Assembly: GCA_947480015.1 (NCBI GenBank)
Contig: CANKBS010000009.1
Span: 3,255-67,254 of the forward strand
DNA length: 64,000 bases
From: Sphingobacteriaceae bacterium
GTDB lineage: Bacteria; Bacteroidota; Bacteroidia; B-17B0; Aurantibacillaceae
Reading direction: 5' to 3'
Part shown: piece by piece, positions 1 through 64,000 of the stretch
Numbering within the stretch: the stretch's first letter is position 1
Layout: the number at the start of each line of letters is the position of its first letter
The notes under the pieces: model-generated
Seen by the model: only the letters and a program-made list of their open reading frames with translations
Databases searched by the model: none
Told to the model about the DNA's origin: nothing
Translations under genes and position numbers: made by a program

Positions 1-1
1 C

Positions 2-1297
2 TTACAACGGGTGCCTATAGATATCGTGAATGCCGGTTCTATGACCAATCCGGCGGAAGTGCCCATTGTTTTAAATACGCCTTTTACACTTATTAAATCT
101 GTTAGTCAATCGGCTGTGCAGGACTACCATTTTTTTACTGAGAAGGAATTAAAAACACTTTACGATCCCATCTGGCAGTTTAAAGATTCGAGCTTTAAAA
201 AACAAAATGTGGTGGTTCTTATTCTCGAAAGTTTTTCGAAGGAATACACCAAACTGAGTCGCAACCGAAGCTTCACGCCCTTTCTGGATAGTTTGATGAA
301 TCAGTCTTTGGTATTTAGCAATGCCTTTTCAAACGGCACTAAATCCATCGAAGGCATTCCGGCTATATTATCTTCTTTGCCATCTTTAATGGAAAATCCT
401 TTTATCAATTCCATTTATGCCAATAACAATCAGAGTTCATTTGCCAGCATTTTAAAGAAGGAAGGGTATGAAACCGCCTTTTTTCACGGGGGAATAAACG
501 GCACCATGAATTTTGATGACTGGGCTGCCCTGGCCGGCTACGAGCAATATTACGGGCGGAACGAATACAACAATGAAAAAGATTTCGACGGCTTTTGGGG
601 CATTATGGATGAGCCCTTTTTACAATACAGTGTCAAACAAATGTCGGCCATGAAAGCACCTTTTCATACAGCTGTGTTTACATTAAGTTCCCATCACCCC
701 TATTATGTACCCGAAAAATATAAAAATAAATTTCCGAAGGGTCAGCTTGAAAACGCCCAATCGATAGGCTATGCAGACTATTCTTTGAACTTATTTTTTG
801 AAGCCGCTAAAAAAACAGACTGGTATAAAAACACCCTTTTTATTTTAACTGCCGATCATGCCAGCATTTCAGAGAGTAATTTTTACGGAAACATTGTGGG
901 TAATCTCACCATTCCCATTTTATTTTTTAAGCCCGATAATTCGTTGAAGGGCATAAACGATCAGGTATTTTCGCAGATCGACATTTTGCCGAGTGCTTTA
1001 AATTTACTGGGTTACAATAAATCGTTTTTTGCTTTTGGTGAACCATTTGGAAAAACAATGAAAGGCCATGATTATTTTTACCAGAACGGCACCCATTATT
1101 CGTATAGCGATTCGTTGGTTTTTTGTTACAATTTACCAAAACTGGGAAAGGTTTTTAACTACCGACGTGATAGCGACCTTGTTACAGACGTGGCAAGTTC
1201 TATCCCCGATCTGGATAGCCTCAACAGCCGTAAATTCAGGGCATTTATCCAAACTTATAATAACACCCTTATCCATAACAGCGGCTCGGTGAAATAA
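2..1297 (+). CDS. LTA synthase family / sulfatase-like protein (5'-truncated by window edge)
   Basis: Frame open from base 2; VVVLILESFS metal-binding motif, NGTKSIEG nucleophile region, TLSSHHPY and TADH motifs of the alkaline-phosphatase superfamily. Confidence 0.85.
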   Translation, partial: LQRVPIDIVNAGSMTNPAEVPIVLNTPFTLIKSVSQSAVQDYHFFTEKELKTLYDPIWQFKDSSFKKQNVVVLILESFSKEYTKLSRNRSFTPFLDSLMNQSLVFSNAFSNGTKSIEGIPAILSSLPSLMENPFINSIYANNNQSSFASILKKEGYETAFFHGGINGTMNFDDWAALAGYEQYYGRNEYNNEKDFDGFWGIMDEPFLQYSVKQMSAMKAPFHTAVFTLSSHHPYYVPEKYKNKFPKGQLENAQSIGYADYSLNLFFEAAKKTDWYKNTLFILTADHASISESNFYGNIVGNLTIPILFFKPDNSLKGINDQVFSQIDILPSALNLLGYNKSFFAFGEPFGKTMKGHDYFYQNGTHYSYSDSLVFCYNLPKLGKVFNYRRDSDLVTDVASSIPDLDSLNSRKFRAFIQTYNNTLIHNSGSVK

Positions 1298-1435
1298 ATC
1301 GTCTATTAAATAATAATATCTCTGTATATTCGTTATCGTATTAATTTTCTGGAAACTTTTAAAACATATCTTTTTGTTCTTTTAACCTGTTTCGTAACAG
1401 TTTCAAAATCACAAACTGCTACCATTTCGGGTATA

Positions 1436-3850
1436 GTGCGTGGTACCGATGAAGAACCGTTAGAAAAAGTAAGCATTGGAATCAAAGAAAACTCGAAGTT
1501 TTTCACCAACAGCGATGAAAATGGAAATTACAGCCTAAGTGTTGAAGCTAATAAAATCCTTACCCTTGTCTTTCACGATATCAGTTATGGTCTTACCTCC
1601 TATACCTTTATGGCTAAGCAGGGTGAGTTGATTAAGTATTCACCTATTTTAAAATTTAAAAATGAACTGGGTGAAGTTCAGGTAACCGATTTTAAAAAGC
1701 GTTCGGAAGAGGTAATTGTGATTGATCCGAAAGTGTTGACCAAACTCATTTCTCCAACCGGTAATATTGAAGATGTCATCAAAACCCAAATGGGTGTAAG
1801 CAGTAATAACGAATTAAGTAGCGGTTACAGTGTGCGTGGTGGGAATTTTGATGAGAACCTCATTTACGTCAACGATATTGAAGTATACCGTCCTTTTTTG
1901 GTGCGCAGTGGTCAGCAAGAAGGTTTAAGCTTTGCCAATCCGAACATGGTATCCAACATTAATTTCTCGGCCGGTGGTTTTGAAGCCAAGTATGGCGATA
2001 AGATGAGCAGTGTTTTGGATATCACCTACCGCAAGCCTTTAAAATTCGGAGGTTCGGCATCGGCCAGTTTTTTGGGTGGCAACGCGCAGTTAGAAGGTGT
2101 GAGTAAAAATCGCTTGATAGCCTGGAACATCGGGGCCCGCTACCGCACCAATACCTACCTATTAAAAAGTCTCGATACCCAAGGTGAGTACCGTCCCAGT
2201 GCTATGGATTTGCAAAGTTTTGTGACCTTTGAAGTAAATCCGAAATTACGAATTGAGTTTTTAGGAAACATTGCCAATAACAAATACCTGGTTATTCCTT
2301 CAACCCGCACCACCGATTTTGGTACCGTTAAAGATGCCTTACGTTTGACCATCTATTTTGACGGCCAGGAATTAATGCAGTATATGACCTATATGGGCGC
2401 CGTATCGGCAACATACCGACCGAATGCAAAAACCAAATTAAAATTCATCGCTTCTGCTTACCGTGCCAATGAAGAAGAAATTTACACCGTTAGGGGACAG
2501 TATTTTATTGATCAATTAGAAGCCGATTTAGGAAAACCTAATTTTGGACAGGTGGCGTTTAGACGTGGGGTTGGCACCTTTATTAATAACGGAAGAAATT
2601 ATTTAACGGCCAATGTTATTAATTTAGAACACAAAGGAAGTCGCACCATAAATAAAAACAACGAGGTACTTTGGGGCGCTCGCCAACAGATTGAAAAAAT
2701 AACCGACAAGCTGGGCGAATGGCGCACATCGGATTCTGCGGGCTTTAATGTTCCTTATAGTCCGAATGAAATTAATTTAACCGATGTATTTAAAACCAAT
2801 ATCACTTTACCCAGTTTGCGTTCGCAGGTTTATGCCCAATACAATTATAACAAGGTGTTAAAAGACTCATCTAACTTTAAATTTACCGGCGGTATACGCG
2901 GCAATTACTGGACCGTTAACGAACAAATTCTTATTTCACCCCGTGCTACCATTGCTTTTAAACCCAATTGGAAACGCGACTGGTTATTTAAATTGAGTGC
3001 CGGTGTTTATTACCAACCGCCGTTTTACCGCGAGTTACGAAATTTTGACGGTACCATTAACAAGGATGTGAAGGCGCAACGTTCCATTCACGTGGTACTA
3101 ACCTCCGATCATATTTTTAAAATGTGGGATCGTCCCTTTAAGTTTATTGTGGCCAATTACTATAAGCAACTCAACAGTTTAAACCCTTATGAAATTGATA
3201 ACGTGCGCATTCGTTACTTTGCCAATAACGATGCCAAGGGTTATGTGGTGGGAACCGATTTACGTATTAATGGTGAATTTGTAAAAGGTGTTGAAAGCTG
3301 GGCTACCATTGGTTTTTTAAGAACCTACGAATACTCAAAGGACAATATTCACTATGACTATTTTAACAAAGAAGGTGAAAACATTATTAGAGGCGTAACG
3401 TTTGATCAGGTTCGCACCGATAGTCAGCGTGTTGATCCGGGCTATATTCCCCGCCCTACCAACCAATTGGTAACCTTTGGTATGTTTTTTCAAGATCATT
3501 TACCAAAGTATCCGGGTATTAAATTTAATTTGAATTTACAATTTGGGAGTGGTTTACCATTTGGTCCACCCACACATTTGCGCTGGCAGCAGGTGCTTAA
3601 AATGCCACCCTATCGCAGGGCTGATGCCGGTTTAGCCTATAATATATTAAAAGAGAGCCGTGTCGTAAAACGCAAATCGGCCTTTGATCATTTAAAAGAA
3701 ATGTGGATTTATTTAGAGGTCTTTAATTTACTGCAAGTTCAAAATACGGTATCCTATACGTGGGTGCAAGATGTTACCGGACAGCGTTATGCCGTGCCCA
3801 ATTACCTCACCAATCGTCAGGTGAATGTGCGTTTGCAGATTAAGTTTTAA
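1436..3850 (+). CDS. TonB-dependent receptor with N-terminal carboxypeptidase-regulatory-like domain
   Basis: Plug motifs (YSVRGGNFDENLIYVNDIE, FSAGGFEAKYGDKMSSVLDI), C-terminal aromatic residue; frame extends upstream to a signal-peptide-like stretch near 1349, so the true start is probably earlier. Confidence 0.85.
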   Translation: MRGTDEEPLEKVSIGIKENSKFFTNSDENGNYSLSVEANKILTLVFHDISYGLTSYTFMAKQGELIKYSPILKFKNELGEVQVTDFKKRSEEVIVIDPKVLTKLISPTGNIEDVIKTQMGVSSNNELSSGYSVRGGNFDENLIYVNDIEVYRPFLVRSGQQEGLSFANPNMVSNINFSAGGFEAKYGDKMSSVLDITYRKPLKFGGSASASFLGGNAQLEGVSKNRLIAWNIGARYRTNTYLLKSLDTQGEYRPSAMDLQSFVTFEVNPKLRIEFLGNIANNKYLVIPSTRTTDFGTVKDALRLTIYFDGQELMQYMTYMGAVSATYRPNAKTKLKFIASAYRANEEEIYTVRGQYFIDQLEADLGKPNFGQVAFRRGVGTFINNGRNYLTANVINLEHKGSRTINKNNEVLWGARQQIEKITDKLGEWRTSDSAGFNVPYSPNEINLTDVFKTNITLPSLRSQVYAQYNYNKVLKDSSNFKFTGGIRGNYWTVNEQILISPRATIAFKPNWKRDWLFKLSAGVYYQPPFYRELRNFDGTINKDVKAQRSIHVVLTSDHIFKMWDRPFKFIVANYYKQLNSLNPYEIDNVRIRYFANNDAKGYVVGTDLRINGEFVKGVESWATIGFLRTYEYSKDNIHYDYFNKEGENIIRGVTFDQVRTDSQRVDPGYIPRPTNQLVTFGMFFQDHLPKYPGIKFNLNLQFGSGLPFGPPTHLRWQQVLKMPPYRRADAGLAYNILKESRVVKRKSAFDHLKEMWIYLEVFNLLQVQNTVSYTWVQDVTGQRYAVPNYLTNRQVNVRLQIKF

Positions 3851-3936
3851 TTTGTGAATAATATTTTCACTAAATGCTAATTTATTCTCGCCTAAGCAGT
3901 CTTTAAATTATTGCTTTTTTGTAATTTTGGTGGTCT

Positions 3937-4788
3937 ATGTTATCACTTAATCCGAAAGATTTAAGCATTCCGGTTTTGCAAAAATACCTGCAGAGCGCCA
4001 TTGCTCCTCGTCCCATTTGTTTTGCTAGTACCATTAATAAAAACAATGAGCCCAATCTGGCGCCGTTTAGTTTTTTTAATTTATTCTCTTCCAATCCACC
4101 CATAGCCGTGTTTTCGCCCGCATACAGTGGCAGAACCGGCGCTCCTAAAGACACGCTTTTAAATGTGTTGGAAGTGCCTGAAGTGGTTATTAATATGGTG
4201 AATTACGACATGGTGCAACAAACCTCCTTAGCTAGTTCACCCTTTGCTAAAGGCGTGAACGAATTTATCAAAGCCGGTTTTACCCCGATTGCTTCTGAAC
4301 TCATAAAACCCTTCCGTGTAAAGGAAAGTCCGGTACAATTCGAATGTAACGTTATTGAAGTTAAAGAATTGGGTAAAAATGGTGGAGCCGGAAATCTGGT
4401 TATTTGTGAAATCATTCGTATTCACATTAACGAGGCTGTTTTAAATGAAGAAAACAATATTGATACTAAAAAAATAGATTTGGTATCGCGCATGGGTGAT
4501 AACTGGTATTGCCGAGCTTCGGGTGATGCTTTGTTTGAAGTTAAAAAACCAATTACTACTATTGGCATTGGTATGGATCAGATTCCACATGCAATTCGTA
4601 ACTCAAACATATTAAGTGGGAATAATCTGGGTTTACTGGGTTCGGTAGATGAAATACCGAATGCAGAAGAAGTGGCCGCCTTTAAAAAAACACTCAAAAC
4701 TTTTGCCGGCCAAGAAGAACAACATCTCTACGCCAAAACCTTATTGGAAACCAATCACGTGAAGGAAGCCTGGATGGTATTGTTGTAA
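3937..4788 (+). CDS. Flavin reductase family protein (DIM6/NTAB)
   Basis: PRPICFASTI, NLAPFSFFN, VKESPVQFEC motifs. Confidence 0.88.
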   Translation: MLSLNPKDLSIPVLQKYLQSAIAPRPICFASTINKNNEPNLAPFSFFNLFSSNPPIAVFSPAYSGRTGAPKDTLLNVLEVPEVVINMVNYDMVQQTSLASSPFAKGVNEFIKAGFTPIASELIKPFRVKESPVQFECNVIEVKELGKNGGAGNLVICEIIRIHINEAVLNEENNIDTKKIDLVSRMGDNWYCRASGDALFEVKKPITTIGIGMDQIPHAIRNSNILSGNNLGLLGSVDEIPNAEEVAAFKKTLKTFAGQEEQHLYAKTLLETNHVKEAWMVLL

Positions 4789-5966
4789 TGAAGCGTTTTT
4801 TTTTAATATTCTTTTTTGGTCTTTTTCTCATAACCTCTGTGTTTTCACAAACCAAAGCGGTTGCCAATCCCTATTTGCGCATCGATCGTTTAATGGATAT
4901 TCCTAACGATTCCATAACGAGTTTGCCTGCACTTGGCGCCTACATCAATGCCACTTATGTAAGTGATTACGAGAAATCGCGGGCCATTTTTTACTGGATT
5001 ACACAAAACATTCGCTATGCACCGGAGTTGATGTACACCTTTACCAATAACGAAAACAAAAGTCGCTTGGCCAAAGATGTGTTTGAAAACAAAGCCGCCG
5101 TTTGCATTGGATTTGCGGTGCTTTACGACAGTTTATGTAAACTTACCCAGGTTCCATCCTATGTTGTATTAGGAAGTACCCGTCAGAGTTTTTTACCCAA
5201 TGTCATTGGTCATGCTTGGAATGCGGTGAAAGTGCTCGACGAATGGCAAATCATTGACGCTACCTGGGGCAGCGGTTATTTAAATGGCCAGTATTTTGTA
5301 AAAAGTCGAAACGATTATTACTTTTTTCCGGATGCTCAAAAACTCATCCTCACCCATTTGCCCTTAGATCCTATTTGGCAAATGCTTAACAAACCCTTAA
5401 GTCTTTACCAGTTTCATTCACAACTCCGTCCAACAAGCACGGTAGAATGGAATTACAACGATTCCATTAAACAATTTCTAAGCTCCGACGATTTGCATCA
5501 AATAAAAGCAACAGCCCGACGATTAGTTGCCTTTGGAAACAATTCGGAGGTGACCTCCAATTATTCTTTGTATTTAAAGGCTAAAGAATACGAAATTTAT
5601 CATGTTCGTATGAAACTGGCAGGGAAAAATTACAATAAAGCTGCTGATCAGTTTAATGTTTATATTGAATTCAAAAATCATCAATTTAGTCCGGTAAAAC
5701 CCGATAGTGCGCTTGCAAAAATGATTCCCGAGCTAACTAAGTTTTTAGTTGAATCGGAACATCATTATTCACTGGTAATCAATGAGATAACAGAGCCTGA
5801 CTACCTTGAAACCATCCATGCCAATCAAAAACAAATTAGTGACCTGAAAGCCAGGGCAGTTGAAGAGAAGAAATTTGTGGATAAATATTTGTCAACTAAA
5901 AAAAATAAACGCCGAGATTTGTTCTTTACTAAGATCTATACGATCAATGGCGTGCCTATAAAATAA
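4788..5966 (+). CDS. Secreted transglutaminase-like domain protein
   Basis: Signal peptide; Cys-His-Asp triad motifs AVCIGF, GHAWNAV, IDATWG. Confidence 0.8.
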   Translation: MKRFFLIFFFGLFLITSVFSQTKAVANPYLRIDRLMDIPNDSITSLPALGAYINATYVSDYEKSRAIFYWITQNIRYAPELMYTFTNNENKSRLAKDVFENKAAVCIGFAVLYDSLCKLTQVPSYVVLGSTRQSFLPNVIGHAWNAVKVLDEWQIIDATWGSGYLNGQYFVKSRNDYYFFPDAQKLILTHLPLDPIWQMLNKPLSLYQFHSQLRPTSTVEWNYNDSIKQFLSSDDLHQIKATARRLVAFGNNSEVTSNYSLYLKAKEYEIYHVRMKLAGKNYNKAADQFNVYIEFKNHQFSPVKPDSALAKMIPELTKFLVESEHHYSLVINEITEPDYLETIHANQKQISDLKARAVEEKKFVDKYLSTKKNKRRDLFFTKIYTINGVPIK

Positions 5967-5997
5967 TTTAAGAGAAAACTATAAATATATATATATC

Positions 5998-6396
5998 ATG
6001 GAAGTAACAGGAACACTAAAAGCGAAATTCGAAACGCAAAAAGTAAGCGATCGATTTCAAAAACGCGAATTTGTATTAACCACCGAAGCAAACACCCCTT
6101 ACCCACAACACGTAAGTTTTCAGGTGACTCAAGACAAATGCAGCATGTTAGATCAGTTTGCTGACGGGGAAGAATTAAAAGTACAATTTAACTTACGTGG
6201 CCGCGAATGGAATGGCCCGCAAGGCATTAAATATTTTAACACCCTCGAAGCTTGGAGAATTGAACGTTCACAAGGCGCTTCAGCAAGCCCACAAGCTTCA
6301 CAGAGTAGTCATCAGTCATCTAACAGCGGTGCCAGTGCACCATCGGCTCCGGTGTTTACAAGCAACCCGGCTGATAACGATGATCTGCCGTTCTAA
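5998..6396 (+). CDS. DUF3127 family protein (SSB-like OB fold with acidic DDLPF tail)
   Basis: FQKREFVL, YPQHVSFQ, FNLRGREW, YFNTLEAWRI motifs and C-terminal DDLPF. Confidence 0.85.
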   Translation: MEVTGTLKAKFETQKVSDRFQKREFVLTTEANTPYPQHVSFQVTQDKCSMLDQFADGEELKVQFNLRGREWNGPQGIKYFNTLEAWRIERSQGASASPQASQSSHQSSNSGASAPSAPVFTSNPADNDDLPF

Positions 6397-6403
6397 GTCA
6401 GAT

Positions 6404-6482
6404 CCAAGAGCCAAGAAACAAGAACCAAAAAGTAAGAGTTAGGAAAAATCATCCTGATTCTTGACTCTTGGTTCTTGATTCT
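6404..6482. repeat. Heptamer-unit inverted repeat (CCAAGAR-like units facing TCTTGRY units)
   Basis: Six forward 7-mers at 6404-6445 and four reverse-complement 7-mers at 6452-6479, intergenic. Confidence 0.6.
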
Positions 6483-6498
6483 TTAAATACCCCAACAT

Positions 6499-7527
6499 AT
6501 GAGTAAAAAATCATCAGTCCTATTAATTTATACCGGCGGAACCATTGGCATGATGCAGGATGTACGTAGCGGTGAATTAAGACCCTTTGATTTTAAAAGT
6601 CTCACCAAACAAATACCTGAACTAACCAAGTTCGATATTGAACTTTCTTCCATTGCCTTTAAACATCCTATCGATTCATCTAACATGCATCCCGATGTGT
6701 GGGTAGAATTGGCTACTATTATCAAAAATAATTACACCTCCTATGATGGCTTTGTGATTCTGCACGGCAGCGATACCATGAGTTTTACGGCTTCTGCCCT
6801 GAGTTTTATGCTTGAGAACCTTAACAAACCCGTGGTGCTTACTGGTTCACAATTACCCATAGGCATTATTCGCACCGATGGCAAAGAGAATTTAATCACT
6901 GCCATTGAAATAGCCGGCAGCAAACTAAAAGGTAAACCCTTGGTGAATGAGGTGTGCATTTATTTTGAATACAAACTCTACCGTGGAAACCGAACCTTTA
7001 AGTATAACAGTTCGCACTTTGACGCCTTTAAATCGCCCAACTACCCTGCCCTTGCTGAAGCCGGTGTTGATATCAGTTATAATAAAAACGCACTTTTAAA
7101 ACCCACAAAAAAAGCCCTTAAAATTCATACCGCTTTAAACAACGACATTGCCGTGTTAAAATTATTTCCGGGCATCAGTAAAAAAATCACTTCTGTCATT
7201 ATTAATACACCCGGCATTAAAGCCATTATCCTTGAAACTTTTGGAGCGGGCAATGCCACCACCGAAGACTGGTTTTTAAGTGAGATTAACCAAGCCATAA
7301 GTAAAGGCATTATTATACTAAACATTACCCAATGCCATGAGGGCAAGGTCATTCAAGGCATGTACGAAACCAGTTCAGCTTTAAAAAAAATGGGCGTGAT
7401 CAGCGGTGCCGATCTTACTTTTGAAAGTGCTATCACTAAACTCATGTTTTTACTGGGACAACAATTAAATCAAACACAATTAAAAAAACTCCTCCAAAGT
7501 AATTTACGCGGAGAATTAAGTAATTAA
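6499..7527 (+). CDS. ansA: Type I L-asparaginase
   Basis: YTGGTIGM and HGSDTM catalytic Thr motifs. Confidence 0.92.
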   Translation: MSKKSSVLLIYTGGTIGMMQDVRSGELRPFDFKSLTKQIPELTKFDIELSSIAFKHPIDSSNMHPDVWVELATIIKNNYTSYDGFVILHGSDTMSFTASALSFMLENLNKPVVLTGSQLPIGIIRTDGKENLITAIEIAGSKLKGKPLVNEVCIYFEYKLYRGNRTFKYNSSHFDAFKSPNYPALAEAGVDISYNKNALLKPTKKALKIHTALNNDIAVLKLFPGISKKITSVIINTPGIKAIILETFGAGNATTEDWFLSEINQAISKGIIILNITQCHEGKVIQGMYETSSALKKMGVISGADLTFESAITKLMFLLGQQLNQTQLKKLLQSNLRGELSN

Positions 7528-7534
7528 TCTACAT

Positions 7535-8905
7535 ATGAAAGTTTGTAAAAACATCCTCGAAACCATTGGTAATACGCCCATGGTAAAAATCAACAAGATC
7601 ACCAAAGACCTACCCTGCGACGTTTACGCCAAGGTAGAAACCTTTAATCCGGGTAATTCGATTAAAGATCGTATGGCCATTAAAATGATTGAAGATGCCG
7701 AAGCCGATGGTCGATTAAAACCGGGTGGCACTATTATTGAAGGAACCAGCGGTAATACCGGCATGGGTTTAGCCATTGGTGCGGTGATTAAGGGATACAA
7801 ATGTATTTTTACAACCACCGATAAACAAAGTAAAGAAAAAGTGGATGCCCTGCGCGCCTTTGGTGCCGAGGTAATTGTGTGCCCAACCGATGTTGATCCG
7901 GAAGATCCCCGCTCCTATTATTCGGTGTCGTCGCGTTTGGTGGAAGAAATTCCCAATGCCTGGAAACCGAATCAATACGATAATTTAAGTAATTCACAAG
8001 CGCATTACGAACAAACCGGTCCTGAAATCTGGGATCAAACCGATGGTAAAATCACCCATTTAGTGGTTGGTGTAGGCACCGGTGGAACTATTTGCGGTAC
8101 CGGTAAATTCTTAAAAGAAAAAAATCCGAACATTAAAATTTTAGGCATCGATACTTATGGTTCGGTATTTAAAAAATACAAAGAGACCGGCATTTTTGAT
8201 AAGAATGAAATTTACTCTTATATCACCGAAGGGATTGGAGAAGATTTTTTACCAAAAAATGTGGACTTTAACATCATCGATCATTTTGAAAAAGTTACGG
8301 ATAAAGATGCTGCAGTGATGACCCGTCGTATTCCCCGTGAAGAAGGAATCTTTGCCGGAAACAGCGCCGGATCGGCTATGGCCGGTTTATTACAAATGAA
8401 AAACATGTTTAAAAAAGGCGATGTGGTAGTGGTTATTTTTCATGATCACGGCACCCGTTATTTAGGTAAAATGTTTAACGATGACTGGATGCGTGAACGT
8501 CATTTTTTAGAAGTGACCAAACCCCGCGCCATTGATTTAATAGCAAATCACAAAAATCAAAAATTACTTACTGTGGATGTAAACGCCAATGTGAGTGATG
8601 CTTTGGACATCCTCAATAAATACAACATTTCACAAATTCCGGTTACAGAAAACGGCCATTTTGTGGGTTCTTTAAACGAGAGTTATTTATTTACCCGTTT
8701 AATTGAAGACATTGAAATTAAAAAACAACCGGTGAAACGTCTGATGCAATCGGCCTTCCCGATAGTGGGCGAAAAAGCACCCATTGAAGAAGTAAGCAAA
8801 CTCATTACCAAAGATAATAATGCCGTATTATTGCGCGACCTGGGAGGTAATATGCACATCATTACCAAACACGATATTATTGAAGCGGTTTCAAAAATGA
8901 GTTAA
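7535..8905 (+). CDS. Cystathionine beta-synthase / PLP-dependent cysteine synthase with C-terminal CBS pair
   Basis: NPGNSIKDR PLP lysine, GTSGNTG, GVGTGGT, C-terminal CBS domains. Confidence 0.9.
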   Translation: MKVCKNILETIGNTPMVKINKITKDLPCDVYAKVETFNPGNSIKDRMAIKMIEDAEADGRLKPGGTIIEGTSGNTGMGLAIGAVIKGYKCIFTTTDKQSKEKVDALRAFGAEVIVCPTDVDPEDPRSYYSVSSRLVEEIPNAWKPNQYDNLSNSQAHYEQTGPEIWDQTDGKITHLVVGVGTGGTICGTGKFLKEKNPNIKILGIDTYGSVFKKYKETGIFDKNEIYSYITEGIGEDFLPKNVDFNIIDHFEKVTDKDAAVMTRRIPREEGIFAGNSAGSAMAGLLQMKNMFKKGDVVVVIFHDHGTRYLGKMFNDDWMRERHFLEVTKPRAIDLIANHKNQKLLTVDVNANVSDALDILNKYNISQIPVTENGHFVGSLNESYLFTRLIEDIEIKKQPVKRLMQSAFPIVGEKAPIEEVSKLITKDNNAVLLRDLGGNMHIITKHDIIEAVSKMS

Positions 8906-8924
8906 GAATTTTTTCGTTTGAATT

Positions 8925-8956
8925 AAACCTGCTTTTAACCGAGGCAGGTTTTTTTA
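8925..8956. terminator. Intrinsic terminator between convergent genes
   Basis: AAACCTGC/GCAGGTTT stem followed by a T run. Confidence 0.75.
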
Positions 8957-8960
8957 TGCC

Positions 8961-11753
8961 CTAACGCAGCAGCGTTGCCGCGCCTTTAAACACATGTTGT
9001 TTATTTAAATTATCGTTAAGCACCACGCGCCAAATATAAACATCGTTCTCGTCAGCGGGCGAATTGCCCTCGTCAACATCGTTGTATTTAAAATCTCCGT
9101 TCCAACCGGTATGCACATCATTGGTTTTAAAAACCTTAATGCCCCAGCGATTATATACTTCAAACAAATACGCATCAAACAACCAACCTGTGCCCTTTGG
9201 CAACAACTCATCGTTTAATCCGTCGTGGTTTGGACTAAAAGCAGCGGGCATGTAAAAATTAAATCCTTCAAACACACAAATGGTTTTTTGAATGGAATCG
9301 ATGCAATGATTTTCATTCATACTCACCAATTTAAAATCAAAACAACCGGTGTCAGAAAAATTTTGTTTGAAGTTTTTTTCTTCACTTAATAAAGCAGAGC
9401 CGGCATACCATTTGTAAACTGAGGCATTGGAGGAGGTGTTTTTAAACAACACTTGCTCTGCTTCATTTAAGGTAATGATTTCGGGATCGGTAATAAAATT
9501 GCTGAGGGGTCGACCCAGTATTTTCATGGCCTGAGCATAGGTAAAACTTGATTTACAGGAATTAGAATCGGTAAGGGTGATGCTAATAGTATAAAGTCCC
9601 GCTTTTTTGTAACAATAACTAACGCTTTCACCTATGAGTTCGTTGGGACCGTCACCAAAATTCCAAATAATATTTTTGGCTCCGGCAGTTCGGTTTATGA
9701 ATTTGGTGCAATAAGGCACACAACCGCTGTCACCCGCATGAATGTATGCAGGCTTGGTGACCGGAAATAACTTAATGTTGATCTCTTTCACGGCCGTGGG
9801 AGAACCACAACCATCATCCACAATAAGTGTATACACCGGAATTGAAATATTCTGTACAAAAATAGAAGTCCCATTACTGTTACCCGGCATCCAGGTATAA
9901 GTATAATTACCATCGCCTCCACTTACCGTTGGGGTAATTTGTGCCGTGCTACCCGGACAAATGCCCGAATTGGAAGGTTTAATGGCTATGGAGATTAGTG
10001 GATTCACATTTACAGTAACCTGAAAAGGGGCCAGACTGCAGTTGTTGGCATCGTGTACCGTTAAACTATACACCGTGGTGCCATTGGGCGTTGCCTGAAC
10101 CGTTGGACCAAAAAGAGAACCGGGTTCCCATACAAATTGTAAATTGCCGGTTCCCCCACTGGCTGTGCCTTGCAAGCTTACTTGTTTGCCATAACACACC
10201 CTGGGTGGTGTTGTAGCCGAATAGGTGAATACCGGGGGAGAAGCAAAATAAACCGTATCCCAAGCCGGACAACCAATGGCATCGGTAGCTTTGAGGGAAT
10301 ATAAACCCGCACATAAATTTGAAATGATAGCGCTGCTGGTAGTTGGCGTACCACTGGCACTGTAGGTTATGGGACTTATGCCATTCTGAACTTGCAATTG
10401 AATGCTACCCGTGCAATTTTGATAACATTTAACGACATTTAAAATACTATGCGATAAACTCACGGTACTCATGTTGCCGACAAAGAACTTCAGCGAATCG
10501 ATGCAGCCTTTAGCATCGATAATGATCGTTGTATAAGTGTCGCTGCTCAGTGAATTAACCACGCTTTGAGTAGAATTTATAGGTAAGGTGGTATAGGTAT
10601 AAGGTGGGGTTCCTCCTGAAATAGTCAAGGTGAATCCTCCATCAGTAGCCGAGCAATTTTCTTTACGAATGAGTGGCGTTGGCGCTACAATGGCCGATGC
10701 CGGCAAAACCACAATCACACTTTTGGTAATACAAGCCGAAGCATCTTTTATACTTAAGGTGACATTACCGGCGGCAACGCTTGTTAAACTAGCGGTTGAC
10801 GAATTTCCGGGCTGCCAAGTATAGCTTAATATGGCCGGTGTTCCACTAACCACAACCGACACCGAACCATCGGACTTACCCGGACAACTGGGTTGCATAA
10901 TGCTTGGGAAAATAATGTGCTGAGGGGATTCAAATAGACGAATGGTATCAGTCGCCAAACAGTTATAGGTGTCGCGCGTGATGAGGGTTTTCAATCCCAC
11001 CGTTATATTACTAGCCGTATTGGAAGCAATAGGAATGTTATTGATGGTGTAATGGTAAATGGGTCCTGCCCCACCCGTAGTTGTTATTGCCGAATTAATA
11101 CTGCCTCCAAAACAAGGAATAAAGGTGTTATTAATGACCGAACTAATTTGGGGAAATTCGCCTACCTGAATGGTATTGGTTACTTCACAACCTTTCGAAT
11201 CGCCCACCGTAACGGAATAAATACCAGGTGCCAATCCCGATGCCGTTTGTGTGCTAGCCCCTCCTGGACTCCAGGAATAGGTATAAGCAGGGCTAAAAGA
11301 CGTGGGTGGGTTAACGTAACCCAATCCGTTATTTGTGGCGTAACATGAATTAGTGCTCGAAATAACTGAATTGGCTTCCGAGTAACTGACATTCACATTA
11401 AATTGCGTTGAGCCTGTGCAACTATTAGCAGAGCTAATGTAAATGGTGTAACTACCAAGCGGAATGGCATTCAGGGTTCCGGTATTATTAACCGTGGTTC
11501 CAATGGCAACCGTGGTGTTATTGGTTGACATGTTAACCAAGGTGCAGGTGTAAGGTGCAATAGCCCCCGAAATGGTAAAACTAACGATGCCCTTTTTATT
11601 TACACAGTTGTATTGTGTGGTGAAAAAGGAAAACAAACTGCATTGAGCCGTAACTTTTGCGCTAAAACAAAACAGGATAAAGAGGAGACAAGTATTTTTA
11701 AGTAGATTCAAGCTTATGCTCGTAAAGTTAGCAAGCTGAATCCAAAAAAACAT
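8961..11753 (-). CDS. T9SS type-B CTD (gliding-motility C-terminal domain) protein with SprB-like repeats and PKD domain
   Basis: Repeated GLAPGIYSVTVGDSKGC-type SprB units, WNFGDG PKD motif, C-terminal PAAFSPNHDGLND...YNRWG...WNG. Confidence 0.88.
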   Translation of the reverse strand: MFFWIQLANFTSISLNLLKNTCLLFILFCFSAKVTAQCSLFSFFTTQYNCVNKKGIVSFTISGAIAPYTCTLVNMSTNNTTVAIGTTVNNTGTLNAIPLGSYTIYISSANSCTGSTQFNVNVSYSEANSVISSTNSCYATNNGLGYVNPPTSFSPAYTYSWSPGGASTQTASGLAPGIYSVTVGDSKGCEVTNTIQVGEFPQISSVINNTFIPCFGGSINSAITTTGGAGPIYHYTINNIPIASNTASNITVGLKTLITRDTYNCLATDTIRLFESPQHIIFPSIMQPSCPGKSDGSVSVVVSGTPAILSYTWQPGNSSTASLTSVAAGNVTLSIKDASACITKSVIVVLPASAIVAPTPLIRKENCSATDGGFTLTISGGTPPYTYTTLPINSTQSVVNSLSSDTYTTIIIDAKGCIDSLKFFVGNMSTVSLSHSILNVVKCYQNCTGSIQLQVQNGISPITYSASGTPTTSSAIISNLCAGLYSLKATDAIGCPAWDTVYFASPPVFTYSATTPPRVCYGKQVSLQGTASGGTGNLQFVWEPGSLFGPTVQATPNGTTVYSLTVHDANNCSLAPFQVTVNVNPLISIAIKPSNSGICPGSTAQITPTVSGGDGNYTYTWMPGNSNGTSIFVQNISIPVYTLIVDDGCGSPTAVKEINIKLFPVTKPAYIHAGDSGCVPYCTKFINRTAGAKNIIWNFGDGPNELIGESVSYCYKKAGLYTISITLTDSNSCKSSFTYAQAMKILGRPLSNFITDPEIITLNEAEQVLFKNTSSNASVYKWYAGSALLSEEKNFKQNFSDTGCFDFKLVSMNENHCIDSIQKTICVFEGFNFYMPAAFSPNHDGLNDELLPKGTGWLFDAYLFEVYNRWGIKVFKTNDVHTGWNGDFKYNDVDEGNSPADENDVYIWRVVLNDNLNKQHVFKGAATLLR

Positions 11754-11797
11754 ACAATAATTAATAATTGGCAGGATTTATGCCTTAAGTGGATGGG

Positions 11798-12856
11798 CTA
11801 CCAGGCAAAGGTGAGTCCCAGAATGTTGGAATTGCCCGGAAAAGCCATTTTGGTGAAAGAATACGAGAAACCAAAGCGTTTCACGCGTAGGCCAAAGCCA
11901 AAACTCAGACCGTTAATACCACGACGTTCGGGTAAGGTCATTTCTTGCTGACGGCGATAATTGTAGGCAATGCGTAAGTTAAAATTTTTGGTAATTAAGA
12001 TTTCGGTTCCGAAAGTAAAATGACGCATAAAATTATCGGCTCTATTACCTGCTTTTACTTTAAATTTTTGAAAATCGCTTGAGTCTTTTTTAACATCACC
12101 CGTATTGAGGGTACTGCTTTTTCCGGTGGTATCAACCGGTGAAATATAACTGAGATTCCACTTTAATAATTGATCGTATACAAAAAACAATTTAAATGGC
12201 GCCTTGGCTATTTTTTTACTCATTCCCAGTTGCACCGTATTGGGTAGAGTGCCTTTCTGACTTTGATTTGCTGTATAATCCTTCCAAATAAAACCCACAT
12301 TTTTAGCCTGCAGACTAATAACCAAACTATTTTTAGTGTGATATGTAATTCCAAAATCAAGGGCATTACCATAGGAGTGATAAGTATCGTACTGAGAAAT
12401 GATGGTCTTTAATGCAATACCCACATTAAACAATGAATCTGCAAGGGGCTTAGCGTAGGTAAAACCTATGCAATAATCGTTTGACTTAAAGGTGTTCGTT
12501 TTTTGACCGAGTTCATCATAACCTGTAAACTTGCCGTAATTGTAAGCTTGCAAGCTCACTGCGGCTGTACCATATTTTTTTAGATCAAGGGCATGAGCCA
12601 TATACCAAAAATTAATATCGCCCACATAATTGCAATAATTTAAACTCAATTGTTTGTTCATGGAAGGATTTAACAAAGCCGGATTGGAATGAATGAGGCT
12701 AATGTCATCTCCCCACAAACTCATGGCATTACCACCAACTGCGGCAGCACGAGCGGTCATTGGCACATCCAAAAAACGGTAACTTTTGGTGCCACCAATT
12801 TGAGCAGTACTAAAAAATACCGAAAGGCTAAATAAGAAGAGGCTAAATTTTTTCAA
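11798..12856 (-). CDS. porQ: Type IX secretion system protein PorQ
   Basis: N-terminal QIGGTKSYRFLDVPMTARAAAVGG, SNPALL, beta-barrel with YNYRRQQEM and GLSFGFG motifs. Confidence 0.78.
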   Translation of the reverse strand: MKKFSLFLFSLSVFFSTAQIGGTKSYRFLDVPMTARAAAVGGNAMSLWGDDISLIHSNPALLNPSMNKQLSLNYCNYVGDINFWYMAHALDLKKYGTAAVSLQAYNYGKFTGYDELGQKTNTFKSNDYCIGFTYAKPLADSLFNVGIALKTIISQYDTYHSYGNALDFGITYHTKNSLVISLQAKNVGFIWKDYTANQSQKGTLPNTVQLGMSKKIAKAPFKLFFVYDQLLKWNLSYISPVDTTGKSSTLNTGDVKKDSSDFQKFKVKAGNRADNFMRHFTFGTEILITKNFNLRIAYNYRRQQEMTLPERRGINGLSFGFGLRVKRFGFSYSFTKMAFPGNSNILGLTFAW

Positions 12857-12903
12857 TGCAGTTATAACGTTATAAATTTGTTTTTAGTATTGAAGGTATA
12901 AAA

Positions 12904-13617
12904 TTATAAACTCATCATATCCTTTAACTTAACGGCTTGGCGGCGCGAAATTTCTATTTCCTTACTATCTTTCAATTTCACGTTCAAGCCTCCGTTAAAC
13001 CAGGCTTCTACACTTACAATATAGCTTAAATTAATCATGTGTTTACGTGAAGCTCTGAAAAATTGTTTTTCATCCAAACGGGTTTCCAAACTGTTTAAAC
13101 TACGTAAAATAAGTGGACGGAAATTTTCAAAATACACCCTAACATAATTACCTTCCGATTCAAACAAACGTATATCACTTAAGCGCACAAACCAGCATTT
13201 TTCGCCATCTTTAATAAACACCATGTCCTTTTCGGTGAGTGGTGAATTATTATCAATTTTTGTGGCGCTTTCTTTAATGGAAAGTTTTTTGATGGTTTCG
13301 GCCAAACGATCGGCTTGCACCGGTTTAAGTAAATAATCGAAGGCATTTAATTCAAAGGCTTTGATGGCGTGTTCGTCGTGTGCTGTAATAAACACCACAT
13401 CAATGGCACCCGAAATTTCTTCTACCAATTCTAAACCACTTTTTCCCGGCATTTGAATGTCGCAGAAAATAATATCCGGTTTTAACTCATTAATTTTTTC
13501 CTTTGCCTGCACGGCATCAGAGCATTCTGCCACAATTTCAATGTCCTTGTGTAAAGCCAATAAATTTTTAAGTTCTTGTCTGGCTAAACGTTCATCATCA
13601 ATTAGAATTGCTTTCAT
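12904..13617 (-). CDS. LytTR-family response regulator
   Basis: Receiver (IDDE, DIQMP, DYLLKP) plus LytTR domain (FFRASRKHMIN, ISRR). Confidence 0.93.
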   Translation of the reverse strand: MKAILIDDERLARQELKNLLALHKDIEIVAECSDAVQAKEKINELKPDIIFCDIQMPGKSGLELVEEISGAIDVVFITAHDEHAIKAFELNAFDYLLKPVQADRLAETIKKLSIKESATKIDNNSPLTEKDMVFIKDGEKCWFVRLSDIRLFESEGNYVRVYFENFRPLILRSLNSLETRLDEKQFFRASRKHMINLSYIVSVEAWFNGGLNVKLKDSKEIEISRRQAVKLKDMMSL

Positions 13618-13631
13618 AGGGTATTTTAAAA

Positions 13632-14660
13632 TTAGTTATTCAAAGGTATATTTATCTCAACAACCACCAAATCGTCTCTTTCTTCAATTTTTATTTTTCC
13701 GGATTTGCCGTATAATAGTTCTAAACGCTGAATGGAATTTTTAAATCCTACCCCGGTTAAAGGTTCCGCCGAATTAAGTTTACCTGTATTGGAAACCCTA
13801 ATCTTTAAGTCCTTTTCTTCGCGGTAAGCTTCTATCATAATGGTACCAATGCCCGGCAGTTTGGAGATGCCATGTTTAATTGCATTTTCAACCTGTGATT
13901 GAATAATAAAGGGTGGAATTAATAACGTGCCTACTTTTTCATCGATACTAAAGCTATAATTGAGACGCTCTTCGTAACGTATTTTTTCAAGATTCAGATA
14001 ATCTTTTACCAGATTAATTTCATCGTTTAATTGAATTTCTTTGCGTTTATCCATTAACAAGGTAGTGCGTAACATATTGGATAAATGCGTCACCGCGCCC
14101 TTTGCTTTCACGGGATTCTCATCAATTAAAGCTCGGATGCTATTCATGCAATTAAAAATAAAATGCGGATTTAATTGGGCTTTTAAATTAGTGAGTTCCG
14201 ATTCGCGGTTAGCCGCCAAATAGCGCAGGGAGTTAATTTCGGAACGTTTGTAATTTTGAAAGTACTGAAAACCAAAATAAATCACATTCCACAAACAAAA
14301 CACACTTGCAAAATTGATTACATGTTCCAATACTTTAGCCAAACCCAGTGTTCCAAATCCTAACCCAAGTATGTTTGAAAAAAGAAGCACTACAATAAAA
14401 AACAAAAAGCCTTTTAAAATGCTAAAAATGAGAATGGAAATTAATTGTGTAGGGATTCGTTTATTTAAGAGGTCTAACTTTATTATGAGAATGCGGTAAA
14501 AATGCGAGATAGCAATGCCTGTGGGAAGCATTAAAAAATAAATGAGGTAATCTTTGTATCCTGCTCTAAAATTTAATCCAAAAAAAATAAAATTACTCAG
14601 GATATAAAAGGACCAGCCTATAACCTGACAATACCAATAAATATGTGATTTTTTAATCAA
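13632..14660 (-). CDS. LytS-type membrane sensor histidine kinase
   Basis: TM helices, LKAQLNPHFIFN H-box, ENAIKHG, GVGFKN. Confidence 0.92.
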   Translation of the reverse strand: MIKKSHIYWYCQVIGWSFYILSNFIFFGLNFRAGYKDYLIYFLMLPTGIAISHFYRILIIKLDLLNKRIPTQLISILIFSILKGFLFFIVVLLFSNILGLGFGTLGLAKVLEHVINFASVFCLWNVIYFGFQYFQNYKRSEINSLRYLAANRESELTNLKAQLNPHFIFNCMNSIRALIDENPVKAKGAVTHLSNMLRTTLLMDKRKEIQLNDEINLVKDYLNLEKIRYEERLNYSFSIDEKVGTLLIPPFIIQSQVENAIKHGISKLPGIGTIMIEAYREEKDLKIRVSNTGKLNSAEPLTGVGFKNSIQRLELLYGKSGKIKIEERDDLVVVEINIPLNN

Positions 14661-14695
14661 GTCTTATTAGTTCTTTTTATAAAACTAACAAAAAA

Positions 14696-16036
14696 TTAAT
14701 TGTTAATGATCCAATCCTGCTCAAATTTACAGGCATATTCCGGATCGAGTTTAATGTAGGTTATTTTAGAGCGTTTTTTGATCCAGGCTTTTACTTCTTT
14801 TTGTTTCTGATCCATGTTAGCCAGATCGGACATACGCTGGTAATCTTCTTTTAAATTCGCTTTATGCGGATCGATACGGTTTTTTAATTTTACGATACGG
14901 TATCCTGGTTTGTTATCCATACTCGTAAAAGTCATGGGTTTAGAGATGTCCCCATTTTTCATCCCGTTTAAAGTAACAATCAAATTTTTATCCAGTTGAC
15001 TTAAAATATCGTTATTAAACTTGGTGCTGCGGGTTTGCGGATTTACCATTAATCCACCATTTTGTTTGGTATCGGCATCATCGCTGTATTTTCGCACGGC
15101 ATCTTCGAAAGAAATTTTTCCTTCACGAATTAAGCTATAAATTGAATCTAATTGTTGTTTACAACGGTAAAAATCTTCGTTGGTCATTTTTGGCATAATA
15201 AGAATATGTCTTAAGTCGAGTAACTCTCCCCTTCTTTGCACCAATTCAATAAAGTGATAACCATAGGCTGTTTCAAATACATTCGAGATCTCACCGTTTT
15301 TTAAACGAAAGGCCACGGCTTCAAAACTCGGATCCATTTTACCACGTGGCACACTGCCGTAAAAACCGCCATCGCGGGCCGAACCCGGATCTTCGCTGTA
15401 TAAACGGGCCAAAGTACTGGTGGTGGTTTGTCCTTTTAAAACACGTTGACGGTAACTTTCCAATAAATCTTTTGCTTCTTTTTTAGCAGCCGGACTAAAG
15501 TCAGGTTTTTTTACCAAGTGTTGTAACTCCACCTCCGACTCAATTAAAGGCAAGCTGTCGTAAGGAATTTTGTTATAAAACTGACGCACTTCGGCCGGTG
15601 TTAATTTAGCTTCGCCGGCAATTTTACCATTCATTTTTTCGGCAATAAGTTGTTCTTGTACCTCTGCCCTGAGTTCATCTTTAATAACATTGGTGCGTTT
15701 GCCATAAAATTTTTCAAGTTTTTCTTCAGTTCCAAATTGCTCAATGTAATGGGCCATTCTACGGTTCAGCTCTGTATCCACATCGGCATCGGTTACGGTA
15801 ACCGAATCTCTGTCGGCTTGAGCAACCAGTAGTTTTTGAAAGACCAGCATTTCAAAGGAACGGCATTTATCAAAAGGTACATTTTGACTTTCGGCATCTA
15901 AAGCAGCATTTTGAAGGTCGCTTAATAAAATGGGGTATTTACCCACTACGCCTATCACCTTGTCGATCACCGCTTCCTGAGCTTGTGCATAAAAGCCAAT
16001 GAAAAGCATGGCAAAGAAGAATTTGAATTTCGTCAT
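14696..16036 (-). CDS. surA: SurA-like periplasmic peptidyl-prolyl isomerase
   Basis: IDKVIGVVG N-terminus, two parvulin domains (LARLYSEDPGSARDGG, YSDDADTKQNGG). Confidence 0.85.
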   Translation of the reverse strand: MTKFKFFFAMLFIGFYAQAQEAVIDKVIGVVGKYPILLSDLQNAALDAESQNVPFDKCRSFEMLVFQKLLVAQADRDSVTVTDADVDTELNRRMAHYIEQFGTEEKLEKFYGKRTNVIKDELRAEVQEQLIAEKMNGKIAGEAKLTPAEVRQFYNKIPYDSLPLIESEVELQHLVKKPDFSPAAKKEAKDLLESYRQRVLKGQTTTSTLARLYSEDPGSARDGGFYGSVPRGKMDPSFEAVAFRLKNGEISNVFETAYGYHFIELVQRRGELLDLRHILIMPKMTNEDFYRCKQQLDSIYSLIREGKISFEDAVRKYSDDADTKQNGGLMVNPQTRSTKFNNDILSQLDKNLIVTLNGMKNGDISKPMTFTSMDNKPGYRIVKLKNRIDPHKANLKEDYQRMSDLANMDQKQKEVKAWIKKRSKITYIKLDPEYACKFEQDWIINN

Positions 16037-16304
16037 CAGGGGTAAATTTACTTAAAAAAGGGCAGTGAGCTTAGTCGAATTTCTTAAAAATTGGTAAGAA
16101 TTGAAGGTATTAATCCGATTCAAAAAAAATAGAAATTTTGAATTTTGACTTCCAAGATTTGAAAATGCGTGATTGGGAGGCGCCATGTTCAAAAATCAAA
16201 TCAACCCTAAAATAATCAAACTACTTTTAAAGAAATTTAAAAGAATTTGAAACTAAATTTTTCTGACAAAACACAAAGATTAAGATTCGCAAATTTCGCG
16301 CCAT

Positions 16305-16448
16305 GGGATGTAGGGCAGCAAGCCTGCGGCTTGATGAGCCAGCTTGTGTGTTGATGGAAAGCGGAACCCGAAAGTTATCAGCCCGGAGCAGCCCGGTCCC
16401 AATCAGGCTTACAGAAGAATGAAAGAGCCTGATTGGGAGGCGCCCAAA
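16305..16448 (+). repeat. GC-rich structured intergenic element (Flavo-1/REP-like; possible ncRNA)
   Basis: GC-rich patch in an AT-rich spacer; perfect 13-bp inverted repeat 16397-16409/16426-16438 flanked by GCAGCCCGG and GGCGCCCAAA; the family resemblance is recalled, not searched. Confidence 0.45.
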
Positions 16449-16480
16449 TAATAACCAGGATCAAAAGTAATAACCGAAAA

Positions 16481-16753
16481 CTAACGCTTAATTTCAAAAG
16501 TCTGATACCCTTTAGGATCCTGCTCTTCGGCAATAACCTCGGTAACATCGGCCAGGCGCGGACCGGTATTACACCATTCGATAAAACGATGGATGTTTTC
16601 CTCTTCTCCTTCGGCATGGGTTAGCACCGACTCATCAAACTGATTTCTCACAAAACCACAAAGGTTTAATTTATGCGCCATGGCCTGAGCATTGTAACGG
16701 TAGCCAACACCCTGCACTTTTCCTCTGATAATAATTTTGTAACTGCGGATCAT
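16481..16753 (-). CDS. acyP: Acylphosphatase
   Basis: GKVQGVGYR and GFVRN motifs. Confidence 0.93.
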   Translation of the reverse strand: MIRSYKIIIRGKVQGVGYRYNAQAMAHKLNLCGFVRNQFDESVLTHAEGEEENIHRFIEWCNTGPRLADVTEVIAEEQDPKGYQTFEIKR

Positions 16754-16770
16754 AAAAAATAAAAGAGAAA

Positions 16771-18876
16771 TTATTTGGTTGAATTAATGAGATTCAGATT
16801 GGTTTCGCCAATGATACGGAAAGCCGTTCTTCTGTTTTTTTGATGTGCCGCTTCAAACTCAGGACTTTTATCCACCATTTCATCAATTTCAGATTGAGGA
16901 ATGATAGGTTTGCTTTCGCCGTAACCACGGGCAATTAAGCGTTTTTTCACAATTCCGTGAGCAATTAAATAATCGACACAACTTTGTGCACGTGCCTGAG
17001 ATAAACGCATGTTATAATCATCGTTACCACGCGAATCGGTGTGTGAACTTAATTCAATACTTAAATTGTCGTTGAGTTTTAAAAGGTCCACAATTTTATC
17101 TAAAACTTCCATCGATTTAGGACGTAGGCTTGCTTTATTAAAGTCATACTCTACCCCTTCAATTTCTATATCGCCTTCGGGTATTTTTGAGAGATAAAAA
17201 TCCTGTTCAAAATGTTTTGAATCGGTTAATCCACGGGTAATCACACTGGCTGTTTTACCAAAGTATTTACTTTTTTGTGCCTTTAAAAAATATTCGAAAT
17301 TGGCTTTTAAGTCGGTTTTATAATAGCCTTCTTCATCAGTTACCACATAAAATGGCTCGTCGTTATCGTGCACATCTTTTATTGTAACCAGGGCCGCAGC
17401 AATGGGTTCGTTGGTTTGATCGTCGAACACATGGCCTTCAAGATCAAATTTAATGGGATCGTTAATGTACTCGTAAATATTATAACAATGTCCGTTCGGG
17501 CAATCCAATCGATCGCTCGATAAAAAGCCTTTGGAGCCCATTCTGTCAGTAATGTAATATGCATCGTCTTTAGATGAATTAATGGGGCGATTCAAATTCA
17601 CCGGCACTTGATAAATGGAATCATCCACATTTAAACTCGATTTATAAACATCCAATCCGCCTAAACCGGGATGACCATTGGAACTAAAATACAAGGTGTT
17701 TGAAATGTCGTGATAAAATGGGGTTACTTCATCAGAAGTGGTATTAATAGGTTCTCCCAAATTTTGTGCTTCTCCTACAAAACCGTTTTCGTCAATAGAG
17801 GCCATCCAAATATCGAAGCCACCTTTACCACCAGGGCGGTTGGATGAAAAGAACAAACGGCGTCCGTCGAGGCTTACAAAAGGATGGTGCGATTAATAAC
17901 CCGGTAAATTAATATTGGCACCCAGTTTCATGGCTTCATAAAACTTACCTCCGGTGGTGCGGGCCATATATATAAAAGCTTCGTAACGGTTATTGTCACT
18001 CCATCGTGTAAACAGCATCACCTCGTCGGGTGTAAATACCCCCGAACCTTCGTGCAGTGAGGTGTTGACGGGTCGTCCAAAATTTACAGGCCGCTGCCAG
18101 ATGGTATCTTCCAGATCTGAATAATATAAGTCACAAAAATAACGGGAATCTTGTTTCTCCGGATCGGCTACGACCCCACCACGGCGTGAGCTGGTAAAAA
18201 TAACTTTCTGATCACTGAGATAATACATGGTAGCAAAGTTGGAAGTACCACGGTTAAAAACCAAACTGTCCTTTAAACGTAATTTCGCCTTAACCGGTAC
18301 AAGTGTATCTAAAGCAAAATAACACCAAACTTCTTTTTTAGCGGCAATAGAAATTAAGGAATCAGATCCTGCTTTCTCCATAACATAGCTGTCAAAAGCT
18401 TTGAGCGCTTCGGCATATTTTTTCTGATTCATTAGGGCCAAACCGTAATAATAACCGGCATCTAAATAAACTTTACGGTCGACGCAAATTTTATATTGAT
18501 CGGCAGCATGCGAATAATCGAAGTTTAAGCGGTAACTCTGTGCTAAACGATATAGAATAAAATCGTATTTGCTCGATTGTATCAGATCTTCTTTCACCAG
18601 GTTGGTGCTGTCTTTACGCTTGGTAACCTGTAATTCCGGAACTTTAAAAAGTGTTTTGAGTTTAAGGTTAACCAACTGTGGCTCGTAAGGCAATACATAA
18701 CTTCTTAAAACCGTGGTATCATCCAGTACTTTTGAATAATAAATAGCCGCGTTGGCATAGTCTCTTTTCGCATAGGACTCATCTGCTAACTCAATCCATA
18801 CTTTTTTGGACTTGGCGACTACAGAAAAACCAAGTAAAAGAAAAACAAACGAACTAATTAATTTTTTATTCAACAT
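16771..18876 (-). pseudogene. PorE-like TPR-PD40-CRD-OmpA protein split by an in-frame TAA at 17893-17895
   Basis: ORFs 17893..18876 and 16771..17856 share a frame and read ...NLPGY*SHHPFVSLDGRRLFFSSNRPGG through a PD40 repeat; C-terminal OmpA domain (SHTDSRG, NMRLSQARA, NRRT). Confidence 0.8.
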
Positions 18877-18891
18877 AAGTGCTTTCTCTAA

Positions 18892-19887
18892 CTACAAGCG
18901 AGGACAGTTTTTAATTTCAGAATTTTTTGATTTTTTGCCCAGCCAGGTAATTGAAATTTCATAAGCTCCGCGTGTTTTTGAAACACCCCGAAGCGAAGAT
19001 GTGTTAAAATCATAGGCCAGTTTAAAAATGTAATTATCTTTTTTTAATCCCATATAAACAATGCTAGCATCGTTTACACGAAAGGTATAACCGGCCAGCG
19101 CATAAAATTTTTCACCTTTAAAATAATACCCTGCATCAAGCGCATAGGTTTGTTGTATGATATGGGCCTGAGCATAGATAAGAATCTTAGGAATAAAATA
19201 AAAGATCTCTGAAGCATTAATACGAATACCCGCGTGATAGTAATAACGGCGTGGTAAACGATTATCACCGCCAACAAAACTATCTTTAGGTTTAGTTAAG
19301 TTAAAGGTACTGAAACCCACAAAGGGATTAAAACGGGTTTGTTGTTTGCCATAATAATACAAGGCACCAAAATTTACGACCTCTTGAAAATAGGCTTGGC
19401 CTTTAAAATTCTCCCCATTAGGCAGCGATTTATCAAATGAACCACCATTGGCAGTTGTGAATTGCGAATCGAATGTGATTAAACCGTTTTCTAATTGTTT
19501 TTGATTGAATCCTAATTGCAGACCCAATGAAAGATTATGATAACGCTTTGCATCAACCGGCAGGTCGTAAGCAACTGAACCTAAAACCTGTAATACATTG
19601 TAATTAGCAAAACCTGCACGCATGTTTGTAATCTGTCCGCCAAAACCCCATTTATCTTTGGGTACATCAAAACTCACCAATGCGGTCGTGTATGGTTTGT
19701 AAGCTAAGGCATTCCATTGATTACGGAACTGAGCATGGGCGCGCATTTTACTTTCTACTAGTCCGGTCATAGCCGGATTCAAAAATAACGGAGCTGCATC
19801 ATACATACTTAAATGAAAGTCCTGTGCCTGCAAAACAGACAAGGTACTTAAGGTACAAACAAGCAGGTATTTTTTTCTAAGTCTCAT
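18892..19887 (-). CDS. PorP/SprF family T9SS membrane protein
   Basis: QDFHLSMY...PLFLNPAMTG, FRNQW, YDFNTSSL...GAYEISI motifs. Confidence 0.9.
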   Translation of the reverse strand: MRLRKKYLLVCTLSTLSVLQAQDFHLSMYDAAPLFLNPAMTGLVESKMRAHAQFRNQWNALAYKPYTTALVSFDVPKDKWGFGGQITNMRAGFANYNVLQVLGSVAYDLPVDAKRYHNLSLGLQLGFNQKQLENGLITFDSQFTTANGGSFDKSLPNGENFKGQAYFQEVVNFGALYYYGKQQTRFNPFVGFSTFNLTKPKDSFVGGDNRLPRRYYYHAGIRINASEIFYFIPKILIYAQAHIIQQTYALDAGYYFKGEKFYALAGYTFRVNDASIVYMGLKKDNYIFKLAYDFNTSSLRGVSKTRGAYEISITWLGKKSKNSEIKNCPRL

Positions 19888-21230
19888 TATCGTATTAGCG
19901 TAAGATCACCATTCTTTCGCACCTGGCGGTTGTTATACATATCGGCTACTAAGGTCCAAACATATACACCAACAGGCTGCTCCATACCATTCTTCTTGCC
20001 ATCCCAGCCTAAACTCTGATCATTGGTTTCCCAAACCATTTCACCCCAGCTGTTATAAACTCTGAACAAGATACCTTCAAATGGCCCACCTTTTACATAT
20101 AATTTGTCATTATTACCATCACTGTTCGGTGAAAAACCTCCAGGCACCTGTGGCAATAATGTAATGTCGATGTTTTTTCTTAAGGTATCTCTGCAACCCG
20201 CCAAATCAACAACCGTAAGTTTAATGCTGAATAATCCTGCTTTTTGATAGGTATGCACAGGTGCTTGTTCGATAGATGCATCTTCATCGCCAAACTCCCA
20301 GAACCAGGTACTGATATTGCCCGTAGGTGTGGTAAAATCGGAAAAATATACCGGTTCTTGCACTACCGAAGGATTGTTGGTCATCCCGAATTCGGCTTTT
20401 GGTTTTGCACTTACATTTACAGTGACAAACTTATCATCCGAAACACAACCTAAACTTGGCGTCGTGCCTGCCGTAACCGTTAGTATGGCTACAAAAGATC
20501 CCGGGTTTCCATACGTATGAACCACAGTACGGGTTGGTATACCAGTATAAAGCGGTGGCACAGTCAGCGAATCACCAAAGGTCCATTTCCAAGCAATGAT
20601 ACTTCCTGTACCGGCGGGTGATAAGGAAAGATTAGTGAAAACAACTTCTTTATTCTGACAAGCGGCGGCTACAGAAAAATTAGCAATAGGAAGCGCTCTA
20701 ATGCGGATGATGGTATCAAACACATCGGGACAATTTACATTTAAAAAACTGGCACCGGTTACCGTGAGCGTAATTACGTATTGGCCGGCTGCTGTATACG
20801 TTTTTAAGGGGTTTGAAGAGGTAGAAACAGAAGTGGGTAATGCATCACCAAAATCCCAATTCCAACTTAGTGCACTGGTGCCATTTTTTGAAGAGACATC
20901 CTGAAAAAGTATGGGGTAATTTAAACAGGTTTTTGGAGAAAAGTTAAACTTGGCCTTTGGCGATGGCACAAAGGAAGCGGTGAAGGCACTTGAGGAGGCG
21001 GGACAAATACCATTATTAGTAGAGGATAAAGTTAGGACCACAAATCCATTATCAATATCGGCTTGGCTTGGCAGGTAAAAACTATTTAAATAACCCGAGC
21101 CAGGTGTAAAGGTTCCAGGCGTTGATGTTTGACTGCTGGTACTCCATACACCAGAATTGGTATAGCCTGTAACCGTGCCGGTTAAGGCAATGAGTGCATT
21201 TTTACAAACCGGCGTAAAACTGTTATTAAA
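19887..21230 (-). pseudogene. N-terminally truncated PKD-repeat protein with T9SS type-B CTD
   Basis: Three PKD units (WDFGD, WTFGD, WEFGD) and CTD PGGFSPNSDGNND; frame open to 21230 with no start codon or signal peptide upstream of GTG 21041, bounded by TAA at 21233-21231. Confidence 0.6.
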
Positions 21231-21312
21231 TTAATTTCGTCATGCAATTTAGGGGGTTGGTCGACGTTTTTTCAATCTTTACCAAAAATATACAAAAAAA
21301 ACTGGAATTTCC

Positions 21313-22260
21313 GTGTTTTTAACTAAAAAATGGGATATTTACAACATAAAAATGTTAATTAGTCGCCCTGAAGTAGAACCTTTTAGAAACCTTGAACTAC
21401 TGGCTAAAAAAGTGGTGGAAGGTTTTATCACCGGACTCCATAAAAGCCCTTTTCATGGCTTCTCGGTTGAGTTTGCCGAGCATCGCCTATACAATGCCGG
21501 GGAAAGTACTCGGCACATGGATTGGAAATTATTTGCCCGCACAGATAAATTATTTGTAAAACGTTATGAAGAGGAGACTAATTTAAGATGTCAAATTCTT
21601 ATTGACACCTCTGCCAGCATGCAATTCCCTAAGGATGCAGAGAATACCAAATTGAAATTCAGTGTCTATGCCACAGCTGCTTTGTGTGAGTTACTTAAAC
21701 ATCAACGCGATGCCTTTGGCTTAAGTTTGTTTGATCAGGAAATCACAAAGCATTTAAAATCCCGCGGTAATCCGCTACATCAAAAAATGGTTTTAAATGC
21801 CTTACAAGATGTTTTAGAGGATAAAACTGAGCATAAAACAACGGCTGCAGCCAATGCCATTAATCAAATTGCGGAAATTATTCACCAACGTTCACTGGTA
21901 ATTATTTTTAGCGATATGTTTGATAGCGGAAACGATAACGAAGAACTATTTTCGGCTCTACAACATTTGAAATATAAAAAACACGAAGTTATTTTATTTC
22001 ATGTGGTAGATAAATCAAAAGAATTGGATTTCGAATTTGAAAACCAACCTTACCACTTTATTGATTTGGAAACGCAAGAGGAAATAAAGTTAAACCCTTC
22101 ACAAATTAAAGAACAATATAAAAAATCAATTCACGAATTTAACGATCTGCTTAAGATTCGCTGTGGGCAATACAAAATTGATTATGTGGAAGCTGATATT
22201 AAAGCAGGTTTTCATACGGTGTTATACAATTATTTAGTGAAGCGCCAAATGATGCTCTAA
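21313..22260 (+). CDS. DUF58 domain protein (vWA-like, MoxR partner)
   Basis: GLHKSPFHGFSVEFAEHRLY, MDWKLFAR, YEEETN, IDTSASM; likely start ATG 21352. Confidence 0.9.
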   Translation: MFLTKKWDIYNIKMLISRPEVEPFRNLELLAKKVVEGFITGLHKSPFHGFSVEFAEHRLYNAGESTRHMDWKLFARTDKLFVKRYEEETNLRCQILIDTSASMQFPKDAENTKLKFSVYATAALCELLKHQRDAFGLSLFDQEITKHLKSRGNPLHQKMVLNALQDVLEDKTEHKTTAAANAINQIAEIIHQRSLVIIFSDMFDSGNDNEELFSALQHLKYKKHEVILFHVVDKSKELDFEFENQPYHFIDLETQEEIKLNPSQIKEQYKKSIHEFNDLLKIRCGQYKIDYVEADIKAGFHTVLYNYLVKRQMML

Positions 22261-22321
22261 GAAATTGTTCAAGGTTTAAAGTTCAAAATTGATCAAGGTT
22301 TAAAGGGTTTTAGCGTGTTTA

Positions 22322-22345
22322 TGTCATCCTGAGCTTGTCGAAGGA
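22322..22345. repeat. REP-like palindromic unit TGTCATCCTGAGCTTGTCGAAGGA
   Basis: Matches the recalled GTCA-CCTGAGC-GTCGAAGG REP pattern common in Bacteroidota intergenic DNA; single copy in the window. Confidence 0.55.
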
Positions 22346-22405
22346 GGACTAATTTAATTCGAAGAGCTTATTGGTTCAAAAAGGGTTTAACGTTAAACGT
22401 AACGC

Positions 22406-22436
22406 AAAAAAAACGCTCCTGTTTGGAGCGTTTTTT
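22406..22436. terminator. Bidirectional intrinsic terminator
   Basis: AAAAAACGCTCC/GGAGCGTTTTTT stem between convergent genes. Confidence 0.82.
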
Positions 22437-22451
22437 ATTAAAATTTAATTT

Positions 22452-23840
22452 TTATAAGTGAATAACCTCGCCATATGCTACTGCTGCTGCTTCCATAATG
22501 GCTTCACTCATGGTCGGATGTGGATGAATGGTTTTAATCAATTCATGGCCTGTTGTTTCTAATTTACGAATGGCTACTATTTCAGCAATCATTTCAGTAA
22601 CGTTAGCACCAATCATATGAGCACCCAATACTTCGCCGTATTTCGCGTCAAAAATGAGTTTAATAAAGCCATCAGGGGCGCCGGCTGCCTTAGCTTTACC
22701 ACTCGCAGTAAATGGAAATTTACCCACTTTAATTGCGTAGCCTGCTTCTTTGGCTTTTTTCTCGGTATAACCCACACTGGCTACTTCGGGCTGACAATAG
22801 GTACAACCCGGAATGTTATTATAATCAATTGGATCGACATGTAATCCTTTAATTTTTTCAACACAAGTAATTCCTTCAGCGCTTGCTACATGCGCCAAAG
22901 CCTGTCCAGGTATACAATCTCCAATGGCGTAATAACCGGCAACATTCGTGGCATAAAATTTATCGGTTAAAATTTTTCCTTTATCCGTTTTAATACCGGT
23001 TTCTTCCAATCCCAATCCTGTAATATTTGCATCTATACCCACCGCCGATAAAACAATCTCAGCATCCAAAACGAGGTTGCCGGTTTTTGTTTTTACCGTT
23101 ACCTTGCAGTCTGCTCCTTTGGTATCCACACTTTCAACTGAAGCATCGGTCATAACTTCGATACCGGCTTTTTTGAATGATTTTTCTAACTGTTTACTGA
23201 CTTCTTCATCTTCTACCGGAACGATGTGAGGTAAAAATTCAACAATGGTTACCTTGGTACCCATGGTGGCGTAAAAATAAGCAAACTCCACGCCTATTGC
23301 TCCACTTCCAACTACTACCAATGACTTTGGTTGTTTCGGCAAGGTCATCGCTTCACGATATCCAATAATTTTTTTACCATCTTGCGGTAAATTTGGTAGT
23401 TGTTTTGATCGTGCGCCGGTTGCTAGAATGATGTGTGTTCCGCTATAAGCCGTCATTTTACCATCGGCAGCAATCACTTCAACCTTCTTACCCGGCTTCA
23501 CTTTAGCCGTACCCATAATGACTTCAATTTTGTTTTTTTTCATCAAAAACTGAATGCCTTTGCTCATGCCTTCAGCCACATCACGGCTGCGTTTTATAAC
23601 TGCCGAAAAATCAGCCTTTACATTATCGGCGCTTATACCGTATTCTTTCGAATGATTTAAATACTCAAATACCTGCGCACTTTTTAAAAGCGCTTTGGTT
23701 GGAATACAACCCCAGTTTAAACAAATACCACCTAAACTTTCTTTCTCAATAATGGCTGTTTTAAATCCCAATTGTGCCGCTCGAATGGCTGTAACATAAC
23801 CACCCGGTCCACTTCCTATTACTATTATATCGTAATTCAT
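22452..23840 (-). CDS. lpdA: Dihydrolipoamide dehydrogenase
   Basis: GSGPGG FAD motif, GGICLNWGCIPTK disulfide, GSGAIG, HPHPTMSE. Confidence 0.96.
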   Translation of the reverse strand: MNYDIIVIGSGPGGYVTAIRAAQLGFKTAIIEKESLGGICLNWGCIPTKALLKSAQVFEYLNHSKEYGISADNVKADFSAVIKRSRDVAEGMSKGIQFLMKKNKIEVIMGTAKVKPGKKVEVIAADGKMTAYSGTHIILATGARSKQLPNLPQDGKKIIGYREAMTLPKQPKSLVVVGSGAIGVEFAYFYATMGTKVTIVEFLPHIVPVEDEEVSKQLEKSFKKAGIEVMTDASVESVDTKGADCKVTVKTKTGNLVLDAEIVLSAVGIDANITGLGLEETGIKTDKGKILTDKFYATNVAGYYAIGDCIPGQALAHVASAEGITCVEKIKGLHVDPIDYNNIPGCTYCQPEVASVGYTEKKAKEAGYAIKVGKFPFTASGKAKAAGAPDGFIKLIFDAKYGEVLGAHMIGANVTEMIAEIVAIRKLETTGHELIKTIHPHPTMSEAIMEAAAVAYGEVIHL

Positions 23841-23922
23841 ATTTAAAATTTTACGGCTCTAAATTACTATTTATATTTTTATTAAATCAGGCTAAACCAA
23901 TTTTTAGCACCACAGATATTAA

Positions 23923-26778
23923 TTAGTTAACCGGATTTCCATTCACATCCAGCTCACTTACCTCAAAACCTAAATTCTTAATCTTTTCTAAGTTGGTAGC
24001 CTTATCTCCTACTACCACAATAATCATTTTACGGTAAGGCAAATACTTGCGGGCTATTTCATTTATTTCCTCTTTCGTAATTGCGTTTAATATTTCGGTT
24101 TGCTTAGCGACATAATCTTTTGGTAAATTATATTCCAATACCCGTTTAATAAATCCTAATTTTTGTAAAGGTGATTCATACTTTAAGGCATCGCTTTGTG
24201 CCATTGCATTTTTAGTGAAGGTTAATTCTTCAGGTGTGATCCCGTAATTGGAGTATTTCTGAAATTCCTTAAAAATCTCAGTAAGGGTACTATCTGTTGT
24301 GTTTGCTTTAAAACCACCACTCATGGTATATGGACCGGCGAATTTAGTACCATTAAAACCAGCGCGGGTGCCATAAGTCCAACCTTTTATTTCTCTTAAT
24401 AAATAATTCGTGCGGCTATTAAAAGCACCGGCAAAACTAAAATTCATGATCACATTTTTAAAATAAATACCGGTTGCTTCATATGGCAGCGACATGTAAC
24501 CAATACGAATTTCACTTTGTGCAGCACCTTTTTTATCTACAAACCAAACTTTTGTTTTTTCAATCTGCGGAACTTCAGGAAACAGCACTTCAGGGGTTTT
24601 TCCATCCTTTAATTTTGAAAGAAAGGCCAGTTCAGTAACCATATCCTGCTGGCTGATATCGCCACTCACAGCAATGGATGCAATGCCTTTCGTTAAACGG
24701 CTGTAATAATTCTTCACATCGCTGATGGTAAGTCGGCTTACCGTTTCAACATCTCCATTAGCAGAAACAGACATCACATGTCCCGAACCATATAAAATTT
24801 TATTGTAAATGGCGTCGGCAATAGCTCCTGCATTGGTTTGTTGTTGGGTAATACCATCCAGTTGTTTCTTTTTTTCTAGGGCAAATTCAGTCGTGTCGAA
24901 TTTCGGATCAAATAAACTTTCTTCAACAATTTTTAAAGTACTTTTTAAATTTTGTTTCGGCGATTGCACACTAATATTAAAATCTTCATCACCCGAATAA
25001 AAATTTACCGAAGCACCTAATCGATCTAAACGATTTTCAATTTCTTCGGCACTGGTTGAATTTGTGCTTTGACCAAGCATAGCGGCGAGCAACTGCGATA
25101 AACCCGATTTATCTCGGCTTTCATAACGATGCCCGGCTTTAAAGGTGATAAGCACATTTACTTTTGGAATCTCATTTTCAAAAATGCCAATGAGTGGAAT
25201 GGAATTACTTATTTTGCCGGTATAAAAATCAGGCACCGAAACCGGTACAGCTTGAGTTGCGGGTGGCATGGTACTGCGATTAAAATCATCCTTAGCCTCG
25301 GTATAACTTAAGTTTTTGTATTCAGCACTTTCCGATTCAATGTTACGGTTATACATTTTCCAGGTATCGGCTGTTGCAATTAAATCCACTTTTCCTTTAG
25401 GCACACAACTTAAAATAACAGCCGGTTTGTTTTTAAGATAGGTGGTATAAACCCGCATCACATCGGCTTTCGAAACCGAGAGGTAGCGTTGTAATTCTTT
25501 TTTAAGGTTATTGGCATCTTTAGTTAAAGTAAAGTAAGCAGCTAAACTTGCTCCTTTGCCACGCACAGTGCTGAGTGTATTATACGTATTACTTTGATAC
25601 TGTGCTCTGAATTTTAAGATATCATCGTCGGTGGCACCCTTTTTTTCCCAGGCATCTAAAACATTTTTTAGTTCTTTTTCAATGTCTACCAGTTTGGTAT
25701 TGGGATTGGCTCTGATGACCATTTGAAATTGACCGGCTAATTCGCGCGAATATTGATAACAATTAGCACTCACTGCTTTTTTCGATTCTATAAATCCCTT
25801 ATAAAATGGCGACCCCTGGGTACCTGATAATATTTGTGCTAATACATCTAAAGCTGCATCATCCTTGGTGTTGGCCGGAATGGTTGGAAATGCAAGATTT
25901 AACATGGGGAATTTCACATTATCTTCATAAGAAACATAACGATTGGCCTCCAATTTAAAAGGTGTTATCACCTGCGTGTTTACTTCAGGACCTCGGCTAA
26001 TGCCGCCAAAATACTTTTGCGCCAACGTTAACACATCATTGGTGTTCACATCACCGGCAACGGTTAATACGGCGTTATTAGGCCCATACCAGCGCATGTA
26101 AAAACGCTTTAAGTCCCCAACATCCACACGATTAAGATCTTCAATATATCCAATAGTAGTCCAGCTGTAAGGATGTCCCTGAGGATATAAAGCCTCACCT
26201 ATTTTTTCACCAACCACCCCATATGGAGCATTGTCGTAACGCTGACCTCTTTCATTTTTTACCGTGGCCCTTTGCACTTCAAATTTGCGTTGTGTTACCG
26301 AATCGAGCAAAAAGCCCATACGATCGGCTTCAAGCCAAAGCATTTTTTCGAGTTGGTTGCTTGGCACCGTTTCAAAATAATTGGTGCGATCGGTATTGGT
26401 AGAACCGTTTAAGGTTCCGCCGGCTTCTGTAATTATTTTAAAATGTTGTTCATCGGCTACGTTTTTTGAACCCTGAAACATCATGTGCTCAAAAAAGTGA
26501 GCAAAACCACTACGTCCCTGCTGTTCGCGAGCGCTTCCAACATGATAAGTAACATCCACATAAACAATCGGATCGCTATGATCTTCATGAATAATTATAG
26601 TCATACCATTAGATAGTTGATACCGTTTAAAAGGTATAACTAAGGCGGTTCCGCTTTTTTTAACTTCTTCAATTAAAACCGGCATTGAGCCTTTATTTTT
26701 GGTATCGCTACCCTTTTGTGCCTGTATTTGGCCTAAACCCGAAATAAGTAGCGCCCCGATGAGGAATGATTTTTGCAT
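23923..26778 (-). CDS. M16 family zinc protease (PqqL-like)
   Basis: GFAHFFEHMMF (HxxEH), NGSTNTDRTNY, four-domain M16 length, signal peptide. Confidence 0.92.
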   Translation of the reverse strand: MQKSFLIGALLISGLGQIQAQKGSDTKNKGSMPVLIEEVKKSGTALVIPFKRYQLSNGMTIIIHEDHSDPIVYVDVTYHVGSAREQQGRSGFAHFFEHMMFQGSKNVADEQHFKIITEAGGTLNGSTNTDRTNYFETVPSNQLEKMLWLEADRMGFLLDSVTQRKFEVQRATVKNERGQRYDNAPYGVVGEKIGEALYPQGHPYSWTTIGYIEDLNRVDVGDLKRFYMRWYGPNNAVLTVAGDVNTNDVLTLAQKYFGGISRGPEVNTQVITPFKLEANRYVSYEDNVKFPMLNLAFPTIPANTKDDAALDVLAQILSGTQGSPFYKGFIESKKAVSANCYQYSRELAGQFQMVIRANPNTKLVDIEKELKNVLDAWEKKGATDDDILKFRAQYQSNTYNTLSTVRGKGASLAAYFTLTKDANNLKKELQRYLSVSKADVMRVYTTYLKNKPAVILSCVPKGKVDLIATADTWKMYNRNIESESAEYKNLSYTEAKDDFNRSTMPPATQAVPVSVPDFYTGKISNSIPLIGIFENEIPKVNVLITFKAGHRYESRDKSGLSQLLAAMLGQSTNSTSAEEIENRLDRLGASVNFYSGDEDFNISVQSPKQNLKSTLKIVEESLFDPKFDTTEFALEKKKQLDGITQQQTNAGAIADAIYNKILYGSGHVMSVSANGDVETVSRLTISDVKNYYSRLTKGIASIAVSGDISQQDMVTELAFLSKLKDGKTPEVLFPEVPQIEKTKVWFVDKKGAAQSEIRIGYMSLPYEATGIYFKNVIMNFSFAGAFNSRTNYLLREIKGWTYGTRAGFNGTKFAGPYTMSGGFKANTTDSTLTEIFKEFQKYSNYGITPEELTFTKNAMAQSDALKYESPLQKLGFIKRVLEYNLPKDYVAKQTEILNAITKEEINEIARKYLPYRKMIIVVVGDKATNLEKIKNLGFEVSELDVNGNPVN

Positions 26779-26919
26779 AAGATTAATTTAGTTGGGCAAA
26801 TATAGAGCAGTTTGGCAAACTTTTTAAGTTTATGGTATAAAAGGTTTTAAAACAATTTAACATGCTTCTGCCAGAATGCCATTTATTGTTTTTAAATTTG
26901 TAACTTAAATATTAATTAC

Positions 26920-27330
26920 ATGTATCCTGAAGCAATTGTAAATCCCATGAAAGCCGAACTAACTACAGCCGGTTTTTTAGAATTATTAAATCCTGAAGAT
27001 GTTGACACCGTTGTTAAATCAGAAGGCACCGTTTTAATGGTCGTAAACTCTGTTTGCGGATGCGCTGCGGGAGCTTGTCGTCCGGGCGTAAGAAAAAGTC
27101 TTGAAAACAGCAAAAAACCATCTAAACTAACCACCGTTTTTGCTGGTTTTGATGTAGATGCAGTAAACCAAGCCAGAAAACACTTTGCACCATATCCGCC
27201 AAGTAGTCCTGCTATTGCCTTATTTAAAAATGGCGAGTTAGTGCATTTTATTGAAAGACATAACATCGAAGGACACAATGCCAATGCTATTTCTGAGCAT
27301 TTAAAGGCTGTTTACGACGAGTTTTGTTAA
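26920..27330 (+). CDS. BrxA/BrxB family bacilliredoxin
   Basis: NSVCGCAAG CGC motif, PPSSPAIALFK. Confidence 0.9.
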   Translation: MYPEAIVNPMKAELTTAGFLELLNPEDVDTVVKSEGTVLMVVNSVCGCAAGACRPGVRKSLENSKKPSKLTTVFAGFDVDAVNQARKHFAPYPPSSPAIALFKNGELVHFIERHNIEGHNANAISEHLKAVYDEFC

Positions 27331-27436
27331 AAAAAACCCTGTTTATTTTTTAAAAAATTAGCTAATCATTATTTTATTGTATTTGCTTAATTTTGTATGT
27401 TTAAACAGTTTTCGAGTTAACTATAAAAATAAATTT

Positions 27437-28300
27437 ATGAATAAACTAAGGATTATTATTGCTGGTTTAATTCTGTCCATTGGAGGTTTAACCTTTAGCA
27501 ATTGTGGAGATAAAGAAGATCCAATAGCCAAGGCTCTTGCCGATAGTCTTAAAAATGCCAACGGTTCACTGTCCGGTCAGTTAAATGATAAGGAAGCGGC
27601 TTTGCAAGAGTTTATTGCTTCCTTTAATGAAATTCAGGAAAATCTGAACGCCATCAAGGAAAAAGAAAAGATTGTGACCAATGCCAGTTCAAAGGGTGAT
27701 GTGCGCAGTAAACAAGGGCAAATTCAGGAAGACATTCAGTCAATTTATGACTTAATGGCCAAAAACAAAAATCGTATTGGCTCCTTAACCGCGAAATTAA
27801 AACAAAGCAAATTAAAGATCAGTGGTCTCGAAAAAATGATTGAGAATTTACAAAACTCTTTGGTTTTAAAAGATGAAGAAATCGCCGAATTAAAAACCAG
27901 AATGGAAGGTTTAAATATTGAATTAGCCAATTTAAACACTAATTACAAGGTGGTTGAATCGGATAACATTCAAAAAACAGAAGCCCTCAACACGGCCTAT
28001 TATGCAATTGGTACAACAAAAGAATTAAAAGAGAAAAAAGTAATCAGCAAAGAAGGCGGATTTATTGGACTTGGAAAATCAACCAAGGTAAGTACCGATT
28101 TTAATAAAGAGTATTTTACTAAAATTAATATCGAACAAACGACCAACATTAATATTGGTGCTAAAAAAGTAAAACTGTTAACGTCACATCCTTCATCATC
28201 TTATAAATTAGTTGGCCAAAAACCGGTTGAAAAAATCGAGATTACGAATCCTAAAGAATTTTGGGGCGCCTCTAAATACCTTGTAATTATCATTGACTAA
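27437..28300 (+). CDS. Coiled-coil lipoprotein, Cbp1-like family
   Basis: Signal peptide with Cys, long heptad region, C-terminal AYYAIGTTKELKEK...GGFIGLGK; ATG 27437 preferred over TTG 27377. Confidence 0.6.
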   Translation: MNKLRIIIAGLILSIGGLTFSNCGDKEDPIAKALADSLKNANGSLSGQLNDKEAALQEFIASFNEIQENLNAIKEKEKIVTNASSKGDVRSKQGQIQEDIQSIYDLMAKNKNRIGSLTAKLKQSKLKISGLEKMIENLQNSLVLKDEEIAELKTRMEGLNIELANLNTNYKVVESDNIQKTEALNTAYYAIGTTKELKEKKVISKEGGFIGLGKSTKVSTDFNKEYFTKINIEQTTNINIGAKKVKLLTSHPSSSYKLVGQKPVEKIEITNPKEFWGASKYLVIIID

Positions 28301-28321
28301 TGTCACATTTTTCTTGAAATT

Positions 28322-28348
28322 AAAAGCTCCTCTTAGAGGGGCTTTTTT
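28322..28348 (+). terminator. Intrinsic terminator
   Basis: AAAAGCTCCTCT/AGAGGGGCTTTT stem plus T run. Confidence 0.78.
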
Positions 28349-28510
28349 TTTGATTAAACTTTTTTAAAAAAACGTATGGTCAGAATCCCTTAATCAACAA
28401 GCCAAACAGAGTATTAACGTGCACTCGTGCAAAAAACGTTTTTAGTCTCATTTGTTTATATAAATTGAATTGATACATTTGTTGCATAACCTTTAAAACC
28501 CGTTTTAAAA

Positions 28511-28735
28511 ATGAAAAAAATTTTATTAGTTGCAGCTGTTGCCAGTTTAAGTTTAGTATCCTGCAAAAAGGACTATACCTGTGAATGTACGACTAAGGAT
28601 AATACCGGAGCCATACTTACTTCTAATTCTGTAACAATTAAAGAGACCAAATCGAAAGCTAAAGATGCTTGCAGTGGAAAAGTTACAAGTTCTGGTGGTG
28701 GAAGTTCAATCACAATGGAATGTGCAATTAAATAA
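28511..28735 (+). CDS. Small cysteine-rich lipoprotein
   Basis: MKK signal, lipobox LVSC, CKKDYTCEC and two further Cys. Confidence 0.75.
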   Translation: MKKILLVAAVASLSLVSCKKDYTCECTTKDNTGAILTSNSVTIKETKSKAKDACSGKVTSSGGGSSITMECAIK

Positions 28736-28756
28736 TTGACCTTAACGTATTCGTTT

Positions 28757-28787
28757 AAAACGCCCTGAAATTTCAGGGCGTTTTTTT
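28757..28787. terminator. Bidirectional intrinsic terminator
   Basis: Perfect palindrome AAAACGCCCTGAAA/TTTCAGGGCGTTTT between convergent genes. Confidence 0.82.
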
Positions 28788-28806
28788 ATTTAGCAAATTC
28801 CACCAA

Positions 28807-30063
28807 TTAATCGTTGTTCCAAATTTTACCGGAAATTACCAACTGATCAATAAGATTTGTTCCAAAAGCATAAGGTAAAAATCCATATGAACTTATTTCC
28901 GTTGTAATGATCAAATTGGCCAGTTTTCCTTCGGTAATTGTACCCACTTCATTTTGCAAATTCATGGCATAGGCCGAGTTAATGCTCATGGCGTTAATCG
29001 CTTCTTCCGGTGTTAGTTTATATTGAATACAAGCCAGGCTCATCATCACTTTCATGTTACCACTCGGACAAGAACCCGGATTAAAATCGCTAGCAAAGGC
29101 CACTGCTAGTCCGGCATCTATCATTTTACGTGCAGGTGGTAATTGTAAGCTTAAAAACAAGGCGGCTCCGGGTAAAATGGTCGGCATGGTTGAACTGTTT
29201 TTAAGCACTTCCATGTCGGCCTCATTACAATACTCTAGGTGATCTACACTGATGGCTCCACATGCTACACCTGCTTTTATTCCATTACTGTGACTCATTT
29301 GTTCGGCATGTACCTTGGCTTTTAAGCCATGTTTATTGCCGGCTTCCAATAATTGCGTCGTTTCATCGGCATTAAAATAGCCTTGCTCGCAAAATACATC
29401 CATAAAATCGGCAAGCTTTTCGGCCGCAATAGCAGGAAGCATTTCAGAAATGATTAAATCGATATAGGCTTGTTTATTACCGGTAAACTCTGGCGGTAAT
29501 GCATGTGCGCCTAAAAACGTGGCTTTTACCGGAATCCAGTTTAAATCTTTTAAACGTTTTATCACGCGAAGCATTTTTAATTCACTGGCTAGGTCTAAAC
29601 CATATCCGCTTTTTATTTCAACTGAGCCCGTTCCCTGCGAAATTATTTCGCGTAATCTTGCTTTTGCTTGCTCAAACAAATCGTCTTCCGAACAAGCTCT
29701 TAATTTTTTTGCTGAATTTAAAATCCCGCCCCCTCTTTTGGCAATGTCCTCATAACTCAATCCATTAATGCGATCTACAAATTCTTGTTCTCTATTTCCG
29801 GCGTACACTATATGCGTGTGCGAATCGGCAAAACAAGGCAATACAATTTTTCCACTGCAATCAATCACCTCCAACTCTTTCCAATCCATAATTCCGGGAA
29901 AATCATCCATTCTTCCATAAGCCACTATGCGGTCTGCTTCACAAGCTAACCAGGCATTTTCAATACATGGCAATTGCTTCATTTCAGCACCTGCTAATTT
30001 TTGAGGCGCATGCTCGTAAACACTTAAAAGGGATTTTATATTTTTTAAAAGTAATTTTTGCAT
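28807..30063 (-). CDS. hutI: Imidazolonepropionase
   Basis: DSHTH metal motif, EIKSGYGL, HAEQ, VDHLE, SDFNPG; ATG 30063 preferred over 30117. Confidence 0.93.
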   Translation of the reverse strand: MQKLLLKNIKSLLSVYEHAPQKLAGAEMKQLPCIENAWLACEADRIVAYGRMDDFPGIMDWKELEVIDCSGKIVLPCFADSHTHIVYAGNREQEFVDRINGLSYEDIAKRGGGILNSAKKLRACSEDDLFEQAKARLREIISQGTGSVEIKSGYGLDLASELKMLRVIKRLKDLNWIPVKATFLGAHALPPEFTGNKQAYIDLIISEMLPAIAAEKLADFMDVFCEQGYFNADETTQLLEAGNKHGLKAKVHAEQMSHSNGIKAGVACGAISVDHLEYCNEADMEVLKNSSTMPTILPGAALFLSLQLPPARKMIDAGLAVAFASDFNPGSCPSGNMKVMMSLACIQYKLTPEEAINAMSINSAYAMNLQNEVGTITEGKLANLIITTEISSYGFLPYAFGTNLIDQLVISGKIWNND

Positions 30064-30240
30064 AAGCAGCGAATTAAACGACAAGTCGCCTTGCCGTGGT
30101 TTTGTATACAACCACAAAGGTATTAAAGAATTTATTCATTAAAAGCATCTGAAAAAGGATTCGTGAACTTTTAAAAAAAACATCTCATGAGTAAAGAGGG
30201 AAAAATCAGATAAAAGATAAAATTGTATCTTTAGACCAAT

Positions 30241-31317
30241 ATGGCCGGAAATTCGTTTGGTACCTTATTCAAATTAAGCACCTTTGGTGAAAGTCACGGC
30301 ACCACCATTGGTGGCATCATAGATGGTTGTCCCGCCGGATTAAAAATCGATCTTGGCTTTATTCAAACTGAACTCGACCGGCGAAAACCCGGACAATCAC
30401 ACATTAGCAGTGCCAGAAAAGAAAGCGATAGCGTTGCGTTTTTATCAGGTATTTTTGAAGGACTCACAACGGGTACTCCCATTGGTTTTACCATTAAAAA
30501 CGAAGATCAAAAAAGCAAAGATTATTCACATTTAAAAGAGGCTTACCGACCTTCGCATGCTGATTATACCTGGGAGAAAAAATTCGGATTGCGCGATTAT
30601 CGCGGTGGTGGCCGAAGCAGCGCCCGTGAAACGGCTTGCCGCATTGTAGCCGGTGCCATTGCAAAATTACTTTTAAAACAACAGGGGGTTAGTGTAGAGG
30701 CTTTTGTAAAACAGGTTGGCTCTATAAAACTAGATAAAAATTTTGATGCGCTGGATCTCTCATTAACCGAAAGCACGATCGTGCGATGTCCGGATGCAGC
30801 CCTAGCCGCTGAAATGATCACCTATATTGAAGATATAAAAAAACAAGGCGATAGTGTTGGCGGGATCATTCAGTGTGTGATTAAAAATGCGCCCATAGGT
30901 TTGGGTGAACCGGTATTTGATAAGGTACCTGCCCTACTCGCTCAGGCCATGCTTAGCATTAATGCTGTAAAAGGTTTTGAGCTAGGTTCGGGTTTTGGGA
31001 GTGTGCATTTTAAAGGCTCTGAACTGAATGATGTTTTTGTAAATGAAAACGGCATCAAAACCAAAACCAATAACAGCGGCGGTGTGCAAGGTGGTATCAC
31101 AAATGGCATGCCCATTTATTTTAACGTAGCCTTTAAACCGGTGGCAACTATTATGCAGAGTCAGCAAACATTGAACACCAAGGGAGAAGAAATAACTTTA
31201 CAAGCCGGTGGTCGGCACGACCCCTGTGTATTACCCCGTGCAGTGCCTATAGTTGAAAGCATGGCAGCCCTAGTCATGGCCGATTTGATGATGTTAGCAA
31301 GATGTAACCGAATTTAA
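30241..31317 (+). CDS. aroC: Chorismate synthase
   Basis: [27 protein letters not shown] signatures. Confidence 0.96.
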
Positions 31318-31426
31318 GTCATACAAGCTTTGGATTTAAGATAAATTAGTGCTGTTCACCTTTTAATTTCCCTAATAAATCCATAATTTAGCGATCTCTT
31401 AAAATTATTTTTAAAACTTATATATT

Positions 31427-31442
31427 ATGGCTTTTGATATTG
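31427..31442 (+). other. attL: original 5' end of the aconitase gene (ATGGCTTTTGATATTG), core GATATTG at 31436-31442
   Basis: 14/16 identical to 57606-57621; both encode MAFDI; the left copy runs into a stop after 11 aa. Confidence 0.75.
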
Positions 31443-31463
31443 GTGTACACCTTATCAAATAAA

Positions 31464-32882
31464 TTAAGCCAAAGCGTTATTAACAGTGAGTTTCACCATC
31501 CTTTCAGAGTAAATATTTTTTGGCGAATTTTCTGTTTTCGCCAAATTTTCTTCATTTTTTTCTTCAAATTCATCAAAATTTACTTGTCTAAAAACACGTT
31601 TTTCAGGGTCTGCATCAAACTTATCTAACTTGGCAATGTACTTAAATGTCGTGGTCAATTCTGTGTGTAAACATTGGGCAGATATTTCCTGTATGTCCCA
31701 TCTTTCAACTTTATACAAATAAAGTGCTCCAGTAGCTTTTAAGCAATAAAAATTATGTAGAGTAGTAAATTCCTTACTGTAGCCCAGTTCGTTTCTTAAA
31801 ATATCGTTCCAGAGGTTAGAAGCCCACATGCGGTTCCTAAGATGTTCCCCCTTCCTTTGACGAAATGCTTTAGAACTTTTGTTTGGTCTTGGTCTAAAAG
31901 TTGGAGGGAACAATAGTTTCTCGGGTTGCATTGGGTCATAGTTATTGGTTGATATTAAATATTCAATCACATGATTAGGAATGCTAATAGTACCCGACTG
32001 ACCATTTTTAACAATGCTGGAGTATACTTCGATATTGTAGTTCTTTGCGTTCTTTTTTACATTAATACACTTTAATTTTAAAATCGTGTCGCCACGCAGG
32101 AGACCATAATACATTAACATCGCAAATCCGAAGAGCTCCTTGTACTTTCGTTTTGTCTTTTGCTTCAAGTGATGCATAATTTTCTTGTAATCTTGATTTG
32201 CCAAAGGCATGTTTTTATTTTTGTCATTGCTTTTAACCCTAGAAGCTTTGGTTACCGGATTAACGGGCAACAATTGACTATAGGCATTGAAAAAAGCATG
32301 TATCTTTGACCGATAGGTTTTTCGGGTATTGTCTGACCAATCCTTTCGATATTTTGCCCAGTTTGCAAATACTTCATTACAAATGCCCTCTGTCATATCT
32401 TTTATAGTCAATTCCTTTAGCCCTGCTTTACCATATTCATCTTGCAAAGAATCTTTAAAAGCATCCAAGGCATTGAAATATAGGTCTTGGTTGGAGATAC
32501 TTTCGTTTGTCTGATAACGCATCTGCACATATTCATCAATCAGGTTTGTGATTGGGATGAATTCCGCTGAGCGTCTACGTTTTAATACTGCTTTCCAGTT
32601 TTTCTCATTAATTCCCTTGTCATACTGACCTGAGACAATATCTTCTGCGACTTTAGGTAAAATATTGTTATCTACATATTCTGTCATTGCTTTTTTACTG
32701 CCTTGACAATGTTCTCTGAGTTGCTCAAAGCCGTGAAATTGACAATAAGTACCAATGTTTCTTATTTTACCTACAAACATTGACCCTTTGATATGGTCAA
32801 ATGCACCATAGTAAATGTAACAATGGTATGCTTTTCGTGAAAATTTAAAAGTTGGTTGTTTGAATGTTTTAATATTTTTCAT
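31464..32882 (-). CDS. int: Tyrosine recombinase / integrase (divergent)
   Basis: YYGLLRGD (Arg), VKNGQ (Lys), YCLKATG at the HxxR position, QCLHTELTTTFKY (His and nucleophile Tyr); adjacent to attL. Confidence 0.85.
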   Translation of the reverse strand: MKNIKTFKQPTFKFSRKAYHCYIYYGAFDHIKGSMFVGKIRNIGTYCQFHGFEQLREHCQGSKKAMTEYVDNNILPKVAEDIVSGQYDKGINEKNWKAVLKRRRSAEFIPITNLIDEYVQMRYQTNESISNQDLYFNALDAFKDSLQDEYGKAGLKELTIKDMTEGICNEVFANWAKYRKDWSDNTRKTYRSKIHAFFNAYSQLLPVNPVTKASRVKSNDKNKNMPLANQDYKKIMHHLKQKTKRKYKELFGFAMLMYYGLLRGDTILKLKCINVKKNAKNYNIEVYSSIVKNGQSGTISIPNHVIEYLISTNNYDPMQPEKLLFPPTFRPRPNKSSKAFRQRKGEHLRNRMWASNLWNDILRNELGYSKEFTTLHNFYCLKATGALYLYKVERWDIQEISAQCLHTELTTTFKYIAKLDKFDADPEKRVFRQVNFDEFEEKNEENLAKTENSPKNIYSERMVKLTVNNALA

Positions 32883-32883
32883 T

Positions 32884-33375
32884 TTAATATATTTTTTCGA
32901 TTAAGATTATTGGATTAATTGTGTCCTTTGTTTTTGTTATGTTTTTTTGAGGATAAGGAATAGCCTCACCTACTCTGCTTGCAATTGTTTCAAATGGTTC
33001 TAGATTTAACTCGTAACCATCAATGAATTTTATATTAACCGGACTGGCTCTAATGTTTTTGAAATACAGCCAGTCAGCATTAAACAATGATTCGTAATTC
33101 AAATTATTAAAATCAATATATCCGAGTGTCGTAAAATCCTCAATAGAAATTAGCTTACACGGAAGTTCATTTTTGTTGAATCCGAAGTCACGTCGGCAGG
33201 TTTTAAATAAAAACTTCATAAATTGAGGACGGGTATATACCTGAGATAGCTGTGAAATAATCTCTTCACCTGAACCTTTTAAATACATACCGCCAAATAA
33301 CTTTTGAGATACTAGTGCAATTTCTTCCTGAATTAGGATGATTCGACCTGTTGTGATGGTTGTTGCTATACTCAT
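32884..33375 (-). CDS. Hypothetical protein
   Basis: 163-aa ORF tightly coupled to both neighbours. Confidence 0.6.
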   Translation of the reverse strand: MSIATTITTGRIILIQEEIALVSQKLFGGMYLKGSGEEIISQLSQVYTRPQFMKFLFKTCRRDFGFNKNELPCKLISIEDFTTLGYIDFNNLNYESLFNADWLYFKNIRASPVNIKFIDGYELNLEPFETIASRVGEAIPYPQKNITKTKDTINPIILIEKIY

Positions 33376-33791
33376 TTTGACTCTTTTGAAGGGTTTGTAA
33401 CTGCGGTCGAATATCCAGCATTATTTTTTTTGGAGCTGGATGATTTGCTTTTATTTGTTGGCTCCTCAAAACGCTCGTCATAATTGCCTATGAATTTGGA
33501 ATTTACCTTTGAATCATAATCTTTAAGTATTTCTCTTATTTCACTATCTGGTTTTGCTAAAAGGAATTGTCTTATTACTGCAACATTCAAGAATTTCAAG
33601 GTGTTAATTATGGTGTCAGGTTTCACATTTGACATATCTATTATTAGTAACAACTCAAATAGAAGTTTCTCTGCAATTCGCTCATTAAAATCGAACCGAT
33701 TTGTTGCCAGCTCTTTAGACAACATTAATACTTTACCATCCTCGCTTGCAGTGAGATTCGATTTTTCTGCATTTGTTTTTTTAATTTTCAT
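33372..33791 (-). CDS. Hypothetical protein
   Basis: 139-aa ORF overlapping both neighbours. Confidence 0.6.
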   Translation of the reverse strand: MKIKKTNAEKSNLTASEDGKVLMLSKELATNRFDFNERIAEKLLFELLLIIDMSNVKPDTIINTLKFLNVAVIRQFLLAKPDSEIREILKDYDSKVNSKFIGNYDERFEEPTNKSKSSSSKKNNAGYSTAVTNPSKESK

Positions 33792-34569
33792 GATTTTTCG
33801 TTTTTATTTGTTTAATTTTTTTGCTTTTAATAGGGAATTCTTGAACTCTAAGGCTTTTTTTCCATTCAGCTTTAGTTGCTCCATGTCTGTCATTAAGTCC
33901 AAAAGATTTCGCAAGGTGAGTGCCGAGCTGTTTAAGAAATACAGCCACCTTATGTCTTTTGCAATCACCTATCATTTTATAGAGCCATATCTCATTGCAT
34001 GGTCTGAACCTGTATTTGCCGGTACTATTTCCGCTTTCTCCACCTAGTATTATCCAATGAAAGTCATACTCTTCATAAATACTCGTAAAATCGATGTATT
34101 CTAGGAGAGGCTCCGCTGAAATAAATCGAATTTTGGCGGGGATTTGACCCAGCACTTTGGCTCTATGAATAGCCTTATCATTCTCGATGGTGACACCGAG
34201 CCAAACATTCTCATATCCAGTTCCCCAGTCGGGCGGTAGGCATTGACTAATCCTTTCAGGTCGTTTGGTAAGAATCTGATATGTGTGGTGAGGAGTGGCT
34301 CTGATAATCTGCCATATTTCATCACGCCAAGCATCAGCTTCCTCAATAAAAAAGTCACTCCAAGAGCAAGTGAAGATTATTTTACCTTCCTTCCATTTTA
34401 GAGGGTCGTTAAAAGCAGTTTTTGATTTTTGAACGACATTGCCATCTTTACCATATCTCGCCTTATCGCGAAACATATAGCAATATTTACAGCCATCACT
34501 AACCTTGTGACAGCCATGGTGTGGATTCCAAGTGGCATCCGTCCATTGAATTTCAGTTTGTATCCCCAT
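33781..34569 (-). CDS. DUF5131 / phage Gp37-Gp68 family radical-SAM-like protein
   Basis: IQWTDATWNP, GCHKVSDGCKYCY, FTCSWSDFF, QILTKRP, WLGVTIEN, FISAEPLL, WIILGGESG, FLKQLG. Confidence 0.92.
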   Translation of the reverse strand: MGIQTEIQWTDATWNPHHGCHKVSDGCKYCYMFRDKARYGKDGNVVQKSKTAFNDPLKWKEGKIIFTCSWSDFFIEEADAWRDEIWQIIRATPHHTYQILTKRPERISQCLPPDWGTGYENVWLGVTIENDKAIHRAKVLGQIPAKIRFISAEPLLEYIDFTSIYEEYDFHWIILGGESGNSTGKYRFRPCNEIWLYKMIGDCKRHKVAVFLKQLGTHLAKSFGLNDRHGATKAEWKKSLRVQEFPIKSKKIKQIKTKNHEN

Positions 34570-34666
34570 TCTATATATTTTTATATCGCAAAGAAACAGC
34601 GAATAAAATGGGTAATCTTCCCAAAAAAATTAATGTTAAGATTGGGAAGATTGGGAAGATTTGTGA

Positions 34667-35377
34667 TTAAGAGCCATAGGAGATTCTTGAAATTAAATCT
34701 CTTAATTCTTCATCTATATTATGTCTCTCAATAAGCTTGTAAGGAGTTCTAAATTCACTTCCGTCCTTACTCAAATTTAAACCTCTTATCTTTTCGTTAA
34801 GAACTTTTACATAGACCTTCTCTGAAAATTTGCGAATTAATTGTTTCTCCTTGTTTCTGAGTAATTCTAATACCCAAGAAGCAATTACTCCCTTATGCTT
34901 ACCAATATAAACGTTACCGGCACTGACTGAAGGTTTTCTAAGTTTCCGTAACACATCCAAACACTTTTCAGCAAGTTCCGGTGAATCAAAAAGTTCATCG
35001 AAAGATATTGGTTTACTTAATTCAGAAAACTCGTTTTGAATTTTAATTAATTCTATAGTTGGGTCTAAATCAAAATTAAACCCCTTTTCGTGTAATTTCT
35101 CAAAATACTTACCGAATGCCTTAAGCTCATTTTTATTGTCTTTATTAATTGAAATTGTGTTTACTGTTAATGCATATTGAATACCCCAATCACTACCGAA
35201 AGTTTTTCTAAGTAATATGATAGTTTCTTTATCGTAAGCAAACTCTGCTTCAAGCGAATAAACAAGCCCATCATGTAAATGCACGTTTTTCGCTTTTACC
35301 CAGTTACGAGTTTCTGTAATTGTCTTGAACCCAAGCCAATTCCTTAAATATTCTATTGTCCACCAATCAATTCTCAT
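34667..35377 (-). CDS. Hypothetical protein, possible N-terminal HTH/excisionase-like segment
   Basis: 236-aa ORF; WTIEYLRNWLGFKTITETRNWV resembles a short DNA-binding HTH (inference). Confidence 0.55.
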   Translation of the reverse strand: MRIDWWTIEYLRNWLGFKTITETRNWVKAKNVHLHDGLVYSLEAEFAYDKETIILLRKTFGSDWGIQYALTVNTISINKDNKNELKAFGKYFEKLHEKGFNFDLDPTIELIKIQNEFSELSKPISFDELFDSPELAEKCLDVLRKLRKPSVSAGNVYIGKHKGVIASWVLELLRNKEKQLIRKFSEKVYVKVLNEKIRGLNLSKDGSEFRTPYKLIERHNIDEELRDLISRISYGS

Positions 35378-35496
35378 AGCTCTATCGTTTTTTCTATTAA
35401 TACTTTTCTTTCTAAACCGAGTGGGCGAATAGTGATTACTTTACCTATTAGCTCCTCAAGCATTTTATTTGCTACTATTTTTCGTTGTTTCGCCAT
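35374..35496 (-). CDS. Small 40-aa ORF (MAKQRKIVANKMLEELIGKV...), absent from the ORF track
   Basis: ATG at 35496 after an A-rich leader; TGA overlaps the next ATG (ATGA coupling). Confidence 0.5.
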   Translation of the reverse strand: MAKQRKIVANKMLEELIGKVITIRPLGLERKVLIEKTIEL

Positions 35497-35579
35497 TTTA
35501 TATTTGTTTTTAATGTTTTAACGGATTCGATTATAATTTGGTTACAGAATTTTCAAACTTTATTTTTTTTTATTTTGGG

Positions 35580-35611
35580 CGATTGGCAGAAGCCTAGTCC
35601 GACTATTCGTA
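35580..35611 (+). repeat. Copy 1 of 32-bp motif CG(A/C)TTGGCAGAANNCTNNTCNGN6CGTA
   Basis: Identical spacing in four copies (35580, 37348, 38672, 41511). Confidence 0.8.
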
Positions 35612-35912
35612 ATGGTTGATTAAGCATTTTTATAGACTAAACAATTCTAAAAAATAATGTTGTCAAGTATTACAGATAATTATCTACGCAAGATATTTTG
35701 ACAGAAGAATTTTTTTCCTTTATACTGCTCTTGTATAAGAATGTATTGGGATTCGCAGTTCCTGTAAAATTATTTTTACAAAACCTTGACATTTTAAATA
35801 TTACCCTTTATTTATGTAGGACTAGGTCAAGTAGTTTTAAACAGAATTTTTAATCCTGATGCTGAGTAGGTGCTTGACCCACTGAAAGGCAATCAGGATT
35901 TTTATTTTAATC

Positions 35913-37076
35913 ATGTGTTATGAAATAAATCTTTATGAATCAGTAAAAAAACCAAAAGTAAAATCCACAATTACAACAGATGCTCTTTTTGAAATTATCC
36001 GCAGTGGCGGTAGTAATTTAGAATTAATAAATAAAGCTCGCAATCTGGGAAAACAGCACGTTGAATATCAAGATATAAAAACTAATCTTCCAGCCGTCAC
36101 GTGGAGTTTCCTGTTTGAAGGTTACAAAAAAGACAAGAACATTATAAACAGCACCGGGCTAATTTATTATGATATAGATGTGGCACTGACAATGAACTTG
36201 AATACAGATTACATTTTTGCAAAATACCAATCACTTTCAAATGTTGGCTCCACAATAATCGTGAAGGTTTCCGGAGTAACAATAAATAACTTCAGTGCAA
36301 CCTATTGTGCTATTGCTAATAAATTGGGAATAATTGACCTTATAGATAGCAATGCTTCGAAGAGAACCCAATTTAATGTGATTTCTTATGACCCAAATAT
36401 TTTTACAAATAATGAGTCATTTTGCTTCAGTGCAGAAACAATGCCTGAATTTGAAGAGCCTAAATTAAATACAGCCAATGAAAATCAGAAAAATGTAAAA
36501 TGGAGGTACGACAATTATGCCGATTATTGCAAAGAAAATGACACCCAAGAATATGAGTTTGGAGTGCCTGTTGTTAGCCTCTATTTACCCTCAACCATTA
36601 AAAATGGAAAAAGAAAACATACTCTTTTATCTTATTGCAACAATCTCGTTCTGCTAAATCCAATGCGTTCCTTTGGTGAGGTCTACACTCACTTATTAGA
36701 ACGAAATTCAGAGAAATGTACAGAGCCATTAGACTCAAATGAAATCAAAGACATAGTAACTTCCATTTTCAAATACAAAAATGAAAACAAATTAAAATTT
36801 AAATATACACGTACGAAGAAAATATTTTATGGAAGAAAAAGTGGACTAACAGTTAAAGAAAGACAAAGGGAAGCCAGAAAAACTGTTGGCTGTTGGCAGA
36901 GAAACAAAACAAAAACTAAAATTTACAATGCAATAGAAAGATGGGATTCAAATAAGAAAATAACAATTAAAGAAGTTAGTCATCTAATAGGTATGTCAGT
37001 CAGAACGGTAAAGACATATTGGATTGAGTTCAAAGAGTTTGTTAAGGAAGAAAATGAGAATAAAAAGTGCAGTTAA
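35913..37076 (+). CDS. Replication/primase-like protein: BT4734/VirE-N-like domain + PriCT-like domain + C-terminal HTH
   Basis: LPAVTW...STGLIYYDID, KYQSLSNVG; GKRKHTL...PLDSNEIKDIVTSIFKY; ITIKEVSHLIGMSVRTVKTYW. Confidence 0.7.
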   Translation: MCYEINLYESVKKPKVKSTITTDALFEIIRSGGSNLELINKARNLGKQHVEYQDIKTNLPAVTWSFLFEGYKKDKNIINSTGLIYYDIDVALTMNLNTDYIFAKYQSLSNVGSTIIVKVSGVTINNFSATYCAIANKLGIIDLIDSNASKRTQFNVISYDPNIFTNNESFCFSAETMPEFEEPKLNTANENQKNVKWRYDNYADYCKENDTQEYEFGVPVVSLYLPSTIKNGKRKHTLLSYCNNLVLLNPMRSFGEVYTHLLERNSEKCTEPLDSNEIKDIVTSIFKYKNENKLKFKYTRTKKIFYGRKSGLTVKERQREARKTVGCWQRNKTKTKIYNAIERWDSNKKITIKEVSHLIGMSVRTVKTYWIEFKEFVKEENENKKCS

Positions 37077-37347
37077 CTGTTATGTATTTATTAAATAGGA
37101 AACATATAACACTTGATTGCACCTTTTTTAAATGCTAATAAAAACAAGTACTTATAAATTGCTTCATTTTTTTTGTGGAATTTTTTTTGGGAAACCAAAT
37201 CAATTGGTTGAATTAAAATATTTCAAAATTAGGTTTCGATTGTATATAGGTCTGTTCAAACTTTTGGAGCCATTAGTTTTTAGAGCTAAAATTAGATACG
37301 AGAATAGCCCCCCTATTTAGGCTCCAAATTAAGGGACTTACGTTCTT

Positions 37348-37379
37348 CGATTGGCAGAATTCTGTTCTGACAAGCCGTA
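37348..37379 (+). repeat. Copy 2 of 32-bp motif
   Basis: CGATTGGCAGAATTCTGTTCTGACAAGCCGTA. Confidence 0.8.
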
Positions 37380-37449
37380 TATAACCCAATTAAAAAAACA
37401 CAGTTAATCCAGAGCTCCCGGAGATGGAGCTGGTTTGAAAAACGGCTCG

Positions 37450-37944
37450 TTAACTTTTCATCAAATCATCTATCTTTCTTCTCTCATCCTCATTAAAAAT
37501 ATTAAACTCAATATGTCGACCTGTCTTAGAAGCGATAATCACTTGTGAAGTTTTTTTGCCGAACATTTTTAATAGAAGTCTATCTGTTATAGTAGACCCG
37601 AATAAAGCATCCCAAAAGGAAAAGAAAATAATGTATCCACCAAACCCCGCAATGCCTGCGAAAACAATAGAGGTGTAGGTAAAGAATCTTCCAATATCTC
37701 CTGTCAGTCCATTTATCGCATAGCCGATGCCGCTCCACCCAAAATAAAGTGCTAAACCGATGGCTCCAAACCTGAATGCATAATTCCAATCCGAATATTT
37801 GAGAACCCTTGCATCAACAATATTAATTCCCGCAAAATCACTTTTTTCTATAACAGTTAAAGTAAATGGTTTCAAGCACTTGTATATATATTGCGAATCC
37901 TCTATAATCAATTCACCAGAAAGAAATTGAATTTTTTCTTCCAT
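37450..37944 (-). CDS. Hypothetical membrane protein (two TM helices)
   Basis: Hydrophobic Gly-rich segments AFRFGAIGLALYFGWSGIG and IVFAGIAGFGGYIIFFSFW. Confidence 0.7.
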   Translation of the reverse strand: MEEKIQFLSGELIIEDSQYIYKCLKPFTLTVIEKSDFAGINIVDARVLKYSDWNYAFRFGAIGLALYFGWSGIGYAINGLTGDIGRFFTYTSIVFAGIAGFGGYIIFFSFWDALFGSTITDRLLLKMFGKKTSQVIIASKTGRHIEFNIFNEDERRKIDDLMKS

Positions 37945-37947
37945 AAA

Positions 37948-38325
37948 TTATTCTTTGATTGAATGGTAAACACTACCCCAACCACTCAAATAGAGCTTTT
38001 TTCCCATCGTTGACAATTCTGTTTTTTTTCCGTTATGCAAATCTATTTCCCATGCATCATGTTTTTTATTGAACTCACCAACCGACCATGTTCCATTATC
38101 TTCTCCATATGTCGGTTGACCCGATAAATTGGTGGATGTCCGCCAAGTTCCATCGTTAACGAATATGGTTGTTTGTTCTCCTCCCATATTATCTGTTCCA
38201 TTAAAACAGCATCCAACCAATTTAGTTGAAACTTCTTCTTTTGACCATTTCGATTGTGGACTGCCACAAGAGATGATGAAAAGTGTAACCACAGTTAAAA
38301 GCGAGATTATTTTAGTTGTTTTCAT
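37948..38325 (-). CDS. Hypothetical lipoprotein
   Basis: MKTTK signal, lipobox IISC. Confidence 0.72.
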   Translation of the reverse strand: MKTTKIISLLTVVTLFIISCGSPQSKWSKEEVSTKLVGCCFNGTDNMGGEQTTIFVNDGTWRTSTNLSGQPTYGEDNGTWSVGEFNKKHDAWEIDLHNGKKTELSTMGKKLYLSGWGSVYHSIKE

Positions 38326-38364
38326 AATTAATATTTTTATGGCTAATGTAGAATAAAATTGTGT

Positions 38365-38384
38365 TTACGGCAAATTTGTCGTAA
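38365..38384. promoter_or_regulatory. Palindromic operator candidate for the adjacent XRE regulator
   Basis: TTACGGCAAA/TTTGTCGTAA, 20 bp with one mismatch, between divergent starts. Confidence 0.6.
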
Positions 38385-38396
38385 GGAAATTTACCA

Positions 38397-38633
38397 GTGT
38401 TCGCCACTTTTAAGGTGGTGAAGTACTACAAATCTGAAATAGCCAAACTTGGTAAAAAAATCAAGAAAATGAGGGAGTCCAAAGGGATGACCCAAGAAAA
38501 CTTATCCGATTTATGTCAAGTGGATATTAGAACAATTCAAAGATTAGAAAAGGGTGAATTTGGCTCTGGTTTACACCTAATTTACGCGTTGGCAGATGCC
38601 TTTGAAATATCGGTTCCCGAACTTTTGACATAA
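38397..38633 (+). CDS. XRE-family HTH transcriptional regulator
   Basis: IKKMRESKGMTQENLSDLCQVDIRTIQRLEKG; true start may be a few codons downstream. Confidence 0.9.
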   Translation: MFATFKVVKYYKSEIAKLGKKIKKMRESKGMTQENLSDLCQVDIRTIQRLEKGEFGSGLHLIYALADAFEISVPELLT

Positions 38634-38671
38634 TATTTAGCCTGTAGATAAGGTATACAACTAAGTCTTAA

Positions 38672-38703
38672 CGATTGGCAGAAATCTGTTCAGTAAAATC
38701 GTA
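38672..38703 (+). repeat. Copy 3 of 32-bp motif
   Basis: CGATTGGCAGAAATCTGTTCAGTAAAATCGTA. Confidence 0.8.
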
Positions 38704-38851
38704 TAAGTTTAAATAAAAAATTTTGATGCCCACCTGTGAATTCTGGAGCCGGAGCTAAAACTGAAACTGATTAAAATAATCTTGCTTTATTTGAAAACTA
38801 ATGGCAATTTAGCTTATGAAATAAAACTTGAAAAAAAACTTCACTTAAGTA

Positions 38852-39970
38852 TTGAAATTAATCTATAAAACTCAAATTATGTCATTAACAAAAGTTCATC
38901 TCAAAGTAACAGAAATACTTCTAGACCCAAACAATCCAAGATTTGCAGATGTTTCAGATGATAGTCTAAATGTTCCAGAAGGTAGATTTATTGACAAAGA
39001 AGTTCAAGATGATGCATTTAAAAAAATGATGCATCCCAAATTTGACGTAATCACTCTGGCAAAGTCAATAGAGACAGTTGGTTTTATACCGGTTGACAAT
39101 ATTGTTGTGAAATTAGTTGAAGGAACAAATTCATACGTTGTTGTTGAAGGGAACAGGAGAGTTACGGCACTACAATACTTGATAAGAGAATATAAAAAAG
39201 GTCAATCAATACTCACTAAGGAAGCTGTTGATTTAATCGCTGAGATAGATGTTTTACAGGTTAACGATACTTTGGCAAATTCAGAATACTTTGGAATGGT
39301 TATTCAAGGTATCAGAAATGTCTCGGGCATAAAAGAATGGGATGCTTTCCAGAAGGCGCAATTCATTAATAATATGATTGAAAAAGGCAAAGACCCTCAT
39401 ACGATTTCAAAAATGCTTGGAATGCAGGTAAAAGAGGTAAATCGATATTATAAAACTTATTGTGTGATGAATCAATTCAAACAAGATGAGGAGTATGGGT
39501 CATATTTTAAAAACTCCTTCTTTAGTCATTTTGATGAAATTCTCAAAAAGCCTGTATTAAGAACCTTCTTCGGTTGGAATGATGATAGCTATAAATTTGA
39601 AAATCTCACAAATATTCGCAGGTTCTATGAATGGATGCTTCCAGATGAAGAAGGAAATGTTACTTTTTCAGATGCAAGAGACGTAAGATTGCTTTCGGAC
39701 TTTACATCCGAACAAACTGCATTAAATTATTTGGATGACAAGAATTTTCAAAAGGCAGTGAATTACATTGAAAATAAAAATTTTAATAAAGTTGTTTCAT
39801 TTGATGAATGTATGTCTAAAATAAGACTCGCAATTGAAGCATTTAAAAATATATTGGGCGAAGGTTACGAGAATTTGTTGACAGATGACGATGTTATCTA
39901 TCTTGAAAATTCAATTTCTGAAATGAATGGGAAGCTTGCGAAAATCAAGAAATTGAAAGTAAGTGAATAA
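38852..39970 (+). CDS. ParB/Srx-like N-terminal domain protein
   Basis: LLDPNNPRF, YVVVEGNRRVTAL (GxxR ParB motif), WDAFQKA; likely start ATG 38879. Confidence 0.78.
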   Translation: MKLIYKTQIMSLTKVHLKVTEILLDPNNPRFADVSDDSLNVPEGRFIDKEVQDDAFKKMMHPKFDVITLAKSIETVGFIPVDNIVVKLVEGTNSYVVVEGNRRVTALQYLIREYKKGQSILTKEAVDLIAEIDVLQVNDTLANSEYFGMVIQGIRNVSGIKEWDAFQKAQFINNMIEKGKDPHTISKMLGMQVKEVNRYYKTYCVMNQFKQDEEYGSYFKNSFFSHFDEILKKPVLRTFFGWNDDSYKFENLTNIRRFYEWMLPDEEGNVTFSDARDVRLLSDFTSEQTALNYLDDKNFQKAVNYIENKNFNKVVSFDECMSKIRLAIEAFKNILGEGYENLLTDDDVIYLENSISEMNGKLAKIKKLKVSE

Positions 39971-40697
39971 GGAGCTTTTATTTCAATCAGTAAAATCATT
40001 TAATGTAGAAAAAGTCGAAACAACTACTTTTTTAATTCAGTATTTTACATTAATTGGTCTTAATCGTTTTAAGGCTTCTGAAGAAGCAGAAAAGAGAATA
40101 AATACATTTATCGATTTTATCAATAACGAACTTATCCGTTGCTCTAAAGTTGGAGAAGTTTGTATTTTTCAAACATCATCCAATAAAAATGTAACAAACT
40201 TCAATTTAAATTTCTTTTATGTTCAAGAACTTTGCAAAGAACTATATTCAGGAATTGATACTGTAGAATTTGAAGTCGCTTGTTCTAAAGTCCTAAAAAA
40301 CAACTTGAAAATTGAAAATGCTAATGTAACAAAAGCTAAAGGAGATGGTGGTTATGATTTCTATGGAAGCTATTTAGCGAAAGGAGGTAGTGATAATTAC
40401 ACTCATTCCGTAATTGAAATTTTCGGTCAATCGAAACAATATGCTGGAAATATTTCCAGACCTGAAATAGAAAAATTTTTAGGCTTTATTCAAAAAAACA
40501 ATCAAAATCGGCACTACAAACCTACTATATATATTTTTGCGTCGACTTCGGATTACTCTAATGAAGCATTACAGCTAGCAAATTCTTTTGGTATTATATG
40601 TTGGACAGGAATGCAGATAGCTTCCTTTATTTTTAATTCTTTATCATTGAGAATAGAAAATCCAAAAGAAGCGTTATTAAATTATATAAAAAAATAG
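39963..40697 (+). CDS. Mrr-like restriction endonuclease
   Basis: VTKAKGDGGYD...GQSKQY (D...QxK), FASTSDYSNEA, GIICWTG. Confidence 0.8.
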   Translation: MNKELLFQSVKSFNVEKVETTTFLIQYFTLIGLNRFKASEEAEKRINTFIDFINNELIRCSKVGEVCIFQTSSNKNVTNFNLNFFYVQELCKELYSGIDTVEFEVACSKVLKNNLKIENANVTKAKGDGGYDFYGSYLAKGGSDNYTHSVIEIFGQSKQYAGNISRPEIEKFLGFIQKNNQNRHYKPTIYIFASTSDYSNEALQLANSFGIICWTGMQIASFIFNSLSLRIENPKEALLNYIKK

Positions 40698-40737
40698 ACT
40701 TAAAATCGAAACAAAATTTTAGTCAAATAAAAACTCT

Positions 40738-41487
40738 ATGACAGAAGCACAGAAATCACAAGCAATGTCAATTATTTCACTTGGGACAACCAAAATTGTG
40801 AACAATTATAGCGAGAATGCCTTACTACTAAATTCGTGTTTTGTCGCTAAAAATAGATACGAAACATTGACTGAGACTAATGGTTTATCTACAATTAGAA
40901 ATATACCAACTAACCTCCGACTTGAAAATGAAATTGACGTGCAGTATTCTAATTCGGAACTTGTTGAAAATTATAGAAATGAACTTCCTAATATAATTTT
41001 CAAAAATTATATTATTGTTTCAGTTTCAAATGTTGACGCAACCTTGGAAGACTTATATGAACATCTTTTAAAAATTTATGAAGCAAACATTAATGAAAAT
41101 GAAGTTGAAAGGCGAATAAGAAATGCTTGGACAAATGATGGGATGCTATCTTACCTAATTGACCCACTTAAAAGTAATTTACAAAAACCAAACGGATTAG
41201 AAACAAGTTTTACTGAAGCACTGATGCGTTATTCGGAACTACGAATACTTCGTCACACTCTATTACATACTAATGGAAAACTGTCTGAAAAAAACAAGCA
41301 AAAACTTGAAAACTATTTAAATTCAACACCAGATGAGAGAAAAAATCTTGCGTTAATTAACAGCCCTTTATTCAATCAAGATTGGCAGATTACACTCAAT
41401 ATAAATCAAATCTTAGCAATTAGAAGGTATCTTTATGATTATCTGATGTATTTATTTCACTCTATAAATGAAAGAACTGTTATTTAA
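40738..41487 (+). CDS. Putative HEPN-domain protein
   Basis: Helical protein with ELRILRHTLLHTNG (R-x4-H) and N-terminal IIVSVSNVDATLED. Confidence 0.6.
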   Translation: MTEAQKSQAMSIISLGTTKIVNNYSENALLLNSCFVAKNRYETLTETNGLSTIRNIPTNLRLENEIDVQYSNSELVENYRNELPNIIFKNYIIVSVSNVDATLEDLYEHLLKIYEANINENEVERRIRNAWTNDGMLSYLIDPLKSNLQKPNGLETSFTEALMRYSELRILRHTLLHTNGKLSEKNKQKLENYLNSTPDERKNLALINSPLFNQDWQITLNINQILAIRRYLYDYLMYLFHSINERTVI

Positions 41488-41510
41488 AACTTTGCTTTAA
41501 TTCAATTAAT

Positions 41511-41542
41511 CGCTTGGCAGAATCCTAATCCGATTTTCCGTA
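41511..41542 (+). repeat. Copy 4 of 32-bp motif
   Basis: CGCTTGGCAGAATCCTAATCCGATTTTCCGTA. Confidence 0.8.
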
Positions 41543-41655
41543 TATCCATAAATCTCAATAAACCGGACTCAACCTGTAATCCCAGCCGGCGTTTTTCCCG
41601 GTGGAGCTAGAATCTTCATTGTAACAAAGCTCAAAGTATTTTCGTATAATACACT

Positions 41656-42132
41656 ATGGCAAGAAAATTTCACTTGCATCTAACTAACAAACTGACAAAT
41701 CACTTCATAGCTCGCTATTTCCATGGCAACCTCCAAGGAATGGCAATTATAGTGCTAACAAAGTCGAATATTGAGCAAATAAGGAGTGTTAAGAAACTAA
41801 TTGAGATAGCTAAAACACTTGAACCTTCAATTCAATCCATGAAAAGTGTTCTTCAAAACGAAAAGAAAATCTTCCCCTACCCGATTAATACAGACCCTAA
41901 AGAAATTATTGATTCAAAAGTGTTTTGTAAAGAATTCAGAACAAACAAAGCAGTGTGGAAATTGGAACCGTTCCAATGGCTAGATACTGAAAACCAATTT
42001 ATAATCGAAGAAATTTTTCTGATTTGCGAAAAAGACACATTTAATTTCGAGATTTACTTTTATCCTGAAAATGGAATCACCGAAACAAAAATGCTAGTCG
42101 AGAGAATTCCTTATTATCAAATCGGATTATGA
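41656..42132 (+). CDS. Hypothetical protein
   Basis: 158-aa ORF, start uncertain. Confidence 0.55.
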   Translation: MARKFHLHLTNKLTNHFIARYFHGNLQGMAIIVLTKSNIEQIRSVKKLIEIAKTLEPSIQSMKSVLQNEKKIFPYPINTDPKEIIDSKVFCKEFRTNKAVWKLEPFQWLDTENQFIIEEIFLICEKDTFNFEIYFYPENGITETKMLVERIPYYQIGL

Positions 42133-42247
42133 CTGTGCGAAAAAGGTCTAAAAAACAAGGTGTGTTTTTACCAGTAAAATCAAGCTTTCTTAATTTTATT
42201 TTCAGTGTTCTAAAAACGAGTGTTAATCTAACAGCAAAACTACAATT

Positions 42248-42823
42248 ATGAAAACAGCTATTTATGTCCGATGTTCAACTAAGACTAAAGGTCAAGACGT
42301 CGAGAACCAATTAATTCAGCTTCGTACATTTTGTAAGAGGAGCAACTACGAAATCACAAAAGTATATGAGGACTATGAAAGTGGCAATGACCTAAATCGA
42401 AAAGGTTTTAATGAAATGCTTAATGATGCCCGGAAAAGAAAATTTGAACTTCTTGTATTTTGGTCGCTAGACCGATTCTCCCGCTCTGGAACAAGACAGA
42501 CCATCCACTACCTTCAACAACTGGAGAGTTATAATGTTGTCTACAAAAGTTTCACTGAACAATATATTGACAGTGCCGGAATCTTTAGTGATGTTATCAT
42601 CAGCATTTTAAGTACCCTCGCGAAACAAGAAAAGGTCAGGCTAAGCGAGCGAGTAAAAGCTGGTTTGGATAAGGCAAGAACAAAAGGGAGAGTTGGAGGG
42701 AGACCGAAATTAAATCAAGATGTTATTGAGAAAATTAAAGAAATGAAGAGCCAAGGCTACTCAAATCGGCATATTGGACGTGAACTAAAGATTGGGAATT
42801 CAACAGTGGGACAATATTTATAA
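42248..42823 (+). CDS. Small serine recombinase (resolvase/invertase) with C-terminal HTH
   Basis: YVRCST (catalytic Ser), NQLIQL, SLDRFSR, RVKAGL...GRVGGRP, HTH tail. Confidence 0.93.
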   Translation: MKTAIYVRCSTKTKGQDVENQLIQLRTFCKRSNYEITKVYEDYESGNDLNRKGFNEMLNDARKRKFELLVFWSLDRFSRSGTRQTIHYLQQLESYNVVYKSFTEQYIDSAGIFSDVIISILSTLAKQEKVRLSERVKAGLDKARTKGRVGGRPKLNQDVIEKIKEMKSQGYSNRHIGRELKIGNSTVGQYL

Positions 42824-43252
42824 TTCGTTAAGATATGATAGTCATTCTAAAAACATTTAGGTTTAGAAAAACCCAAATAGGCGGTTTACAGCCAATGTAC
42901 ACAGTTGAAGGGTTAGTATTGACTGCTTTATTGTATTTTCCTTATGATAAACTGAACTAATTTTTTACTTGTTTAAAACAACCTATACACATTAATTCAA
43001 CACGACCCAAATTTTTAACTATTGTTAAAAATACATTATGTCTACTTTTCTCCTAGCTAAAAAGTTGGGTTGAATATACTTCACACTTTATCTTTGCGTT
43101 AACAAAAAAAATAATTTTCAATAAAATATTTTTTTGACTTTTTTGTAAATAATAACAGAAGTAATGGCGGTTGCTTTAATAAAAAACAAATTTAAACCTG
43201 TTGCCCTGATTAGCCCGCCAGCGAAAAGGGACACAGGTTTTTTTATTTAAAA

Positions 43253-43594
43253 ATGGAAACAGAATTATATGCATTAAGAAGAACAGTTATTTTTGAAAAA
43301 AAACCAACTAAGGATTCTTTAAAAAAACGATTAAAAAATGAAATTGAATATTTAGTTGATGAAGGTAAATTATCTGTAAACGAAAAATTGTACGAGTATT
43401 TAGATAGCCTTTCAAGATTGGATATAGGCACACCTGTTAACGTTGCTTACTATAACGGGCGAGGTAAACACACACGGTGTTATGATTTTACTAATCAAGT
43501 AATAAGATTTTTAGAATTTAGAGGCATAAACTGTGTTACTGGCAATAACGCACCAAGAGGTGGAAAAATTGGTAATTATGTTAAACTAACTTGA
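43253..43594 (+). CDS. Hypothetical protein with GNNAPRGGKIG motif
   Basis: 113-aa ORF; the C-terminal motif resembles one I recall from small phage proteins (unverified). Confidence 0.6.
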   Translation: METELYALRRTVIFEKKPTKDSLKKRLKNEIEYLVDEGKLSVNEKLYEYLDSLSRLDIGTPVNVAYYNGRGKHTRCYDFTNQVIRFLEFRGINCVTGNNAPRGGKIGNYVKLT

Positions 43595-43874
43595 AGAAAC
43601 AAAAACTTTTTTAGACCTCTTTAATTAGCGATTAGAAAAACGTCAAAAGTAAAATCAAGCCCTTAATGGTTCTTGAGAATATAAAAACAAATTCACGAAT
43701 TTGTTAACCTCAAACTTTGATAAAACTTATGATATAATTAGAAAAATCCAAAATCCCCGATTCATTACCAGCAATCGTTGGTTGAAGCATTTTGGCTCAA
43801 ATAAACCCAAAAATACGAACGTAACCGAATCCCTTAAATCTGGTCTGATTTCCAAGAATATCTACTTTTCCCCC

Positions 43875-44441
43875 TCAGACCCGCAATCTTGAAAATTGAA
43901 CTCGTTTCCTAAGCTGATTCTTAATCCTATTCAGCTTTGAATTCAATGCAGAAACACTTGTATTTAATTCATGAGCCAATTTTTTTTGACTGAACTGTTC
44001 AAAATAGTAAAGGTTTATTAAGTTCTTGTCTTTGGGGTTTAATTCACTAATAATCGCCTCTAAATATTTAGACTGTTCTTCTTTGATTAATGATGTTTCG
44101 AGGTCTTCTACATCGTTACATTTAATATTTAAATTGTATGGCTCTTCACGGGAGACAACTAAGCTCTTGTTCTTTTTAAATCTATACAAATCAATTAATG
44201 CGTTACGAGTTATTCTTTCCACCCAAGGCTTCAGGTGATAGTCTGGTTTAAAAGTGTAGAGCTTGTCAAATACTTTTACAGTTAAATCATGAGCCAATTC
44301 AATTGACTCTGCATCATAAATTGAACAATAATAAAGTTGATTTTTTATTATACCTCGAATTAGTTTATATAGTTGCTCAGAGGCTCTGTTATTTCCGTTC
44401 AAAGCCAATTCAATAACTTCCATTTCGTTTTTTATCTTCAT
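43875..44441 (-). CDS. ECF-type RNA polymerase sigma factor
   Basis: Region 2 (DLTVKVF...WVERITRNALIDLYR) and region 4 (LINLYYFEQFSQKKLAHELNTSVSALNSKLNR). Confidence 0.85.
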   Translation of the reverse strand: MKIKNEMEVIELALNGNNRASEQLYKLIRGIIKNQLYYCSIYDAESIELAHDLTVKVFDKLYTFKPDYHLKPWVERITRNALIDLYRFKKNKSLVVSREEPYNLNIKCNDVEDLETSLIKEEQSKYLEAIISELNPKDKNLINLYYFEQFSQKKLAHELNTSVSALNSKLNRIKNQLRKRVQFSRLRV

Positions 44442-44445
44442 AATT

Positions 44446-44904
44446 CTATTTTAAAAATTCATATATTTTTTTTGGTAGTAAAATCCTACATGTGTCTTGT
44501 TCAACGGATACTGTAATAGTCTTCAGACAAATGGTTGCATCAATAATTGCTTCATAATTCAGTATAAATTCTGATACAGATTTTTTGTTCACGGATTTCA
44601 ATTTCTTCTGGAAATTTAGATTGGAGTTATTATAAAGCTGAAGGATTTTTTCATCTCCATGCTCTTCCCTACTCTTGGCACTTGTAAAAACCAGTAAAGA
44701 TTGTGGTTTACCCGGAAAATTCATTTTAAGAGCCGAAAAAAAAGAAAGAAAATCAGTGCCATAAATTAGTGCCGGATTTGAAAAGGATTTTTCTGAGGCT
44801 CCAGTATCCAAAATCAAATTGGAATTTGAAACGCTTGCTGTCTGCTTTTGCCCGCAGAAACTAAGACTAAGAGCCAATATTATTTTACAAACAACCTTCA
44901 CCAT
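44446..44904 (-). CDS. Hypothetical exported protein / lipoprotein, co-oriented with the ECF sigma gene
   Basis: N-terminal hydrophobic stretch ending LSFC; 4-bp gap to the sigma gene. Confidence 0.6.
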   Translation of the reverse strand: MVKVVCKIILALSLSFCGQKQTASVSNSNLILDTGASEKSFSNPALIYGTDFLSFFSALKMNFPGKPQSLLVFTSAKSREEHGDEKILQLYNNSNLNFQKKLKSVNKKSVSEFILNYEAIIDATICLKTITVSVEQDTCRILLPKKIYEFLK

Positions 44905-45018
44905 GTAATATACGGGGAAATTTAGACCTATGTTACAGTCAGGAGCCAGTCGTTAGATTTCTGTAGGTCTGTAGAATATTTTTTCCTATTTTGGCAATGC
45001 TAAAATCCAAATAAAATA

Positions 45019-47427
45019 ATGGATAAAAAGACCCTATCTGAACGCGATATATGCACAAAGTTTATCACACCCGCTGTTGAAAAAGCAGGATGGAATAAGC
45101 TGACTCAACTATTGGAAGAAGTTTCCTTTACAGATGGAAAAATCTACGTTCGCGGTAAGCTTACTGCTAGAGGAAATCAAAAGAGAGCAGATTATATTCT
45201 TTATTACAAGCCAAATATTCCAATCGCAATAATTGAGGCAAAAGACAATAAGCACTCAGTTAGAGCCGGAATTCAACAAGCATTAGATTACGCTCAAATA
45301 CTGGATATTCCCTGCGTGTTCAGTAGCAATGGCGATGGTTTCCTTTTTCATGACCGCACGGCAACTGACGGCAAGATAGAAACCGAATTAAGCATTGACA
45401 GCTTCCCTACACCCGAACAACTATGGGAGAAGTACAAAAAATACAAAGGCATTACAACTCCTTTAGCTGAAAAGATTGCATCTCAAGATTATTACTTTGA
45501 TGGCACTAATCGCAAACCACGCTACTACCAACAAATTGCCGTAAACAGAACTGTTGAAGCGATTGCCAATGGTCAGAATAGACTAATTCTAGTGATGGCA
45601 ACCGGCACTGGGAAGACTTATACTGCTTTCCAAATTATTCATCGTTTGTGGAAGAGCGGAGCCAAAAAACGAATCTTGTTTTTAGCTGATAGAAATGCAC
45701 TAATTGACCAAACCCGACGAGGCGACTTCAAACATTTTAAGGATAAAATGACTGTTGTAAAACACCGTCAGATTGATAAAAGCTATGAAATATATTTGGC
45801 TCTATATCAAGGATTGTCGGGCACAGATGAGGACTCTGATGTTTACAAACAATTTTCACCAGACTTTTTTGACCTAATTGTTATTGATGAGTGCCATCGT
45901 GGAAGTGCAAAGGAAGATAGCTCTTGGCGTGAAATTTTATCCTACTTCAAAAACGCCACACATATTGGCTTAACTGCCACCCCTAAAGAAACAAAGGAAA
46001 CAAGTAACACCGAATATTTTGGAGAGCCAGTTTACACCTACTCTCTTAAACAAGGCATCGATGATGGTTTCTTGGCTCCCTATCGCGTTGTAAGAATAGC
46101 ATTGAATGTGGATGCGGAAGGTTGGCGACCCAATCAGGGTAAAACAGATAAAGATGGACATGCTGTTAAAGACCGCATGTATAATCGTAAAGACTTTGAC
46201 CGTTCATTAGTGATTGAAGAGCGTACTGAAATGGTCGCTAAAAAACTAACTGAATTTTTAAAGGGCTATGACCGTTTTGCAAAGACAATTGTTTTTTGCG
46301 TAGATATTGACCATGCAGAGCGGATGCGAACAGCCTTAGCAAAGGAAAATCCTGATTTGGTTGCTGAAAATTACAAATACATCATGCAAATTACTGGCGA
46401 TAACGATGAAGGCAAACGAGAGCTTGATAATTTCATTAACCCAGAAGAAAAATATCCTGTCATTGCAACTACCTCTGAATTGATGACCACTGGTGTTGAT
46501 GCACAAACCTGTAAAGTAATTGTTTTAGATGCGAATATTAATTCAATGACCAAGTTCAAACAAATAATTGGTCGTGGTACACGCATAAACGAGGAGTTTG
46601 GTAAATTGTATTTTACGATTCTTGATTTCAGGAATGCCACAGATTTATTTGCAGACCCTGCTTTTGATGGAGACCCGTTAAGGGTAAAACCTGTATCGCA
46701 AGATGAAGATTTGTCGATGGTTGTTATTGAAGAAGAAGAAAACACTGTGACCGTTTTAGATGAAGTTACCGGTGAAGAAATAAAATTTGAAAAAGTAAAT
46801 ATACGTTACCCAGATGGGTCGCGCCTAGGCGGTAGTTGGATTGCACAAGACCCCAATAGAACAAGAGAAAAGATTTATGTAAACGGTGTCGATGTTTCAG
46901 TGCTTGTAAGTAGAGAAATGTATTTCGACCAGCATGGGAAACCTATTACCACCAGTCTGAAAGACCATACCAAAGAAATCATCAAGCGAAAATTTGTTTC
47001 CTTAGATGACTTCCTAAACAAATGGAATTCGACCGACCGCAAAGAAGCCATCATTGCCGAATTACAGGAACAGGGCGTAATGGTTGAAGCCCTGTATGAA
47101 GCAGTTGGTAAACAGGTTGATTTATTCGACCTCATTTGCCATGTGGCTTTCGACCAGCCACCATTATCTAGAAAAGATAGAGCCAATAATGTGAAGAAGC
47201 GGAATTACTTCACCAAATATGGTGAAACTGCGAAGAAAGTATTAGAAGCTTTATTGGACAAATATGCTGATGAAGGCATCACCAACATTGAAAGTATAGA
47301 GGTATTAAGAATCAATCCTTTTGATGAGTTTGGCTCACCAACAGAAATTATAAATGAATTTGGTAGCAAGGAAAAATACTTGGAAGCTGTTAGAGAATTA
47401 GAAAAAGAACTATATAAGAGAGCATAA
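45019..47427 (+). CDS. hsdR: Type I restriction enzyme R subunit (EcoAI/EcoEI-like)
   Basis: IIEAK nuclease motif, MATGTGKT, DECH, QIIGRGTR, EcoEI-type C-terminus. Confidence 0.95.
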   Translation: MDKKTLSERDICTKFITPAVEKAGWNKLTQLLEEVSFTDGKIYVRGKLTARGNQKRADYILYYKPNIPIAIIEAKDNKHSVRAGIQQALDYAQILDIPCVFSSNGDGFLFHDRTATDGKIETELSIDSFPTPEQLWEKYKKYKGITTPLAEKIASQDYYFDGTNRKPRYYQQIAVNRTVEAIANGQNRLILVMATGTGKTYTAFQIIHRLWKSGAKKRILFLADRNALIDQTRRGDFKHFKDKMTVVKHRQIDKSYEIYLALYQGLSGTDEDSDVYKQFSPDFFDLIVIDECHRGSAKEDSSWREILSYFKNATHIGLTATPKETKETSNTEYFGEPVYTYSLKQGIDDGFLAPYRVVRIALNVDAEGWRPNQGKTDKDGHAVKDRMYNRKDFDRSLVIEERTEMVAKKLTEFLKGYDRFAKTIVFCVDIDHAERMRTALAKENPDLVAENYKYIMQITGDNDEGKRELDNFINPEEKYPVIATTSELMTTGVDAQTCKVIVLDANINSMTKFKQIIGRGTRINEEFGKLYFTILDFRNATDLFADPAFDGDPLRVKPVSQDEDLSMVVIEEEENTVTVLDEVTGEEIKFEKVNIRYPDGSRLGGSWIAQDPNRTREKIYVNGVDVSVLVSREMYFDQHGKPITTSLKDHTKEIIKRKFVSLDDFLNKWNSTDRKEAIIAELQEQGVMVEALYEAVGKQVDLFDLICHVAFDQPPLSRKDRANNVKKRNYFTKYGETAKKVLEALLDKYADEGITNIESIEVLRINPFDEFGSPTEIINEFGSKEKYLEAVRELEKELYKRA

Positions 47428-47430
47428 TCG

Positions 47431-47913
47431 ATGTTATATATTCTAGAGGTTAATGACCAAACCAAAAGTGACGTAGTTGAATTAACATCCTTCAATTATT
47501 TGTTTGTTTCTGTAATGTCTGAAAAGGAAGCAGACGAGTTTGTTATTATTCAAGAAAAGGCAAAGTATGAAATAAAGGATAAAATTAGTGAACTCACTAA
47601 AAAGGGATTAATCTCCAACCTACCAACTAGAGACAAAACTTTATTATTTCTATTAGTGTATTTAGAAGGATGCTTGATTGCCTATGGTTATTCTATAGAA
47701 GACCCAGACGATAAAGATATTTGTTATATAAATACAATATTCGTTTCCAACGAACACAGAGGACTCGGATTAAGTAGTGTTATCCTAAAGAAATTAATAA
47801 ATGAGAACTTAACAAGATATCCTCACTTCAAAAAGATAAAAGGGATTACACAAAATGACAATAAAAAAGCCCAAAAAATATTAATTAATATGGGATTTAT
47901 ACATTCACAATAA
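47431..47913 (+). CDS. GNAT family acetyltransferase
   Basis: IFVSNEHRGLGLS acetyl-CoA motif A, NKKAQKILINMGF motif B. Confidence 0.82.
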   Translation: MLYILEVNDQTKSDVVELTSFNYLFVSVMSEKEADEFVIIQEKAKYEIKDKISELTKKGLISNLPTRDKTLLFLLVYLEGCLIAYGYSIEDPDDKDICYINTIFVSNEHRGLGLSSVILKKLINENLTRYPHFKKIKGITQNDNKKAQKILINMGFIHSQ

Positions 47914-47921
47914 ATAAATAG

Positions 47922-49358
47922 ATGAGCAACATAGGAGGCATAATAAAGAGTATTCAAAACATCATGTGGCAGGACACCGGTCTGAATGGCGATGCACAAC
48001 GTATCGAACAGTTAGGATGGATGCTTTTTTTGAAGATATTTTCTGACAAAGACAAAGAACTAGAACTACTTGATGAAAAATACAAATCACCTATTCCTGA
48101 TGAATACCACTGGGTAAAAGAAAAAGGCAATTGGGCTGGTGATGATGAAGGGATGACAGGTGATGAGCTTTTAGAGTTTGTTGACCGGAAACTATTTCCG
48201 GCTCTACGAAATTTAGACTTAAGTACTGGTAATCAAAGAGCCGTTATTGTTCGAGAGGTTTTTGAAGGAAATAACAATTACATGAAAAGTGGCATCAATA
48301 TCCGTAAGGTGTTGAACAAGCTTAACGAAATTGATTTTAATATTGCTAAAGACCGTCATGCCTTTGGTGAGCTCTACGAAACCATTTTAAAAGAATTACA
48401 AAGTGCGGGTAAAAGCGGTGAATTCTATACACCTAGAGCCATCACACAATTTATCACAGATATTATTGACCCAAAATTGGGTGAGAGAATTTTAGACCCT
48501 GCTTGCGGAACAGGTGGTTATTTGACATGTGCCATTGAACATTTAAAAAAACAGGCGAAGAATGTAAAAGACCGAAAGAGCATTGAACAAAATATTGCTG
48601 GCTGGGAATACAAGCCCCTGCCCTATTTGTTGGCAACAACCAATTTGATTTTACACGACATTGAAATACCCAACATTAAATTTGGTGATGCCTTAGACCA
48701 GCCTTTGAGCAACTTTACTGAAAAACACCGTGTAAATGTAATACTGGCTAATCCTCCTTTTGGTGGTATAGTAGCCAATGGCAACGAAAGCAATTTTCCG
48801 CAAACATTTCGCACCAAAGAAAGTGCCGACCTATTTTTAATTTTGATGATTCATCTTTTAAAACAAGATGGCAGAGCCGGGATTGTTTTACCGGATGGCT
48901 CCTTAACCGGTGATGGTGTAAAACAACGTGTGAGGCAAAAGCTTTTAGAGGAATGTAATCTTCATACTATTATTCGTTTACCTAATTCTGTATTTCAGCC
49001 TTATGCATCAGTAGCAACCAACTTATTATTTTTTGATAAGGGTAAACCTACAAAGGACATTTGGTATTATGAACACCGAATGCCGGAAGGCTACAAAGCA
49101 TACAACAAAACCAAACCAATTCAAGCAAAGGAATTTGAACCAATTAAGAAGTGGTGGAATAAGAGAAAAGAAGGTGATTTTGCTTGGAAAGTAAACATCA
49201 AAACGATAATTGAAAGAGGGTACGACTTAGATATTAAAAACCCAACAAAACCTGAAGAAGAAAAAGAATACAATAGTGCTGAATTAATAAAAATGCTTGA
49301 CGATTCATTTGACAAGAGCCACAGTTTATTGAACCAACTTAAACTAGCTTTAAAATGA
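47922..49358 (+). CDS. hsdM: Type I RM methyltransferase subunit
   Basis: GEFYTPR, DPACGTGG, NPPF. Confidence 0.96.
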   Translation: MSNIGGIIKSIQNIMWQDTGLNGDAQRIEQLGWMLFLKIFSDKDKELELLDEKYKSPIPDEYHWVKEKGNWAGDDEGMTGDELLEFVDRKLFPALRNLDLSTGNQRAVIVREVFEGNNNYMKSGINIRKVLNKLNEIDFNIAKDRHAFGELYETILKELQSAGKSGEFYTPRAITQFITDIIDPKLGERILDPACGTGGYLTCAIEHLKKQAKNVKDRKSIEQNIAGWEYKPLPYLLATTNLILHDIEIPNIKFGDALDQPLSNFTEKHRVNVILANPPFGGIVANGNESNFPQTFRTKESADLFLILMIHLLKQDGRAGIVLPDGSLTGDGVKQRVRQKLLEECNLHTIIRLPNSVFQPYASVATNLLFFDKGKPTKDIWYYEHRMPEGYKAYNKTKPIQAKEFEPIKKWWNKRKEGDFAWKVNIKTIIERGYDLDIKNPTKPEEEKEYNSAELIKMLDDSFDKSHSLLNQLKLALK

Positions 49359-50683
49359 GTTGGAGAAAGGTAAAATTAGGTGAATTTTTAAGAGTTCGGG
49401 ATAATCGTTATAAACCCAACGATAAAGCCATAAAAAACCTACAACGAATTGATAAAATTGATTTTTCAGGGAAAATATTTATTTCAGACAAACCTTCAAA
49501 CACTGATATGATATTGGTTAAAAAGGGAGATTTAGTGATATCTGGAATTAACGTTGAAAAGGGAGCAATGGCAGTATATACTGGTGAAGAAGATATAACT
49601 GCCACAATCCATTATTCTTCATACAGCTTCGATGAGACCAAAACTGATATTGAATTTTTGAAATCATTTTTAAAGAGTATTGAATTTAAAAACGCATTAA
49701 AAGAACAAGTACCGGGAGGTATTAAAACTGAAATAAAACCGAAACATCTATTACCCCTTATTGTTGAAATTCCCACAGATATTAAAGAGCAAAAAGCGGT
49801 TGTAAAATTATTGCAAGGGCGAAATTCAAAAGTAGATGAAATATCTTTAGAACTCACCCACCAACTCTCTTTAGTAAAAAAACTCCGCCAGCAATTATTG
49901 CAGGATGCGGTGCAAGGAAAATTAGTACCACAAAACAAAAAAGATGAACCAGCTGGTGAACTGCTAAAGAAAATTAAAGCCGAAAAAGTTAAACTGTTTG
50001 CAGAAAAGAAACTGAAAAAAGAAAAAGAATTGCCACCAATAAAACCAGATGAAATTCCTTTTGAAATTCCTGAGAATTGGATTTGGTGTAGGGGTGAAAT
50101 AATTGCGAATTATATTGACCCCCAGCCAAGCCACAGGACTCCTGCTGAAAGTGCAGATGGTGTGCCATACATAGCAATGAGTGATATAAAAAAGGATGGC
50201 TCCATTGATTTTAATTTTGCAAGGAAGGTCTCTAAAGAAATATTAGTTGAGCATCAAAAAAGATACAAATTGGAAAATGGTGATTTTGTGTTTGGGAAAA
50301 TAGGTACAATTGGTAAGCCAGTAAAACTTCCTTCACCTTTTAACTATACATTATCTGCAAACGTGATTCTTATTCAACCGATTAGAAAATTAATTAATCA
50401 TGATTACTTATTCTATTTTCTTTCTAGTCCAACTGCCGAGAAAAATCTAATTGAAAATAAAAGCACAACATCCTATCCGGTTTTCGGCATGGGAAAGGCA
50501 AGAAACATGCCTATACCGCTTCCACCACTTGCTGAACAAATCAGAGTCGTTCAAAAAATAGCTGAACTAATGCAGTATTGCAATGATTTGGAAGTCAGTA
50601 TCAAACAAAGTGAATCACAAAATGAAAAATTATTACAACAGGTTTTAAGAGAGGCATTGAGGAAAGAGCCGGTTGAGGCTTAA
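49355..50683 (+). CDS. hsdS: Type I RM specificity subunit
   Basis: Two TRDs, central LLQDAVQGKLVPQ...EIPFEIPENW, PLPPLAEQ; ATGA overlap with hsdM. Confidence 0.93.
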   Translation: MSWRKVKLGEFLRVRDNRYKPNDKAIKNLQRIDKIDFSGKIFISDKPSNTDMILVKKGDLVISGINVEKGAMAVYTGEEDITATIHYSSYSFDETKTDIEFLKSFLKSIEFKNALKEQVPGGIKTEIKPKHLLPLIVEIPTDIKEQKAVVKLLQGRNSKVDEISLELTHQLSLVKKLRQQLLQDAVQGKLVPQNKKDEPAGELLKKIKAEKVKLFAEKKLKKEKELPPIKPDEIPFEIPENWIWCRGEIIANYIDPQPSHRTPAESADGVPYIAMSDIKKDGSIDFNFARKVSKEILVEHQKRYKLENGDFVFGKIGTIGKPVKLPSPFNYTLSANVILIQPIRKLINHDYLFYFLSSPTAEKNLIENKSTTSYPVFGMGKARNMPIPLPPLAEQIRVVQKIAELMQYCNDLEVSIKQSESQNEKLLQQVLREALRKEPVEA

Positions 50684-50910
50684 TAATAATCATTTAAAAA
50701 ATAGAGGGCAAACTTAAATATCTATGTCTGTAATAATGATACAAAATCCAAAACCAGCAAAAAGTCAAAATAAAGTACCCAATTCCCAACTTAATATAAA
50801 CATAGTTGGGTTTCTTAAACAGTTGTTTATTAACCTTTTATGACCTGTTTTATCTGAAGGGAATCTTCCTTATATTTAACTAAATTTACGAACAACCTTT
50901 TATCAATTTA

Positions 50911-53439
50911 ATGACGAAAATACCCTTCAAAGTATCTGCAAGAACCGCCAAACTTATTGGACAAGAGAACTTCTCTAATCCAGAGGGTGCAACTATTGAA
51001 TTGGTAAAAAACTGTTATGATGCTGATGCGAAAAATTGTTTAGTTGTTTACGACATATTATTTGATAGTATTCCTGAAACACTTTCTACCAAAGAATATA
51101 AAAACTACTCATCAGAAAACGAAGTTGTAAGGCTAGGTTACAAACTGAAAGAAGGGAAATATTTTCTTACACAAAGTTTAAATGAAAAAAGAACAAATGA
51201 ATTGCTTTCGTTTTTCTATTCGTTTAACTCGATTTACATCATAGACAATGGTGATGGAATGACTCAAAGTGTGATTCAAAACCAATGGATGGAAATTGGA
51301 ACCGGAAACAAAGAGACTAACTACATCTCAGATGATGGCAGGATAAAGACAGGAGCGAAAGGAATTGGAAGATTTGCACTTGACCGTTTGGGATTTTTTG
51401 CAGAAATGTGGACTGTTCCCAAAGATAAAAAATCTGGACATGGTTATTATTGGAGCATGGACTGGACACAGTTTGAAGCTCCGAACAAATCTGTTTCAGA
51501 TATTGAAGCAGACTTTGAGGCAAAAGATATAAACCTAAAAACATTCATCCAAGAACACTTCAAAAGTCATTCAGGTTTAGTTGATTTTATCAAATCAAAA
51601 TCATTTAGTAGTGGCACAATAATTAAAATTTCAAAACTTAAAGACAGTTGGAATGAAACCAATTTACAAAGTGTATTTAAGAGTTTAGAGGCGTTAATTC
51701 CACCAAAGGAATTAGAAATTCCATTCCATGTAAATTTCTATCACCTGCAAAAGCCAAAAGTATTTGGTGAAGTGGAAACAGCTTACTTCAATGATTATGA
51801 CTACAAAGTTTTAGCAAAATTCAATTCAAAAGATTTAACTGTTGATTTGACTTTAACTAGGAACGAGTTGGATTTAAAAAAGGTAAAAAAGGAATTTGTT
51901 CACATTTTTAAGAACGCAAAACAACCATACGACTTAAAGACCTTAGAGAAAAAGGAATTTACCATTTCTAAAACAGCTAACGAAATTTTAAAGTGGGAGA
52001 ATAATAATTATAATGAAACAGCACTTAAGAAATTAGGTGACTTTGCTTTTTCATTTTACTTTTTAAAAAATATAACATCACTAAAAGAAGATTATCCGCA
52101 TCAGGCAATTAATTCTAAAGAACGTAAAGAAATTATTGAAAAGTTTGGCGGAATAAAAATTTACAGAGACTCATTTCGTGTAAGACCTTATGGAGATACT
52201 GGTAACGATTGGTTGAAGCTAGGAGAAAGGGCTTCTGTTAGTCCTGCTGGCGCAGGGCAAAGAATTGGAGATTGGAGAGTAAGACCAAATCAAATCGCAG
52301 GGCTTATTACAATTTCAAGAATTGAAAATCCAAATCTGCTCGACAAGTCAGACCGAGGTGGACTTCAAGAGAATGAAGCTTTTGATACACTTCAAAAATT
52401 ATTGAAAGCACTTATTTATGAATTTGAGTTGGATAGAACTAAAATTCTAAATCCATTCTACCTTGATGCTAAAGCAAAAGAGGAGAAAAAAAGAGAAGCT
52501 GAAATAAGGAAAGAGGCAGAAAAATTAGCTGACAAAATCGTTCTTGAAAGACAAAAAGTTGAACACAAAATATACGGCTCTAAACAAGACCTTTTTAAAG
52601 GTATAAAAGATGAAGAAGAAAAAGAAGCATATAAAAATGTCATAAAGAAAAGTTTAGAGAAGTTTGAAAAAAGGGATGATGAATATGCAGAAATTGCACA
52701 GATAAGAACTTTAGCAAGTTTAGGTTTAATAGTTTCATCGTTTGCACACGAACTAAAAGAAGTTAGAAACAACTTTGACGATATACATGAACTTGAAAAA
52801 ATCTTTAACAAGATTGTTTCTGATGACAAGAAGAAAAATGTTGACTTCAAAGATGGGCTGAACATTATTGAATTGCTAAAATCAGCAAATCAAAAAATTT
52901 CTCATTGGGTTGATTATTCTCTGACAGCTATCAAAAAAGACAAAAGAAAAAGGACAACTATAAAGTTTGACAGATATTTTTCCGGACTGAGTAAGAACTG
53001 GAAAAAAGTTTTAGAGAATAGCAATGTGGAGCTTGACTTGAAAAACAACATCAAGAACCCTTATGTATTTAGGGGTTTTGAGATGGATTTGAATACTGTT
53101 TTCAATAATCTAATTTCAAATTCCATTGAAGCATTTCACAACTTACGAGTTATTCGTGATAGAAAAATTGTAATTGCATTTTCATTAGTTAAGAACAACA
53201 TTCAAATAATATACTCCGACAACGGAACAGGAATTCCAAGCGTTTTCAAAAAAGAAAGGGATGAAATCTTTTTACCGTTCACTACTTCCAAGAAAGACAA
53301 AGAAGGAAATGAAATAGGAACAGGTTTAGGAATGTATCTTGTAAAAAATGTGATGAATGACAACAATGGTTCAGTAGAAATTATGGATGCACCTGTTGGC
53401 TTAAAATTAAAAATTGATTTTCCAATCAGAAAAAAATAG
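50911..53439 (+). CDS. Fusion of MORC/HSP90-like GHKL ATPase and C-terminal histidine kinase
   Basis: N-term IELVKNCYDADA, IDNGDGM, GAKGIGRFA; C-term H-box SFAHEL, N-box FNNLISNS, DNGTGI, F-box FLPF, GTGLGM; no TM segments. Confidence 0.88.
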   Translation: MTKIPFKVSARTAKLIGQENFSNPEGATIELVKNCYDADAKNCLVVYDILFDSIPETLSTKEYKNYSSENEVVRLGYKLKEGKYFLTQSLNEKRTNELLSFFYSFNSIYIIDNGDGMTQSVIQNQWMEIGTGNKETNYISDDGRIKTGAKGIGRFALDRLGFFAEMWTVPKDKKSGHGYYWSMDWTQFEAPNKSVSDIEADFEAKDINLKTFIQEHFKSHSGLVDFIKSKSFSSGTIIKISKLKDSWNETNLQSVFKSLEALIPPKELEIPFHVNFYHLQKPKVFGEVETAYFNDYDYKVLAKFNSKDLTVDLTLTRNELDLKKVKKEFVHIFKNAKQPYDLKTLEKKEFTISKTANEILKWENNNYNETALKKLGDFAFSFYFLKNITSLKEDYPHQAINSKERKEIIEKFGGIKIYRDSFRVRPYGDTGNDWLKLGERASVSPAGAGQRIGDWRVRPNQIAGLITISRIENPNLLDKSDRGGLQENEAFDTLQKLLKALIYEFELDRTKILNPFYLDAKAKEEKKREAEIRKEAEKLADKIVLERQKVEHKIYGSKQDLFKGIKDEEEKEAYKNVIKKSLEKFEKRDDEYAEIAQIRTLASLGLIVSSFAHELKEVRNNFDDIHELEKIFNKIVSDDKKKNVDFKDGLNIIELLKSANQKISHWVDYSLTAIKKDKRKRTTIKFDRYFSGLSKNWKKVLENSNVELDLKNNIKNPYVFRGFEMDLNTVFNNLISNSIEAFHNLRVIRDRKIVIAFSLVKNNIQIIYSDNGTGIPSVFKKERDEIFLPFTTSKKDKEGNEIGTGLGMYLVKNVMNDNNGSVEIMDAPVGLKLKIDFPIRKK

Positions 53440-53444
53440 TCAAG

Positions 53445-54080
53445 ATGAAATACAAAATCGGATACATAGACGAAGACCCAACTCAATTCAATAAGTATGA
53501 AAGAGAATTGAGGGAATATTTTGATGTTGTCGGTTATCAAATATCAAAAGGGTTACCCCTTGAAGATATGATAAATCAAGTTTATGAATCAGATATAGAC
53601 TTATTGCTTGTTGATTATCTCCTAGTTGAAAAAGGTGTTTTGGTTTACAACGGAGATAAAGTTGCAAGAGCATTTGAAGAAATTAAACCAAGGTTTCCGA
53701 TAATAATTTTCACCAATGAAGAGAATCAAGCATTCCCACAAGTTGACAATCCTTTCAACATTTGTGATAAAGCAGAAGTAAAAGACAACATCAACAAGTT
53801 TGTTTCAAAGCTCACTAAGTTAATTGAGCAATACAAAGGTTTTGTTTCAAAAAGAAAAGACCTAATTAATAAACTCCTTGACAAAGGTGAAAAAGAAGGA
53901 TTAAGCTCTGAAGAAAAGCATGAATTACTTCAGGCACAATCAGAATTAAATAATCTTGACAAGCGTTCAACCGAAGTTCCTCTTCAGTTAATGACTGATA
54001 AAAAACTCGAAGACCTATCAAAGACAACTAAAGAGGCGGAAGCGTTTTTGGAATCACTAATTAAAAAGAATAAGAAGTGA
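53445..54080 (+). CDS. Receiver-domain protein with helical C-terminal extension
   Basis: YIDED, LLVDY (phospho-Asp), IFTN, DK; no DNA-binding HTH recognised. Confidence 0.8.
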   Translation: MKYKIGYIDEDPTQFNKYERELREYFDVVGYQISKGLPLEDMINQVYESDIDLLLVDYLLVEKGVLVYNGDKVARAFEEIKPRFPIIIFTNEENQAFPQVDNPFNICDKAEVKDNINKFVSKLTKLIEQYKGFVSKRKDLINKLLDKGEKEGLSSEEKHELLQAQSELNNLDKRSTEVPLQLMTDKKLEDLSKTTKEAEAFLESLIKKNKK

Positions 54081-54712
54081 TACCACTTAGAGATATAACA
54101 CCTTCACGGACAGCTCCAGTATTAAACGAAACTGACGGGAATTGGGGAAAGCATAAGCCACAATTAAAAAATGATTTTAATAGTCATTGTGGTTATTGTC
54201 ATTCATATGACGGATATAAACACACATATTTTGAAGTTGACCACTTCGTTCCGAAAAGTGTAATCATTAAAAACGGGTGGGACATTCCCTCAGCCCGTTA
54301 CAACAACTTGGTTTATTCCTGTAAGTTTTGTAACAATAAAAAACTTAGTAAGTGGACAACCAACAGCCATATAGTTTATAATGATGGCACAACTGGTTTT
54401 GTTGACCCATGTGATGCGTCTTATGATACACTTTTTTACAGAACAACTGACGGAGCAATAAGACCTGATGCAAATTCTGACTTGGCAAAATGGATGTATA
54501 AAGTGGCATTCAAGTTTGACGAAAGAGAAAGAGCTATAATTGTTCTTTGGAACATGAATAGATTAAGACAGATTATTGATGGGCTTATAGTGGAACTTAA
54601 TACTTATGGAATCGGCTCAACAGATTACAACACGATAAAATTAAAGCTCGGTGAATACGCGCTGAAATATTATATCTTTCACAAGGAATTAATTGAATTC
54701 TATGAGCAATAA
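54077..54712 (+). CDS. HNH endonuclease
   Basis: CGYC...EVDHFVPKS...NNLVYSCKFCNNKK. Confidence 0.9.
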   Translation: MIPLRDITPSRTAPVLNETDGNWGKHKPQLKNDFNSHCGYCHSYDGYKHTYFEVDHFVPKSVIIKNGWDIPSARYNNLVYSCKFCNNKKLSKWTTNSHIVYNDGTTGFVDPCDASYDTLFYRTTDGAIRPDANSDLAKWMYKVAFKFDERERAIIVLWNMNRLRQIIDGLIVELNTYGIGSTDYNTIKLKLGEYALKYYIFHKELIEFYEQ

Positions 54713-56300
54713 AAAGAATATAGGCTCATTTTACACTCCAAAAATTATTGCAGATTTTTTGGTGGACTATCTGTCAAAAAAATTGACTGGTGATAATTTG
54801 ACAATATTGGAGCCAAGTGCAGGAGATGGAATTTTTATTCAGTCAATTTACAATCACCAAACCTTATCAAAGCAAATAAAAAAAGTAATTGCGGTTGAGA
54901 GAGAAAAAAATGAACTTGAAAAAGTAAAAGCAATTACAAAAAGTAAATCACTTGAAACTATTCATTCAGATTTTTTAAAGTTTCAAAATAACAACAAACA
55001 AAAATTTAATTTGGTGGTTGGCAATCCACCCTACATCAAGAAAAGTTTGTTAGAAGCAGAGCAAATTTCTCATTGTGAAAACATTCATAAACTCTTCCCG
55101 GCTCTTTCAGAAAATAAAATCAAAAATATCTGGACAGCTTTTTTAGTTCGGAGTATAAATTTTGTAAGCGACGATGGAATATTAGCTTTTGTTCTTCCTT
55201 CCGAATTACTGCAAGTAAAGTTTGCATCTGAACTTCGGGCTTTAATTCTTAAAGAATTTGAACGAGTTGAAATTTTTACTTTCAATGAATTGCTTTTTAA
55301 AGATTGCAAAGGACAAGACACCTTACTCTTAATTGGTGAACGTAAATCAAAAAACAAAGGTGTTTATTACTGCAATATTGGAAAATTGAATGACCTTGGA
55401 GAAAAAAGGTTTACACTTGCTCAGAATGTAAACATTAGAGAATCTAAATGGACGCATCATCACTTGGCTACTGATGAGATTGAACTTTTAGAGAAAATCA
55501 AAAAGCACCTTCATATTGCAAATTATTACTGTACATCAAAGGCAGGTATAGTAACTGCAGCCAATAATTATTTTATAGTGGATACTAAAACCGTTCAGGA
55601 ATATTCATTGAAGAAATATGTAAAGGAAATTATTCAGAAAGGGTCTTTTGTAAATGGTAGTGTTATTCTAACTCAACTTGAGTTTGACAATTTAGTTAAG
55701 CAATCAAAGCCGACATTTCTGATTGCTCTTAACAAGGCAACAAAGATTAAAACCAATGAAAGAATACATCAATATCTAGAAAAAGGTTTGGCTTTAAAAA
55801 TAAATGAGAGATATAAAACCTTATTGCGCAACAAGTGGTTTGAAGTTCCTAATGTTGGAAACCCACCTGAAGCATTTTTCTTTAAGCGCTGTAATGAATA
55901 TCCAAAACTAATTAAAAACAATGCAAGTGTTTTAACAACAGATAGTGCCTATACAATTGAAATGAAAGAAGACTATGACGTGGAAAACTTGATTTTCTCT
56001 TTCTACAACTCATTGACACTTTCTTTTGCTGAACTTAACGGTAGATATTACGGTGGTGGTGTTTTAGAATTGACTCCAAATGAATTCAAAAACTTACCTG
56101 TGCCTTACATGAATGTTGGAGTAAAAGAATTCAATTCGTTTGTAAAAGCCTTTAAGGGAAAGACTTCAATCAAAGATATTTGCCTAAAAAATGACACTAA
56201 AATTCTTAAATCAATTGACAGTAAAATTGACAGCGATAGTATAAACAAAATCTTTAGTATTCGTGAAAAGTTATATCTGCGTAGAATCAAAACGAATTAG
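54693..56300 (+). CDS. N6-adenine DNA methyltransferase (gamma-class, Eco57I/TaqI-like)
   Basis: GSFYTP, LEPSAGDGIF (motif I), GNPPY (motif IV), C-terminal TRD-like region; likely start ATG 54702. Confidence 0.9.
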   Translation: MNSMSNKKNIGSFYTPKIIADFLVDYLSKKLTGDNLTILEPSAGDGIFIQSIYNHQTLSKQIKKVIAVEREKNELEKVKAITKSKSLETIHSDFLKFQNNNKQKFNLVVGNPPYIKKSLLEAEQISHCENIHKLFPALSENKIKNIWTAFLVRSINFVSDDGILAFVLPSELLQVKFASELRALILKEFERVEIFTFNELLFKDCKGQDTLLLIGERKSKNKGVYYCNIGKLNDLGEKRFTLAQNVNIRESKWTHHHLATDEIELLEKIKKHLHIANYYCTSKAGIVTAANNYFIVDTKTVQEYSLKKYVKEIIQKGSFVNGSVILTQLEFDNLVKQSKPTFLIALNKATKIKTNERIHQYLEKGLALKINERYKTLLRNKWFEVPNVGNPPEAFFFKRCNEYPKLIKNNASVLTTDSAYTIEMKEDYDVENLIFSFYNSLTLSFAELNGRYYGGGVLELTPNEFKNLPVPYMNVGVKEFNSFVKAFKGKTSIKDICLKNDTKILKSIDSKIDSDSINKIFSIREKLYLRRIKTN

Positions 56301-56423
56301 CCAACGCATTAACAAATAATTTCAAGGTTCATTTTATTAAGATTTCCGAAAGAAATCCTTTCAAATTTCGTATTAATCTTCGTATACCATCATTATATTT
56401 CCTTGGTAAAAGATTAATACACC

Positions 56424-56741
56424 TTGAATTCAACCATCACCTTAGATAGCGAACTTTGGATTTCAGTAAAATCTGAAGATGCTAGTTATTCAAGGAGACC
56501 ATTATTTTTAATTGCCAATCGCTTCCGGGTTCACTTGCTTAAGCTATCTGAAAACTATTCCGGTCATGTGGTAAAAGCCTACTTGATAGTTGGTTTGGAG
56601 CCACACGAAAAACTAATTGTTTACTATTTGTTTCGCAAAAACAATTCAATCCAAAAAAGAAAAGTGCTACTGAACAAAGGATTTGACCGTGAGTTGGGGC
56701 GTTTGCTCGGTTTGGCTCTAGATAAAAAAATCGGTCACTAA
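56424..56741 (+). CDS. Hypothetical protein
   Basis: 105-aa ORF with TTG start, no recognised motif. Confidence 0.45.
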   Translation: MNSTITLDSELWISVKSEDASYSRRPLFLIANRFRVHLLKLSENYSGHVVKAYLIVGLEPHEKLIVYYLFRKNNSIQKRKVLLNKGFDRELGRLLGLALDKKIGH

Positions 56742-56784
56742 AACACTTCCACTGAATTTTCAAATCAATTAAAATTAAATCGAA

Positions 56785-57435
56785 ATGAGAAAAGGAATCA
56801 GCCATCAATTTAAAAAAGAATACATAGTAAAAAATGATTCAGGAGTAGATATTTTCTACTTTACCATTTACCAGTATTCTGAGGGCTTCAGAGAGCATTA
56901 CACAAACTTGAGTATCAATTGGGACAAGTACCCAATTCTGTTTTATTATTTGGATATACTCCTAAAGGTTGAGGAACACCGGATTGACAGCCTGTCAACT
57001 ATCCTTTTCAAGGAAATTAAGCGTTGCCCTGAATTTGCATCAGATTACTTCAAAGACGAAGTTCTGACCCGTGATGGTAGATATTCACCGGCACTGGCTA
57101 GAGAGGTTGGTCGCCTAAAACGCAAAAAGTTTGAAGCCGAACGTTATAAATTCCAATTAAACACCCCCTACTCGGCTGAACACAACCCTGAAGGCTTCAA
57201 AATAGCCCAGAGCCATTTAGAGCCAAATGGAGCTGGGCAGGATTATGTTAAGGCTCTACTGCCAAAAGATGCCTTTGAGAGGCTCCTAATTAATGAAAAG
57301 CTGCAAAATGCCTATATCGAGGTGTATTCTCCAGATGCTGATTTTATCCTTGGTAAAAGTCCGTCTGATGATGCTGTTTTTATGTATCAGGGTTCGCGAT
57401 TGTTACTCATGATTATTTTGAAAAGTCATTTGTAA
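56785..57435 (+). CDS. Hypothetical protein
   Basis: 216-aa ORF with ATG start, last gene of the element. Confidence 0.6.
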   Translation: MRKGISHQFKKEYIVKNDSGVDIFYFTIYQYSEGFREHYTNLSINWDKYPILFYYLDILLKVEEHRIDSLSTILFKEIKRCPEFASDYFKDEVLTRDGRYSPALAREVGRLKRKKFEAERYKFQLNTPYSAEHNPEGFKIAQSHLEPNGAGQDYVKALLPKDAFERLLINEKLQNAYIEVYSPDADFILGKSPSDDAVFMYQGSRLLLMIILKSHL

Positions 57436-57460
57436 AAAGCGGTTTAAATAATTAGCTTTG
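57429..57460 (+). promoter_or_regulatory. Bacteroidota primary-sigma promoter consensus inside the element, pointing at aconitase
   Basis: TTTG (57429-57432), 20-nt spacer, TAGCTTTG (57453-57460). Confidence 0.55.
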
Positions 57461-57605
57461 CTCCTCTCTGAAAGGAAAAAAATGGGTTGTGGATTTTACG
57501 AATAATTTATTCGCCAAAAATTCGCCAAATTTTTACCAAAAAGAGCCCTTTTTAGGGGAAAACAAAAAAGCTAAGTAATTGATTAACAAATAAATTAGAA
57601 AACAT

Positions 57606-57621
57606 ATGGCATTCGATATTG
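57606..57621 (+). other. attR: element-supplied aconitase start (ATGGCATTCGATATTG), core 57615-57621
   Basis: Direct repeat of 31427-31442 differing only at two synonymous third positions. Confidence 0.75.
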
Positions 57622-59873
57622 AAATGATTAAGAAGGTATATGCCGAAATGCCTTCAAAAGTAGAAGCAGCGCGCAAGTTAGTGGGTCGTCCATTAACGCT
57701 TACCGAAAAAATACTCTATGCGCATTTGCATCATGATCAAAAATCCGGAAATTTTGAACGCGGAAAATCATATGTTGATTTTGCGCCGGATCGTGTAGCC
57801 ATGCAGGATGCAACCGCGCAAATGGCTCTGTTGCAGTTTATGCAGTCGGGTCGCCCTAAAGTAGCTGTGCCATCAACGGTACACTGTGATCACTTAATTA
57901 CCGCTAAAAATGGCGCCAGCGATGATTTGGCTTTTGCTAATAAAGAAAGTAAAGAGGTATTCGACTTTTTAGGTTCAGTATCTAATAAATATGGTATTGG
58001 TTTCTGGAAACCAGGTGCTGGTATCATTCACCAAGTCGTGCTTGAAAACTATGCCTTTCCTGGTGGAATGATGATTGGTACCGATTCACACACCGTTAAT
58101 GCCGGTGGCTTAGGTATGATTGCCATTGGTGTTGGTGGTGCCGATGCCTGCGATGTTATGGCTGGTTTGGCCTGGGAATTAAAAATGCCAAAACTGATTG
58201 GTGTAAAATTAACCGGGAAATTAAATGGCTGGACAGCTCCTAAAGACGTGATCTTAAAGGTTGCCGGTATTTTAACCGTAAAAGGTGGAACAGATGCCGT
58301 AGTAGAATATTTTGGTGAAGGTGCCACGTCGATGAGCTGTACCGGTAAAGGAACCATTTGTAACATGGGTGCAGAAATTGGCGCTACCACTTCTACCTTT
58401 GGTTATGATGATAGCATGAGTCGTTACTTAAAAGCAACGGGACGTGCTGATGTGGCCAGCTTAGCAGACACTGTAAAAGAACATTTAACTGCAGATGCTG
58501 ACGTTTATGCTAATCCGGCTAACTACTTCGATCAAGTCATTGAAATTGATCTTTCAACCTTAGAGCCACATGTAAACGGACCTTTTACTCCAGATTTAGC
58601 GACTCCTATTTCAAAATTAAAAGAAGCGGCTTTAGCCAATGGCTGGCCTACTAAAATTTCGGTTGGTTTATTAGGTTCTTGTACCAACTCATCTTACGAA
58701 GATATTTCACGTGCCGTGAGTTTGGCTAAACAAGTTTCTTCGAAAAATTTAAAAGCTAAAGCTGAATACCTGATTAATCCGGGTTCAGAACAAATTCGCT
58801 TCACCATTAAACGCGATGGTTTTTTAGATGTGTTTGACCAAATAGGTGCGAAAGTATTTACCAATGCCTGCGGCCCATGCATTGGGATGTGGGACAGAAT
58901 GGGTGCTGAGAAACAAGAAAAAAACACGATCATCCATTCATTCAACCGTAATTTTGCCAAACGTGCCGATGGTAATCCGAATACCTTTGCCTTTGTTGCC
59001 TCTCCTGAAATTGTAACAGCAATGGCTATTGCAGGTGATTTAACCTTTAACCCGCTTACCGATTCATTAACCAATGAAAAAGGTGAACAGGTGAAATTTG
59101 ATGCGCCAAGTGGTGATGAATTGCCAACGAAAGGTTTTGCAGTGGATGATCCGGGCTTTCAGGCTCCGGCCGCCGATGGCAGTCAAGTAACTATTAATGT
59201 GTCACCAACAAGCGATCGTTTACAGTTATTAGATCCTTTTGCTTCATGGGAAGGCGTTGATTTAAAAGGATTAAAACTTTTAATAAAGGCCAAAGGCAAG
59301 TGTACAACCGATCATATTTCAATGGCCGGACCTTGGTTAAAATTTCGCGGACATTTAGATAATATTTCTAACAACATGTTAATTGGTGCGGTGAATTTCT
59401 TTAATGAAAAAACCGACAGCGTAAAAAATCAATTGAGTGGCGTTTACGAAGCGGTTCCAAAAGTACAACGGGCATATAAAGCACAAGGCATTGGTTCGAT
59501 TGTAGTGGGTGATGAAAATTACGGTGAAGGTTCTTCGCGTGAACACGCAGCTATGGAACCACGCCATTTAGGTGTGCGTGCTGTGTTGGTGAAATCGTTT
59601 GCCCGTATTCACGAAACTAATTTAAAAAAGCAAGGCATGTTGGGTTTAACTTTTGCCGATAAAGCCGATTACGAAAAAATTCAGGAAGATGATAGTATTG
59701 ATATTATTGGCTTGAACAGTTTTGCACCCGGTACATCCTTAACCTTGGTTTTTAATCATGCCAATGGAACTAAAGATGAAATAATGGCTAACCATACCTA
59801 TAACCAGCAACAAATTGAATGGTTTAAAGCCGGTGGTGCTTTAAACATTATTAGAGCAAGTATTAAAGCATAA
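57606..59873 (+). CDS. acnA: Aconitate hydratase (mitochondrial-type)
   Basis: [52 protein letters not shown]. Confidence 0.96.
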
Positions 59874-59888
59874 ATTCAGATAAAAAAG

Positions 59889-59920
59889 AAAACCCGTTTC
59901 CAATGAGACGGGTTTTTTTT
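59889..59920 (+). terminator. Intrinsic terminator
   Basis: AAAACCCGTTTC/GAGACGGGTTTT stem plus T run. Confidence 0.8.
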
Positions 59921-60454
59921 ATGACCTAGTAATTATTGTAGACTAACCGTACCTGAAGAAACTTCCAAAACAATTTGATTGCTAAAAACAGATTCTAAAC
60001 CTTTAATATTGATTTTAGCTGCATCCAACACAATCCTTACATCCATGCGATAATTCTTCACATCACTCTTCTCGGACAATGAAATAAGGTCATACAAGGC
60101 AACTCAAGGGAAGGTGATTCCATTAACTGTAAGAAATCCCTGCAAGACTGTTCTTTTTTATCGTTTTATTTTTGATTAAACGTTGAAAATTTTTGCTGAA
60201 GTTTCCTTTAAAAATCATGTTTGGTTTAGCTGAAGATTAACAAGTGTTAAATTGTTTATCGTCACCATGTATCCTCGCCAAATATACACTCAGTAAAAAA
60301 TAATCAGTTGACGGGTTTAAAAAAAGTACTGCTTTTTGACTTTTAAACTTAATGGATTTGCCTACTTTGGTTTCAGATACAAAGATGTTGGTACTCTCAA
60401 CTCGAACATTACTTATACTTTGTGCCTTTTTTAAAAAAGAAAAAACCGATTATT

Positions 60455-61426
60455 TTATTTCGGTTTTATTTTTTTAGCAGCTACCATCATTTCTTCACCA
60501 ATATTAAAAAAGGAAAGGATGTTGTATAGAATGTTGTGAATAAACACAAATAATTTTAATTGCCAGATTGGTCGGCTGGTGAATTTATTAAAATATCGTT
60601 GACGTTGCGCAGAGTTGATTTCCATATTGGCTTCACCCAAACTTTGTTTCTTTTTATTTTTGAAACGGGTTATGATTGGAAGAAGTGTGTACATGATAAA
60701 TAACTTGATCTCAAAAGAAGATTTTATTTTCAGCACTTCAAATCCGTTTTTGGCCAGAATCTTGCGGATGGTGTCTTTCCCGAAATAATTCACATGATCG
60801 AGTCCCATCATTTTCCAATTATCTTTATGACGTTTGGCGAAATAACTATCTATTTGTGGCACCTGAATAAAAAGATAACCATTGGGGTTGGTTAGTTTCG
60901 CGCATTTAGCTAAAAACTCATCGGCTTTATCGATGTGTTCGAGTACATCCCACAAAGTGATGAGATCGAATTTTTTAGACTCATCCATTTCAAAAAAATC
61001 GATATGATCTACAGGTAGCTTAAGATCATTCACACAATATAAATAAGGTTGTTCTGAAATTTCGACCCCGTAAACATCAAAACCCAATTCTTTACCAGCC
61101 AGCATGAAATGACCCCAACCCGCACCCAAATCGAATAGTTTTCCTTTTTTAATAAACTTTTGAATAAATTTAAAACGCAATTTATGACGTTGAATTTTCA
61201 CCCAATTATTTCCGGCTCGCACTGCTTCAGTAACAGCTAAGTTTTTGTATTGTGTGTATTCAATGCGTTTTCTGAAATACGGAGGGATAAAAGTAAATCC
61301 ACAAGTTTGGCAAACCACCACTGAGAATTTTTCTTTTTCGTATTTTAATTCGAATGCTTTTGGATCTTTATTACCACAAACGCAGCATGACAGATCTTCC
61401 GTAAACTTTTTTTGTAAAACCGGCAT
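60455..61426 (-). CDS. Class I SAM-dependent methyltransferase with N-terminal Cys motifs
   Basis: CCVC...CQTC, LFDLGAGWG, GVEIS, LWDVLEHI. Confidence 0.88.
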   Translation of the reverse strand: MPVLQKKFTEDLSCCVCGNKDPKAFELKYEKEKFSVVVCQTCGFTFIPPYFRKRIEYTQYKNLAVTEAVRAGNNWVKIQRHKLRFKFIQKFIKKGKLFDLGAGWGHFMLAGKELGFDVYGVEISEQPYLYCVNDLKLPVDHIDFFEMDESKKFDLITLWDVLEHIDKADEFLAKCAKLTNPNGYLFIQVPQIDSYFAKRHKDNWKMMGLDHVNYFGKDTIRKILAKNGFEVLKIKSSFEIKLFIMYTLLPIITRFKNKKKQSLGEANMEINSAQRQRYFNKFTSRPIWQLKLFVFIHNILYNILSFFNIGEEMMVAAKKIKPK

Positions 61427-61428
61427 AC

Positions 61429-63714
61429 TTATTGCTTTTTTGTTTCTTGTTCAAATACCAGTTCTGTAATAGAAGATCCGTCTCTGAAACAAGCAATGCC
61501 GCCCCAGTTAAAGATTTTCTTTTCATATACAAAAGCCATTTGTCCTTTTACCAATACCCGACGTATAATAACGACGCCTTCGCCTGGTAATGTTTCTTCG
61601 GTGATACCCTGTGGGTATTTAGCCAATAGCTTTTTAAGATGCTCGTCGGTTTTTTGATTTGCATCAGAGCCAATATTTTTTTCACATTCCAATAATCTTT
61701 CTTTGGCGTAAGAATCGCCACCTTTTATAGTTAATGCCTCCTGATAAGCTAACTTGGCATCCAAATACCTTCGTCCCCCAAAAAACTCATCGGCTTTATT
61801 AATAACTTGACGGTATTTAACCTCGGTATCGGAAAGAATAAGACTGGCTGCTTTTGCCTTCGCCGCGGCGTCAGCTTTTGCCCTGGCTTCTGCCTCTGTT
61901 TTGGCTTTAGAGTCCGCTTTGGCTTTTGCATTGGCTGCTGCTAATGCTTCCGCTTTGGTCTTAGCCTCTGCTTCGGCTTTTGTCCTGGTATCCAAATCGG
62001 CTTTCGCTTTCGCTGCAACTTCTTCTGCAGTCTTTTTTGCCGCTAATTCTTCTGCTTGTTTCTTCGCTAAGACTTCAGCATCCGCTTTTGCTTTAGCCAG
62101 TGCCTCTGATTTGGCCTTGGCTTCTGCCTCTGATTTCGCTTTTGCGGCGGCTTCTTCTGCAGTCTTTTTTGCCGCTAATTCTTCTGCTTGTTTCTTCGCT
62201 AAGACTTCAGCATCCGCTTTTGCTTTAGCCAGTGCCTCTGACTTGGCCTTGGCTTCTGCCTCTGATTTCGCTTTTGCGGCGGCTTCTTCTGCAGTCTTTT
62301 TTGCCGCTAATTCTTCTGCTTGTTTCTTCGCTAAGGCTTCAGCATCCGCTTTTGCTTTAGCCAGTGCCTCTGACTTGGCCTTGGCTTCTGCCTCTGATTT
62401 CGCTTTTGCGGCAGCTTCTTCTGCAGTCTTTTTTGCCGCTAATTCTTCTGCTTGTTTCTTCGCTAAGGCTTCAGCGTCCGCTTTTGCTTTAGCCTTGGCT
62501 TCTTCCGCAGCTTTTTTTCCTGCAGCCTCTTCGGCTAGTTTCTTGGCTTGAGCATCAGCCTCTGCTTTTGCTTTAGTTAATGCTTCAACCTTGGCTTTTG
62601 CCTCAGCCTCAGCTTTGGTCTTCGCCGCGACTTCTTCTGCAGTCTTTTTCGCTGCTAATTCATCTGCTTGTTTTTTGGCTAATATTTCCGCCTCGGCCTT
62701 AGCCTTAGCCTCGGCTTCTTCTGCAGCTTTTTTTGCTGCTAATTCTGCTGCTTGTTTCTTAGCTTGAGCTTCCGCCTCTGCTTTTGCTTTAGTTAATGCT
62801 TCTTCATTGGCTTTTGCCAAAGCCTCAGTTTTGGCCTTCGCCGCTGCTGCTTCTGCCGCCTTTTTTACCGCTGCTGCTTCTGCTTGTTTTTTTGCTAAAG
62901 CATCCGCTTCAGCCTTAGCTTTGGCTGCGGCCTCTTCAGCTGCTTTTTTAGCTGCGGCCTCGGCAGCGGCTTTCGCTTTTGCCTCGGCAGCGTTTTTACT
63001 CTTGGCCTCTGCTTCAGAAATCTGCTTATTAATAATGGCAATTTGAGCTTGTGGATAATTTTCGTTCGGCTTAATGCTTAACGCTTCTTTGTATTTTGCT
63101 AGAGCTGTCGTTAAATCTTTCCCTGAAAACACTTTATCTGCTTCCTTAATCAAGGCTTTATAGTTGTTTTCTTTTTCCTTCTCCTTGGTCTTAATCACAT
63201 CCTCAGCATCCTTTATGATGTCAACTAATGCCAACATTTGACTTAAATATCCCTTATCGTAAGTGAAATTGTCTTTTGCTGGATTATATACATATTTTAC
63301 AAGCGGTTGATTTAGAGCGGAATAATCAACCCCATTTACCTTTTTAAATAAACTAACACTTGCTTCAATCACAGGAAACCTAATTTCGGCCTTTTCGGGA
63401 GGAATGCCGGTTGTGTTAACTACAAACCGTTTTGTGATATAACCCTCTTTTGAAACTAAAATTAAATAATCACTCCCAATGGGGACCTGAAAAGCATAAT
63501 TGCCGCTTAAATCACTCGTGGCCGTTAAAATGGTTTTTCCTGCTTGGGTTACTTGAATGGCTACCCCACTTAAATTATTTCCATCATCCGACACACTTCC
63601 TTTAACATCTATTGGAACTCCTTGGGCAAAAAACAAAAAACGAGTGAATATAAAAAAAACGAGAAAGAAAGCCTTCTTAAAATTAAATAACATCTTTATT
63701 ATTGTATGAATCAA
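61429..63714 (-). CDS. Exported protein with carboxypeptidase-regulatory-like N-terminus, TolA-like Ala/Lys/Glu-rich repeat stalk and TPR-like motifs
   Basis: Signal peptide, DVKGSVSDDG...SGNYAF, ALAKYKEALSIKP TPR-like unit, about 370 aa low-complexity helix. Confidence 0.75.
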   Translation of the reverse strand: MIHTIIKMLFNFKKAFFLVFFIFTRFLFFAQGVPIDVKGSVSDDGNNLSGVAIQVTQAGKTILTATSDLSGNYAFQVPIGSDYLILVSKEGYITKRFVVNTTGIPPEKAEIRFPVIEASVSLFKKVNGVDYSALNQPLVKYVYNPAKDNFTYDKGYLSQMLALVDIIKDAEDVIKTKEKEKENNYKALIKEADKVFSGKDLTTALAKYKEALSIKPNENYPQAQIAIINKQISEAEAKSKNAAEAKAKAAAEAAAKKAAEEAAAKAKAEADALAKKQAEAAAVKKAAEAAAAKAKTEALAKANEEALTKAKAEAEAQAKKQAAELAAKKAAEEAEAKAKAEAEILAKKQADELAAKKTAEEVAAKTKAEAEAKAKVEALTKAKAEADAQAKKLAEEAAGKKAAEEAKAKAKADAEALAKKQAEELAAKKTAEEAAAKAKSEAEAKAKSEALAKAKADAEALAKKQAEELAAKKTAEEAAAKAKSEAEAKAKSEALAKAKADAEVLAKKQAEELAAKKTAEEAAAKAKSEAEAKAKSEALAKAKADAEVLAKKQAEELAAKKTAEEVAAKAKADLDTRTKAEAEAKTKAEALAAANAKAKADSKAKTEAEARAKADAAAKAKAASLILSDTEVKYRQVINKADEFFGGRRYLDAKLAYQEALTIKGGDSYAKERLLECEKNIGSDANQKTDEHLKKLLAKYPQGITEETLPGEGVVIIRRVLVKGQMAFVYEKKIFNWGGIACFRDGSSITELVFEQETKKQ
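62020..62490 (-). repeat. Intragenic tandem repeat, 132-bp (44-aa) unit, about 3.5 near-identical copies
   Basis: TGCCTCTGA(T/C)TTGGCCTTGG recurs at 62101, 62233, 62365; boundaries approximate. Confidence 0.9.
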
Positions 63715-63762
63715 ATTAGGAAATAAATTTACTAAAAATATCGTTTCTATATCTATTTAAAT

Positions 63763-64000
63763 ATGCATTCTACTAAAAATTTCAACTACAGTTATTGGGA
63801 AACTTCTTCCTATTTTAAATGCTTTGATTTGATTGTTATTGGTGCTGGAATTGTAGGACTTAACTCTGCCATAGCTTTTAAAAAAAAGAATAGAAAAGCT
63901 AAGATTTTAGTATTAGAAAGTGGTTTATTCCCGAACGGCGCTAGCACTAAAAATGCAGGTTTTGCCTGCTTTGGAAGTGCGGGTGAACTGCTCGCCGATT
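63763..64000 (+). CDS. FAD-dependent oxidoreductase (DAO family), 3'-truncated by window edge; absent from the ORF track
   Basis: MHSTKNFNYSYWE...LIVIGAGIVG...GASTKNAGFACFGS. Confidence 0.85.
   Translation, partial: MHSTKNFNYSYWETSSYFKCFDLIVIGAGIVGLNSAIAFKKKNRKAKILVLESGLFPNGASTKNAGFACFGSAGELLAD

Follow-up and report, generated by a model that had tools for sequence, protein, structure and literature searches.

How can an aconitase gene keep a complete reading frame when a 26-kb island lies at its start codon, and from where is the gene then transcribed? This question was raised by a locus in the 64-kb stretch of Bacteroidota DNA analysed here (the window). An island of low GC content, 26,179 bp in length (31443-57621), is flanked by the 16-mers ATGGCTTTTGATATTG (31427) and ATGGCATTCGATATTG (57606), and the proposal of the first-pass annotation that both encode MAFDI was verified in the window. 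The left copy reads ATG GCT TTT GAT ATT GGT GTA CAC CTT ATC AAA TAA = MAFDIGVHLIK* (31427-31462, + strand); as had been claimed, direct reading gives an 11-aa stub and nothing more, and the first 9 nt of this orphaned acnA 5′ stub belong to the host B arm. The right copy is the start of a 755-aa ORF (57606-59873, + strand), the reconstituted acnA, which is full length and without stops (Aconitase, E 8.5e-144; Aconitase_C, E 1.1e-40). Its product is up to 92% identical to the proteins of relatives, and acnA is the sole aconitase found in the genome (one match in G000). Imperfect direct repeats are present at both junctions, and the insertion falls within the first codons of acnA.

The ends of the island were defined in three independent ways, namely by a step in GC content (0.336 within the island, 0.389 and 0.396 in the flanks), by the point at which the sequence ceases to be homologous to the region before acnA in genus relatives, and by a rise in nucleotide identity from 70% to 95-97% in comparison with another copy of the element, found in a different host. 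All three boundaries coincide with the two 16-mers, and this comparison of sequences demonstrates both the insertion and its exact limits.

On the left flank lies the host gene aroC (chorismate synthase; 30241-31317, + strand; PF01264, E 3.4e-139), followed by the block TTTT-N19-TAATTTAG (31361-31391, + strand), which was recognised by alignment to relatives as the native acnA promoter block, now orphaned and facing the 3′ end of the integrase gene int. It aligns with a block that is conserved before acnA in 11 genus relatives and resembles the Bacteroidota promoter consensus TTTG / TAnnTTTG; from these features the block is presumed to be active. The first-pass annotation had predicted element-free relatives in which aroC is followed directly by acnA with the left-hand start sequence, and these do exist within the genus: aroC is directly upstream of acnA in G018, G024, G019, G022 and G011, and upstream with a spacer between in the likewise element-free G001. 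In relatives acnA starts with ATGGC[A/T]TTTGA[T/C]ATTGAAATG, and in L025 the spelling is exactly that of the left-hand copy. Homology to their conserved promoter block is found left of the stub only and is absent from the DNA before the working acnA. The empty sites compared are those of other species of the genus, the closest of which share 92% AcnA identity with the window.

Similar integrases next to acnA in other genomes had also been anticipated. The integrase-side junction was readable for five elements, the window and four public contigs (L032, L033, L034 and L038), with integrases 49-98% identical, and in 5/5 a reverse-complemented ATGGC[A/T]TT[T/C]GA[C/T]ATTG stands at the integrase-proximal end. 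A dedicated integrase clade is thus found at one site, the start of acnA, in different hosts. The left-hand neighbours of the five elements are three different genes (aroC, a MacB/FtsX gene and a redoxin gene), and related elements sit at the acnA start also where aroC is not the neighbour. A reading in which aroC itself is the target was rejected. In the other elements the stub tail has a different sequence and length, and hence the peptide shows no conservation. Comparison of the window with L040 gave 70% identity for aroC, no match in the native intergenic region, 94.6% for the stub plus P′ arm, 97% for int and 96% for orf163. An int gene 97% identical at the same acnA site in a host with an aroC of only 70% identity implies recent transfer between hosts.

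Right ends were recovered for two further elements (L045 and L046), both of which restore MAFDI, rebuild the ORF and align with the right end of the window; the L032/L040-type contig ends inside the element, and the L034/L127-type element exceeds 27 kb, its right end lying beyond the recovered sequence. M-A-F-D-I is encoded by 3/3 right ends, each being an in-frame replacement of the 5′ end which leaves the target ORF intact. Altogether, junctions, relatives and related integrases support the earlier view that the element sits at the 5′ end of acnA and replaces the gene start by its own copy. That this copy is synonymously recoded holds true in so far as differing synonymous codons are found at attR; the difference is incidental, as the right ends read GCA TTC, GCA TTT and GCT TTT, the last being identical to its host.

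The integrase (31464-32882, − strand, 472 aa) is predicted to adopt a lambda-Int-like three-domain fold. It scored 24.7 bits against PF00589 (E 2.3e-5), under the cutoff of 27.1, and matched the integrase family PHROG 216 with E 1.7e-6; PF00589 was matched by 20/20 aligned relatives including this clade, with a best E of 1e-19. Among the 20 aligned sequences R263, K292, Y379, K382, H406 and Y415 are invariant. The HxxR box is Y379-x-x-K382 in all of them, with Lys at the position expected for the second Arg, and this YxxK motif is a trait of the subfamily that gives no impression of decay. A search of the PDB by sequence gave no match. An AF2 model built from the 20-sequence alignment reached a pLDDT of 79.7 (41.7 in a run with four sequences) and shows the core-binding plus catalytic domain fold of tyrosine recombinases; for the N-terminal residues 8-83, a putative arm-binding domain, a three-stranded sheet and a helix were predicted with pLDDT 83-93. 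The top Foldseek match of this model was full-length lambda Int (1z1b; E 8e-8, 426 alignment columns, N-terminal domain included). There were 60 PDB matches at E <= 1e-3, the best 50 of which are all tyrosine recombinases, including among those listed lambda Int, Tn1549 Int, IntI, Cre, XerH, XerA and a mycobacteriophage integrase.

With fewer than ten sequences in public data, the integrase clade is very small. Six homologues were found among 5.8 billion proteins, and a profile search of 1.84 billion representatives gave five matches at E <= 1e-10, followed by a gap to generic integrases. No member was present in a 400-genome sample of the class, or was found by single-protein and profile scans of genome-contig and metagenome-contig collections; among the 76 species genomes of the genus, only the window's own genome carries the integrase.

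Repeats distinct from the core sequence are present on both arms, a feature of lambda-Int-type integrases. The P′ arm carries the inverted pair TTGGCGAAT-N-TTCGCCAAATTTTC (31519-31545) within the last int codons, and in five elements the pair TGGCGAA/TTCGCCA lies at +79..82 and +95..98 from the core. The motif TTCGCCAAA occurs five times in the window against 1.26 expected, four of the five within about 100 bp of the island ends. On the P arm there is the tandem ATTCGCCAAAAATTCGCCAAATTTT (57509-57533, + strand), near-identical where the integrases are only about 50% identical; tandem ATTCGCCA repeats keep conserved distances in three elements. Exact-motif scans for the P-arm repeat in genome, metagenome and viral collections returned 0 matches, and the motif is absent from a further 108 acnA loci. 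A conserved TAATTGATTAACAA box (57576-57589, + strand), 17-30 nt upstream of the restored ATG, is near-invariant across the three aligned right ends, except that L046 has TTA for the leading TAA, and each of the three has the TTGATTAAC core at -26/-27; this box may bind an accessory factor. In L045 and L046, as in the window, the TAnnTTTG box, the tandem ATTCGCCA sites and the TTGATTAAC box keep fixed distances.

Upstream of int, in a probable int operon (32884-35377, − strand), there are ORFs of 163 and 139 aa, a DUF5131 gene and an ORF of 236 aa. The first two are candidate directionality factors, and an ORF of 150-170 aa abuts int in every related element. Backbone and cargo genes occupy 35913-57435 (+ strand) and were assigned with Pfam and PHROGs: a weak primase-like protein, a ParB-like/Mrr module, a resolvase, an ECF-like sigma factor, a type I restriction-modification (RM) system (hsdR/M/S), a GHKL ATPase, a receiver domain, an HNH protein and an Eco57I-type methyltransferase. 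The defence cargo is highly variable between copies, with RM, McrBC, SIR2, reverse-transcriptase/nSTAND and AIPR/Z1 modules. Relaxase, coupling protein and type IV secretion genes were absent from the island ORFs of at least 100 aa (Pfam, PHROGs); thus the island is not an ICE, and it may be mobilised in trans or be a phage satellite.

The explanation which we consider very probable from these comparisons is that a 26.2-kb anti-phage defence island has recombined site-specifically into codons 1-5 of acnA, by means of a lambda-Int-type tyrosine integrase that would bind core and arm-type sites. At attL, the host promoter, leader and ATG GCT TTT would thereby be fused to element DNA, giving the meaningless 11-codon stub, and at attR the element's own ATG GCA TTC would be joined to the rest of acnA, so that the protein is unchanged. 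The element's copy of the start would bring along a leader of about 150 nt, rich in A, and an outward TAnnTTTG candidate promoter. As long as the island is integrated, every full-length acnA transcript would start inside it, and excision would bring back the native arrangement.

Crossover most likely takes place in the 7-bp GAYATTG, which spans codons 4-5 plus the first base of codon 6; in attB the inverted half-sites CATTT and AAATG stand on either side of it. The core GATATTG, already noted as common to left and right copies, belongs to an identity block of attL and attR (positions 10-15/16) present in all three pairs; the probable overlap is located at 31436-31442 (+ strand) in attL, and attR (57606-57621, + strand) consists of the element-supplied ATGGCATTC (57606-57614) followed by the overlap (57615-57621). 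We infer the exact cleavage positions from these sequences, and attP would be expected to read ...CATATGGCATTCGATATTGGTGTACACC.

A second 6-bp identity block, TATGGC, is also common to all three attL/attR pairs, because of which the crossover position rests on parsimony, not proof. If strands were exchanged there (position -1 to 5), codons 2-5 of attR would be host DNA, the 'recoded' codons would be the host's own, and the contribution of the element would be limited to leader, promoter and the shared ATGGC, with an attP of ...CATATGGCTTTTGATATTGGTGT; GCA TTC and GCA TTT are indeed native spellings in relatives as well. However, this would call for two substitutions, both no more than 4 nt from the P′ arm, between two elements which are otherwise 95-97% identical and do not differ over the first 37 bases of that arm, whereas with a GAYATTG crossover the differences fall in host arms diverged by about 30%. 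As the inverted half-sites also bracket GAYATTG and not TATGGC, we regard a crossover in TATGGC as improbable. Far less probable still, to the point of being negligible, is that the two 16-mers are a chance repeat or that the DNA between aroC and acnA belongs to the ancestral chromosome. With up to two mismatches allowed, the 64-kb window contains 2 sites only, against 0.15 expected by chance, and two or more matches were obtained in 2/100 window shuffles; yet the repeats coincide exactly with the GC step, the homology breakpoints and the identity jump against the second host, and the acnA start of the stub recurs next to four homologous integrases. The comparative data thus reject both ideas.

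A fixed relic, integrated once by the same mechanism and no longer able to excise, is unlikely as well. No excisionase or transfer gene was recognisable in the island (Pfam, PHROGs), and the integrase has the non-canonical YxxK instead of HxxR. Against this, the int ORF is intact and 97% identical in nucleotides to the copy in the host with 70% aroC identity, neither an att site nor any arm-type repeat is damaged, and YxxK is invariant across the wider integrase subfamily, hence not a lesion. The island may still be capable of excision.

The question of acnA transcription was raised by the first-pass annotation, which had made it dependent on the integrated element. The layout bears this out: the ATG and the 26 kb upstream of it belong to the element, and the int operon runs towards the native promoter, so a full-length acnA mRNA would have to start inside the element. 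The element DNA at the right junction comprises ATG GCA TTC, the 150-nt A-rich leader and a TAnnTTTG -7 box before the intact AcnA. The promoter motif TTTG-N20-TAGCTTTG which had been located inside the right end is present there (57429-57460, + strand) as an outward candidate promoter, with the bare pattern being not significant (8 window matches against 5.1 expected) and its -33 element not conserved in other elements. A promoter scan of the E. coli type says little about Bacteroidota; the leader showed no significant fold, and a scan against Rfam gave nothing notable. It is possible, though we think it the weaker reading, that most acnA transcription is read-through from upstream island genes of like orientation (50911-57435, + strand) and does not begin at this motif, which would still leave transcription island-dependent. 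From 45019 to 57435 every gene is on the + strand, no terminator-like site was found between the last island ORF (57435) and acnA (57606), and the promoter pattern is no commoner than chance. The TAnnTTTG box, however, is invariant in three aligned right ends with unrelated upstream cargo and in each case precedes the first arm-type site by 57 nt, which points to selection on the box itself. We infer that the element's candidate promoter is active, as opposed to read-through into acnA.

Three known systems resemble the proposed mechanism. The prophages e14 and phage 21 of Enterobacteria integrate into icd of E. coli, likewise a TCA-cycle gene, where a diverged duplicate of the gene end keeps the ORF functional; unlike here, the 3′ end is replaced, so that the icd promoter and start stay native. 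SXT reportedly supplies a new promoter and 5′ coding sequence, and prfC stays functional. SXT/R391 elements are located in the 5′ end of prfC (review PMC5812530). The likeness lies in a tyrosine integrase and its target, the first codons of a protein-coding housekeeping gene, whereas SXT is conjugative, about 100 kb in size and found in Gammaproteobacteria, and the island described here has 26 kb, no recognisable transfer genes and defence cargo, and resides in acnA of Bacteroidota. The dusA-associated integrases of islands and prophages are a dedicated family for one site, the 5′ end of dusA, which is characteristically replaced with the island's own sequence, and putative promoters were predicted upstream before and after integration (Farrugia et al. 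2015, PMC4482086; Durand et al. 2021, PMC8409611). That system targets a tRNA-modification gene in more than 200 genomes of Proteobacteria; here the target is acnA, the clade has fewer than ten sequences, and the replacement residues are identical, not just similar. Lambda Int (1z1b), the paradigm of an integrase binding core as well as arm sites and the best structural match, shares arm-type repeats on the P and P′ arms and, probably, a 7-bp overlap, and differs by a sequence identity of 14% and by HxxR in place of YxxK.

By analogy, the mechanism would match that of SXT/R391 at prfC, of dusA islands and of e14/phage 21 at icd. New are the target gene acnA and the integrase clade; the principle itself is not new. 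Targeting of a TCA-cycle gene at its 5′ end, as had been suggested for this locus, is seen here, whereas 5′-end targets (prfC, dusA) and a TCA-cycle target (icd) were already known; literature searches gave no report of acnA as an integration site.

That the layout is regulatory as well as reparative is a quite doubtful idea. The arm-type integrase sites are located between the candidate element promoter and acnA, and after integration the native acnA promoter would fire antisense into the int 3′ end. If this were true, island stability could be coupled to the metabolic state that controls the acnA promoter, and Int with accessory proteins could throttle aconitase, a handle on host central metabolism e.g. 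during phage attack. Elements known to integrate into the 5′ end of an essential-type gene and to rebuild it are few, and the locus contributes a well-defined integrase/att pair from Bacteroidota. As many acnA genes of Bacteroidota conserve the attB sequence ATGGCNTTYGAYATTGAAATG, integrase, arm sites and outward candidate promoter could become a neutral-site integration tool for genetically difficult Bacteroidota, and the island itself is a rare carrier of highly variable defence cargo.

The acnA start was found twice in the window. At 31427 the left 16-mer, ATGGCTTTTGATATTG, begins an 11-codon ORF that runs to 31462 (MAFDIGVHLIK*). Its right counterpart, ATGGCATTCGATATTG, begins at 57606 and is the start of a 755-aa ORF that reaches 59873 and has Aconitase and Aconitase_C domains. 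At up to two mismatches these were the only two sites in 64 kb, with 0.15 expected. The first-pass annotation had placed both copies correctly, and its reading of the left one as an 11-aa stub was confirmed. The island (31443-57621; 26,179 bp) had a GC content of 0.336, compared to 0.389 and 0.396 in the flanks. Downstream, acnA is directly followed by a methyltransferase gene (59874-61426) and then, on the minus strand, by a gene for a 761-aa protein (61429-63714) with an N-terminal signal-like segment; its central ~400 residues consist of AEAKAKAEA-type Ala/Glu/Lys repeats, which account for the unusual base composition between 62 and 63 kb (GC 0.489, AT skew -0.64).

The integrase gene (472 aa, 31464-32882, minus strand) adjoins the left junction. 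Integrase homologues were very rare: six were found among 5.8 billion proteins, and when 1.84 billion cluster representatives were searched with a profile, five in-clade matches came out, separated from generic integrases by a gap of ~100 bits. None of 400 sampled genomes of the class contained the integrase, nor did any of the genus's 76 species genomes apart from the window's own. Four homologue contigs were fetched, with integrases 98%, 55%, 53% and 49% identical (54%, 54% and 49% by BLASTP for the lower three). In line with the expectation that similar integrases would lie at acnA elsewhere, the integrase-proximal end of all four carried the reverse complement of ATGGC[A/T]TT[T/C]GA[C/T]ATTG, immediately behind the stop codon of int in three contigs and separated from it by a 238-aa ORF in L038. 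Because the host neighbour gene varied (aroC once, a MacB/FtsX gene twice, a redoxin gene once), the target is acnA; aroC, not the neighbour in three of the four contigs, was ruled out. The far ends of two elements, ~17 kb and ~23 kb long, were reached by contig walking, and both join acnA reading MAFDI(N/E)MIKK. The integrase clade is dedicated to the acnA-start site.

A structural model of the integrase from a 20-sequence alignment (pLDDT 79.7) matched full-length lambda Int best in the PDB, followed by Tn1549 Int, IntI, Cre and XerH. At the HxxR box of tyrosine recombinases, this integrase has Y379-C-L-K382 (within residues 376-382). Every one of the 20 aligned sequences, among them ~15 distant Bacteroidota-type integrases, keeps this Tyr and Lys (consensus YxxKHTGA), so an entire subfamily carries Lys where the second catalytic Arg would be expected.

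The host lineage is uncultured freshwater Bacteroidia, with MAGs as the closest named records, and the collections held no same-species empty site. In genus relatives acnA starts with ATGGC[A/T]TT[T/C]GA[C/T]ATTGAAATG, and aroC lies directly upstream of it in five element-free genomes (G018, G024, G019, G022 and G011), the adjacency that the first-pass annotation had predicted. In one further relative (G008:C4:66485-68535) acnA matches as two pieces with an internal TAA stop, which could mean a pseudogene or a faulty assembly. Upstream of acnA, the genus shares a conserved block, cTTTTaa-N-aTAAnTTAG-N-gtCT. In the window this block lies left of the stub (31361-31391) and has nothing in common with the 150 nt before the working acnA, which indicates that the native promoter and leader have been displaced by 26 kb and that the ATG, leader and upstream DNA of the working gene belong to the island. 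Within 31361-31470, the orphaned predicted promoter now faces the 3' end of int; only 1 nt separates the stop codons of stub and int, and no terminator lies there, so antisense transcription of int is likely.

The element ends shared a conserved layout. In five of five elements the P' arm, on the integrase side, carried TGGCGAA and TTCGCCA as an inverted pair, positioned +79..82 and +95..98 relative to the core, and the candidate Int arm-type repeat sequence is ATTCGCCA. All three P arms, on the acnA side, contained a tandem ATTCGCCAAAAATTCGCCA[A/C]ATTTT, a TTGATTAAC box at -26/-27 and a TAnnTTTG box exactly 57 nt 5' of the first arm site, and the window differed from the other two right-end layouts solely by a 12-nt leader insertion. 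This arrangement matches that expected if the integrase binds both core and arm sites. A 14-nt box, TAATTGATTAACAA (57576-57589, 17-30 nt 5' of the restored ATG), was almost invariant in the three right ends and has the TTGATTAAC motif as its core; related half-sites, TTATTAACA and TTGATTA, occur in P' arms, and an accessory protein may bind at the box.

Three complete attL/attR pairs bear on the crossover position. The window pair differs at positions 6 and 9, placing the possible overlap within 10-16; the L033/L046 pair differs at 6 and 16 (overlap within 7-15); the L038/L045 pair shows no differences and does not help to place it. The pairs share GAYATT(G), which in attB is bracketed by a perfect inverted repeat, CATTT / AAATG, the shape expected of a core site. 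A crossover in TATGGC, the second block common to attL and attR, is improbable: two 97%-identical elements would then have P' arms that are the same apart from two substitutions within 4 nt, whereas under GAYATTG the same differences fall in 30%-diverged host DNA. Crossover in GAYATTG is thus strongly favoured. The island would then supply ATG GCA TTC, as the proposed recoded 5' end requires. The three right ends read GCA TTC, GCA TTT and GCT TTT, all M-A-F; with GAYATTG as the crossover, the coding is what is selected, and the synonymous changes stressed by that proposal are incidental.

Because the ATG is island DNA and the converging int run separates the native promoter from acnA, it follows from the sequence that any full-length acnA mRNA would have to begin inside the island, which upholds the suggested dependence of acnA transcription on the integrated element. 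AcnA was the sole aconitase detected in the genome, which makes pressure for its continued expression plausible. Which acnA start site is used we infer from motifs. The proposed TTTG-N20-TAGCTTTG promoter is present at 57429-57460 and fits the Bacteroidota consensus, but the pattern occurred 8 times in the window against 5.1 expected and is not rarer than chance. Support for a candidate element promoter comes instead from the TAnnTTTG box, which stays invariant and at a fixed distance in elements with unrelated adjacent cargo. Read-through from co-oriented upstream island genes is possible too, since no terminator-like site was found between them and acnA. The acnA leader matched no Rfam family and its fold was not unusually structured.

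The integrase gene ends a co-oriented minus-strand run, probably an operon, that also contains two small ORFs of unknown function, a DUF5131 protein and a 236-aa ORF. The remaining island genes encode a weak primase-like protein, a ParB-like/Mrr module, a resolvase, an ECF-like sigma factor, a complete type I RM system, a GHKL ATPase, a receiver domain, an HNH nuclease and an Eco57I-type methyltransferase. In the island we recognised no genes for a relaxase, a coupling protein, secretion or capsids; it is accordingly an integrative defence island rather than an ICE. Besides int, the elements have two backbone modules in common, a 158-166-aa ORF followed by a serine resolvase and an ECF-like sigma factor adjoining a 152-156-aa ORF (window 41656-42823 and 43875-44904; contig L043 5714-6743 and 9375-10545; contig L127 9323-10756 and 13177-14222), with variable defence cargo between them. 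Cargo was wholly different between four copies (L041/L046, L042/L045, L127/L130, L039/L043): one carried SIR2, HNH, a Type ISP/MmeI-like enzyme and AbiGi; another Dcm, two GHKL ATPases, NOV_C, Z1, DUF4420 and AIPR; a third reverse transcriptase, nSTAND/AAA, WYL, PDDEXK, a DEAD helicase with MZB, and CoiA; and the fourth McrBC with an EVE domain plus type I RM.

The element has moved horizontally between hosts. Outside the element, the host of the 98%-identical integrase differs sharply from the window genome, with 70% nucleotide identity in aroC and no match in the native intergenic region. Identity jumps exactly at the repeat, reaching 94.6% in the stub plus P' arm, 97% in int and 96% in orf163, a small ORF upstream of int. 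Between the common backbone modules, the second host carries McrBC and a pentapeptide protein, and the window DUF5131 and the ParB/Mrr module.

The prophage e14 and phage 21 integrate at icd, likewise a TCA-cycle gene, so a target from this cycle has precedents. Hochhut and Waldor are said to have found in 1999 that SXT integration at prfC replaces the promoter. SXT/R391 elements occupy the 5' end of prfC (review PMC5812530). Their mechanism is the same as that of the acnA island. Full-text literature searches did not turn up any description of acnA as an attachment site; new here are acnA as the target, a tiny, isolated integrase clade with a conserved arm layout, and the Bacteroidota setting.

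Follow-up and report, generated by a model that had tools for sequence, protein, structure and literature searches.

Promoters of the ECF (group 4) class are exemplified by that of Bacillus subtilis SigW, TGAAAC-N16-CGTA. Some phages encode sigma factors of their own with separate middle or late promoter classes, and in the middle promoters of T4 a MotA box replaces the -35 element. The PeSL (promoter-early stem-loop) elements are regulatory cassettes of T4-type phages; their promoters follow the host sigma-70 consensus and belong to the early class, and mini-circles have been demonstrated (Arbiol et al. 2010, PMC2839356; Comeau et al. 2014, PMC4122927). Here we describe a 32-bp repeat, P1, in a mobile island that lies within a 64,000-nucleotide stretch of bacterial DNA (the window). 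Judged from its sequence and surroundings, P1 is probably an alternative-sigma promoter that, together with a leader cassette, heads each gene module of the island.

The window contains four copies of P1, all on the plus strand, all intergenic and none with a mismatch to the pattern by which an earlier, sequence-only reading had defined the repeat (Table 1). A recount gives the same 20 invariant positions of 32 and no indels, and the pattern has no match in 100 dinucleotide-preserving shuffles even with up to two mismatches allowed. The claim that no copy lies outside the island holds for the whole 3.77-Mb assembly, in which the pattern with two mismatches, as well as looser regular expressions, returns only these four sites. 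A weight matrix trained on 14 external copies (from phage G185 and contig L042) finds precisely the same four genome-wide, at 22.9–42.2 bits; in the window no other site scores above 8 bits, and the genome-wide background reaches at most 12 bits (sites with CGT at the -10). Matches in 185 genomes from the family and order of this bacterium are scattered, single and at about control level. Elsewhere, P1 is found in sibling islands, in L042 (a metagenome contig of 1.9 kb) and in G185 (a 519-kb phage, 11 copies), and each of the five sources that reach at least 6 kb also has a sigma homologue.

Table 1. Positions of P1, P2, unit tails and associated genes in the window (bits refer to the external weight matrix)
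Feature	Position	Strand	Details
P1 copy 1	35580..35611	+	CGATTGGCAGAAGCCTAGTCCGACTATTCGTA; 22.9 bits
Primase/rep-like gene	35913..37076	+	Weak PriCT_1 and BT4734-like_N; phrog_18375, phrog_695
P1 copy 2	37348..37379	+	37.2 bits; orthologue in L043 at 3476
Unit 2 tail	37380..37433	+	A-rich, hairpin CCAGAGCTCC-cggagat-GGAGCTGG, then TTTG; -10.8 kcal/mol, z = -1.2
P1 copy 3	38672..38703	+	28.5 bits
Unit 3 tail	38704..38756	+	A-rich, CCTGTGAATTCTGGAGCCGGAGCT; L045 homology stops at 38755
P1 copy 3 cargo	38852..41487	+	ParB-like gene (PDC-M38A / PD-Lambda-5_A type), Mrr-type nuclease, 249-aa ORF
P1 copy 4	41511..41542	+	42.2 bits; 30/32 positions kept in three orthologues
Unit 4 tail	41543..41608	+	Three-orthologue comparison
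P2	41621..41646	+	GTAACA-N16-CGTA(TAATACA); ATG of 158-aa ORF 9 nt after CGTA
158-aa ORF and small serine recombinase (resolvase family)	41656..42823	+	3' of P1 copy 4 and P2
ECF-type (group 4) sigma gene	43875..44441	-	TIGR02937 3.6e-21; phrog_1740 2.4e-21
152-aa protein gene	44446..44904	-	Lipoprotein-type signal (…LSLSFC); predicted co-transcription with sigma gene
P2	44911..44936	-	Ahead of 152-aa lipoprotein-like and sigma operon; kept in L043, L045, L040, L041

P1 consists of two conserved halves, an upstream CGnTTGGCAGAA box and CGTATAtC, with a fixed 16-nt spacing and a defined direction; the spacer itself carries a conserved TCnGA. An alignment of 22 copies from five sources (the window, sibling islands L043 and L045, L042 and G185) is gap-free, with information at positions 1–12 and 29–36 and none in the flanks. 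CGTA was required by the search pattern; conservation extends to positions that the pattern left free, both in and around the box and spacer (C1 22/22, G2 21/22, A12 18/22, G22 22/22, A23 19/22) and in the -10 flank (T33 19/22, A34 20/22, C36 16/22). The weakest copy in the window is copy 1, where CGTAatgg replaces CGTAtatc; the primase/rep-like gene starts 301 nt downstream of it. Copy 2 faces two convergent small membrane/lipoprotein genes at their 3' ends. Copy 3 stands at the head of the ParB-like/Mrr/249-aa operon, and its orthologues are found ahead of McrBC in L043 and ahead of a 112-aa ORF in L045.

A generic promoter scan does not call P1, and TTGGCA and TATAtC, read as hexamers, are 21 bp apart, which is not sigma-70 geometry. 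P1 resembles ECF promoters in several features: two blocks stand at a fixed spacing of 16–17 nt without indels (16 nt counted from GCAGAA), the -10 has the CGT core in the form CGTA, and an ECF-type sigma is encoded nearby. P1 differs from that class in lacking the AAC core of the -35, the hexamer at this position being GCAGAA and the conserved box CGnTTGGCAGAA, in the 12-nt length of this box, which exceeds a usual -35, in its conserved spacer positions and in its absence from the front of the sigma operon.

In the window and in all four relatives compared (L040, L041, L043 and L045), that place is taken by another motif, P2 (tGTAACA-N16-CGTATAnTACA). P2 has the same -10 box and spacing as P1 and a canonical ECF-type -35, GTAACA, and fits the ECF class fully, including its site before the sigma operon; its other site in the window precedes the 158-aa/resolvase operon. 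CGTA ends 9 nt before the start codon and the motif begins about 35 nt upstream of it, so that an mRNA for the 158-aa ORF made from P2 would be leaderless or nearly so. There are 30 P2 sites in G185 and 61 in a 213-kb phage, G186, nearly all co-directional with genes.

The phages show how P1 is placed in genomes of another kind. In G185, which has direct terminal repeats, the 11 copies lie in one region of about 51 kb spanning the genome ends. The operon with the phage ECF-like sigma gene has its ATG 27 nt downstream of the copy at 46970 (minus strand). Seven others are oriented against plus-strand operons; a crude scan places a terminator 71–98 nt downstream of five of these, and a sixth is followed by a hairpin that is clear by eye. 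G186 has 15 divergent back-to-back pairs of a variant, GTGACAGAA…CGTATAtc, which retains the P1 spacing. Among the gene-ward copies, 13 of 15 have a P2 48–115 nt downstream; none of the 14 opposite copies does, and at least nine of them run into a terminator. P1 in the phages is located at operon junctions and faces genes or else a terminator some 100 nt off. Because P1 is directional with halves at fixed spacing, stands in the phages at operon heads or ahead of predicted short terminated transcripts, and occurs alongside an ECF-type sigma, we regard it as probably a promoter. To this extent the earlier proposal of an ECF promoter is supported in kind.

Which factor reads P1 is a separate matter, and we rate the chance that the island's own sigma does so as even. 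The box lacks the AAC core typical of an ECF -35, the usual autoregulation argument favours P2, which precedes the sigma operon, and the island has a single sigma gene yet two promoter classes. Island and phage sigmas are well conserved in region 2. The island and G185 have an identical P1 box with sigmas that are only 22% identical, and the box differs between G185 and G186 although their sigmas are 37.5% identical. The P1 box therefore does not track sigma region 4, and it may be read by a factor other than sigma. The part of the earlier proposal that named the island ECF sigma as the specific reader is weakened by the missing AAC core, by these comparisons and by the position of P2 in every relative.

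One such factor would be a non-sigma regulator with an operator made up of the upstream box and a spacer dyad, in which case P1 would chiefly be a regulatory site that overlaps a minimal promoter. The length of the box, the conserved G22 and A23 of the spacer and the lack of co-variation with sigma similarity agree with an operator, and the 21-bp interval between TTGGCA and TATAtC, were these the hexamers, would be the sort of excess spacer length for which an activator is needed. The dyad (CAGAA-N5-TTCnG) is short, 5-bp and imperfect, but suggests a bound regulator. We nevertheless consider this reading unlikely: no candidate regulator is common to island and phages at the level of tblastn, the XRE gene is missing from L043 and from the phages, and the box with its CGTA half has no further site in the host genome. 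An operator would, moreover, be compatible with promoter function rather than exclusive of it. Such a regulator could be a repressor or an activator and host- or element-encoded.

We compared 28 window proteins (integrase through aconitase) with G185 and G186 by tblastn. The sigma, of which both phages have homologues, is the only protein clearly common to the island and both. Its 152-aa partner has a homologue in G185 (355.4 kb, 36% identity), and a weak 77-residue resolvase-like match lies in G186 at 118.6 kb, outside the motif region at 54–94 kb. Neither the island integrase nor the resolvase has a tblastn match in G185.

Downstream of P1, units 2–4 have a common tail, an A-rich stretch followed by CTGTnAATyC...CCGG...GGAGCT, with GGAGCT at 37426, 38751 and 41603 as the sequence-only reading had it. 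Its statement that upstream sequences are unrelated applies to units 1, 3 and 4 and needs correction for units 2 and 3, which have a weak stretch of about 20 nt in common. The hairpin of unit 4, CCAGCCGG-cgtttttc-CCGGTGG-AGCT (41582–41608), is identical at 27 of 27 positions across three orthologues; the P2 boxes are kept as well, and the upstream flanks are unrelated. Beyond the unit 2 tail lies the stop codon of a convergent gene (37450–37452). Units 1, 3 and 4 have long leaders; the first ORF follows after 148–301 nt, or P2 after about 75 nt.

The tails raise the question of whether the whole unit of about 100 nt, together with its motif, forms a structured RNA or a gene for a small RNA, in which case P1 would be kept as RNA. 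Phage units resemble small-RNA genes in having a terminator after about 100 nt, and short elements recur in the tails of each source (CCAGGGAAATTCC in G185, AGGATTTTAC in G186 and CTGTGAATTCTGG in the island). Against this, the units match nothing in Rfam, whether at the gathering score or at E ≤ 1, 20 phage tails yield no consensus structure with RNAalifold, no pairing inside P1 is kept across copies, and the island tails and leaders fold no more stably than shuffles (z -1.2 to +1.4). The pattern of conservation, two blocks with constant spacing and an abrupt 5' boundary, points instead to a DNA signal upstream of the transcript, and we find an RNA explanation highly improbable.

Comparison with the sibling islands shows that cargo differs between relatives exactly at the cassettes. 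Homology between L045 and the window is interrupted between 38755 and 41505, and that with L043 begins at 41503; in both, its onset is 6–8 nt upstream of P1 copy 4. Units 2 and 3 are separated by only 19 nt, with no cargo, in L043, where the window has a 1240-bp module with breakpoints at 37428 and 38669. The cargo blocks comprise 2–4 genes in either orientation with no internal P1, and the 158-aa ORF/resolvase block is kept in the sibling islands. Not all variation is so regular: the right-hand breakpoints of unit 3 are unequal (38755 in L045, 38814 in L043), and the slot that separates the resolvase gene from the sigma gene (42824 to about 43760) differs among siblings and has no motif.

This pattern, with four copies in one orientation, cargo differences that fall between units, an 'empty' unit 2–unit 3 junction and a resolvase gene just 3' of unit 4 and kept together with it, would also be expected of attC-like or res-like sites at which the island serine recombinase or integrase captures and excises cargo. 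Like an integron attC array, the island has same-orientation repeats between swappable cargo. The units differ from attC in that they have no attC-type imperfect palindrome, no IntI-type integrase is encoded beside an attI site, and the cargo is multi-gene and in both orientations. The units have neither palindromic or dyad half-sites nor a crossover core, showing the 5-bp spacer dyad and no long one. Nor does the motif co-occur with a cognate recombinase in the phages: G185 carries its 11 copies with no detectable homologue of the island enzymes, and G186 has 15 pairs but only the weak resolvase-like match away from them. Phages and L042 contain divergent back-to-back pairs at ordinary operon junctions, and the 10–20 nt between partners suggest two independent sites, not one symmetric site. 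The unequal unit 3 breakpoints and the variable motif-free slot also argue against site-specific exchange, which we consider very unlikely. The earlier suggestion that P1 marks the junctions of a modular array is upheld as regards the cargo boundaries; its mechanism, a recombination or cassette-junction site, is not supported.

We return to P1 as an alternative-sigma promoter, and infer that transcription starts at P1 and that recombination uses the units. RNA polymerase with a phage-type ECF sigma would start about 6–8 nt after CGTA, and the transcript would consist of an A-rich leader followed by a GC-rich hairpin. Unit 1 would direct expression of the primase/rep gene, unit 2 would yield a short RNA that ends at its hairpin, facing the two convergent genes, and unit 3 would direct a defence-type operon. 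Transcription from unit 4 would run into P2, which would give a leaderless mRNA for the 158-aa protein and resolvase; P2 would also drive the sigma operon. Promoter and leader would be the sole conserved sequence between otherwise unrelated modules, and for this reason the units would mark the start and end of homology with siblings.

More speculatively, and in our view with rather low probability, the island could be coupled to the transcriptional programme of giant phages. P1 and P2 would then be the promoter classes of a phage clade of about 200–520 kb that the island has copied and placed before its replication gene, defence cargo, recombinase and own sigma gene. If so, infection by a giant phage would activate island replication and defences through the phage sigma or the reader of the P1 box, and the island sigma could conversely misfire phage promoters. 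The island would then be a satellite-like or infection-sensing element of giant phages, and its promoter-leader cassettes would also be patches for cargo movement between phages and islands.

Among known systems, phage-encoded sigmas and T4 middle promoters resemble the present case in that phage genomes encode their own sigma and two promoter classes have one -10 and differ upstream. By analogy, the shared -10 with differing upstream boxes points to a switch that may be temporal or conditional. A factor resembling MotA or AsiA was not found; the 152-aa protein of the predicted sigma operon is lipoprotein-like rather than like a transcription factor, and the island system differs from phage sigma systems in being carried by a non-phage element as well.

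The PeSL cassettes of T4-type phages are similar in a different respect. Both are short, repeated intergenic cassettes with a promoter (putative in the island) and a GC-rich stem-loop, here in units 2 and 4, and hairpins or terminators also follow phage P1 copies. Both are clustered where genes are variable and non-essential, and in both the indel or replacement breakpoints between related genomes fall at cassettes, as illustrated in the island by the exchange of cargo flanked by the unit 3 tail and the head of unit 4, and by the empty junction in L043; one variable slot lacks a cassette. By this analogy, the units are probably patches for homologous cargo exchange. They differ from PeSL in their putative promoter, which does not match the host sigma-70 consensus and would belong to an alternative, ECF-like class accompanied by an element-encoded sigma. 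P1 cassettes also occur beyond giant phages, in an integrative island of the chromosome, and they are often arranged as divergent pairs and in tandem with the P2 class.

The 32-bp motif (P1) consists of an upstream box, CGnTTGGCAGAA, a fixed spacer and a -10 box, CGTATAtC. Exact matches to the pattern CG(A/C)TTGGCAGAA-NN-CT-NN-TC-N-G-N6-CGTA lie at 35580, 37348, 38672 and 41511, in each case on the + strand and between genes, and 20 of the 32 positions are invariant among these four copies. With two mismatches tolerated, the pattern gave no match in 100 dinucleotide-preserving shuffles. The sequence-only reading had seen no copy outside the island, and this holds well beyond the window: the four sites are the sole copies in the 3.77-Mb assembly. 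We refer to the four copies with their tails as units 1–4; GGAGCT is found at 37426, 38751 and 41603.

The island has a GC content of 33% compared with 39% in the flank, and it contains only one sigma gene; the window is free of tRNA genes. A whole-genome search detected no SusD/RagB homologue, so this marker does not confirm the placement of the host in Bacteroidota made in the sequence-only reading. PDB sequence searches with the 152-, 158- and 236-aa proteins gave no matches, and neither did PHROGs for the small island proteins.

Layout of the island and position of its genes in the window
Feature	Coordinates	Strand	Placement
Island			between chorismate synthase (30241-31317) and aconitase (57606-59873)
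Integrase	31464-32882	-	left part of island
Small ORFs and DUF5131 gene			between integrase and primase/rep-like gene
Primase/rep-like gene	35913-37076		
Two small membrane or lipoprotein genes (-) and XRE gene			right of primase/rep-like gene
ParB-like/Mrr/249-aa operon			right of XRE gene
158-aa ORF with small serine recombinase			right of ParB-like/Mrr/249-aa operon
113-aa ORF			between serine recombinase and sigma gene
ECF-type sigma gene	43875-44441	-	preceded by 152-aa lipoprotein-like gene
Type I restriction-modification system and further defence-type genes			right part of island, after sigma

The family-level search for P1 spanned 185 genomes, and the order-level search comprised the same set; matches were only scattered and single, at about the level of a reversed-pattern control. 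A strict 29-nt pattern gave only 10 single matches in genome contigs, from unrelated phyla and at about chance expectation, none in viral contigs and one in metagenome contigs. The latter contig, L042 (1.9 kb; 1-1881), itself carries five copies, three direct and two inverted partners arranged back to back and pointing outward, together with two copies of a second motif (P2, described below), all around two small ORFs whose function is unknown; no other array was as dense. A looser pattern comprising the two conserved halves only led to G185, a phage of 518,809 bp that has direct terminal repeats and whose 11 copies all lie within one region of ~51 kb across the genome ends, three of them in back-to-back pairs. 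In a second giant phage, G186 (212,632 bp), the variant GTGACAGAA/GTGACAGGA…CGTATAtc occurs as 15 back-to-back pairs between 54 and 94 kb. Comparison of the host genome with the two phages revealed no spacer-like or other telling match, and a literature search for the motif yielded nothing but primers without any relation to it.

A weight matrix built from the G185 and L042 copies only recovers the four window sites and nothing else genome-wide. Across 22 P1 copies, C1, G2, A12, G22, A23, T33, A34 and C36 are kept although these positions were free in the search pattern, and the flanks carry no information. We considered a decayed inverted partner 5′ of the window copies and rejected it, as the weight matrix finds nothing above 8 bits on the - strand.

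P2 (tGTAACA-N16-CGTATAnTACA) has the -10 box and spacing of P1 and a different upstream box. One copy in the window (41621-41646, + strand) precedes the 158-aa ORF, with the ATG 9 nt after CGTA; the other (44936-44911, - strand) precedes the operon encoding the 152-aa protein and sigma, and ends no more than 9 nt before the start codon. Both sites are found in the same places in two sibling islands, L043 and L045, and P2 also precedes the sigma operon in metagenome contigs L040 and L041 and cargo genes in L042. G185 has 30 copies, 26 in the first 60 kb and 27 on the + strand, most of them with the motif starting ~35 nt upstream of an ATG; G186 has 61. P2 is likely a canonical ECF-type promoter with AAC and CGT cores. 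Its mRNAs would be leaderless, and autoregulation of sigma would most plausibly act through it. A further site, GTAACC-N16-CGTT at 35545-35520 (- strand), is divergent from P1 copy 1. The leftward operon has its ATG at 35496, 23 nt beyond this site, which could serve the genes on the integrase side as a P2-type promoter of lesser strength.

The phages show how P1 copies are oriented with respect to genes. In G186, P2 and then a gene follow 13 of 15 gene-ward copies, with P2 48–115 nt downstream; the 14 opposite copies all lack a downstream P2, and at least nine of them lead into a terminator. The - strand copies of G185 are aimed against + strand operons, with a terminator 71–98 nt away in five of seven according to a crude scan and a clear hairpin recognised by eye in a sixth; the copy at 46970 (-) is located 27 nt upstream of the ATG of the phage sigma operon. 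This orientation pattern is the behaviour expected of a promoter and unlike that of a recombination site. In the same regions (G185 1-47,100 and 514,900-518,809; G186 54,000-94,000), we observed one module repeated at each operon junction, in the order terminator, antisense-pointing P1 transcript unit of ~100 nt, divergent P1, leader, P2 and gene. The short units have CCAGGGAAATTCC in common in G185 and AGGATTTTAC and GTAAAATCC in G186, and they could represent a small-RNA family.

The units of the island can be read in the same terms. Unit 4 is ordered P1, then P2, then gene; units 1 and 3 are of a P1–leader–gene type, and unit 2 would give a short transcript, with a hairpin (37409-37433) facing the convergent gene. 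Among three unit 4 orthologues, P1 is kept at 30 of 32 positions, the hairpin CCAGCCGGCGTTTTTCCCGGTGGAGCT at 27 of 27, and the P2 boxes are kept too. No relation is seen in the sequence 5′ of P1, and divergence has occurred from the hairpin to P2. Folds of the unit tails were no better than those of shuffled sequences, RNAalifold found no consensus structure in 20 aligned phage tails and Rfam gave no match at gathering score. At E ≤ 1, the only Rfam match was CRISPR-DR47 at 39921-39959 (+ strand; 28.4 bits versus a gathering score of 39, E = 0.046), a single copy inside the end of the ParB-like gene that is probably due to chance. Between P1 copy 1 and rep, we also noted a near-consensus sigma-70-type site, TTGACA-17-TATACT (35698-35726, + strand; 11 of 12 positions), which could be a second, housekeeping rep promoter.

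When 28 window proteins, from integrase to aconitase, were compared with the two phages by tblastn, sigma alone matched in both; the 152-aa partner also matches in G185, and G186 has a weak, 77-residue resolvase-like match outside the motif region. The G185 homologue of the 152-aa lipoprotein-like partner (355,398-355,775; 36% identity) is distant from the phage's ECF-like sigma gene (40,660-41,706), and both phage sigmas have an N-terminal extension of 160–190 residues. Sigma region 2 is well kept between island and phages. The island and G185 have identical P1 boxes at a sigma identity of 22%, and G185 and G186 have different ones at 37.5%; the -35 box of P2 does not vary among the three. 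Sequence comparison thus firmly ties the sigma to P2 as its putative target.

For P1, the -10 box common with P2 argues for recognition by the same sigma. The mismatch between upstream box and sigma identity suggests that this box may be read by another factor, as does the short CAGAA-N5-TTCnG dyad of the spacer. P1 has the geometry and -10 box of an ECF promoter but not the AAC core, and it does not precede the island's sigma operon as an autoregulatory promoter would; P2 conforms in all these respects. The proposal that the P1 copies are promoters of the island's ECF sigma is supported in kind, with this sigma as one candidate reader of P1. A sigma-54 promoter was rejected, as GG is present without GC 12 nt downstream.

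The rival proposal held that the copies are recombination or cassette-junction sites at which cargo is exchanged. Five sigma homologues and two homologues of the 158-aa protein led to the sibling metagenome contigs, and orthologues of units 2, 3 and 4 are present in L043 and L045. Homology between the window and L045 stops where the unit 3 tail ends in GGAGC, at 38755, and restarts at 41505, 6 nt upstream of unit 4; homology with L043 begins at 41503. Each element has its own cargo between units 3 and 4: ParB-like/Mrr/249-aa in the window, McrBC and two other genes in L043 and a 112-aa ORF with an AlbA_2 gene in L045. Given these breakpoints and the different cargo, the prediction that cargo is swapped at the motif holds in both siblings. 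L043 also contains an 'empty' junction (3476-3610), where the unit 2 and unit 3 orthologues are 19 nt apart and the head of the latter has decayed (CAATAGGCAGAA); the window has a 1240-bp module at this junction (37429-38668; two small ORFs and XRE). In L045, an XRE 3′-end relic (763-824; 80% identical to window 38586-38647) follows the 112-aa cargo ORF; it is the scar that a previous rearrangement left at that junction.

The correspondence is nevertheless incomplete. The right-hand breakpoint of unit 3 varies (38755 with L045, 38814 with L043), and the slot between resolvase and sigma (42824 to about 43760 in the window) is variable without P1 at either edge, containing the 113-aa ORF in the window, 515- and 237-aa ORFs in L043 and 101- and 282-aa ORFs in L045. 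Cargo boundaries do lie at the motif, but a site-specific mechanism is unsupported and the orientation pattern is promoter-like. Replication iterons were discarded because the copies are kilobases apart, as were parS and integrase arm sites, since the motif has no palindrome and is kept in siblings that have no ParB-like gene.

Our analysis provides the first candidate target promoters, two classes with one common -10 box, for an uncharacterised phage-type ECF sigma family. The link between island and giant phages is the part most worth pursuing: an island with defence-type cargo shares putative promoter cassettes with two giant phages, and sigma is the only clear common protein in both. Should the island respond to transcription factors made by a phage, it would offer a simple and testable example of infection-induced defence or satellite genes.

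P1 units probably belong to known kinds of element, namely alternative-sigma promoters and promoter–stem-loop cassettes. The closest concept is that of the promoter-early stem-loop (PeSL) cassettes of T4-type phages, repeated promoter and stem-loop units of variable regions, in which related genomes differ by insertion, deletion and replacement through cassette–cassette recombination (PMC2839356; PMC4122927). Like PeSL, the island units combine a putative promoter with a stem-loop, and breakpoints coincide with them; the idea of promoter–stem-loop cassettes as cargo exchange points is thereby extended from T4-type phages to an integrative island. Unlike PeSL, which have sigma-70 promoters, the island units have putative promoters of an alternative-sigma class, are carried by a chromosomal island and are paired with a second promoter class.

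Follow-up and report, generated by a model that had tools for sequence, protein, structure and literature searches.

A conserved ParB–Mrr gene pair beside a HEPN-like gene in a mobile island of a Sphingobacteriaceae bacterium

Layout and boundaries of the block

Three co-oriented genes occupy the forward strand of a 64,000-nucleotide stretch of DNA from a Sphingobacteriaceae bacterium (hereafter, the window). The first gene, g1 (38879..39970, + strand), encodes a 363-aa protein of the ParB/Noc/KorB type. The second, g2 (39963..40697, + strand), begins with GTG and encodes 244 aa with an Mrr_cat nuclease domain of the PD-(D/E)xK class. The third, g3 (40738..41487, + strand), encodes a 249-aa protein that is predicted to be all-helical and bears the motif R172-H-x3-H177. 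The first 2 genes overlap by 8 bp, an arrangement seen again among relatives, and 40 bp separate the g2 stop from the g3 start. Since this spacer is short and no terminator-like site was found in it, g3 is probably co-transcribed with g1 and g2 in this genome. The open reading frames, their spacing, and the motifs listed in the initial annotation (EGNRR in g1, D...QxK in g2, and RHTLLH in g3) were all located. A listed start of g1 at TTG 38852 (38852..39970) was dropped in favour of ATG 38879, because homologues are 363 aa long and begin with MSL.K.

The block is framed by a 32-nt motif present as 4 direct copies, at 35580, 37348, 38672, and 41511, where shuffled sequences lead one to expect 0; the 3.77-Mb genome contains no further exact copy. 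As first reported, the block falls between copies 3 and 4. Copy 3 (38672..38703, + strand; CGATTGGCAGAA-N16-CGTA) forms the upstream boundary, 176 nt before the g1 start, and copy 4 (41511..41542, + strand) forms the downstream boundary, 24 nt beyond the stop of g3 and 114 nt short of the next + strand open reading frame (41656). A possible reading of the motif is an ECF-type promoter; the island also encodes an ECF sigma factor (43875–44441). It was not found in 133 loci of relatives, and across 75 genomes of the same genus it gave single mismatched matches only, near the control level. An Rfam scan of 35000–43000 returned nothing relevant; a sub-threshold CRISPR-DR47 match inside g1 was judged to be chance.

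The g1–g2 pair resides in an integrated element that carries an integrase, a primase-like gene, and a serine recombinase. Neither g3 nor any close relative of g1 occurs in the 75 other species of the genus, which marks both as accessory cargo.

A ParB-type protein and its Mrr-type partner

The g1 product has 3 parts: an N-terminal ParB/Srx domain, an HTH segment at residues ~161–189, and a C-terminal helical domain. With the AlphaFold (AF2) model (pLDDT 85.2) as Foldseek query, the top 25 matches are all Noc, ParB, KorB, or Spo0J (E 2e-5 to 5e-3, probability 1.00, 220–280 columns), and the alignments to Noc, ParB, and KorB CTP-clamp structures extend over 250–280 columns (E 2e-5 to 4e-4). PADLOC models agree, with matches to PDC-M38A at 3e-46 and PD-Lambda-5_A at 3e-18. 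These results bear out the earlier description of g1 as ParB-like; in its N-terminal domain and HTH, the protein models as a classical ParB/Noc/KorB CTP-switch-type protein. The g1 sequence falls under the Pfam ParB_N (PF02195) cut-off (13.3 versus 26.3 bits), and many homologues do have a precomputed PF02195 match. The family comprises more than 250 protein clusters in many phyla.

The EGNRR motif spans residues 90–94, and the stretch EGNRR..A, from E90 through A97, is invariant in 31 homologues. It holds the Box II pattern GxRRxxA (G91-N-R-R94-V-T-A97), whose GNRR aligns in register with the GERR of Noc (‘AGERRWRA’) and the GFRR of 6ryk (‘CGFRRVAA’). In ParB CTPases, the catalytic glutamate of GERR is required for CTP hydrolysis. 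The corresponding residue in g1 is N92, invariant in the family. Because asparagine replaces the glutamate, NTP hydrolysis by g1 may be absent or slow, and the protein may bind nucleotide without hydrolysing it.

The g2 product was likewise correctly recognised as an Mrr-like nuclease: Pfam Mrr_cat (PF04471) matches at 39.9 bits (cut-off 21; 5e-10). This domain is C-terminal and follows ~95 aa of variable, unconserved sequence; the Mrr_N winged-helix domain has no Pfam match in g2. Across 56 homologues, the nuclease residues E104 (100%), D132 (96%), Q156 (100%), and K158 (100%) are retained, the QxK element being Q156-S-K158. Relatives of g2 match PADLOC mREase_IV and PDC-S02. A weak Pfam HEPN match (PF05168; residues 137–208, E 0.009) overlaps the Mrr_cat domain and is judged spurious.

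The coupling of g1 and g2 extends far beyond this genome. At 58 of 61 loci, the ParB gene is followed directly by a gene that an HMM of g2 homologues matches, and the gap between the 2 genes is −71 to +17 bp in most loci. The hosts are diverse: Bacteroidota, Proteobacteria, Acidobacteriota, Nitrospirota, Chloroflexota, Bacillota, and one archaeon. The pair usually sits within defence islands, beside genes that include pAgo, MmeI-like R-M, Abi_2, PIN, Wadjet JetA, DpnII R-M, and ResIII. A conserved coupling of the 2 genes in such settings is thereby supported. A DNA methyltransferase adjoins the pair in only ~7/60 loci (~7/118 immediate neighbours), which rules out a constant methyltransferase partner. 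Nor is there a conserved third gene: when 234 neighbours were clustered, the largest cluster had 4 members (pAgo, radical SAM). A literature search returned no paper describing a defence pair of a classical ParB and an Mrr protein. Taken together, g1–g2 looks like a conserved, widespread, uncharacterised ParB–Mrr candidate defence module of 2 genes.

ParB-type proteins also serve functions outside immunity. The pair could be a selfish maintenance or addiction module, in which a KorB-like repressor or antitoxin restrains an Mrr-type toxin, or it could be a partition remnant. The best structural matches of g1 include the KorB transcriptional repressor clamp, the surrounding element carries its own integrase, primase-like gene, and recombinase, and the distribution of the pair is patchy and horizontally transferred. 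Against this stand the neighbours of the pair, which are overwhelmingly defence genes, the detection of the g1 family by 2 defence-derived PADLOC model sets, and the strict conservation of the nuclease catalytic residues; moreover, neither a ParA gene nor a repeated parS-like array was seen in the g1 neighbourhood. We regard a non-immune role as very improbable and continue with the candidate defence module.

The third gene: a probable HEPN protein outside the pair

The HEPN motif has been defined as Rx4-6H with a polar residue after the R (PMC3710099). Both features are present in g3, where RHTLLH occupies residues 172–177 (R172-H173-T-L-L-H177). Across 40 relatives, some as distant as ~20% identity, R172 and H177 never vary, nor do R169 and D100; H173 is invariant in 22 close relatives. 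The family is small: a set of 1.84 billion proteins yields 69 clusters of it at 50% identity. In the AF2 model (pLDDT 90.4), helices span residues 3–43, 72–114, 158–177, and 222–244, with an insert at 120–157. The R-x4-H motif is predicted to close the third core helix (158–177), and the conserved D100/E104/E108x3K112 residues to lie in helix 72–114. At the level of predicted secondary structure, this arrangement fits the HEPN definition (PMC3710099): the motif closes the third long helix, an insert separates helices 2 and 3, and helix 2 carries an E-x3-K.

Profile comparisons lean in the same direction. The two most recurrent weak Pfam matches among remote relatives of g3 are both HEPN families. 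Aligned by hhalign with 24 true RiboL-PSP-HEPN members, the g3 family scores P=0.008 at a probability of 5%, against 0.19–0.52 for four controls, and its motif is set in register with RiboL-PSP RNxIAH; against one single RiboL-PSP protein, hhalign gave nothing. The RiboL-PSP-HEPN profile (PF18735) has no significant match in g3, and 3 of 40 remote relatives match below threshold (best 0.009). One homologue bears the UniRef name RiboL-PSP-HEPN.

The fold itself was not confirmed. Foldseek with the g3 model retrieved no HEPN structure from either PDB (best E 0.36) or BFVD, and the sole probable BFVD match is an unannotated phage protein. Pfam HEPN matches neither g3 nor 21 close relatives, and sequence and profile searches against PDB found nothing. 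These negatives, with the 5% hhalign probability, would suit an unrelated helical protein, such as a regulator, adaptor, or anti-defence factor, that reached R-x4-H by convergence or chance. Such a protein would have to account for 4 residues held invariant across 40 relatives, for the placement of the motif, insert, and E-x3-K, and for the register, recurrence, and naming that all point to HEPN families; we find it doubtful, if a serious contender. The HEPN assignment of the initial annotation is thus plausible as regards motif, helix position, and weak profile signals; Foldseek and Pfam did not confirm it. We favour g3 as a probable HEPN-type RNase with a distant likeness to RiboL-PSP and AbiD/F.

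The initial annotation further joined the 3 genes into one unit, in which a ParB subunit governs a DNase as well as an RNase. Synteny, whose absence elsewhere the annotation itself named as grounds for refutation, does not support this trio. Relatives of g3 are absent from 66 ParB loci and 7 Mrr loci, and g1 and g2 are absent from 21 g3 loci, which makes 0 co-occurrences in ~90 other loci. Elsewhere, g3 relatives are solo genes among unrelated defence-type genes, usually behind an upstream spacer of their own (75–570 bp), and their neighbours differ at every locus: DUF5677, GYF_2, DUF2971, DUF4238, PIN, patatin, Fic, and AAA_21. A recurrent Mrr partner for g3 was considered and rejected: the 307-aa genes upstream at three loci show no relationship to one another or to g2, and the Flavihumibacter one, which overlaps its g3 relative by 4 bp, is alone among them in being an Mrr_cat gene.

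In this lineage, the 3 genes could nevertheless form a true three-component system, in which a ParB-like sensor controls an Mrr DNase and a HEPN RNase. It would combine direct restriction with an abortive-infection backup, as an unfused analogue of the ParB/HEPN arrangement of PD-lambda-5. The tight co-oriented layout, with its 8-bp overlap and terminator-free 40-bp gap, and the island motif on both flanks fit such a system. Links between ParB-superfamily proteins and HEPN domains recur, as in PD-lambda-5; Table 1 of Anantharaman 2013 (PMC3710099) has the entry ‘operon with ParB’ for HEPN, and DUF262-type ParB genes precede ~21/24 bona fide RiboL-PSP-HEPN genes. Yet those genes pair with the DUF262 clade rather than the clade of g1, and the independent spacers, unrelated neighbours, and zero co-occurrence of g3 weigh heavily the other way. 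The closest relatives of g1–g2 (82–92% identity) carry a third gene that differs from g3 and is tightly appended, with gaps of +5 and −4 bp. Because these relatives also have an appended gene, a variable third ‘slot’ may cooperate with the pair; joint ParB control of the DNase and this particular RNase is unlikely, because g3 has no synteny with g1–g2 elsewhere. The block is better read as 2 separate modules that a mobile island has set side by side, a reading we hold with reasonable confidence.

Known systems, a candidate mechanism, and its meaning

The closest known systems to g1–g2 are PD-lambda-5 and the PADLOC candidate PDC-M38. PD-lambda-5 is an experimentally validated anti-phage system, which its authors describe as a compacted R-M + Abi system (Vassallo et al. 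2022, PMC9519451). The resemblance lies in the N-terminal ParB/Srx-type domain (g1 matches 19 PD-Lambda-5_A models, the best at the value given above, over profile positions ~6–162) and in the joining of a ParB-type domain to nucleic-acid-targeting functions. There are also differences. The A protein of PD-lambda-5 has 430–590 aa, of which g1 matches the N-terminal third only; PD-lambda-5 needs a methyltransferase, whereas the block has neither a match to its B component nor a methyltransferase; and here the effector is a separate Mrr-type DNase, with the HEPN-like g3 also separate and not conserved with the pair. PDC-M38 is an unvalidated PADLOC candidate (PADLOC-DB v2.0.0), and the literature search found no mention of it. 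Its PDC-M38A model, matched strongly by g1 and by an Aeromonas relative of g1 (3e-46 and 2e-49) over profile positions 8–334/356, has 715 positions, and g1 covers the first half only (8–334). Other PDC-M38 components have no match among 9 neighbouring proteins, g2 and g3 included.

Three further groups resemble the pair or one of its members. With ParB, Noc, and KorB, g1 shares the fold, the domain order (an N-terminal nucleotide-binding domain, then HTH), and Box II GxRR in register. It departs from them in having no ParA partner, in reading GNRR for GERR (the catalytic glutamate is missing, as in the GFRR of 6ryk), in its C-terminal helical domain, in its nuclease-encoding partner, and in its defence-island setting. 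The DUF262-type ParB-superfamily proteins of restriction and defence include GmrSD/BrxU/SspE and Menshen NsnA (PMC12065111), and operons of DUF262 with RiboL-PSP-HEPN have been described (Anantharaman 2013, PMC3710099). They share with g1–g2 the combination of a ParB-superfamily NTP-binding or DNA-sensing module with a nuclease effector, and their operons share its layout, a ~370-aa gene followed by an overlapping effector gene of ~160–250 aa. Yet they belong to another ParB clade, marked by DGxQR, which hhalign aligns to g1 in the core motif only (1% probability), and their effectors are HNH or HEPN, not Mrr_cat. Mrr and the type IV enzymes share the catalytic domain of g2, with D...QxK and the mREase_IV matches of its relatives; g2 differs in its lack of Mrr_N, its unconserved 95-aa N-terminus, and its obligate pairing with a ParB-like gene.

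The third gene has relatives of another kind. AbiD/AbiF (Abi_2) and RiboL-PSP-HEPN proteins are similar to g3 in size, all-helical, and carry the invariant R-x4-H with a polar residue after the R; like them, g3 occurs alone in defence islands, and its profile resembles theirs weakly, with the motif in register. It differs in lying below every Pfam HEPN threshold, in having no fold-search match, and in forming a small, distinct family.

We propose a working scheme for the 2 modules. Module 1 is the conserved, translationally coupled pair of g1 and g2, a ParB-type nucleotide-switch DNA-binding protein and an Mrr-type PD-(D/E)xK endonuclease. In the most likely mechanism, the g1 protein would bind DNA through its HTH domain, and its GNRR pocket would take CTP or another NTP, upon which the protein would close on the target DNA or spread along it. 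It would then recruit or license g2, and the invading DNA would be cut. Because most copies have no methyltransferase, self-protection would have to rest on the specificity of the ParB or Mrr part. Either might recognise modified DNA, as type IV Mrr enzymes do, or else a sequence or structure that is foreign. Module 2 would be g3 on its own, an Abi-like gene that probably encodes a HEPN RNase and does not belong to the ParB–Mrr machine.

More speculatively, g1–g2 might represent an undescribed class of restriction-like immunity, in which a nucleotide-gated ParB clamp, in place of a subunit guided by a methyltransferase or driven by a helicase, finds foreign DNA and licenses a dedicated Mrr-type nuclease, mostly without a cognate methyltransferase. 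In an extended version, the appended variable gene, here g3, would be a second effector that can be exchanged and that answers to the same ParB protein. We offer this as a tentative conjecture.

For operons within defence islands in general, the apparent three-gene ‘system’ seen here is a caution: it is a juxtaposition. For the HEPN proteins, g3 and its relatives make up a small, distinct HEPN-like family that escapes current Pfam and PADLOC models. On the ParB side, CTP-switch clamps are known to act in the segregation of chromosomes and plasmids (ParB), in nucleoid occlusion (Noc), and in repression at long range (KorB). The pairing of a classical ParB with a restriction-fold nuclease, in a unit as small as 2 genes and 1.8 kb, would carry the principle of the nucleotide-gated clamp into immunity, and it could reveal a new way of discriminating self from foreign DNA without a methyltransferase.

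Gene layout and host element of the block

Three consecutive + strand genes, a ParB-type gene (g1), an Mrr-type nuclease gene (g2), and a gene for a HEPN-like protein (g3), lie as the initial annotation described them: three open reading frames with an 8-bp overlap and a 40-bp gap, placed between copies 3 and 4 of a 32-nt motif. Only the start of g1 is revised. The ORF listing begins it at a TTG (38852); homologues (more than 250 clusters, 362–368 aa) have starts matching an ATG at 38879, and g1 is therefore taken as 38879-39970, with the N-terminus MSLTKVH. A GTG opens g2 (39963-40697) 8 bp inside the end of g1; an identical or similar overlap is also found in relatives. The third gene, g3 (40738-41487), begins 40 bp past the g2 stop, and the A/T-rich spacer contains no terminator-like hairpin. 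An Rfam match to CRISPR-DR47 inside the 3' end of g1 (39921-39959) stays below the gathering score, with 28.4 bits versus 39 and E 0.057; as a lone copy outside any array, it is most likely due to chance.

An integrated element carries the block as cargo. The island encodes a tyrosine integrase (31464-32882), DUF5131 and a VirE/PriCT-type primase-like gene (35913-37076), an XRE HTH gene (38397-38633), and a type I R-M system that begins at 45019. On the 3' side of motif copy 4, a 158-aa ORF with no family match (41656-42132) is followed by a small serine recombinase of the resolvase/invertase type (42248-42823; 191 aa, Resolvase 1e-30 plus HTH_7) and, on the - strand, by an ECF-type sigma factor (43875-44441; Sigma70_r2 and r4_2).

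The 32-nt boundary motif, CG(A/C)TTGGCAGAA-N16-CGTA, can also be read as TTGGCAGAA-N16-CGTA(TA). It occurs as four direct + strand repeats, all exact matches (35580-35611, 37348-37379, 38672-38703, and 41511-41542), versus 0 expected from shuffles. The 3.77-Mb genome contains no further exact match; the cluster was not found in 75 genomes of the same genus, nor in any fetched comparison locus. In layout the boundary motif resembles an ECF-sigma promoter, in which 16 nt separate a -35 element from a -10 'CGT'. Copies 1, 3, and 4 lie 114–333 nt upstream of + strand genes, so the copies may serve as promoters for the cargo units and not as sites of recombination. The sigma gene itself has no copy upstream of it.

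The ParB-type protein and the Mrr-type nuclease

Pfam ParB_N matches g1 only below threshold (13.3 bits). Among PADLOC models, g1 matches the candidate PDC-M38A (3e-46, model positions 8–334 of 715) and 19 PD-Lambda-5_A models (best 3e-18), the latter across the N-terminal ~160 model positions. For the AlphaFold model of g1, built from 31 homologues (pLDDT 85), the 25 best PDB matches are Noc, ParB, KorB, and Spo0J (probability 1.00, E down to 2e-5); the 220–280 aligned columns take in the HTH domain as well as the N-terminal nucleotide-binding domain. The invariant E90-G-N-R-R94..A97 of the family is in register with 'AGERRWRA' of Noc and 'CGFRRVAA' of the ParB-like protein 6ryk. In place of the GERR glutamate the g1 family has an invariant asparagine; given what is generally known of ParB CTPases, this replacement suggests that g1 binds nucleotide with little or no hydrolysis.

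The C-terminal domain of g2 is Mrr_cat (Pfam, 39.9 bits versus a cut-off of 21). Across 56 homologues, E104, Q156, and K158 are conserved in 100% and D132 in 96%; together these residues make up a full PD-(D/E)xK signature of the Mrr (D...QxK) type. Residues 1–95 are not conserved in the same set, and an Mrr_N domain was not detected in g2. Relatives of g2 match the PADLOC models mREase_IV and PDC-S02.

A conserved pair and an independent third gene

We compared 66 loci of the g1 family from reference genomes and 7 loci reached through the rare close homologues of g2. In nearly every locus the ParB gene is directly followed by a co-oriented gene of ~240–260 aa, overlapping or within 17 bp, and an HMM of g2 homologues recognises this gene in 58 of 61 loci. 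The pairs span Bacteroidota, Alpha-, Beta-, and Gammaproteobacteria, Acidobacteriota, Nitrospirota, Chloroflexota, Bacillota, and Omnitrophota, as well as one Methanomassiliicoccaceae archaeon. None of these g1-family or g2 loci contains a g3 homologue, and none of the 21 loci found via g3 homologues contains g1 or g2. What is conserved is thus the g1-g2 unit, with g3 independent of it. The third gene differs even after pairs 82–92% identical to that of the window: one close relative has a 438-aa protein with no matches, another has proteins of 172 and 116 aa. In 75 other species of the genus, g3 is absent and the ParB-like genes are only very distant ones. The initial annotation had read the trio as a single machine, in which the ParB subunit controls both a DNase and an RNase effector; it named a lack of synteny elsewhere as refuting this reading, and that is the result for the trio, since g3 never co-occurs with g1 or g2 in the other loci examined. 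Such a three-subunit machine is unlikely.

Clustering of 234 genes flanking the pairs gave no cluster above four. Neighbours include pAgo, MmeI-like R-M, Abi_2, PIN, Wadjet JetA, DpnII R-M, and type III-like helicases, company that is typical of defence islands; this is association, not proof. Only ~7 of the 118 genes immediately flanking the pairs have a DNA methyltransferase domain, some of them within ordinary R-M systems such as DpnII.

Two recurrent arrangements were also observed. In four Bacteroidota loci the pair lies directly 3' of a ~690-aa Piwi-domain (pAgo-like) gene (L001 1764-3836, L016 3894-5978, L017 3889-5979, and L024 2812-4884), with a 368-aa DUF559-like gene in between in two of the four; no neighbour cluster exceeded this one in size. 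Four distant loci, of which one is archaeal, have a radical-SAM family gene 1–2 genes downstream of the pair (L034 8190-9137, L066 8675-9514, L067 8336-9178, and L073 8348-9328); it may point to a subtype whose partner modifies DNA. Methyltransferase (~7) and radical-SAM (4) partners accompany a minority of the pairs in this clade.

The g3 family is small, with 32 clusters at 90% identity; at 50% identity, 1.84 billion proteins yield 69 representatives. The protein has no match in Pfam, NCBIfam, PADLOC, or PDB sequences; one homologue carries the UniRef name 'RiboL-PSP-HEPN domain-containing protein'. In 40 relatives, down to ~20% identity, R172 and H177 of the RHTLLH motif are invariant, likewise R169 and D100. 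The AlphaFold model is confident (pLDDT 90.4, pTM 0.84) and predicts long helices at 3–43, 72–114, 158–177, and 222–244, with an insert at 120–157. In the model, the R-x4-H motif sits at the end of the third core helix, with a polar H after the arginine, and the second helix carries E108-x3-K112, D100, and E104; the same motif position, polar residue, and second-helix acidic and lysine residues are described for HEPN domains (Anantharaman et al. 2013, PMC3710099). The most frequent weak Pfam matches among the 40 remote relatives are HEPN_RiboL-PSP (3, best 0.009) and HEPN_Cthe2314 (2). When hhalign compared the family profile with 24 true PF18735 members taken from genomes of the phylum, RHxxxH fell on their RNxIAH (score 25.8, P=0.008, reported probability only 5%); four negative controls gave P=0.19–0.52. 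Foldseek with the g3 model found no HEPN structure in PDB or BFVD. Taken together, HEPN membership is favoured by motif, helix layout, and weak profiles, with the Foldseek result against it, and we consider g3 a probable HEPN member.

Around g3 homologues, the upstream spacer is usually the gene's own (75–570 bp) and the neighbours differ each time: DUF5677, GYF_2, DUF2971, DUF4238, PIN, patatin, Fic, RhuM, AAA_21, and TIR-SEFIR. One neighbour is an unrelated Mrr_cat gene: in Flavihumibacter petaseus (L008/L082 5081-6750) a 307-aa Mrr_cat protein unrelated to g2 is encoded in a 4-bp overlap with the g3 homologue. Besides the window, this is the sole instance in which a restriction-fold nuclease is coupled to a g3-family gene. 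On a metagenomic Bacteroidota contig (L009 4757-8925), DUF5677 and a g3 homologue are directly followed by a 372-aa unannotated gene and a true RiboL-PSP-HEPN gene (249 aa), two HEPN-type modules side by side.

Known systems and proposed functions

The closest validated system, PD-lambda-5, has in common with g1 the ParB-type N-terminal domain only, and needs a methyltransferase. The PDC-M38A model, an unvalidated PADLOC candidate, is twice the length of g1; PDC-M38 is not mentioned in the literature searched. The 'effector-ParAB' immune systems of a 2026 preprint keep ParA, with effectors fused to it, whereas no ParA is present at g1-g2. The 2013 HEPN survey (PMC3710099) lists 'Ribo L-PSP-HEPN ... 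operon with ParB'. An overlapping gene of ~365–408 aa precedes ~21 of 24 true PF18735 genes in Bacteroidota (L110-L133, e.g. L110 338-1459 + 1456-2121), but within the ParB superfamily it falls in the DUF262 (DGxQR) clade, a different one from that of g1; this 'DUF262 + HEPN' two-gene module is laid out like GmrSD but has an RNase effector. No description of a classical-ParB plus Mrr two-gene system was found in the literature searched.

In the most economical model, g1 would be a DNA-sensing, nucleotide-gated subunit, and g2, lacking its own DNA-binding domain, would be its nuclease effector, the two made in fixed ratio via translational coupling. Because most copies are without a methyltransferase, discrimination would more likely be modification-dependent (type IV-like), or directed at a foreign-DNA feature, than that of classical R-M. 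The third gene is probably co-transcribed with g1-g2, for no other reason than the dense packing of cargo in the island, and most likely acts alone as an Abi-type HEPN RNase, comparable to single-gene AbiD/AbiF, relatives of RiboL-PSP-HEPN mentioned in the 2013 survey (PMC3710099). We regard g3 as a separate candidate Abi gene of a small family missed by current models. What stands of the original interpretation, the three-subunit machine set aside, is the ParB-Mrr pair: a real, widespread, uncharacterised candidate defence module, of a kind ('ParB-superfamily sensor plus nuclease') already known.

Follow-up and report, generated by a model that had tools for sequence, protein, structure and literature searches.

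The closest described relative of the locus considered here is Ambrosia (AbrR-AbrA-AbrB-AbrC-AbrD), an anti-phage system of P. aeruginosa that is composed of a methyltransferase, an HK/HATPase, a REC, an HNH and an XRE protein (van den Berg et al., bioRxiv 10.1101/2025.09.30.679545). Defence by Ambrosia needs every component, AbrR (a HipB-like XRE regulator) included, and it depends on the N-terminal GHKL Asn (AbrB N40), the receiver Asp (AbrC D60), the HNH His (AbrD H60) and the methyltransferase (10.1101/2025.09.30.679545). Phages propagated on an AbrA-expressing host are still fully sensitive to Ambrosia, and a point mutant of AbrA loses defence without displaying toxicity (10.1101/2025.09.30.679545). 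The same study found that mNeonGreen placed at abrA or abrD is barely expressed when phage is absent and is induced on infection; it reported AbrC with a wHTH, and it described Ambrosia from Gammaproteobacteria only (537 instances; 10.1101/2025.09.30.679545).

Several other groups of proteins touch on parts of this architecture. Dual-GHKL kinases and receivers were tied to restriction-modification (RM) systems computationally in 2021, in the form of HEF_HK / Response_reg_2 pairs (Bellieny-Rabelo et al., PMC8011034), and among the MORC/paraMORC ATPases (Iyer, Abhiman & Aravind 2008, PMC2292703), paraMORC1 has HNH genes nearby and carries an uncharacterised C-terminal extension. In the Septu and retron systems, an HNH effector is restrained by a partner ATPase, while Detocs uses a cytoplasmic His-Asp phosphorelay for anti-phage signalling, with a kinase (DtcA), a buffer receiver (DtcB) and a receiver-effector (DtcC).

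Gene order and coupling of the cassette

Within the window (the whole stretch of DNA that was analysed, 64,000 nucleotides in length), four co-oriented and tightly coupled genes, here called A to D, occupy positions 50911-56300:

50684..50910, + strand: intergenic leader 5' of gene A; holds no XRE/AbrR-like ORF
50911..53439, + strand: gene A, 842 aa, AbrB-like (from Pfam, homology and AlphaFold2/Foldseek)
53445..54080, + strand: gene B, 211 aa, AbrC-like stand-alone receiver (from Response_reg, AlphaFold2 and homology)
54077..54712, + strand: gene C, 211 aa, AbrD-like/PtuB-like HNH nuclease (from Pfam HNH, PADLOC and homology)
54693..56300, + strand: gene D, N6-adenine methyltransferase, 535 aa if begun at TTG 54693, 532 aa if begun at ATG 54702

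The open reading frames lie exactly as a preliminary description of this DNA had given them, and the junctions that it had listed can be read directly from the DNA: A and B are separated by 5 bp, B and C overlap in the sequence GTGA, and C and D share 11 bp when D is started at the ATG, or 20 bp when it is started at the TTG. None of the four proteins possesses a transmembrane segment (maximum KD19 of 1.38). The leader in front of gene A contains only spurious ORFs of at most 39 aa, and no ORF for a helix-turn-helix protein is present there or elsewhere in the cassette. An HTH_3/HTH_26 ORF of 66-84 aa is found at the leader position, or 5' of the methyltransferase gene, in about 16 of 78 related loci (roughly 20%).

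Properties of the four encoded proteins

Protein A opens with a MORC-like GHKL+S5 ATPase module (residues ~1-488), from which a long coiled coil (~489-587) leads to a DHp domain that carries His613; a histidine kinase catalytic GHKL domain (~700-840) completes the chain. Pfam detects HATPase_c_3 (3e-12) in the N-terminal part and places HATPase_c (7e-13) at residues 724-837; the H-box reads SFAH613ELK, and relatives of the protein keep the N, G1, F and G2 boxes. Among 75 homologues, E30, N34, D37, D112, G114, G116, G148, K150, G151 and G153 in the N-terminal module, and H613, N733, N737, G803, G805 and G807 in the kinase part, are invariant. The family profile of A matches HK853/ThkA with an E value of ~1e-17. 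In Foldseek searches with the AlphaFold2 model of the protein (pLDDT 83.4), the ATPase module of human MORC2 was aligned over ~540 columns (E ~1e-10; target-normalised TM 0.44-0.45), and the DHp and catalytic (CA) domains matched HK853, ZraS and CpxA. Pfam, the structural comparisons and the lack of a transmembrane segment thus bear out the earlier view of A as a soluble protein with two GHKL folds and intact kinase boxes, and confirm that it joins a MORC-like GHKL+S5 ATPase module to a complete DHp+CA histidine kinase.

In protein B, a receiver (residues 1-115; phospho-acceptor Asp57) precedes a helical tail formed by helices 116-150, 155-171 and 185-210. Its match to Pfam Response_reg is weak (1e-3), and this family is matched by 41 of its 71 homologues, whereas DNA-binding Pfam families are matched by none of the 71. 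D57 and G70 are invariant in these 71 proteins; D9, P85 and T90 are conserved in at least 90% of them. The AlphaFold2 model (pLDDT 86) displays the receiver and then three long helices, with no DNA-binding domain found. Foldseek pairs it with the REC plus helical bundle of PorX and with CheY-like receivers; the only DNA-binding regulators among its matches align at an rmsd of ~14 Å. The best 150 representatives of the B family are stand-alone proteins of ~200-230 aa, except for one truncated entry of 170 aa and one read-through of 289 aa. The wHTH reported for AbrC was thus not seen in B by Pfam, AlphaFold2 or Foldseek, and the initial proposal of a receiver that keeps its phospho-accepting Asp and is devoid of a DNA-binding output agrees with these data.

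The core of protein C (CxxC...DH56...N77...CxxCN86..K89) is followed by a helical C-terminal half. C matches Pfam HNH (1e-6) and, as its best hit in the defence library, the PADLOC PtuB models (5e-12); its scores against the NCBIfam retron/Septu HNH models fall below the cut-offs (for PtuB, 21.3 versus a cut-off of 150). C38, H56, N77, C82, N86 and K89 do not vary among 70 homologues of C. Protein D carries the motifs FYTP, EPSAGDG and an intact NPPY, along with an M.Eco57I-type C-terminal (target-recognition) domain. It is matched by the Pfam families M_Eco57I_C (9e-33), Eco57I (1.5e-15) and N6_Mtase (1e-10), and over its full length by the PADLOC model MTase_II PDLC03267 (2e-132); M.BseCI and M.TaqI are its relatives in the PDB. 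These matches confirm D as an N6-adenine DNA methyltransferase, of the gamma class and the M.Eco57I/TaqI type. The motifs of the kinase, the receiver, the HNH protein and the methyltransferase are all intact, which supports the first reading of the locus.

Relation to Ambrosia and spread of the cassette

The preliminary description could name no characterised system with this architecture. This is not borne out, for AbrB, AbrC and AbrD of Ambrosia (10.1101/2025.09.30.679545) are homologous to A, B and C, respectively. In BLASTP comparisons, A is 27% identical to AbrB (E = 9e-42) over all 399 available residues of the latter (1-399), with N34 corresponding to N40; B is 24% identical to AbrC (E = 2e-4), collinear with it and equal in size, with D57 corresponding to D60; and C is 32% identical to AbrD (E = 1e-11), with H56 corresponding to H60. 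The three residues that align with those mutated in Ambrosia (N34, D57, H56) are invariant in 70-75 homologues. Both systems possess a dual-GHKL kinase/ATPase, a stand-alone receiver of ~210 aa, a PtuB-like HNH protein of ~210 aa and a gamma-class N6A methyltransferase. They share a Pfam profile (HATPase_c, HATPase_c_3, HATPase_c_5, weak Response_reg), and the PtuB/retron-HNH match profile of C equals that listed for AbrD. AbrC itself yields only a weak Response_reg match.

The two systems also differ. The cassette lacks an XRE/AbrR gene; its methyltransferase D is encoded at the 3' end, while AbrA is encoded upstream of the kinase; and A is 95 aa longer than its Ambrosia counterpart. D belongs to an M_Eco57I_C-bearing subfamily and is not orthologous to AbrA: only the N-terminal FxTP/motif I region of the two proteins can be aligned (E = 7e-4), although the FxTP motif, the site of the AbrA T72A substitution, is found in D as FYTP (T15). 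AbrB from P. aeruginosa sits on a very long branch that falls outside the 75 homologues of A that were sampled, and any transfer of function between the two systems spans an identity of only 24-32%. Ambrosia was reported from Gammaproteobacteria only; the clade to which the cassette belongs has hosts among the Bacteroidota, Bacillota, Alpha-, Beta- and Gammaproteobacteria, Nitrospinota, a bacterium of the candidate phyla radiation (CPR) and an archaeon.

The order A-B-C is kept in 76 of 80 related loci, the other four being three truncated contigs and one locus with a different order, and a gamma-class N6A methyltransferase gene adjoins in 71 of 78 loci, of which 39 have it downstream, 31 upstream and one on both sides. 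Median gaps across these loci are 1 nt between A and B, 0 nt between B and C, and -4 nt between C and D; where the methyltransferase lies downstream, C and D overlap in the majority of loci. The subfamily and the position of the methyltransferase vary between clades; A, B and C remain constant. The linkage of A to D is far beyond chance, and it travels across at least five phyla. The cassette is absent from all 18 genomes of the same genus, and same-order homologous cassettes reside on Bacteroides and Bacillus plasmids; both findings speak for mobility.

The neighbourhood check called for in the preliminary description has a direct bearing on the notion that two ordinary type II RM genes (C, D) merely happen to lie beside an unrelated housekeeping two-component system (A, B). 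RefSeq labels the homologues with generic names only ('sensor histidine kinase', 'hypothetical protein', 'HNH endonuclease', 'N-6 DNA methylase'), which would suit such a coincidence. It is, however, hardly credible in view of the co-occurrence of overlapping or abutting ORFs across at least five phyla, the lack of any complete locus with A and B but without C, the missing cassette in the congeneric genomes, and the requirement for all components in Ambrosia (10.1101/2025.09.30.679545). The original suggestion of a defence-type four-gene module thus stands.

The resemblance to the remaining systems is partial. Like the HEF_HK / Response_reg_2 pairs (PMC8011034), the cassette combines a soluble kinase of the HATPase_c_3 + DHp + HATPase_c type with an adjoining receiver that has no output domain, in an RM-type neighbourhood. 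But HEF_HK (PF19191) is matched neither by A (E <= 0.1) nor by any of 43 A homologues, Response_reg_2 (PF19192) neither by B nor by any of 71 B homologues, and both profiles are without a match genome-wide (E <= 10). The main partners of the HEF_HK family are, furthermore, C5 methylases, Vsr and HNH_2 (PMC8011034), those of the cassette N6A methylases and a PtuB-like HNH protein. With the MORC/paraMORC ATPases (PMC2292703), A has in common the N-terminal GHKL+S5 module with intact ATP-binding motifs; MORC2 is its best structural match, and its methylase and nuclease neighbours recall paraMORC loci. In contrast to the paraMORC RM systems, the module here forms one protein with a complete histidine kinase, has a receiver partner and is not accompanied by an SF2 helicase; we regard the likeness of A to paraMORC1 only as a lead. 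C is closest to PtuB and might share with the Septu/retron effectors the theme of an HNH protein restrained by a partner ATPase. Unlike Septu, the cassette encodes no PtuA-type ABC ATPase (A has no PtuA match in PADLOC) and has a GHKL ATPase instead, together with an additional relay and a methyltransferase. It differs from Detocs, with which it shares the cytoplasmic phosphorelay, by its single receiver, an effector that is not fused to the receiver, a MORC-like ATPase in place of TPR repeats as the sensor, and the presence of a methyltransferase; the Detocs models of PADLOC match neither A nor B. PADLOC 2.0 likewise returned no system-level match for A or B.

A proposed protein-level phosphorelay and its alternatives

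We suggest that the MORC-like GHKL+S5 module of A serves as a cytoplasmic sensor and probably clamps, driven by ATP, onto DNA or onto a nucleoprotein state that is specific to infection. Along the long coiled coil, its ATP-dependent dimerisation would reach the DHp and CA domains and lead to the autophosphorylation of His613, from which the phosphoryl group would pass to Asp57 of the stand-alone receiver B. Phospho-B, with its helical tail as the sole output, would then license the PtuB-like HNH protein C through protein-protein contacts, and the licensed C would cut the invading DNA. D would be an obligatory partner in this scheme, acting in sequence recognition or licensing, or in the marking of DNA. 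Both the nature of the sensed signal and the role of methylation are matters that we infer; the gating of the HNH nuclease by a phosphorelay, as already envisaged in the preliminary description, is compatible with the data. Defence activity is attributed to the cassette by analogy, as it was shown for the distant homologue Ambrosia (10.1101/2025.09.30.679545). Taken together with this mechanism, the view that the cassette is a distant, rearranged four-gene member of a wider Ambrosia-type anti-phage family is, in our estimation, fairly probable. Against an Ambrosia-type reading speak the absence here of AbrR, which Ambrosia requires, the lack of orthology between D and AbrA, the very long branch of AbrB with identities of only 24-32%, and the lack of a system-level PADLOC 2.0 match for A or B.

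Since the receiver has no DNA-binding output, we favour gating of the nuclease by B at the level of the protein over the transcriptional model of the Ambrosia preprint, although this preference is unproven. In that model, A would sense infection and phosphorylate B, and phospho-B, as a transcription factor, would induce otherwise silent, potentially self-toxic methyltransferase and HNH genes. The infection-induced abrA and abrD reporters fit transcriptional control and count against protein-level gating; the wHTH reported in AbrC (10.1101/2025.09.30.679545) and the XRE regulator in about 20% of the related loci point the same way. Yet B is modelled as a receiver with three long helices and no wHTH, DNA-binding Pfam matches are absent from its 71 homologues, the Response_reg match of AbrC is itself weak, and the window contains no XRE gene. 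Furthermore, translational coupling joins A, B, C and D into one operon; sensor and effector would then be co-transcribed, a poor fit with an induction of the effector alone. For the cassette studied here, we therefore deem a transcriptional switch quite unlikely.

Somewhat more weight may be given to a phospho-gated but otherwise classical RM system, in which D would mark self sites, C would cut unmethylated ones and the relay from A to B would merely switch C on; still, we consider it rather improbable. It draws on the methyltransferase gene that adjoins in 71 of 78 loci, the overlap of C and D in most loci with that gene downstream, the full-length type II-like character of D with its own target-recognition domain (MTase_II, 2e-132; M.BseCI and M.TaqI as relatives) and the abundance of RM genes in the surrounding island. 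Against it stand the PtuB/retron-type HNH domain of C, which belongs to no known type II REase family, and the shifts in methyltransferase subfamily and position between clades in which A, B and C are constant. In Ambrosia, phages from an AbrA-expressing host are fully sensitive, and the AbrA point mutant lacks the toxicity that an unprotected restriction enzyme should cause (10.1101/2025.09.30.679545). By analogy with these two results, the earlier proposal that the methylase marks self appears doubtful; D and AbrA fall into different subfamilies, so the self-marking result from Ambrosia is not simply transferable to D.

Returning to the favoured protein-level relay within an Ambrosia-type family, the architecture of the cassette is already known from a tested system, and the locus is hence not a new kind of system. 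Its novelty is lowered because Ambrosia, homologous to A, B and C, has already been shown to defend P. aeruginosa. The cassette is placed in an RM-rich island, beside a type I RM system, and it is best explained as accessory cargo on a defence island.

Organization and genomic setting of the cassette

The four genes of the cassette, designated A to D, are all transcribed in the same direction and are directly preceded by a type I restriction-modification (RM) operon.

Genes of the cassette (A to D, taken from the ORF list) and its flanking features
45019-50683: type I RM operon (HsdR, GNAT, HsdM, HsdS), directly upstream of the cassette
50911-53439, + strand: A, 842 amino acids, predicted MORC-like ATPase and histidine kinase
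53445-54080, + strand: B, 211 amino acids, predicted receiver
54077-54712, + strand: C, 211 amino acids, HNH nuclease
54693-56300, + strand: D, 535 amino acids, N6-adenine methyltransferase
56424-57435: two ORFs (105 and 216 amino acids) between the cassette and aconitase, without a Pfam match

When the junctions are read directly in the DNA, a gap of 5 bp is found between A and B (TAG tcaag ATG), the stop codon of B and the start codon of C overlap in the sequence GTGA, and C and D overlap by 11 bp if D is counted from the ATG at 54702, or by 20 bp if it is counted from the TTG at 54693. The four genes form a single translationally coupled unit. Hydropathy analysis detected no membrane helix in any of the four proteins (maximum KD19 1.38). 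The preliminary description of four co-oriented genes and their coordinates is correct, since the ORF list, the junction DNA and the hydropathy profiles all agree with it. A scan for sigma-70 promoters did not outperform shuffled sequences (22 sites, compared with 23.2 expected); such a scan is also unsuited to this low-GC genome, which is probably of the Bacteroidota.

The G+C content lies between 0.31 and 0.34 over the cassette and increases to 0.38-0.42 from about 56.5 kb onwards; this rise at 56424-57435 suggests the right edge of an island. No full-length homologue of A was found in 18 congeneric genomes. Given the RM neighbour, the step in G+C content, and this absence from congeneric genomes, the cassette is therefore accessory island cargo. 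A search for tRNA genes found none. The integrase region and the island's right end have no att-like repeat in common, a 13-mer being the only direct repeat that they share. Within the neighbouring RM operon, hsdR and hsdM are separated by an ORF for a GNAT acetyltransferase (160 amino acids; 47431-47913), which begins 3 bp after hsdR and ends 8 bp before hsdM.

Predicted properties of the four proteins

Both the sequence and the structural model of A support its reading as a fusion of a MORC-like ATPase with an intact histidine kinase, and the two GHKL folds noted in the preliminary description are borne out. Pfam assigns HATPase_c_3 to the N-terminal part of the protein and HATPase_c/HATPase_c_5 to residues 724-837. 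An alignment of 75 homologues (28-79% identity) revealed invariant Bergerat motifs in the first GHKL domain (E30, N34, D37; D112, G114, G116; G148, K150, G151, G153), an invariant central block (R419, D420, R425-G428, D433, W434), and invariant kinase residues, namely the H-box His613, N733/N737 of the N box, and G803/G805/G807 of the G2 box. A sequence search of the PDB with A yielded kinase matches only, and the family profile matched the DHp and CA core of HK853, ThkA and ZraS (E about 1e-17). In the AlphaFold2 model (mean pLDDT 83.4; pTM 0.76), the GHKL domain is followed by a mixed alpha/beta region that reaches about residue 488, then by roughly 100 residues of coiled coil, and finally by the DHp and CA domains. 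Foldseek aligned the C-terminal third of this model to HK853, ZraS and CpxA, and placed about 540 N-terminal columns on the ATPase module (GHKL plus S5) of human MORC2 (E about 1e-10).

Protein B matches Response_reg weakly (1e-3, under the Pfam cut-off), and 41 of its 71 homologues match this family, with a best E-value of 1.3e-7. Among these homologues Asp57 is invariant, and conservation reaches at least 90% for Asp9 of the acidic pocket, Thr90 and Pro85. The AlphaFold2 model (pLDDT 86) predicts a (beta-alpha)5 receiver at residues 1-115, to which helices 116-150, 155-171 and 185-210 are appended. The Foldseek matches include PorX, over its receiver and helical bundle, and numerous CheY-like receivers (about 3-4 Å); for RcsB and other DNA-binding regulators the rmsd is about 14 Å, meaning that only their receiver aligns. 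A DNA-binding Pfam family was matched by none of the 71 homologues, so that the earlier view of B as a receiver with a phospho-Asp but no DNA-binding output holds. Searched as a profile against 1.84 billion representatives, the B family comprised 307 clusters (50% identity) at E ≤ 1e-30. Its 150 top-ranked representatives are stand-alone proteins of about 200-230 amino acids, and no Rosetta-stone fusion of a receiver to an HNH or DNA-binding domain was present among them. An entry of 289 amino acids was rejected as a fusion, as its extra tail is low-complexity read-through.

C is an HNH nuclease (Pfam, 1e-6) whose best match in the defence library is PtuB (5e-12), with the NCBIfam retron/Septu HNH models under their cut-offs; a sequence search of the PDB gave no match. 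In 70 homologues, residues C38, H56, N77, C82, N86 and K89 do not vary. D carries the motifs FYTP, EPSAGDG and NPPY of gamma-class N6-adenine methyltransferases and the Pfam domains Eco57I/N6_Mtase and M_Eco57I_C, matches a REBASE-derived type II methyltransferase model over its full length (2e-132), and has M.BseCI and M.TaqI as relatives of solved structure. The predicted catalytic and phospho-transfer residues of A to D are all intact and conserved.

Distribution of the cassette and its relationship to Ambrosia

The A family comprises more than 4000 proteins, and such a kinase is encoded at over 564 loci of species-representative genomes. In 76 of 80 fetched loci a C-like HNH gene follows A; of the remaining four, three are cut off by the contig end before that point, and one is arranged differently. 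Seventy loci carry an ORF of 195-240 amino acids between A and C, and a gamma-class adenine methyltransferase is adjacent in 71 of 78 loci, the seven without it being mostly truncated contigs. The co-occurrence of the four genes in other genomes, proposed earlier as a check, is thus evident. The methyltransferase gene lies downstream of C, as in the window, in 39 loci and upstream of A in 31, and one locus has such a gene on either side; the position of this gene is linked to clade, with 5 changes on a quick maximum-likelihood tree (IQ-TREE; N-terminal 490 residues of the A family) versus 24.7 in shuffles. Median intergenic distances are 1 nt (A-B), 0 nt (B-C), -4 nt (C-methyltransferase) and 10 nt (methyltransferase-A).

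The hosts belong to the Bacteroidota, Bacillota, Alpha-, Beta- and Gammaproteobacteria, Nitrospinota and Thermodesulfobacteriota, and include a Paceibacteria (CPR) MAG and an archaeal MAG. The latter two, the archaeal one from horse faeces (L024) and the CPR one (L036), contain the complete kinase-receiver-HNH-methyltransferase cassette, which indicates a very wide horizontal spread, provided that the binning is correct. A Bacteroides finegoldii plasmid and conjugative Bacillus plasmids carry the four genes in the same order, with annotations that go no further than a kinase, a hypothetical protein, an HNH protein and an N-6 methylase; on plasmid 3 of B. finegoldii (113 kb; L085, 2137-11070), a site-specific integrase lies on one side of the cassette and a SocA/MqsR-type toxin-antitoxin pair on the other. 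A Lachnospiraceae contig (L063, 1-5550) shows receiver, HNH and methyltransferase genes in this order, with the kinase last, where the contig ends; either the arrangement is permuted or two cassettes lie side by side. No homologue of A was detected in the phage collection.

Bellieny-Rabelo et al. (2021, PMC8011034) described soluble proteins with HATPase_c_3, DHp (HEF_HK) and HATPase_c that are paired with output-less receivers (Response_reg_2), an architecture common to A and B, and found these pairs computationally to be over-represented beside type II RM genes. Membership in Pfam HEF_HK/Response_reg_2 was rejected, as A, B, 43 A-homologues, 71 B-homologues and the rest of the genome gave no match. 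The NCBIfam labels LIC_12097 kinase and LM5578_1851 response regulator were likewise rejected, with scores far under the cut-offs. Neither PADLOC 2.0 nor NCBIfam assigned A or B to a named system, and DefensePredictor lists a HATPase plus REC system only as an unvalidated prediction.

A more important precedent is Ambrosia, an anti-phage system validated in P. aeruginosa by van den Berg et al. (bioRxiv 10.1101/2025.09.30.679545); the preliminary description had named no characterized relative, yet one exists. This system, reported from Gammaproteobacteria only, consists of five genes with a proposed transcriptional mechanism: AbrR (XRE), AbrA (N6 methyltransferase), AbrB (kinase/HSP90-like ATPase), AbrC (receiver) and AbrD (HNH). 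Defence is lost with each of the substitutions N40A (AbrB), D60A (AbrC), H60A (AbrD), T72A (AbrA) and E45A (AbrR), infection induces reporters substituted for abrA or abrD, and phage from an AbrA host remains sensitive (bioRxiv 10.1101/2025.09.30.679545). With the sequences from Table S1 of that preprint, A aligns to all 399 available residues of AbrB (27% identity; E = 9e-42), B to AbrC (24%; E = 2e-4) and C to AbrD (32%; E = 1e-11), and the sites mutated in AbrB, AbrC and AbrD correspond to N34, D57 and H56 of A, B and C. D, in contrast, can be aligned with AbrA only over the N-terminal FxTP/motif I region (E = 7e-4); it is of another subfamily, which has a target-recognition domain of its own. 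In the quick tree, AbrB lies outside the 75 sampled A homologues on a very long branch.

A small XRE-type HTH ORF heads A or methyltransferase-A in about 16 of 78 loci (about 20%) and is likely the counterpart of AbrR. It encodes 66-115 amino acids (HTH_3-HTH_26), and lies about 200 bp upstream of A in the related loci L003-L009, L013, L014, L017, L025, L026 and L035, and upstream of methyltransferase-A in L058, L060 and L065. No such ORF was found upstream of A in the window, and it is missing from the nearest relative (L001) as well, whereas AbrR is required in Ambrosia. Because AbrR is absent and the methyltransferase is non-orthologous to AbrA and placed elsewhere, we file the cassette outside the five-gene system, as a variant of it.

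A putative phospho-gated nuclease

We suggest that the kinase uses the MORC-like module of A as its sensor domain. This module would dimerize with ATP, presumably on DNA as in MORC proteins, and the resulting signal would run via the coiled coil to the DHp and CA domains, upon which His613 would become phosphorylated and pass its phosphoryl group to Asp57 of B. Phospho-B, with its helical tail as the sole predicted output, may then license the PtuB-like nuclease C through protein contacts. We infer this chain, from sensing through relay to licensing, for a cassette whose distant homologue Ambrosia defends against phage and needs every one of its activities to do so (bioRxiv 10.1101/2025.09.30.679545).

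In the model of the Ambrosia preprint, the receiver acts as a transcription factor, and the reporters induced on infection speak in its favour. For the clade of the window we prefer gating at the protein level, since B and its 71 homologues are devoid of a DNA-binding domain, an XRE gene is absent from the window, and sensor and effector are co-translated from a single operon. The preliminary interpretation as a defence module with an intact relay and without DNA-binding output therefore stands; its further proposal that the methylase marks self is doubtful, as the Ambrosia data speak against simple self-marking by the methyltransferase, but D is of a different subfamily from AbrA. We tentatively entertain, while rating it as less likely than not, that the His-Asp relay is the coupling device of a restriction machine rather than a transcriptional switch: the ATP-driven MORC clamp would read the state of the DNA and translate it into phosphorylation of the output-less receiver, the tail of B would directly license C, and D would be a required recognition or licensing subunit and no self-marker. 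If true, phospho-gated restriction would be a principle common to thousands of cassettes in bacteria and some archaea.

As such, the cassette is unsurprising after 2025; the question of mechanism is sharpened by its output-less receiver and by how broad its clade is. The core of MORC-like kinase, receiver, PtuB-like HNH and adenine methyltransferase extends to a far larger clade across several phyla; in the clade of the window, the XRE regulator is mostly missing, the methyltransferase is swapped in type and position, and the receiver has no DNA-binding domain. An output-less receiver in a mostly XRE-less clade makes the two-component control of an immune nuclease directly testable, and the A family provides a bacterial setting in which MORC-type ATPases can be studied as signal sensors. 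The first GHKL domain of A contains an insertion of about 57 amino acids (residues ~49-105; window 51055-51225), for which the model confidently gives two helices, then a hairpin and a further helix; this insertion is absent from Flavobacteriaceae-type members and AbrB and is limited to close relatives of the window (homologues P0010, P0014, P0035, P0042 and P0050).
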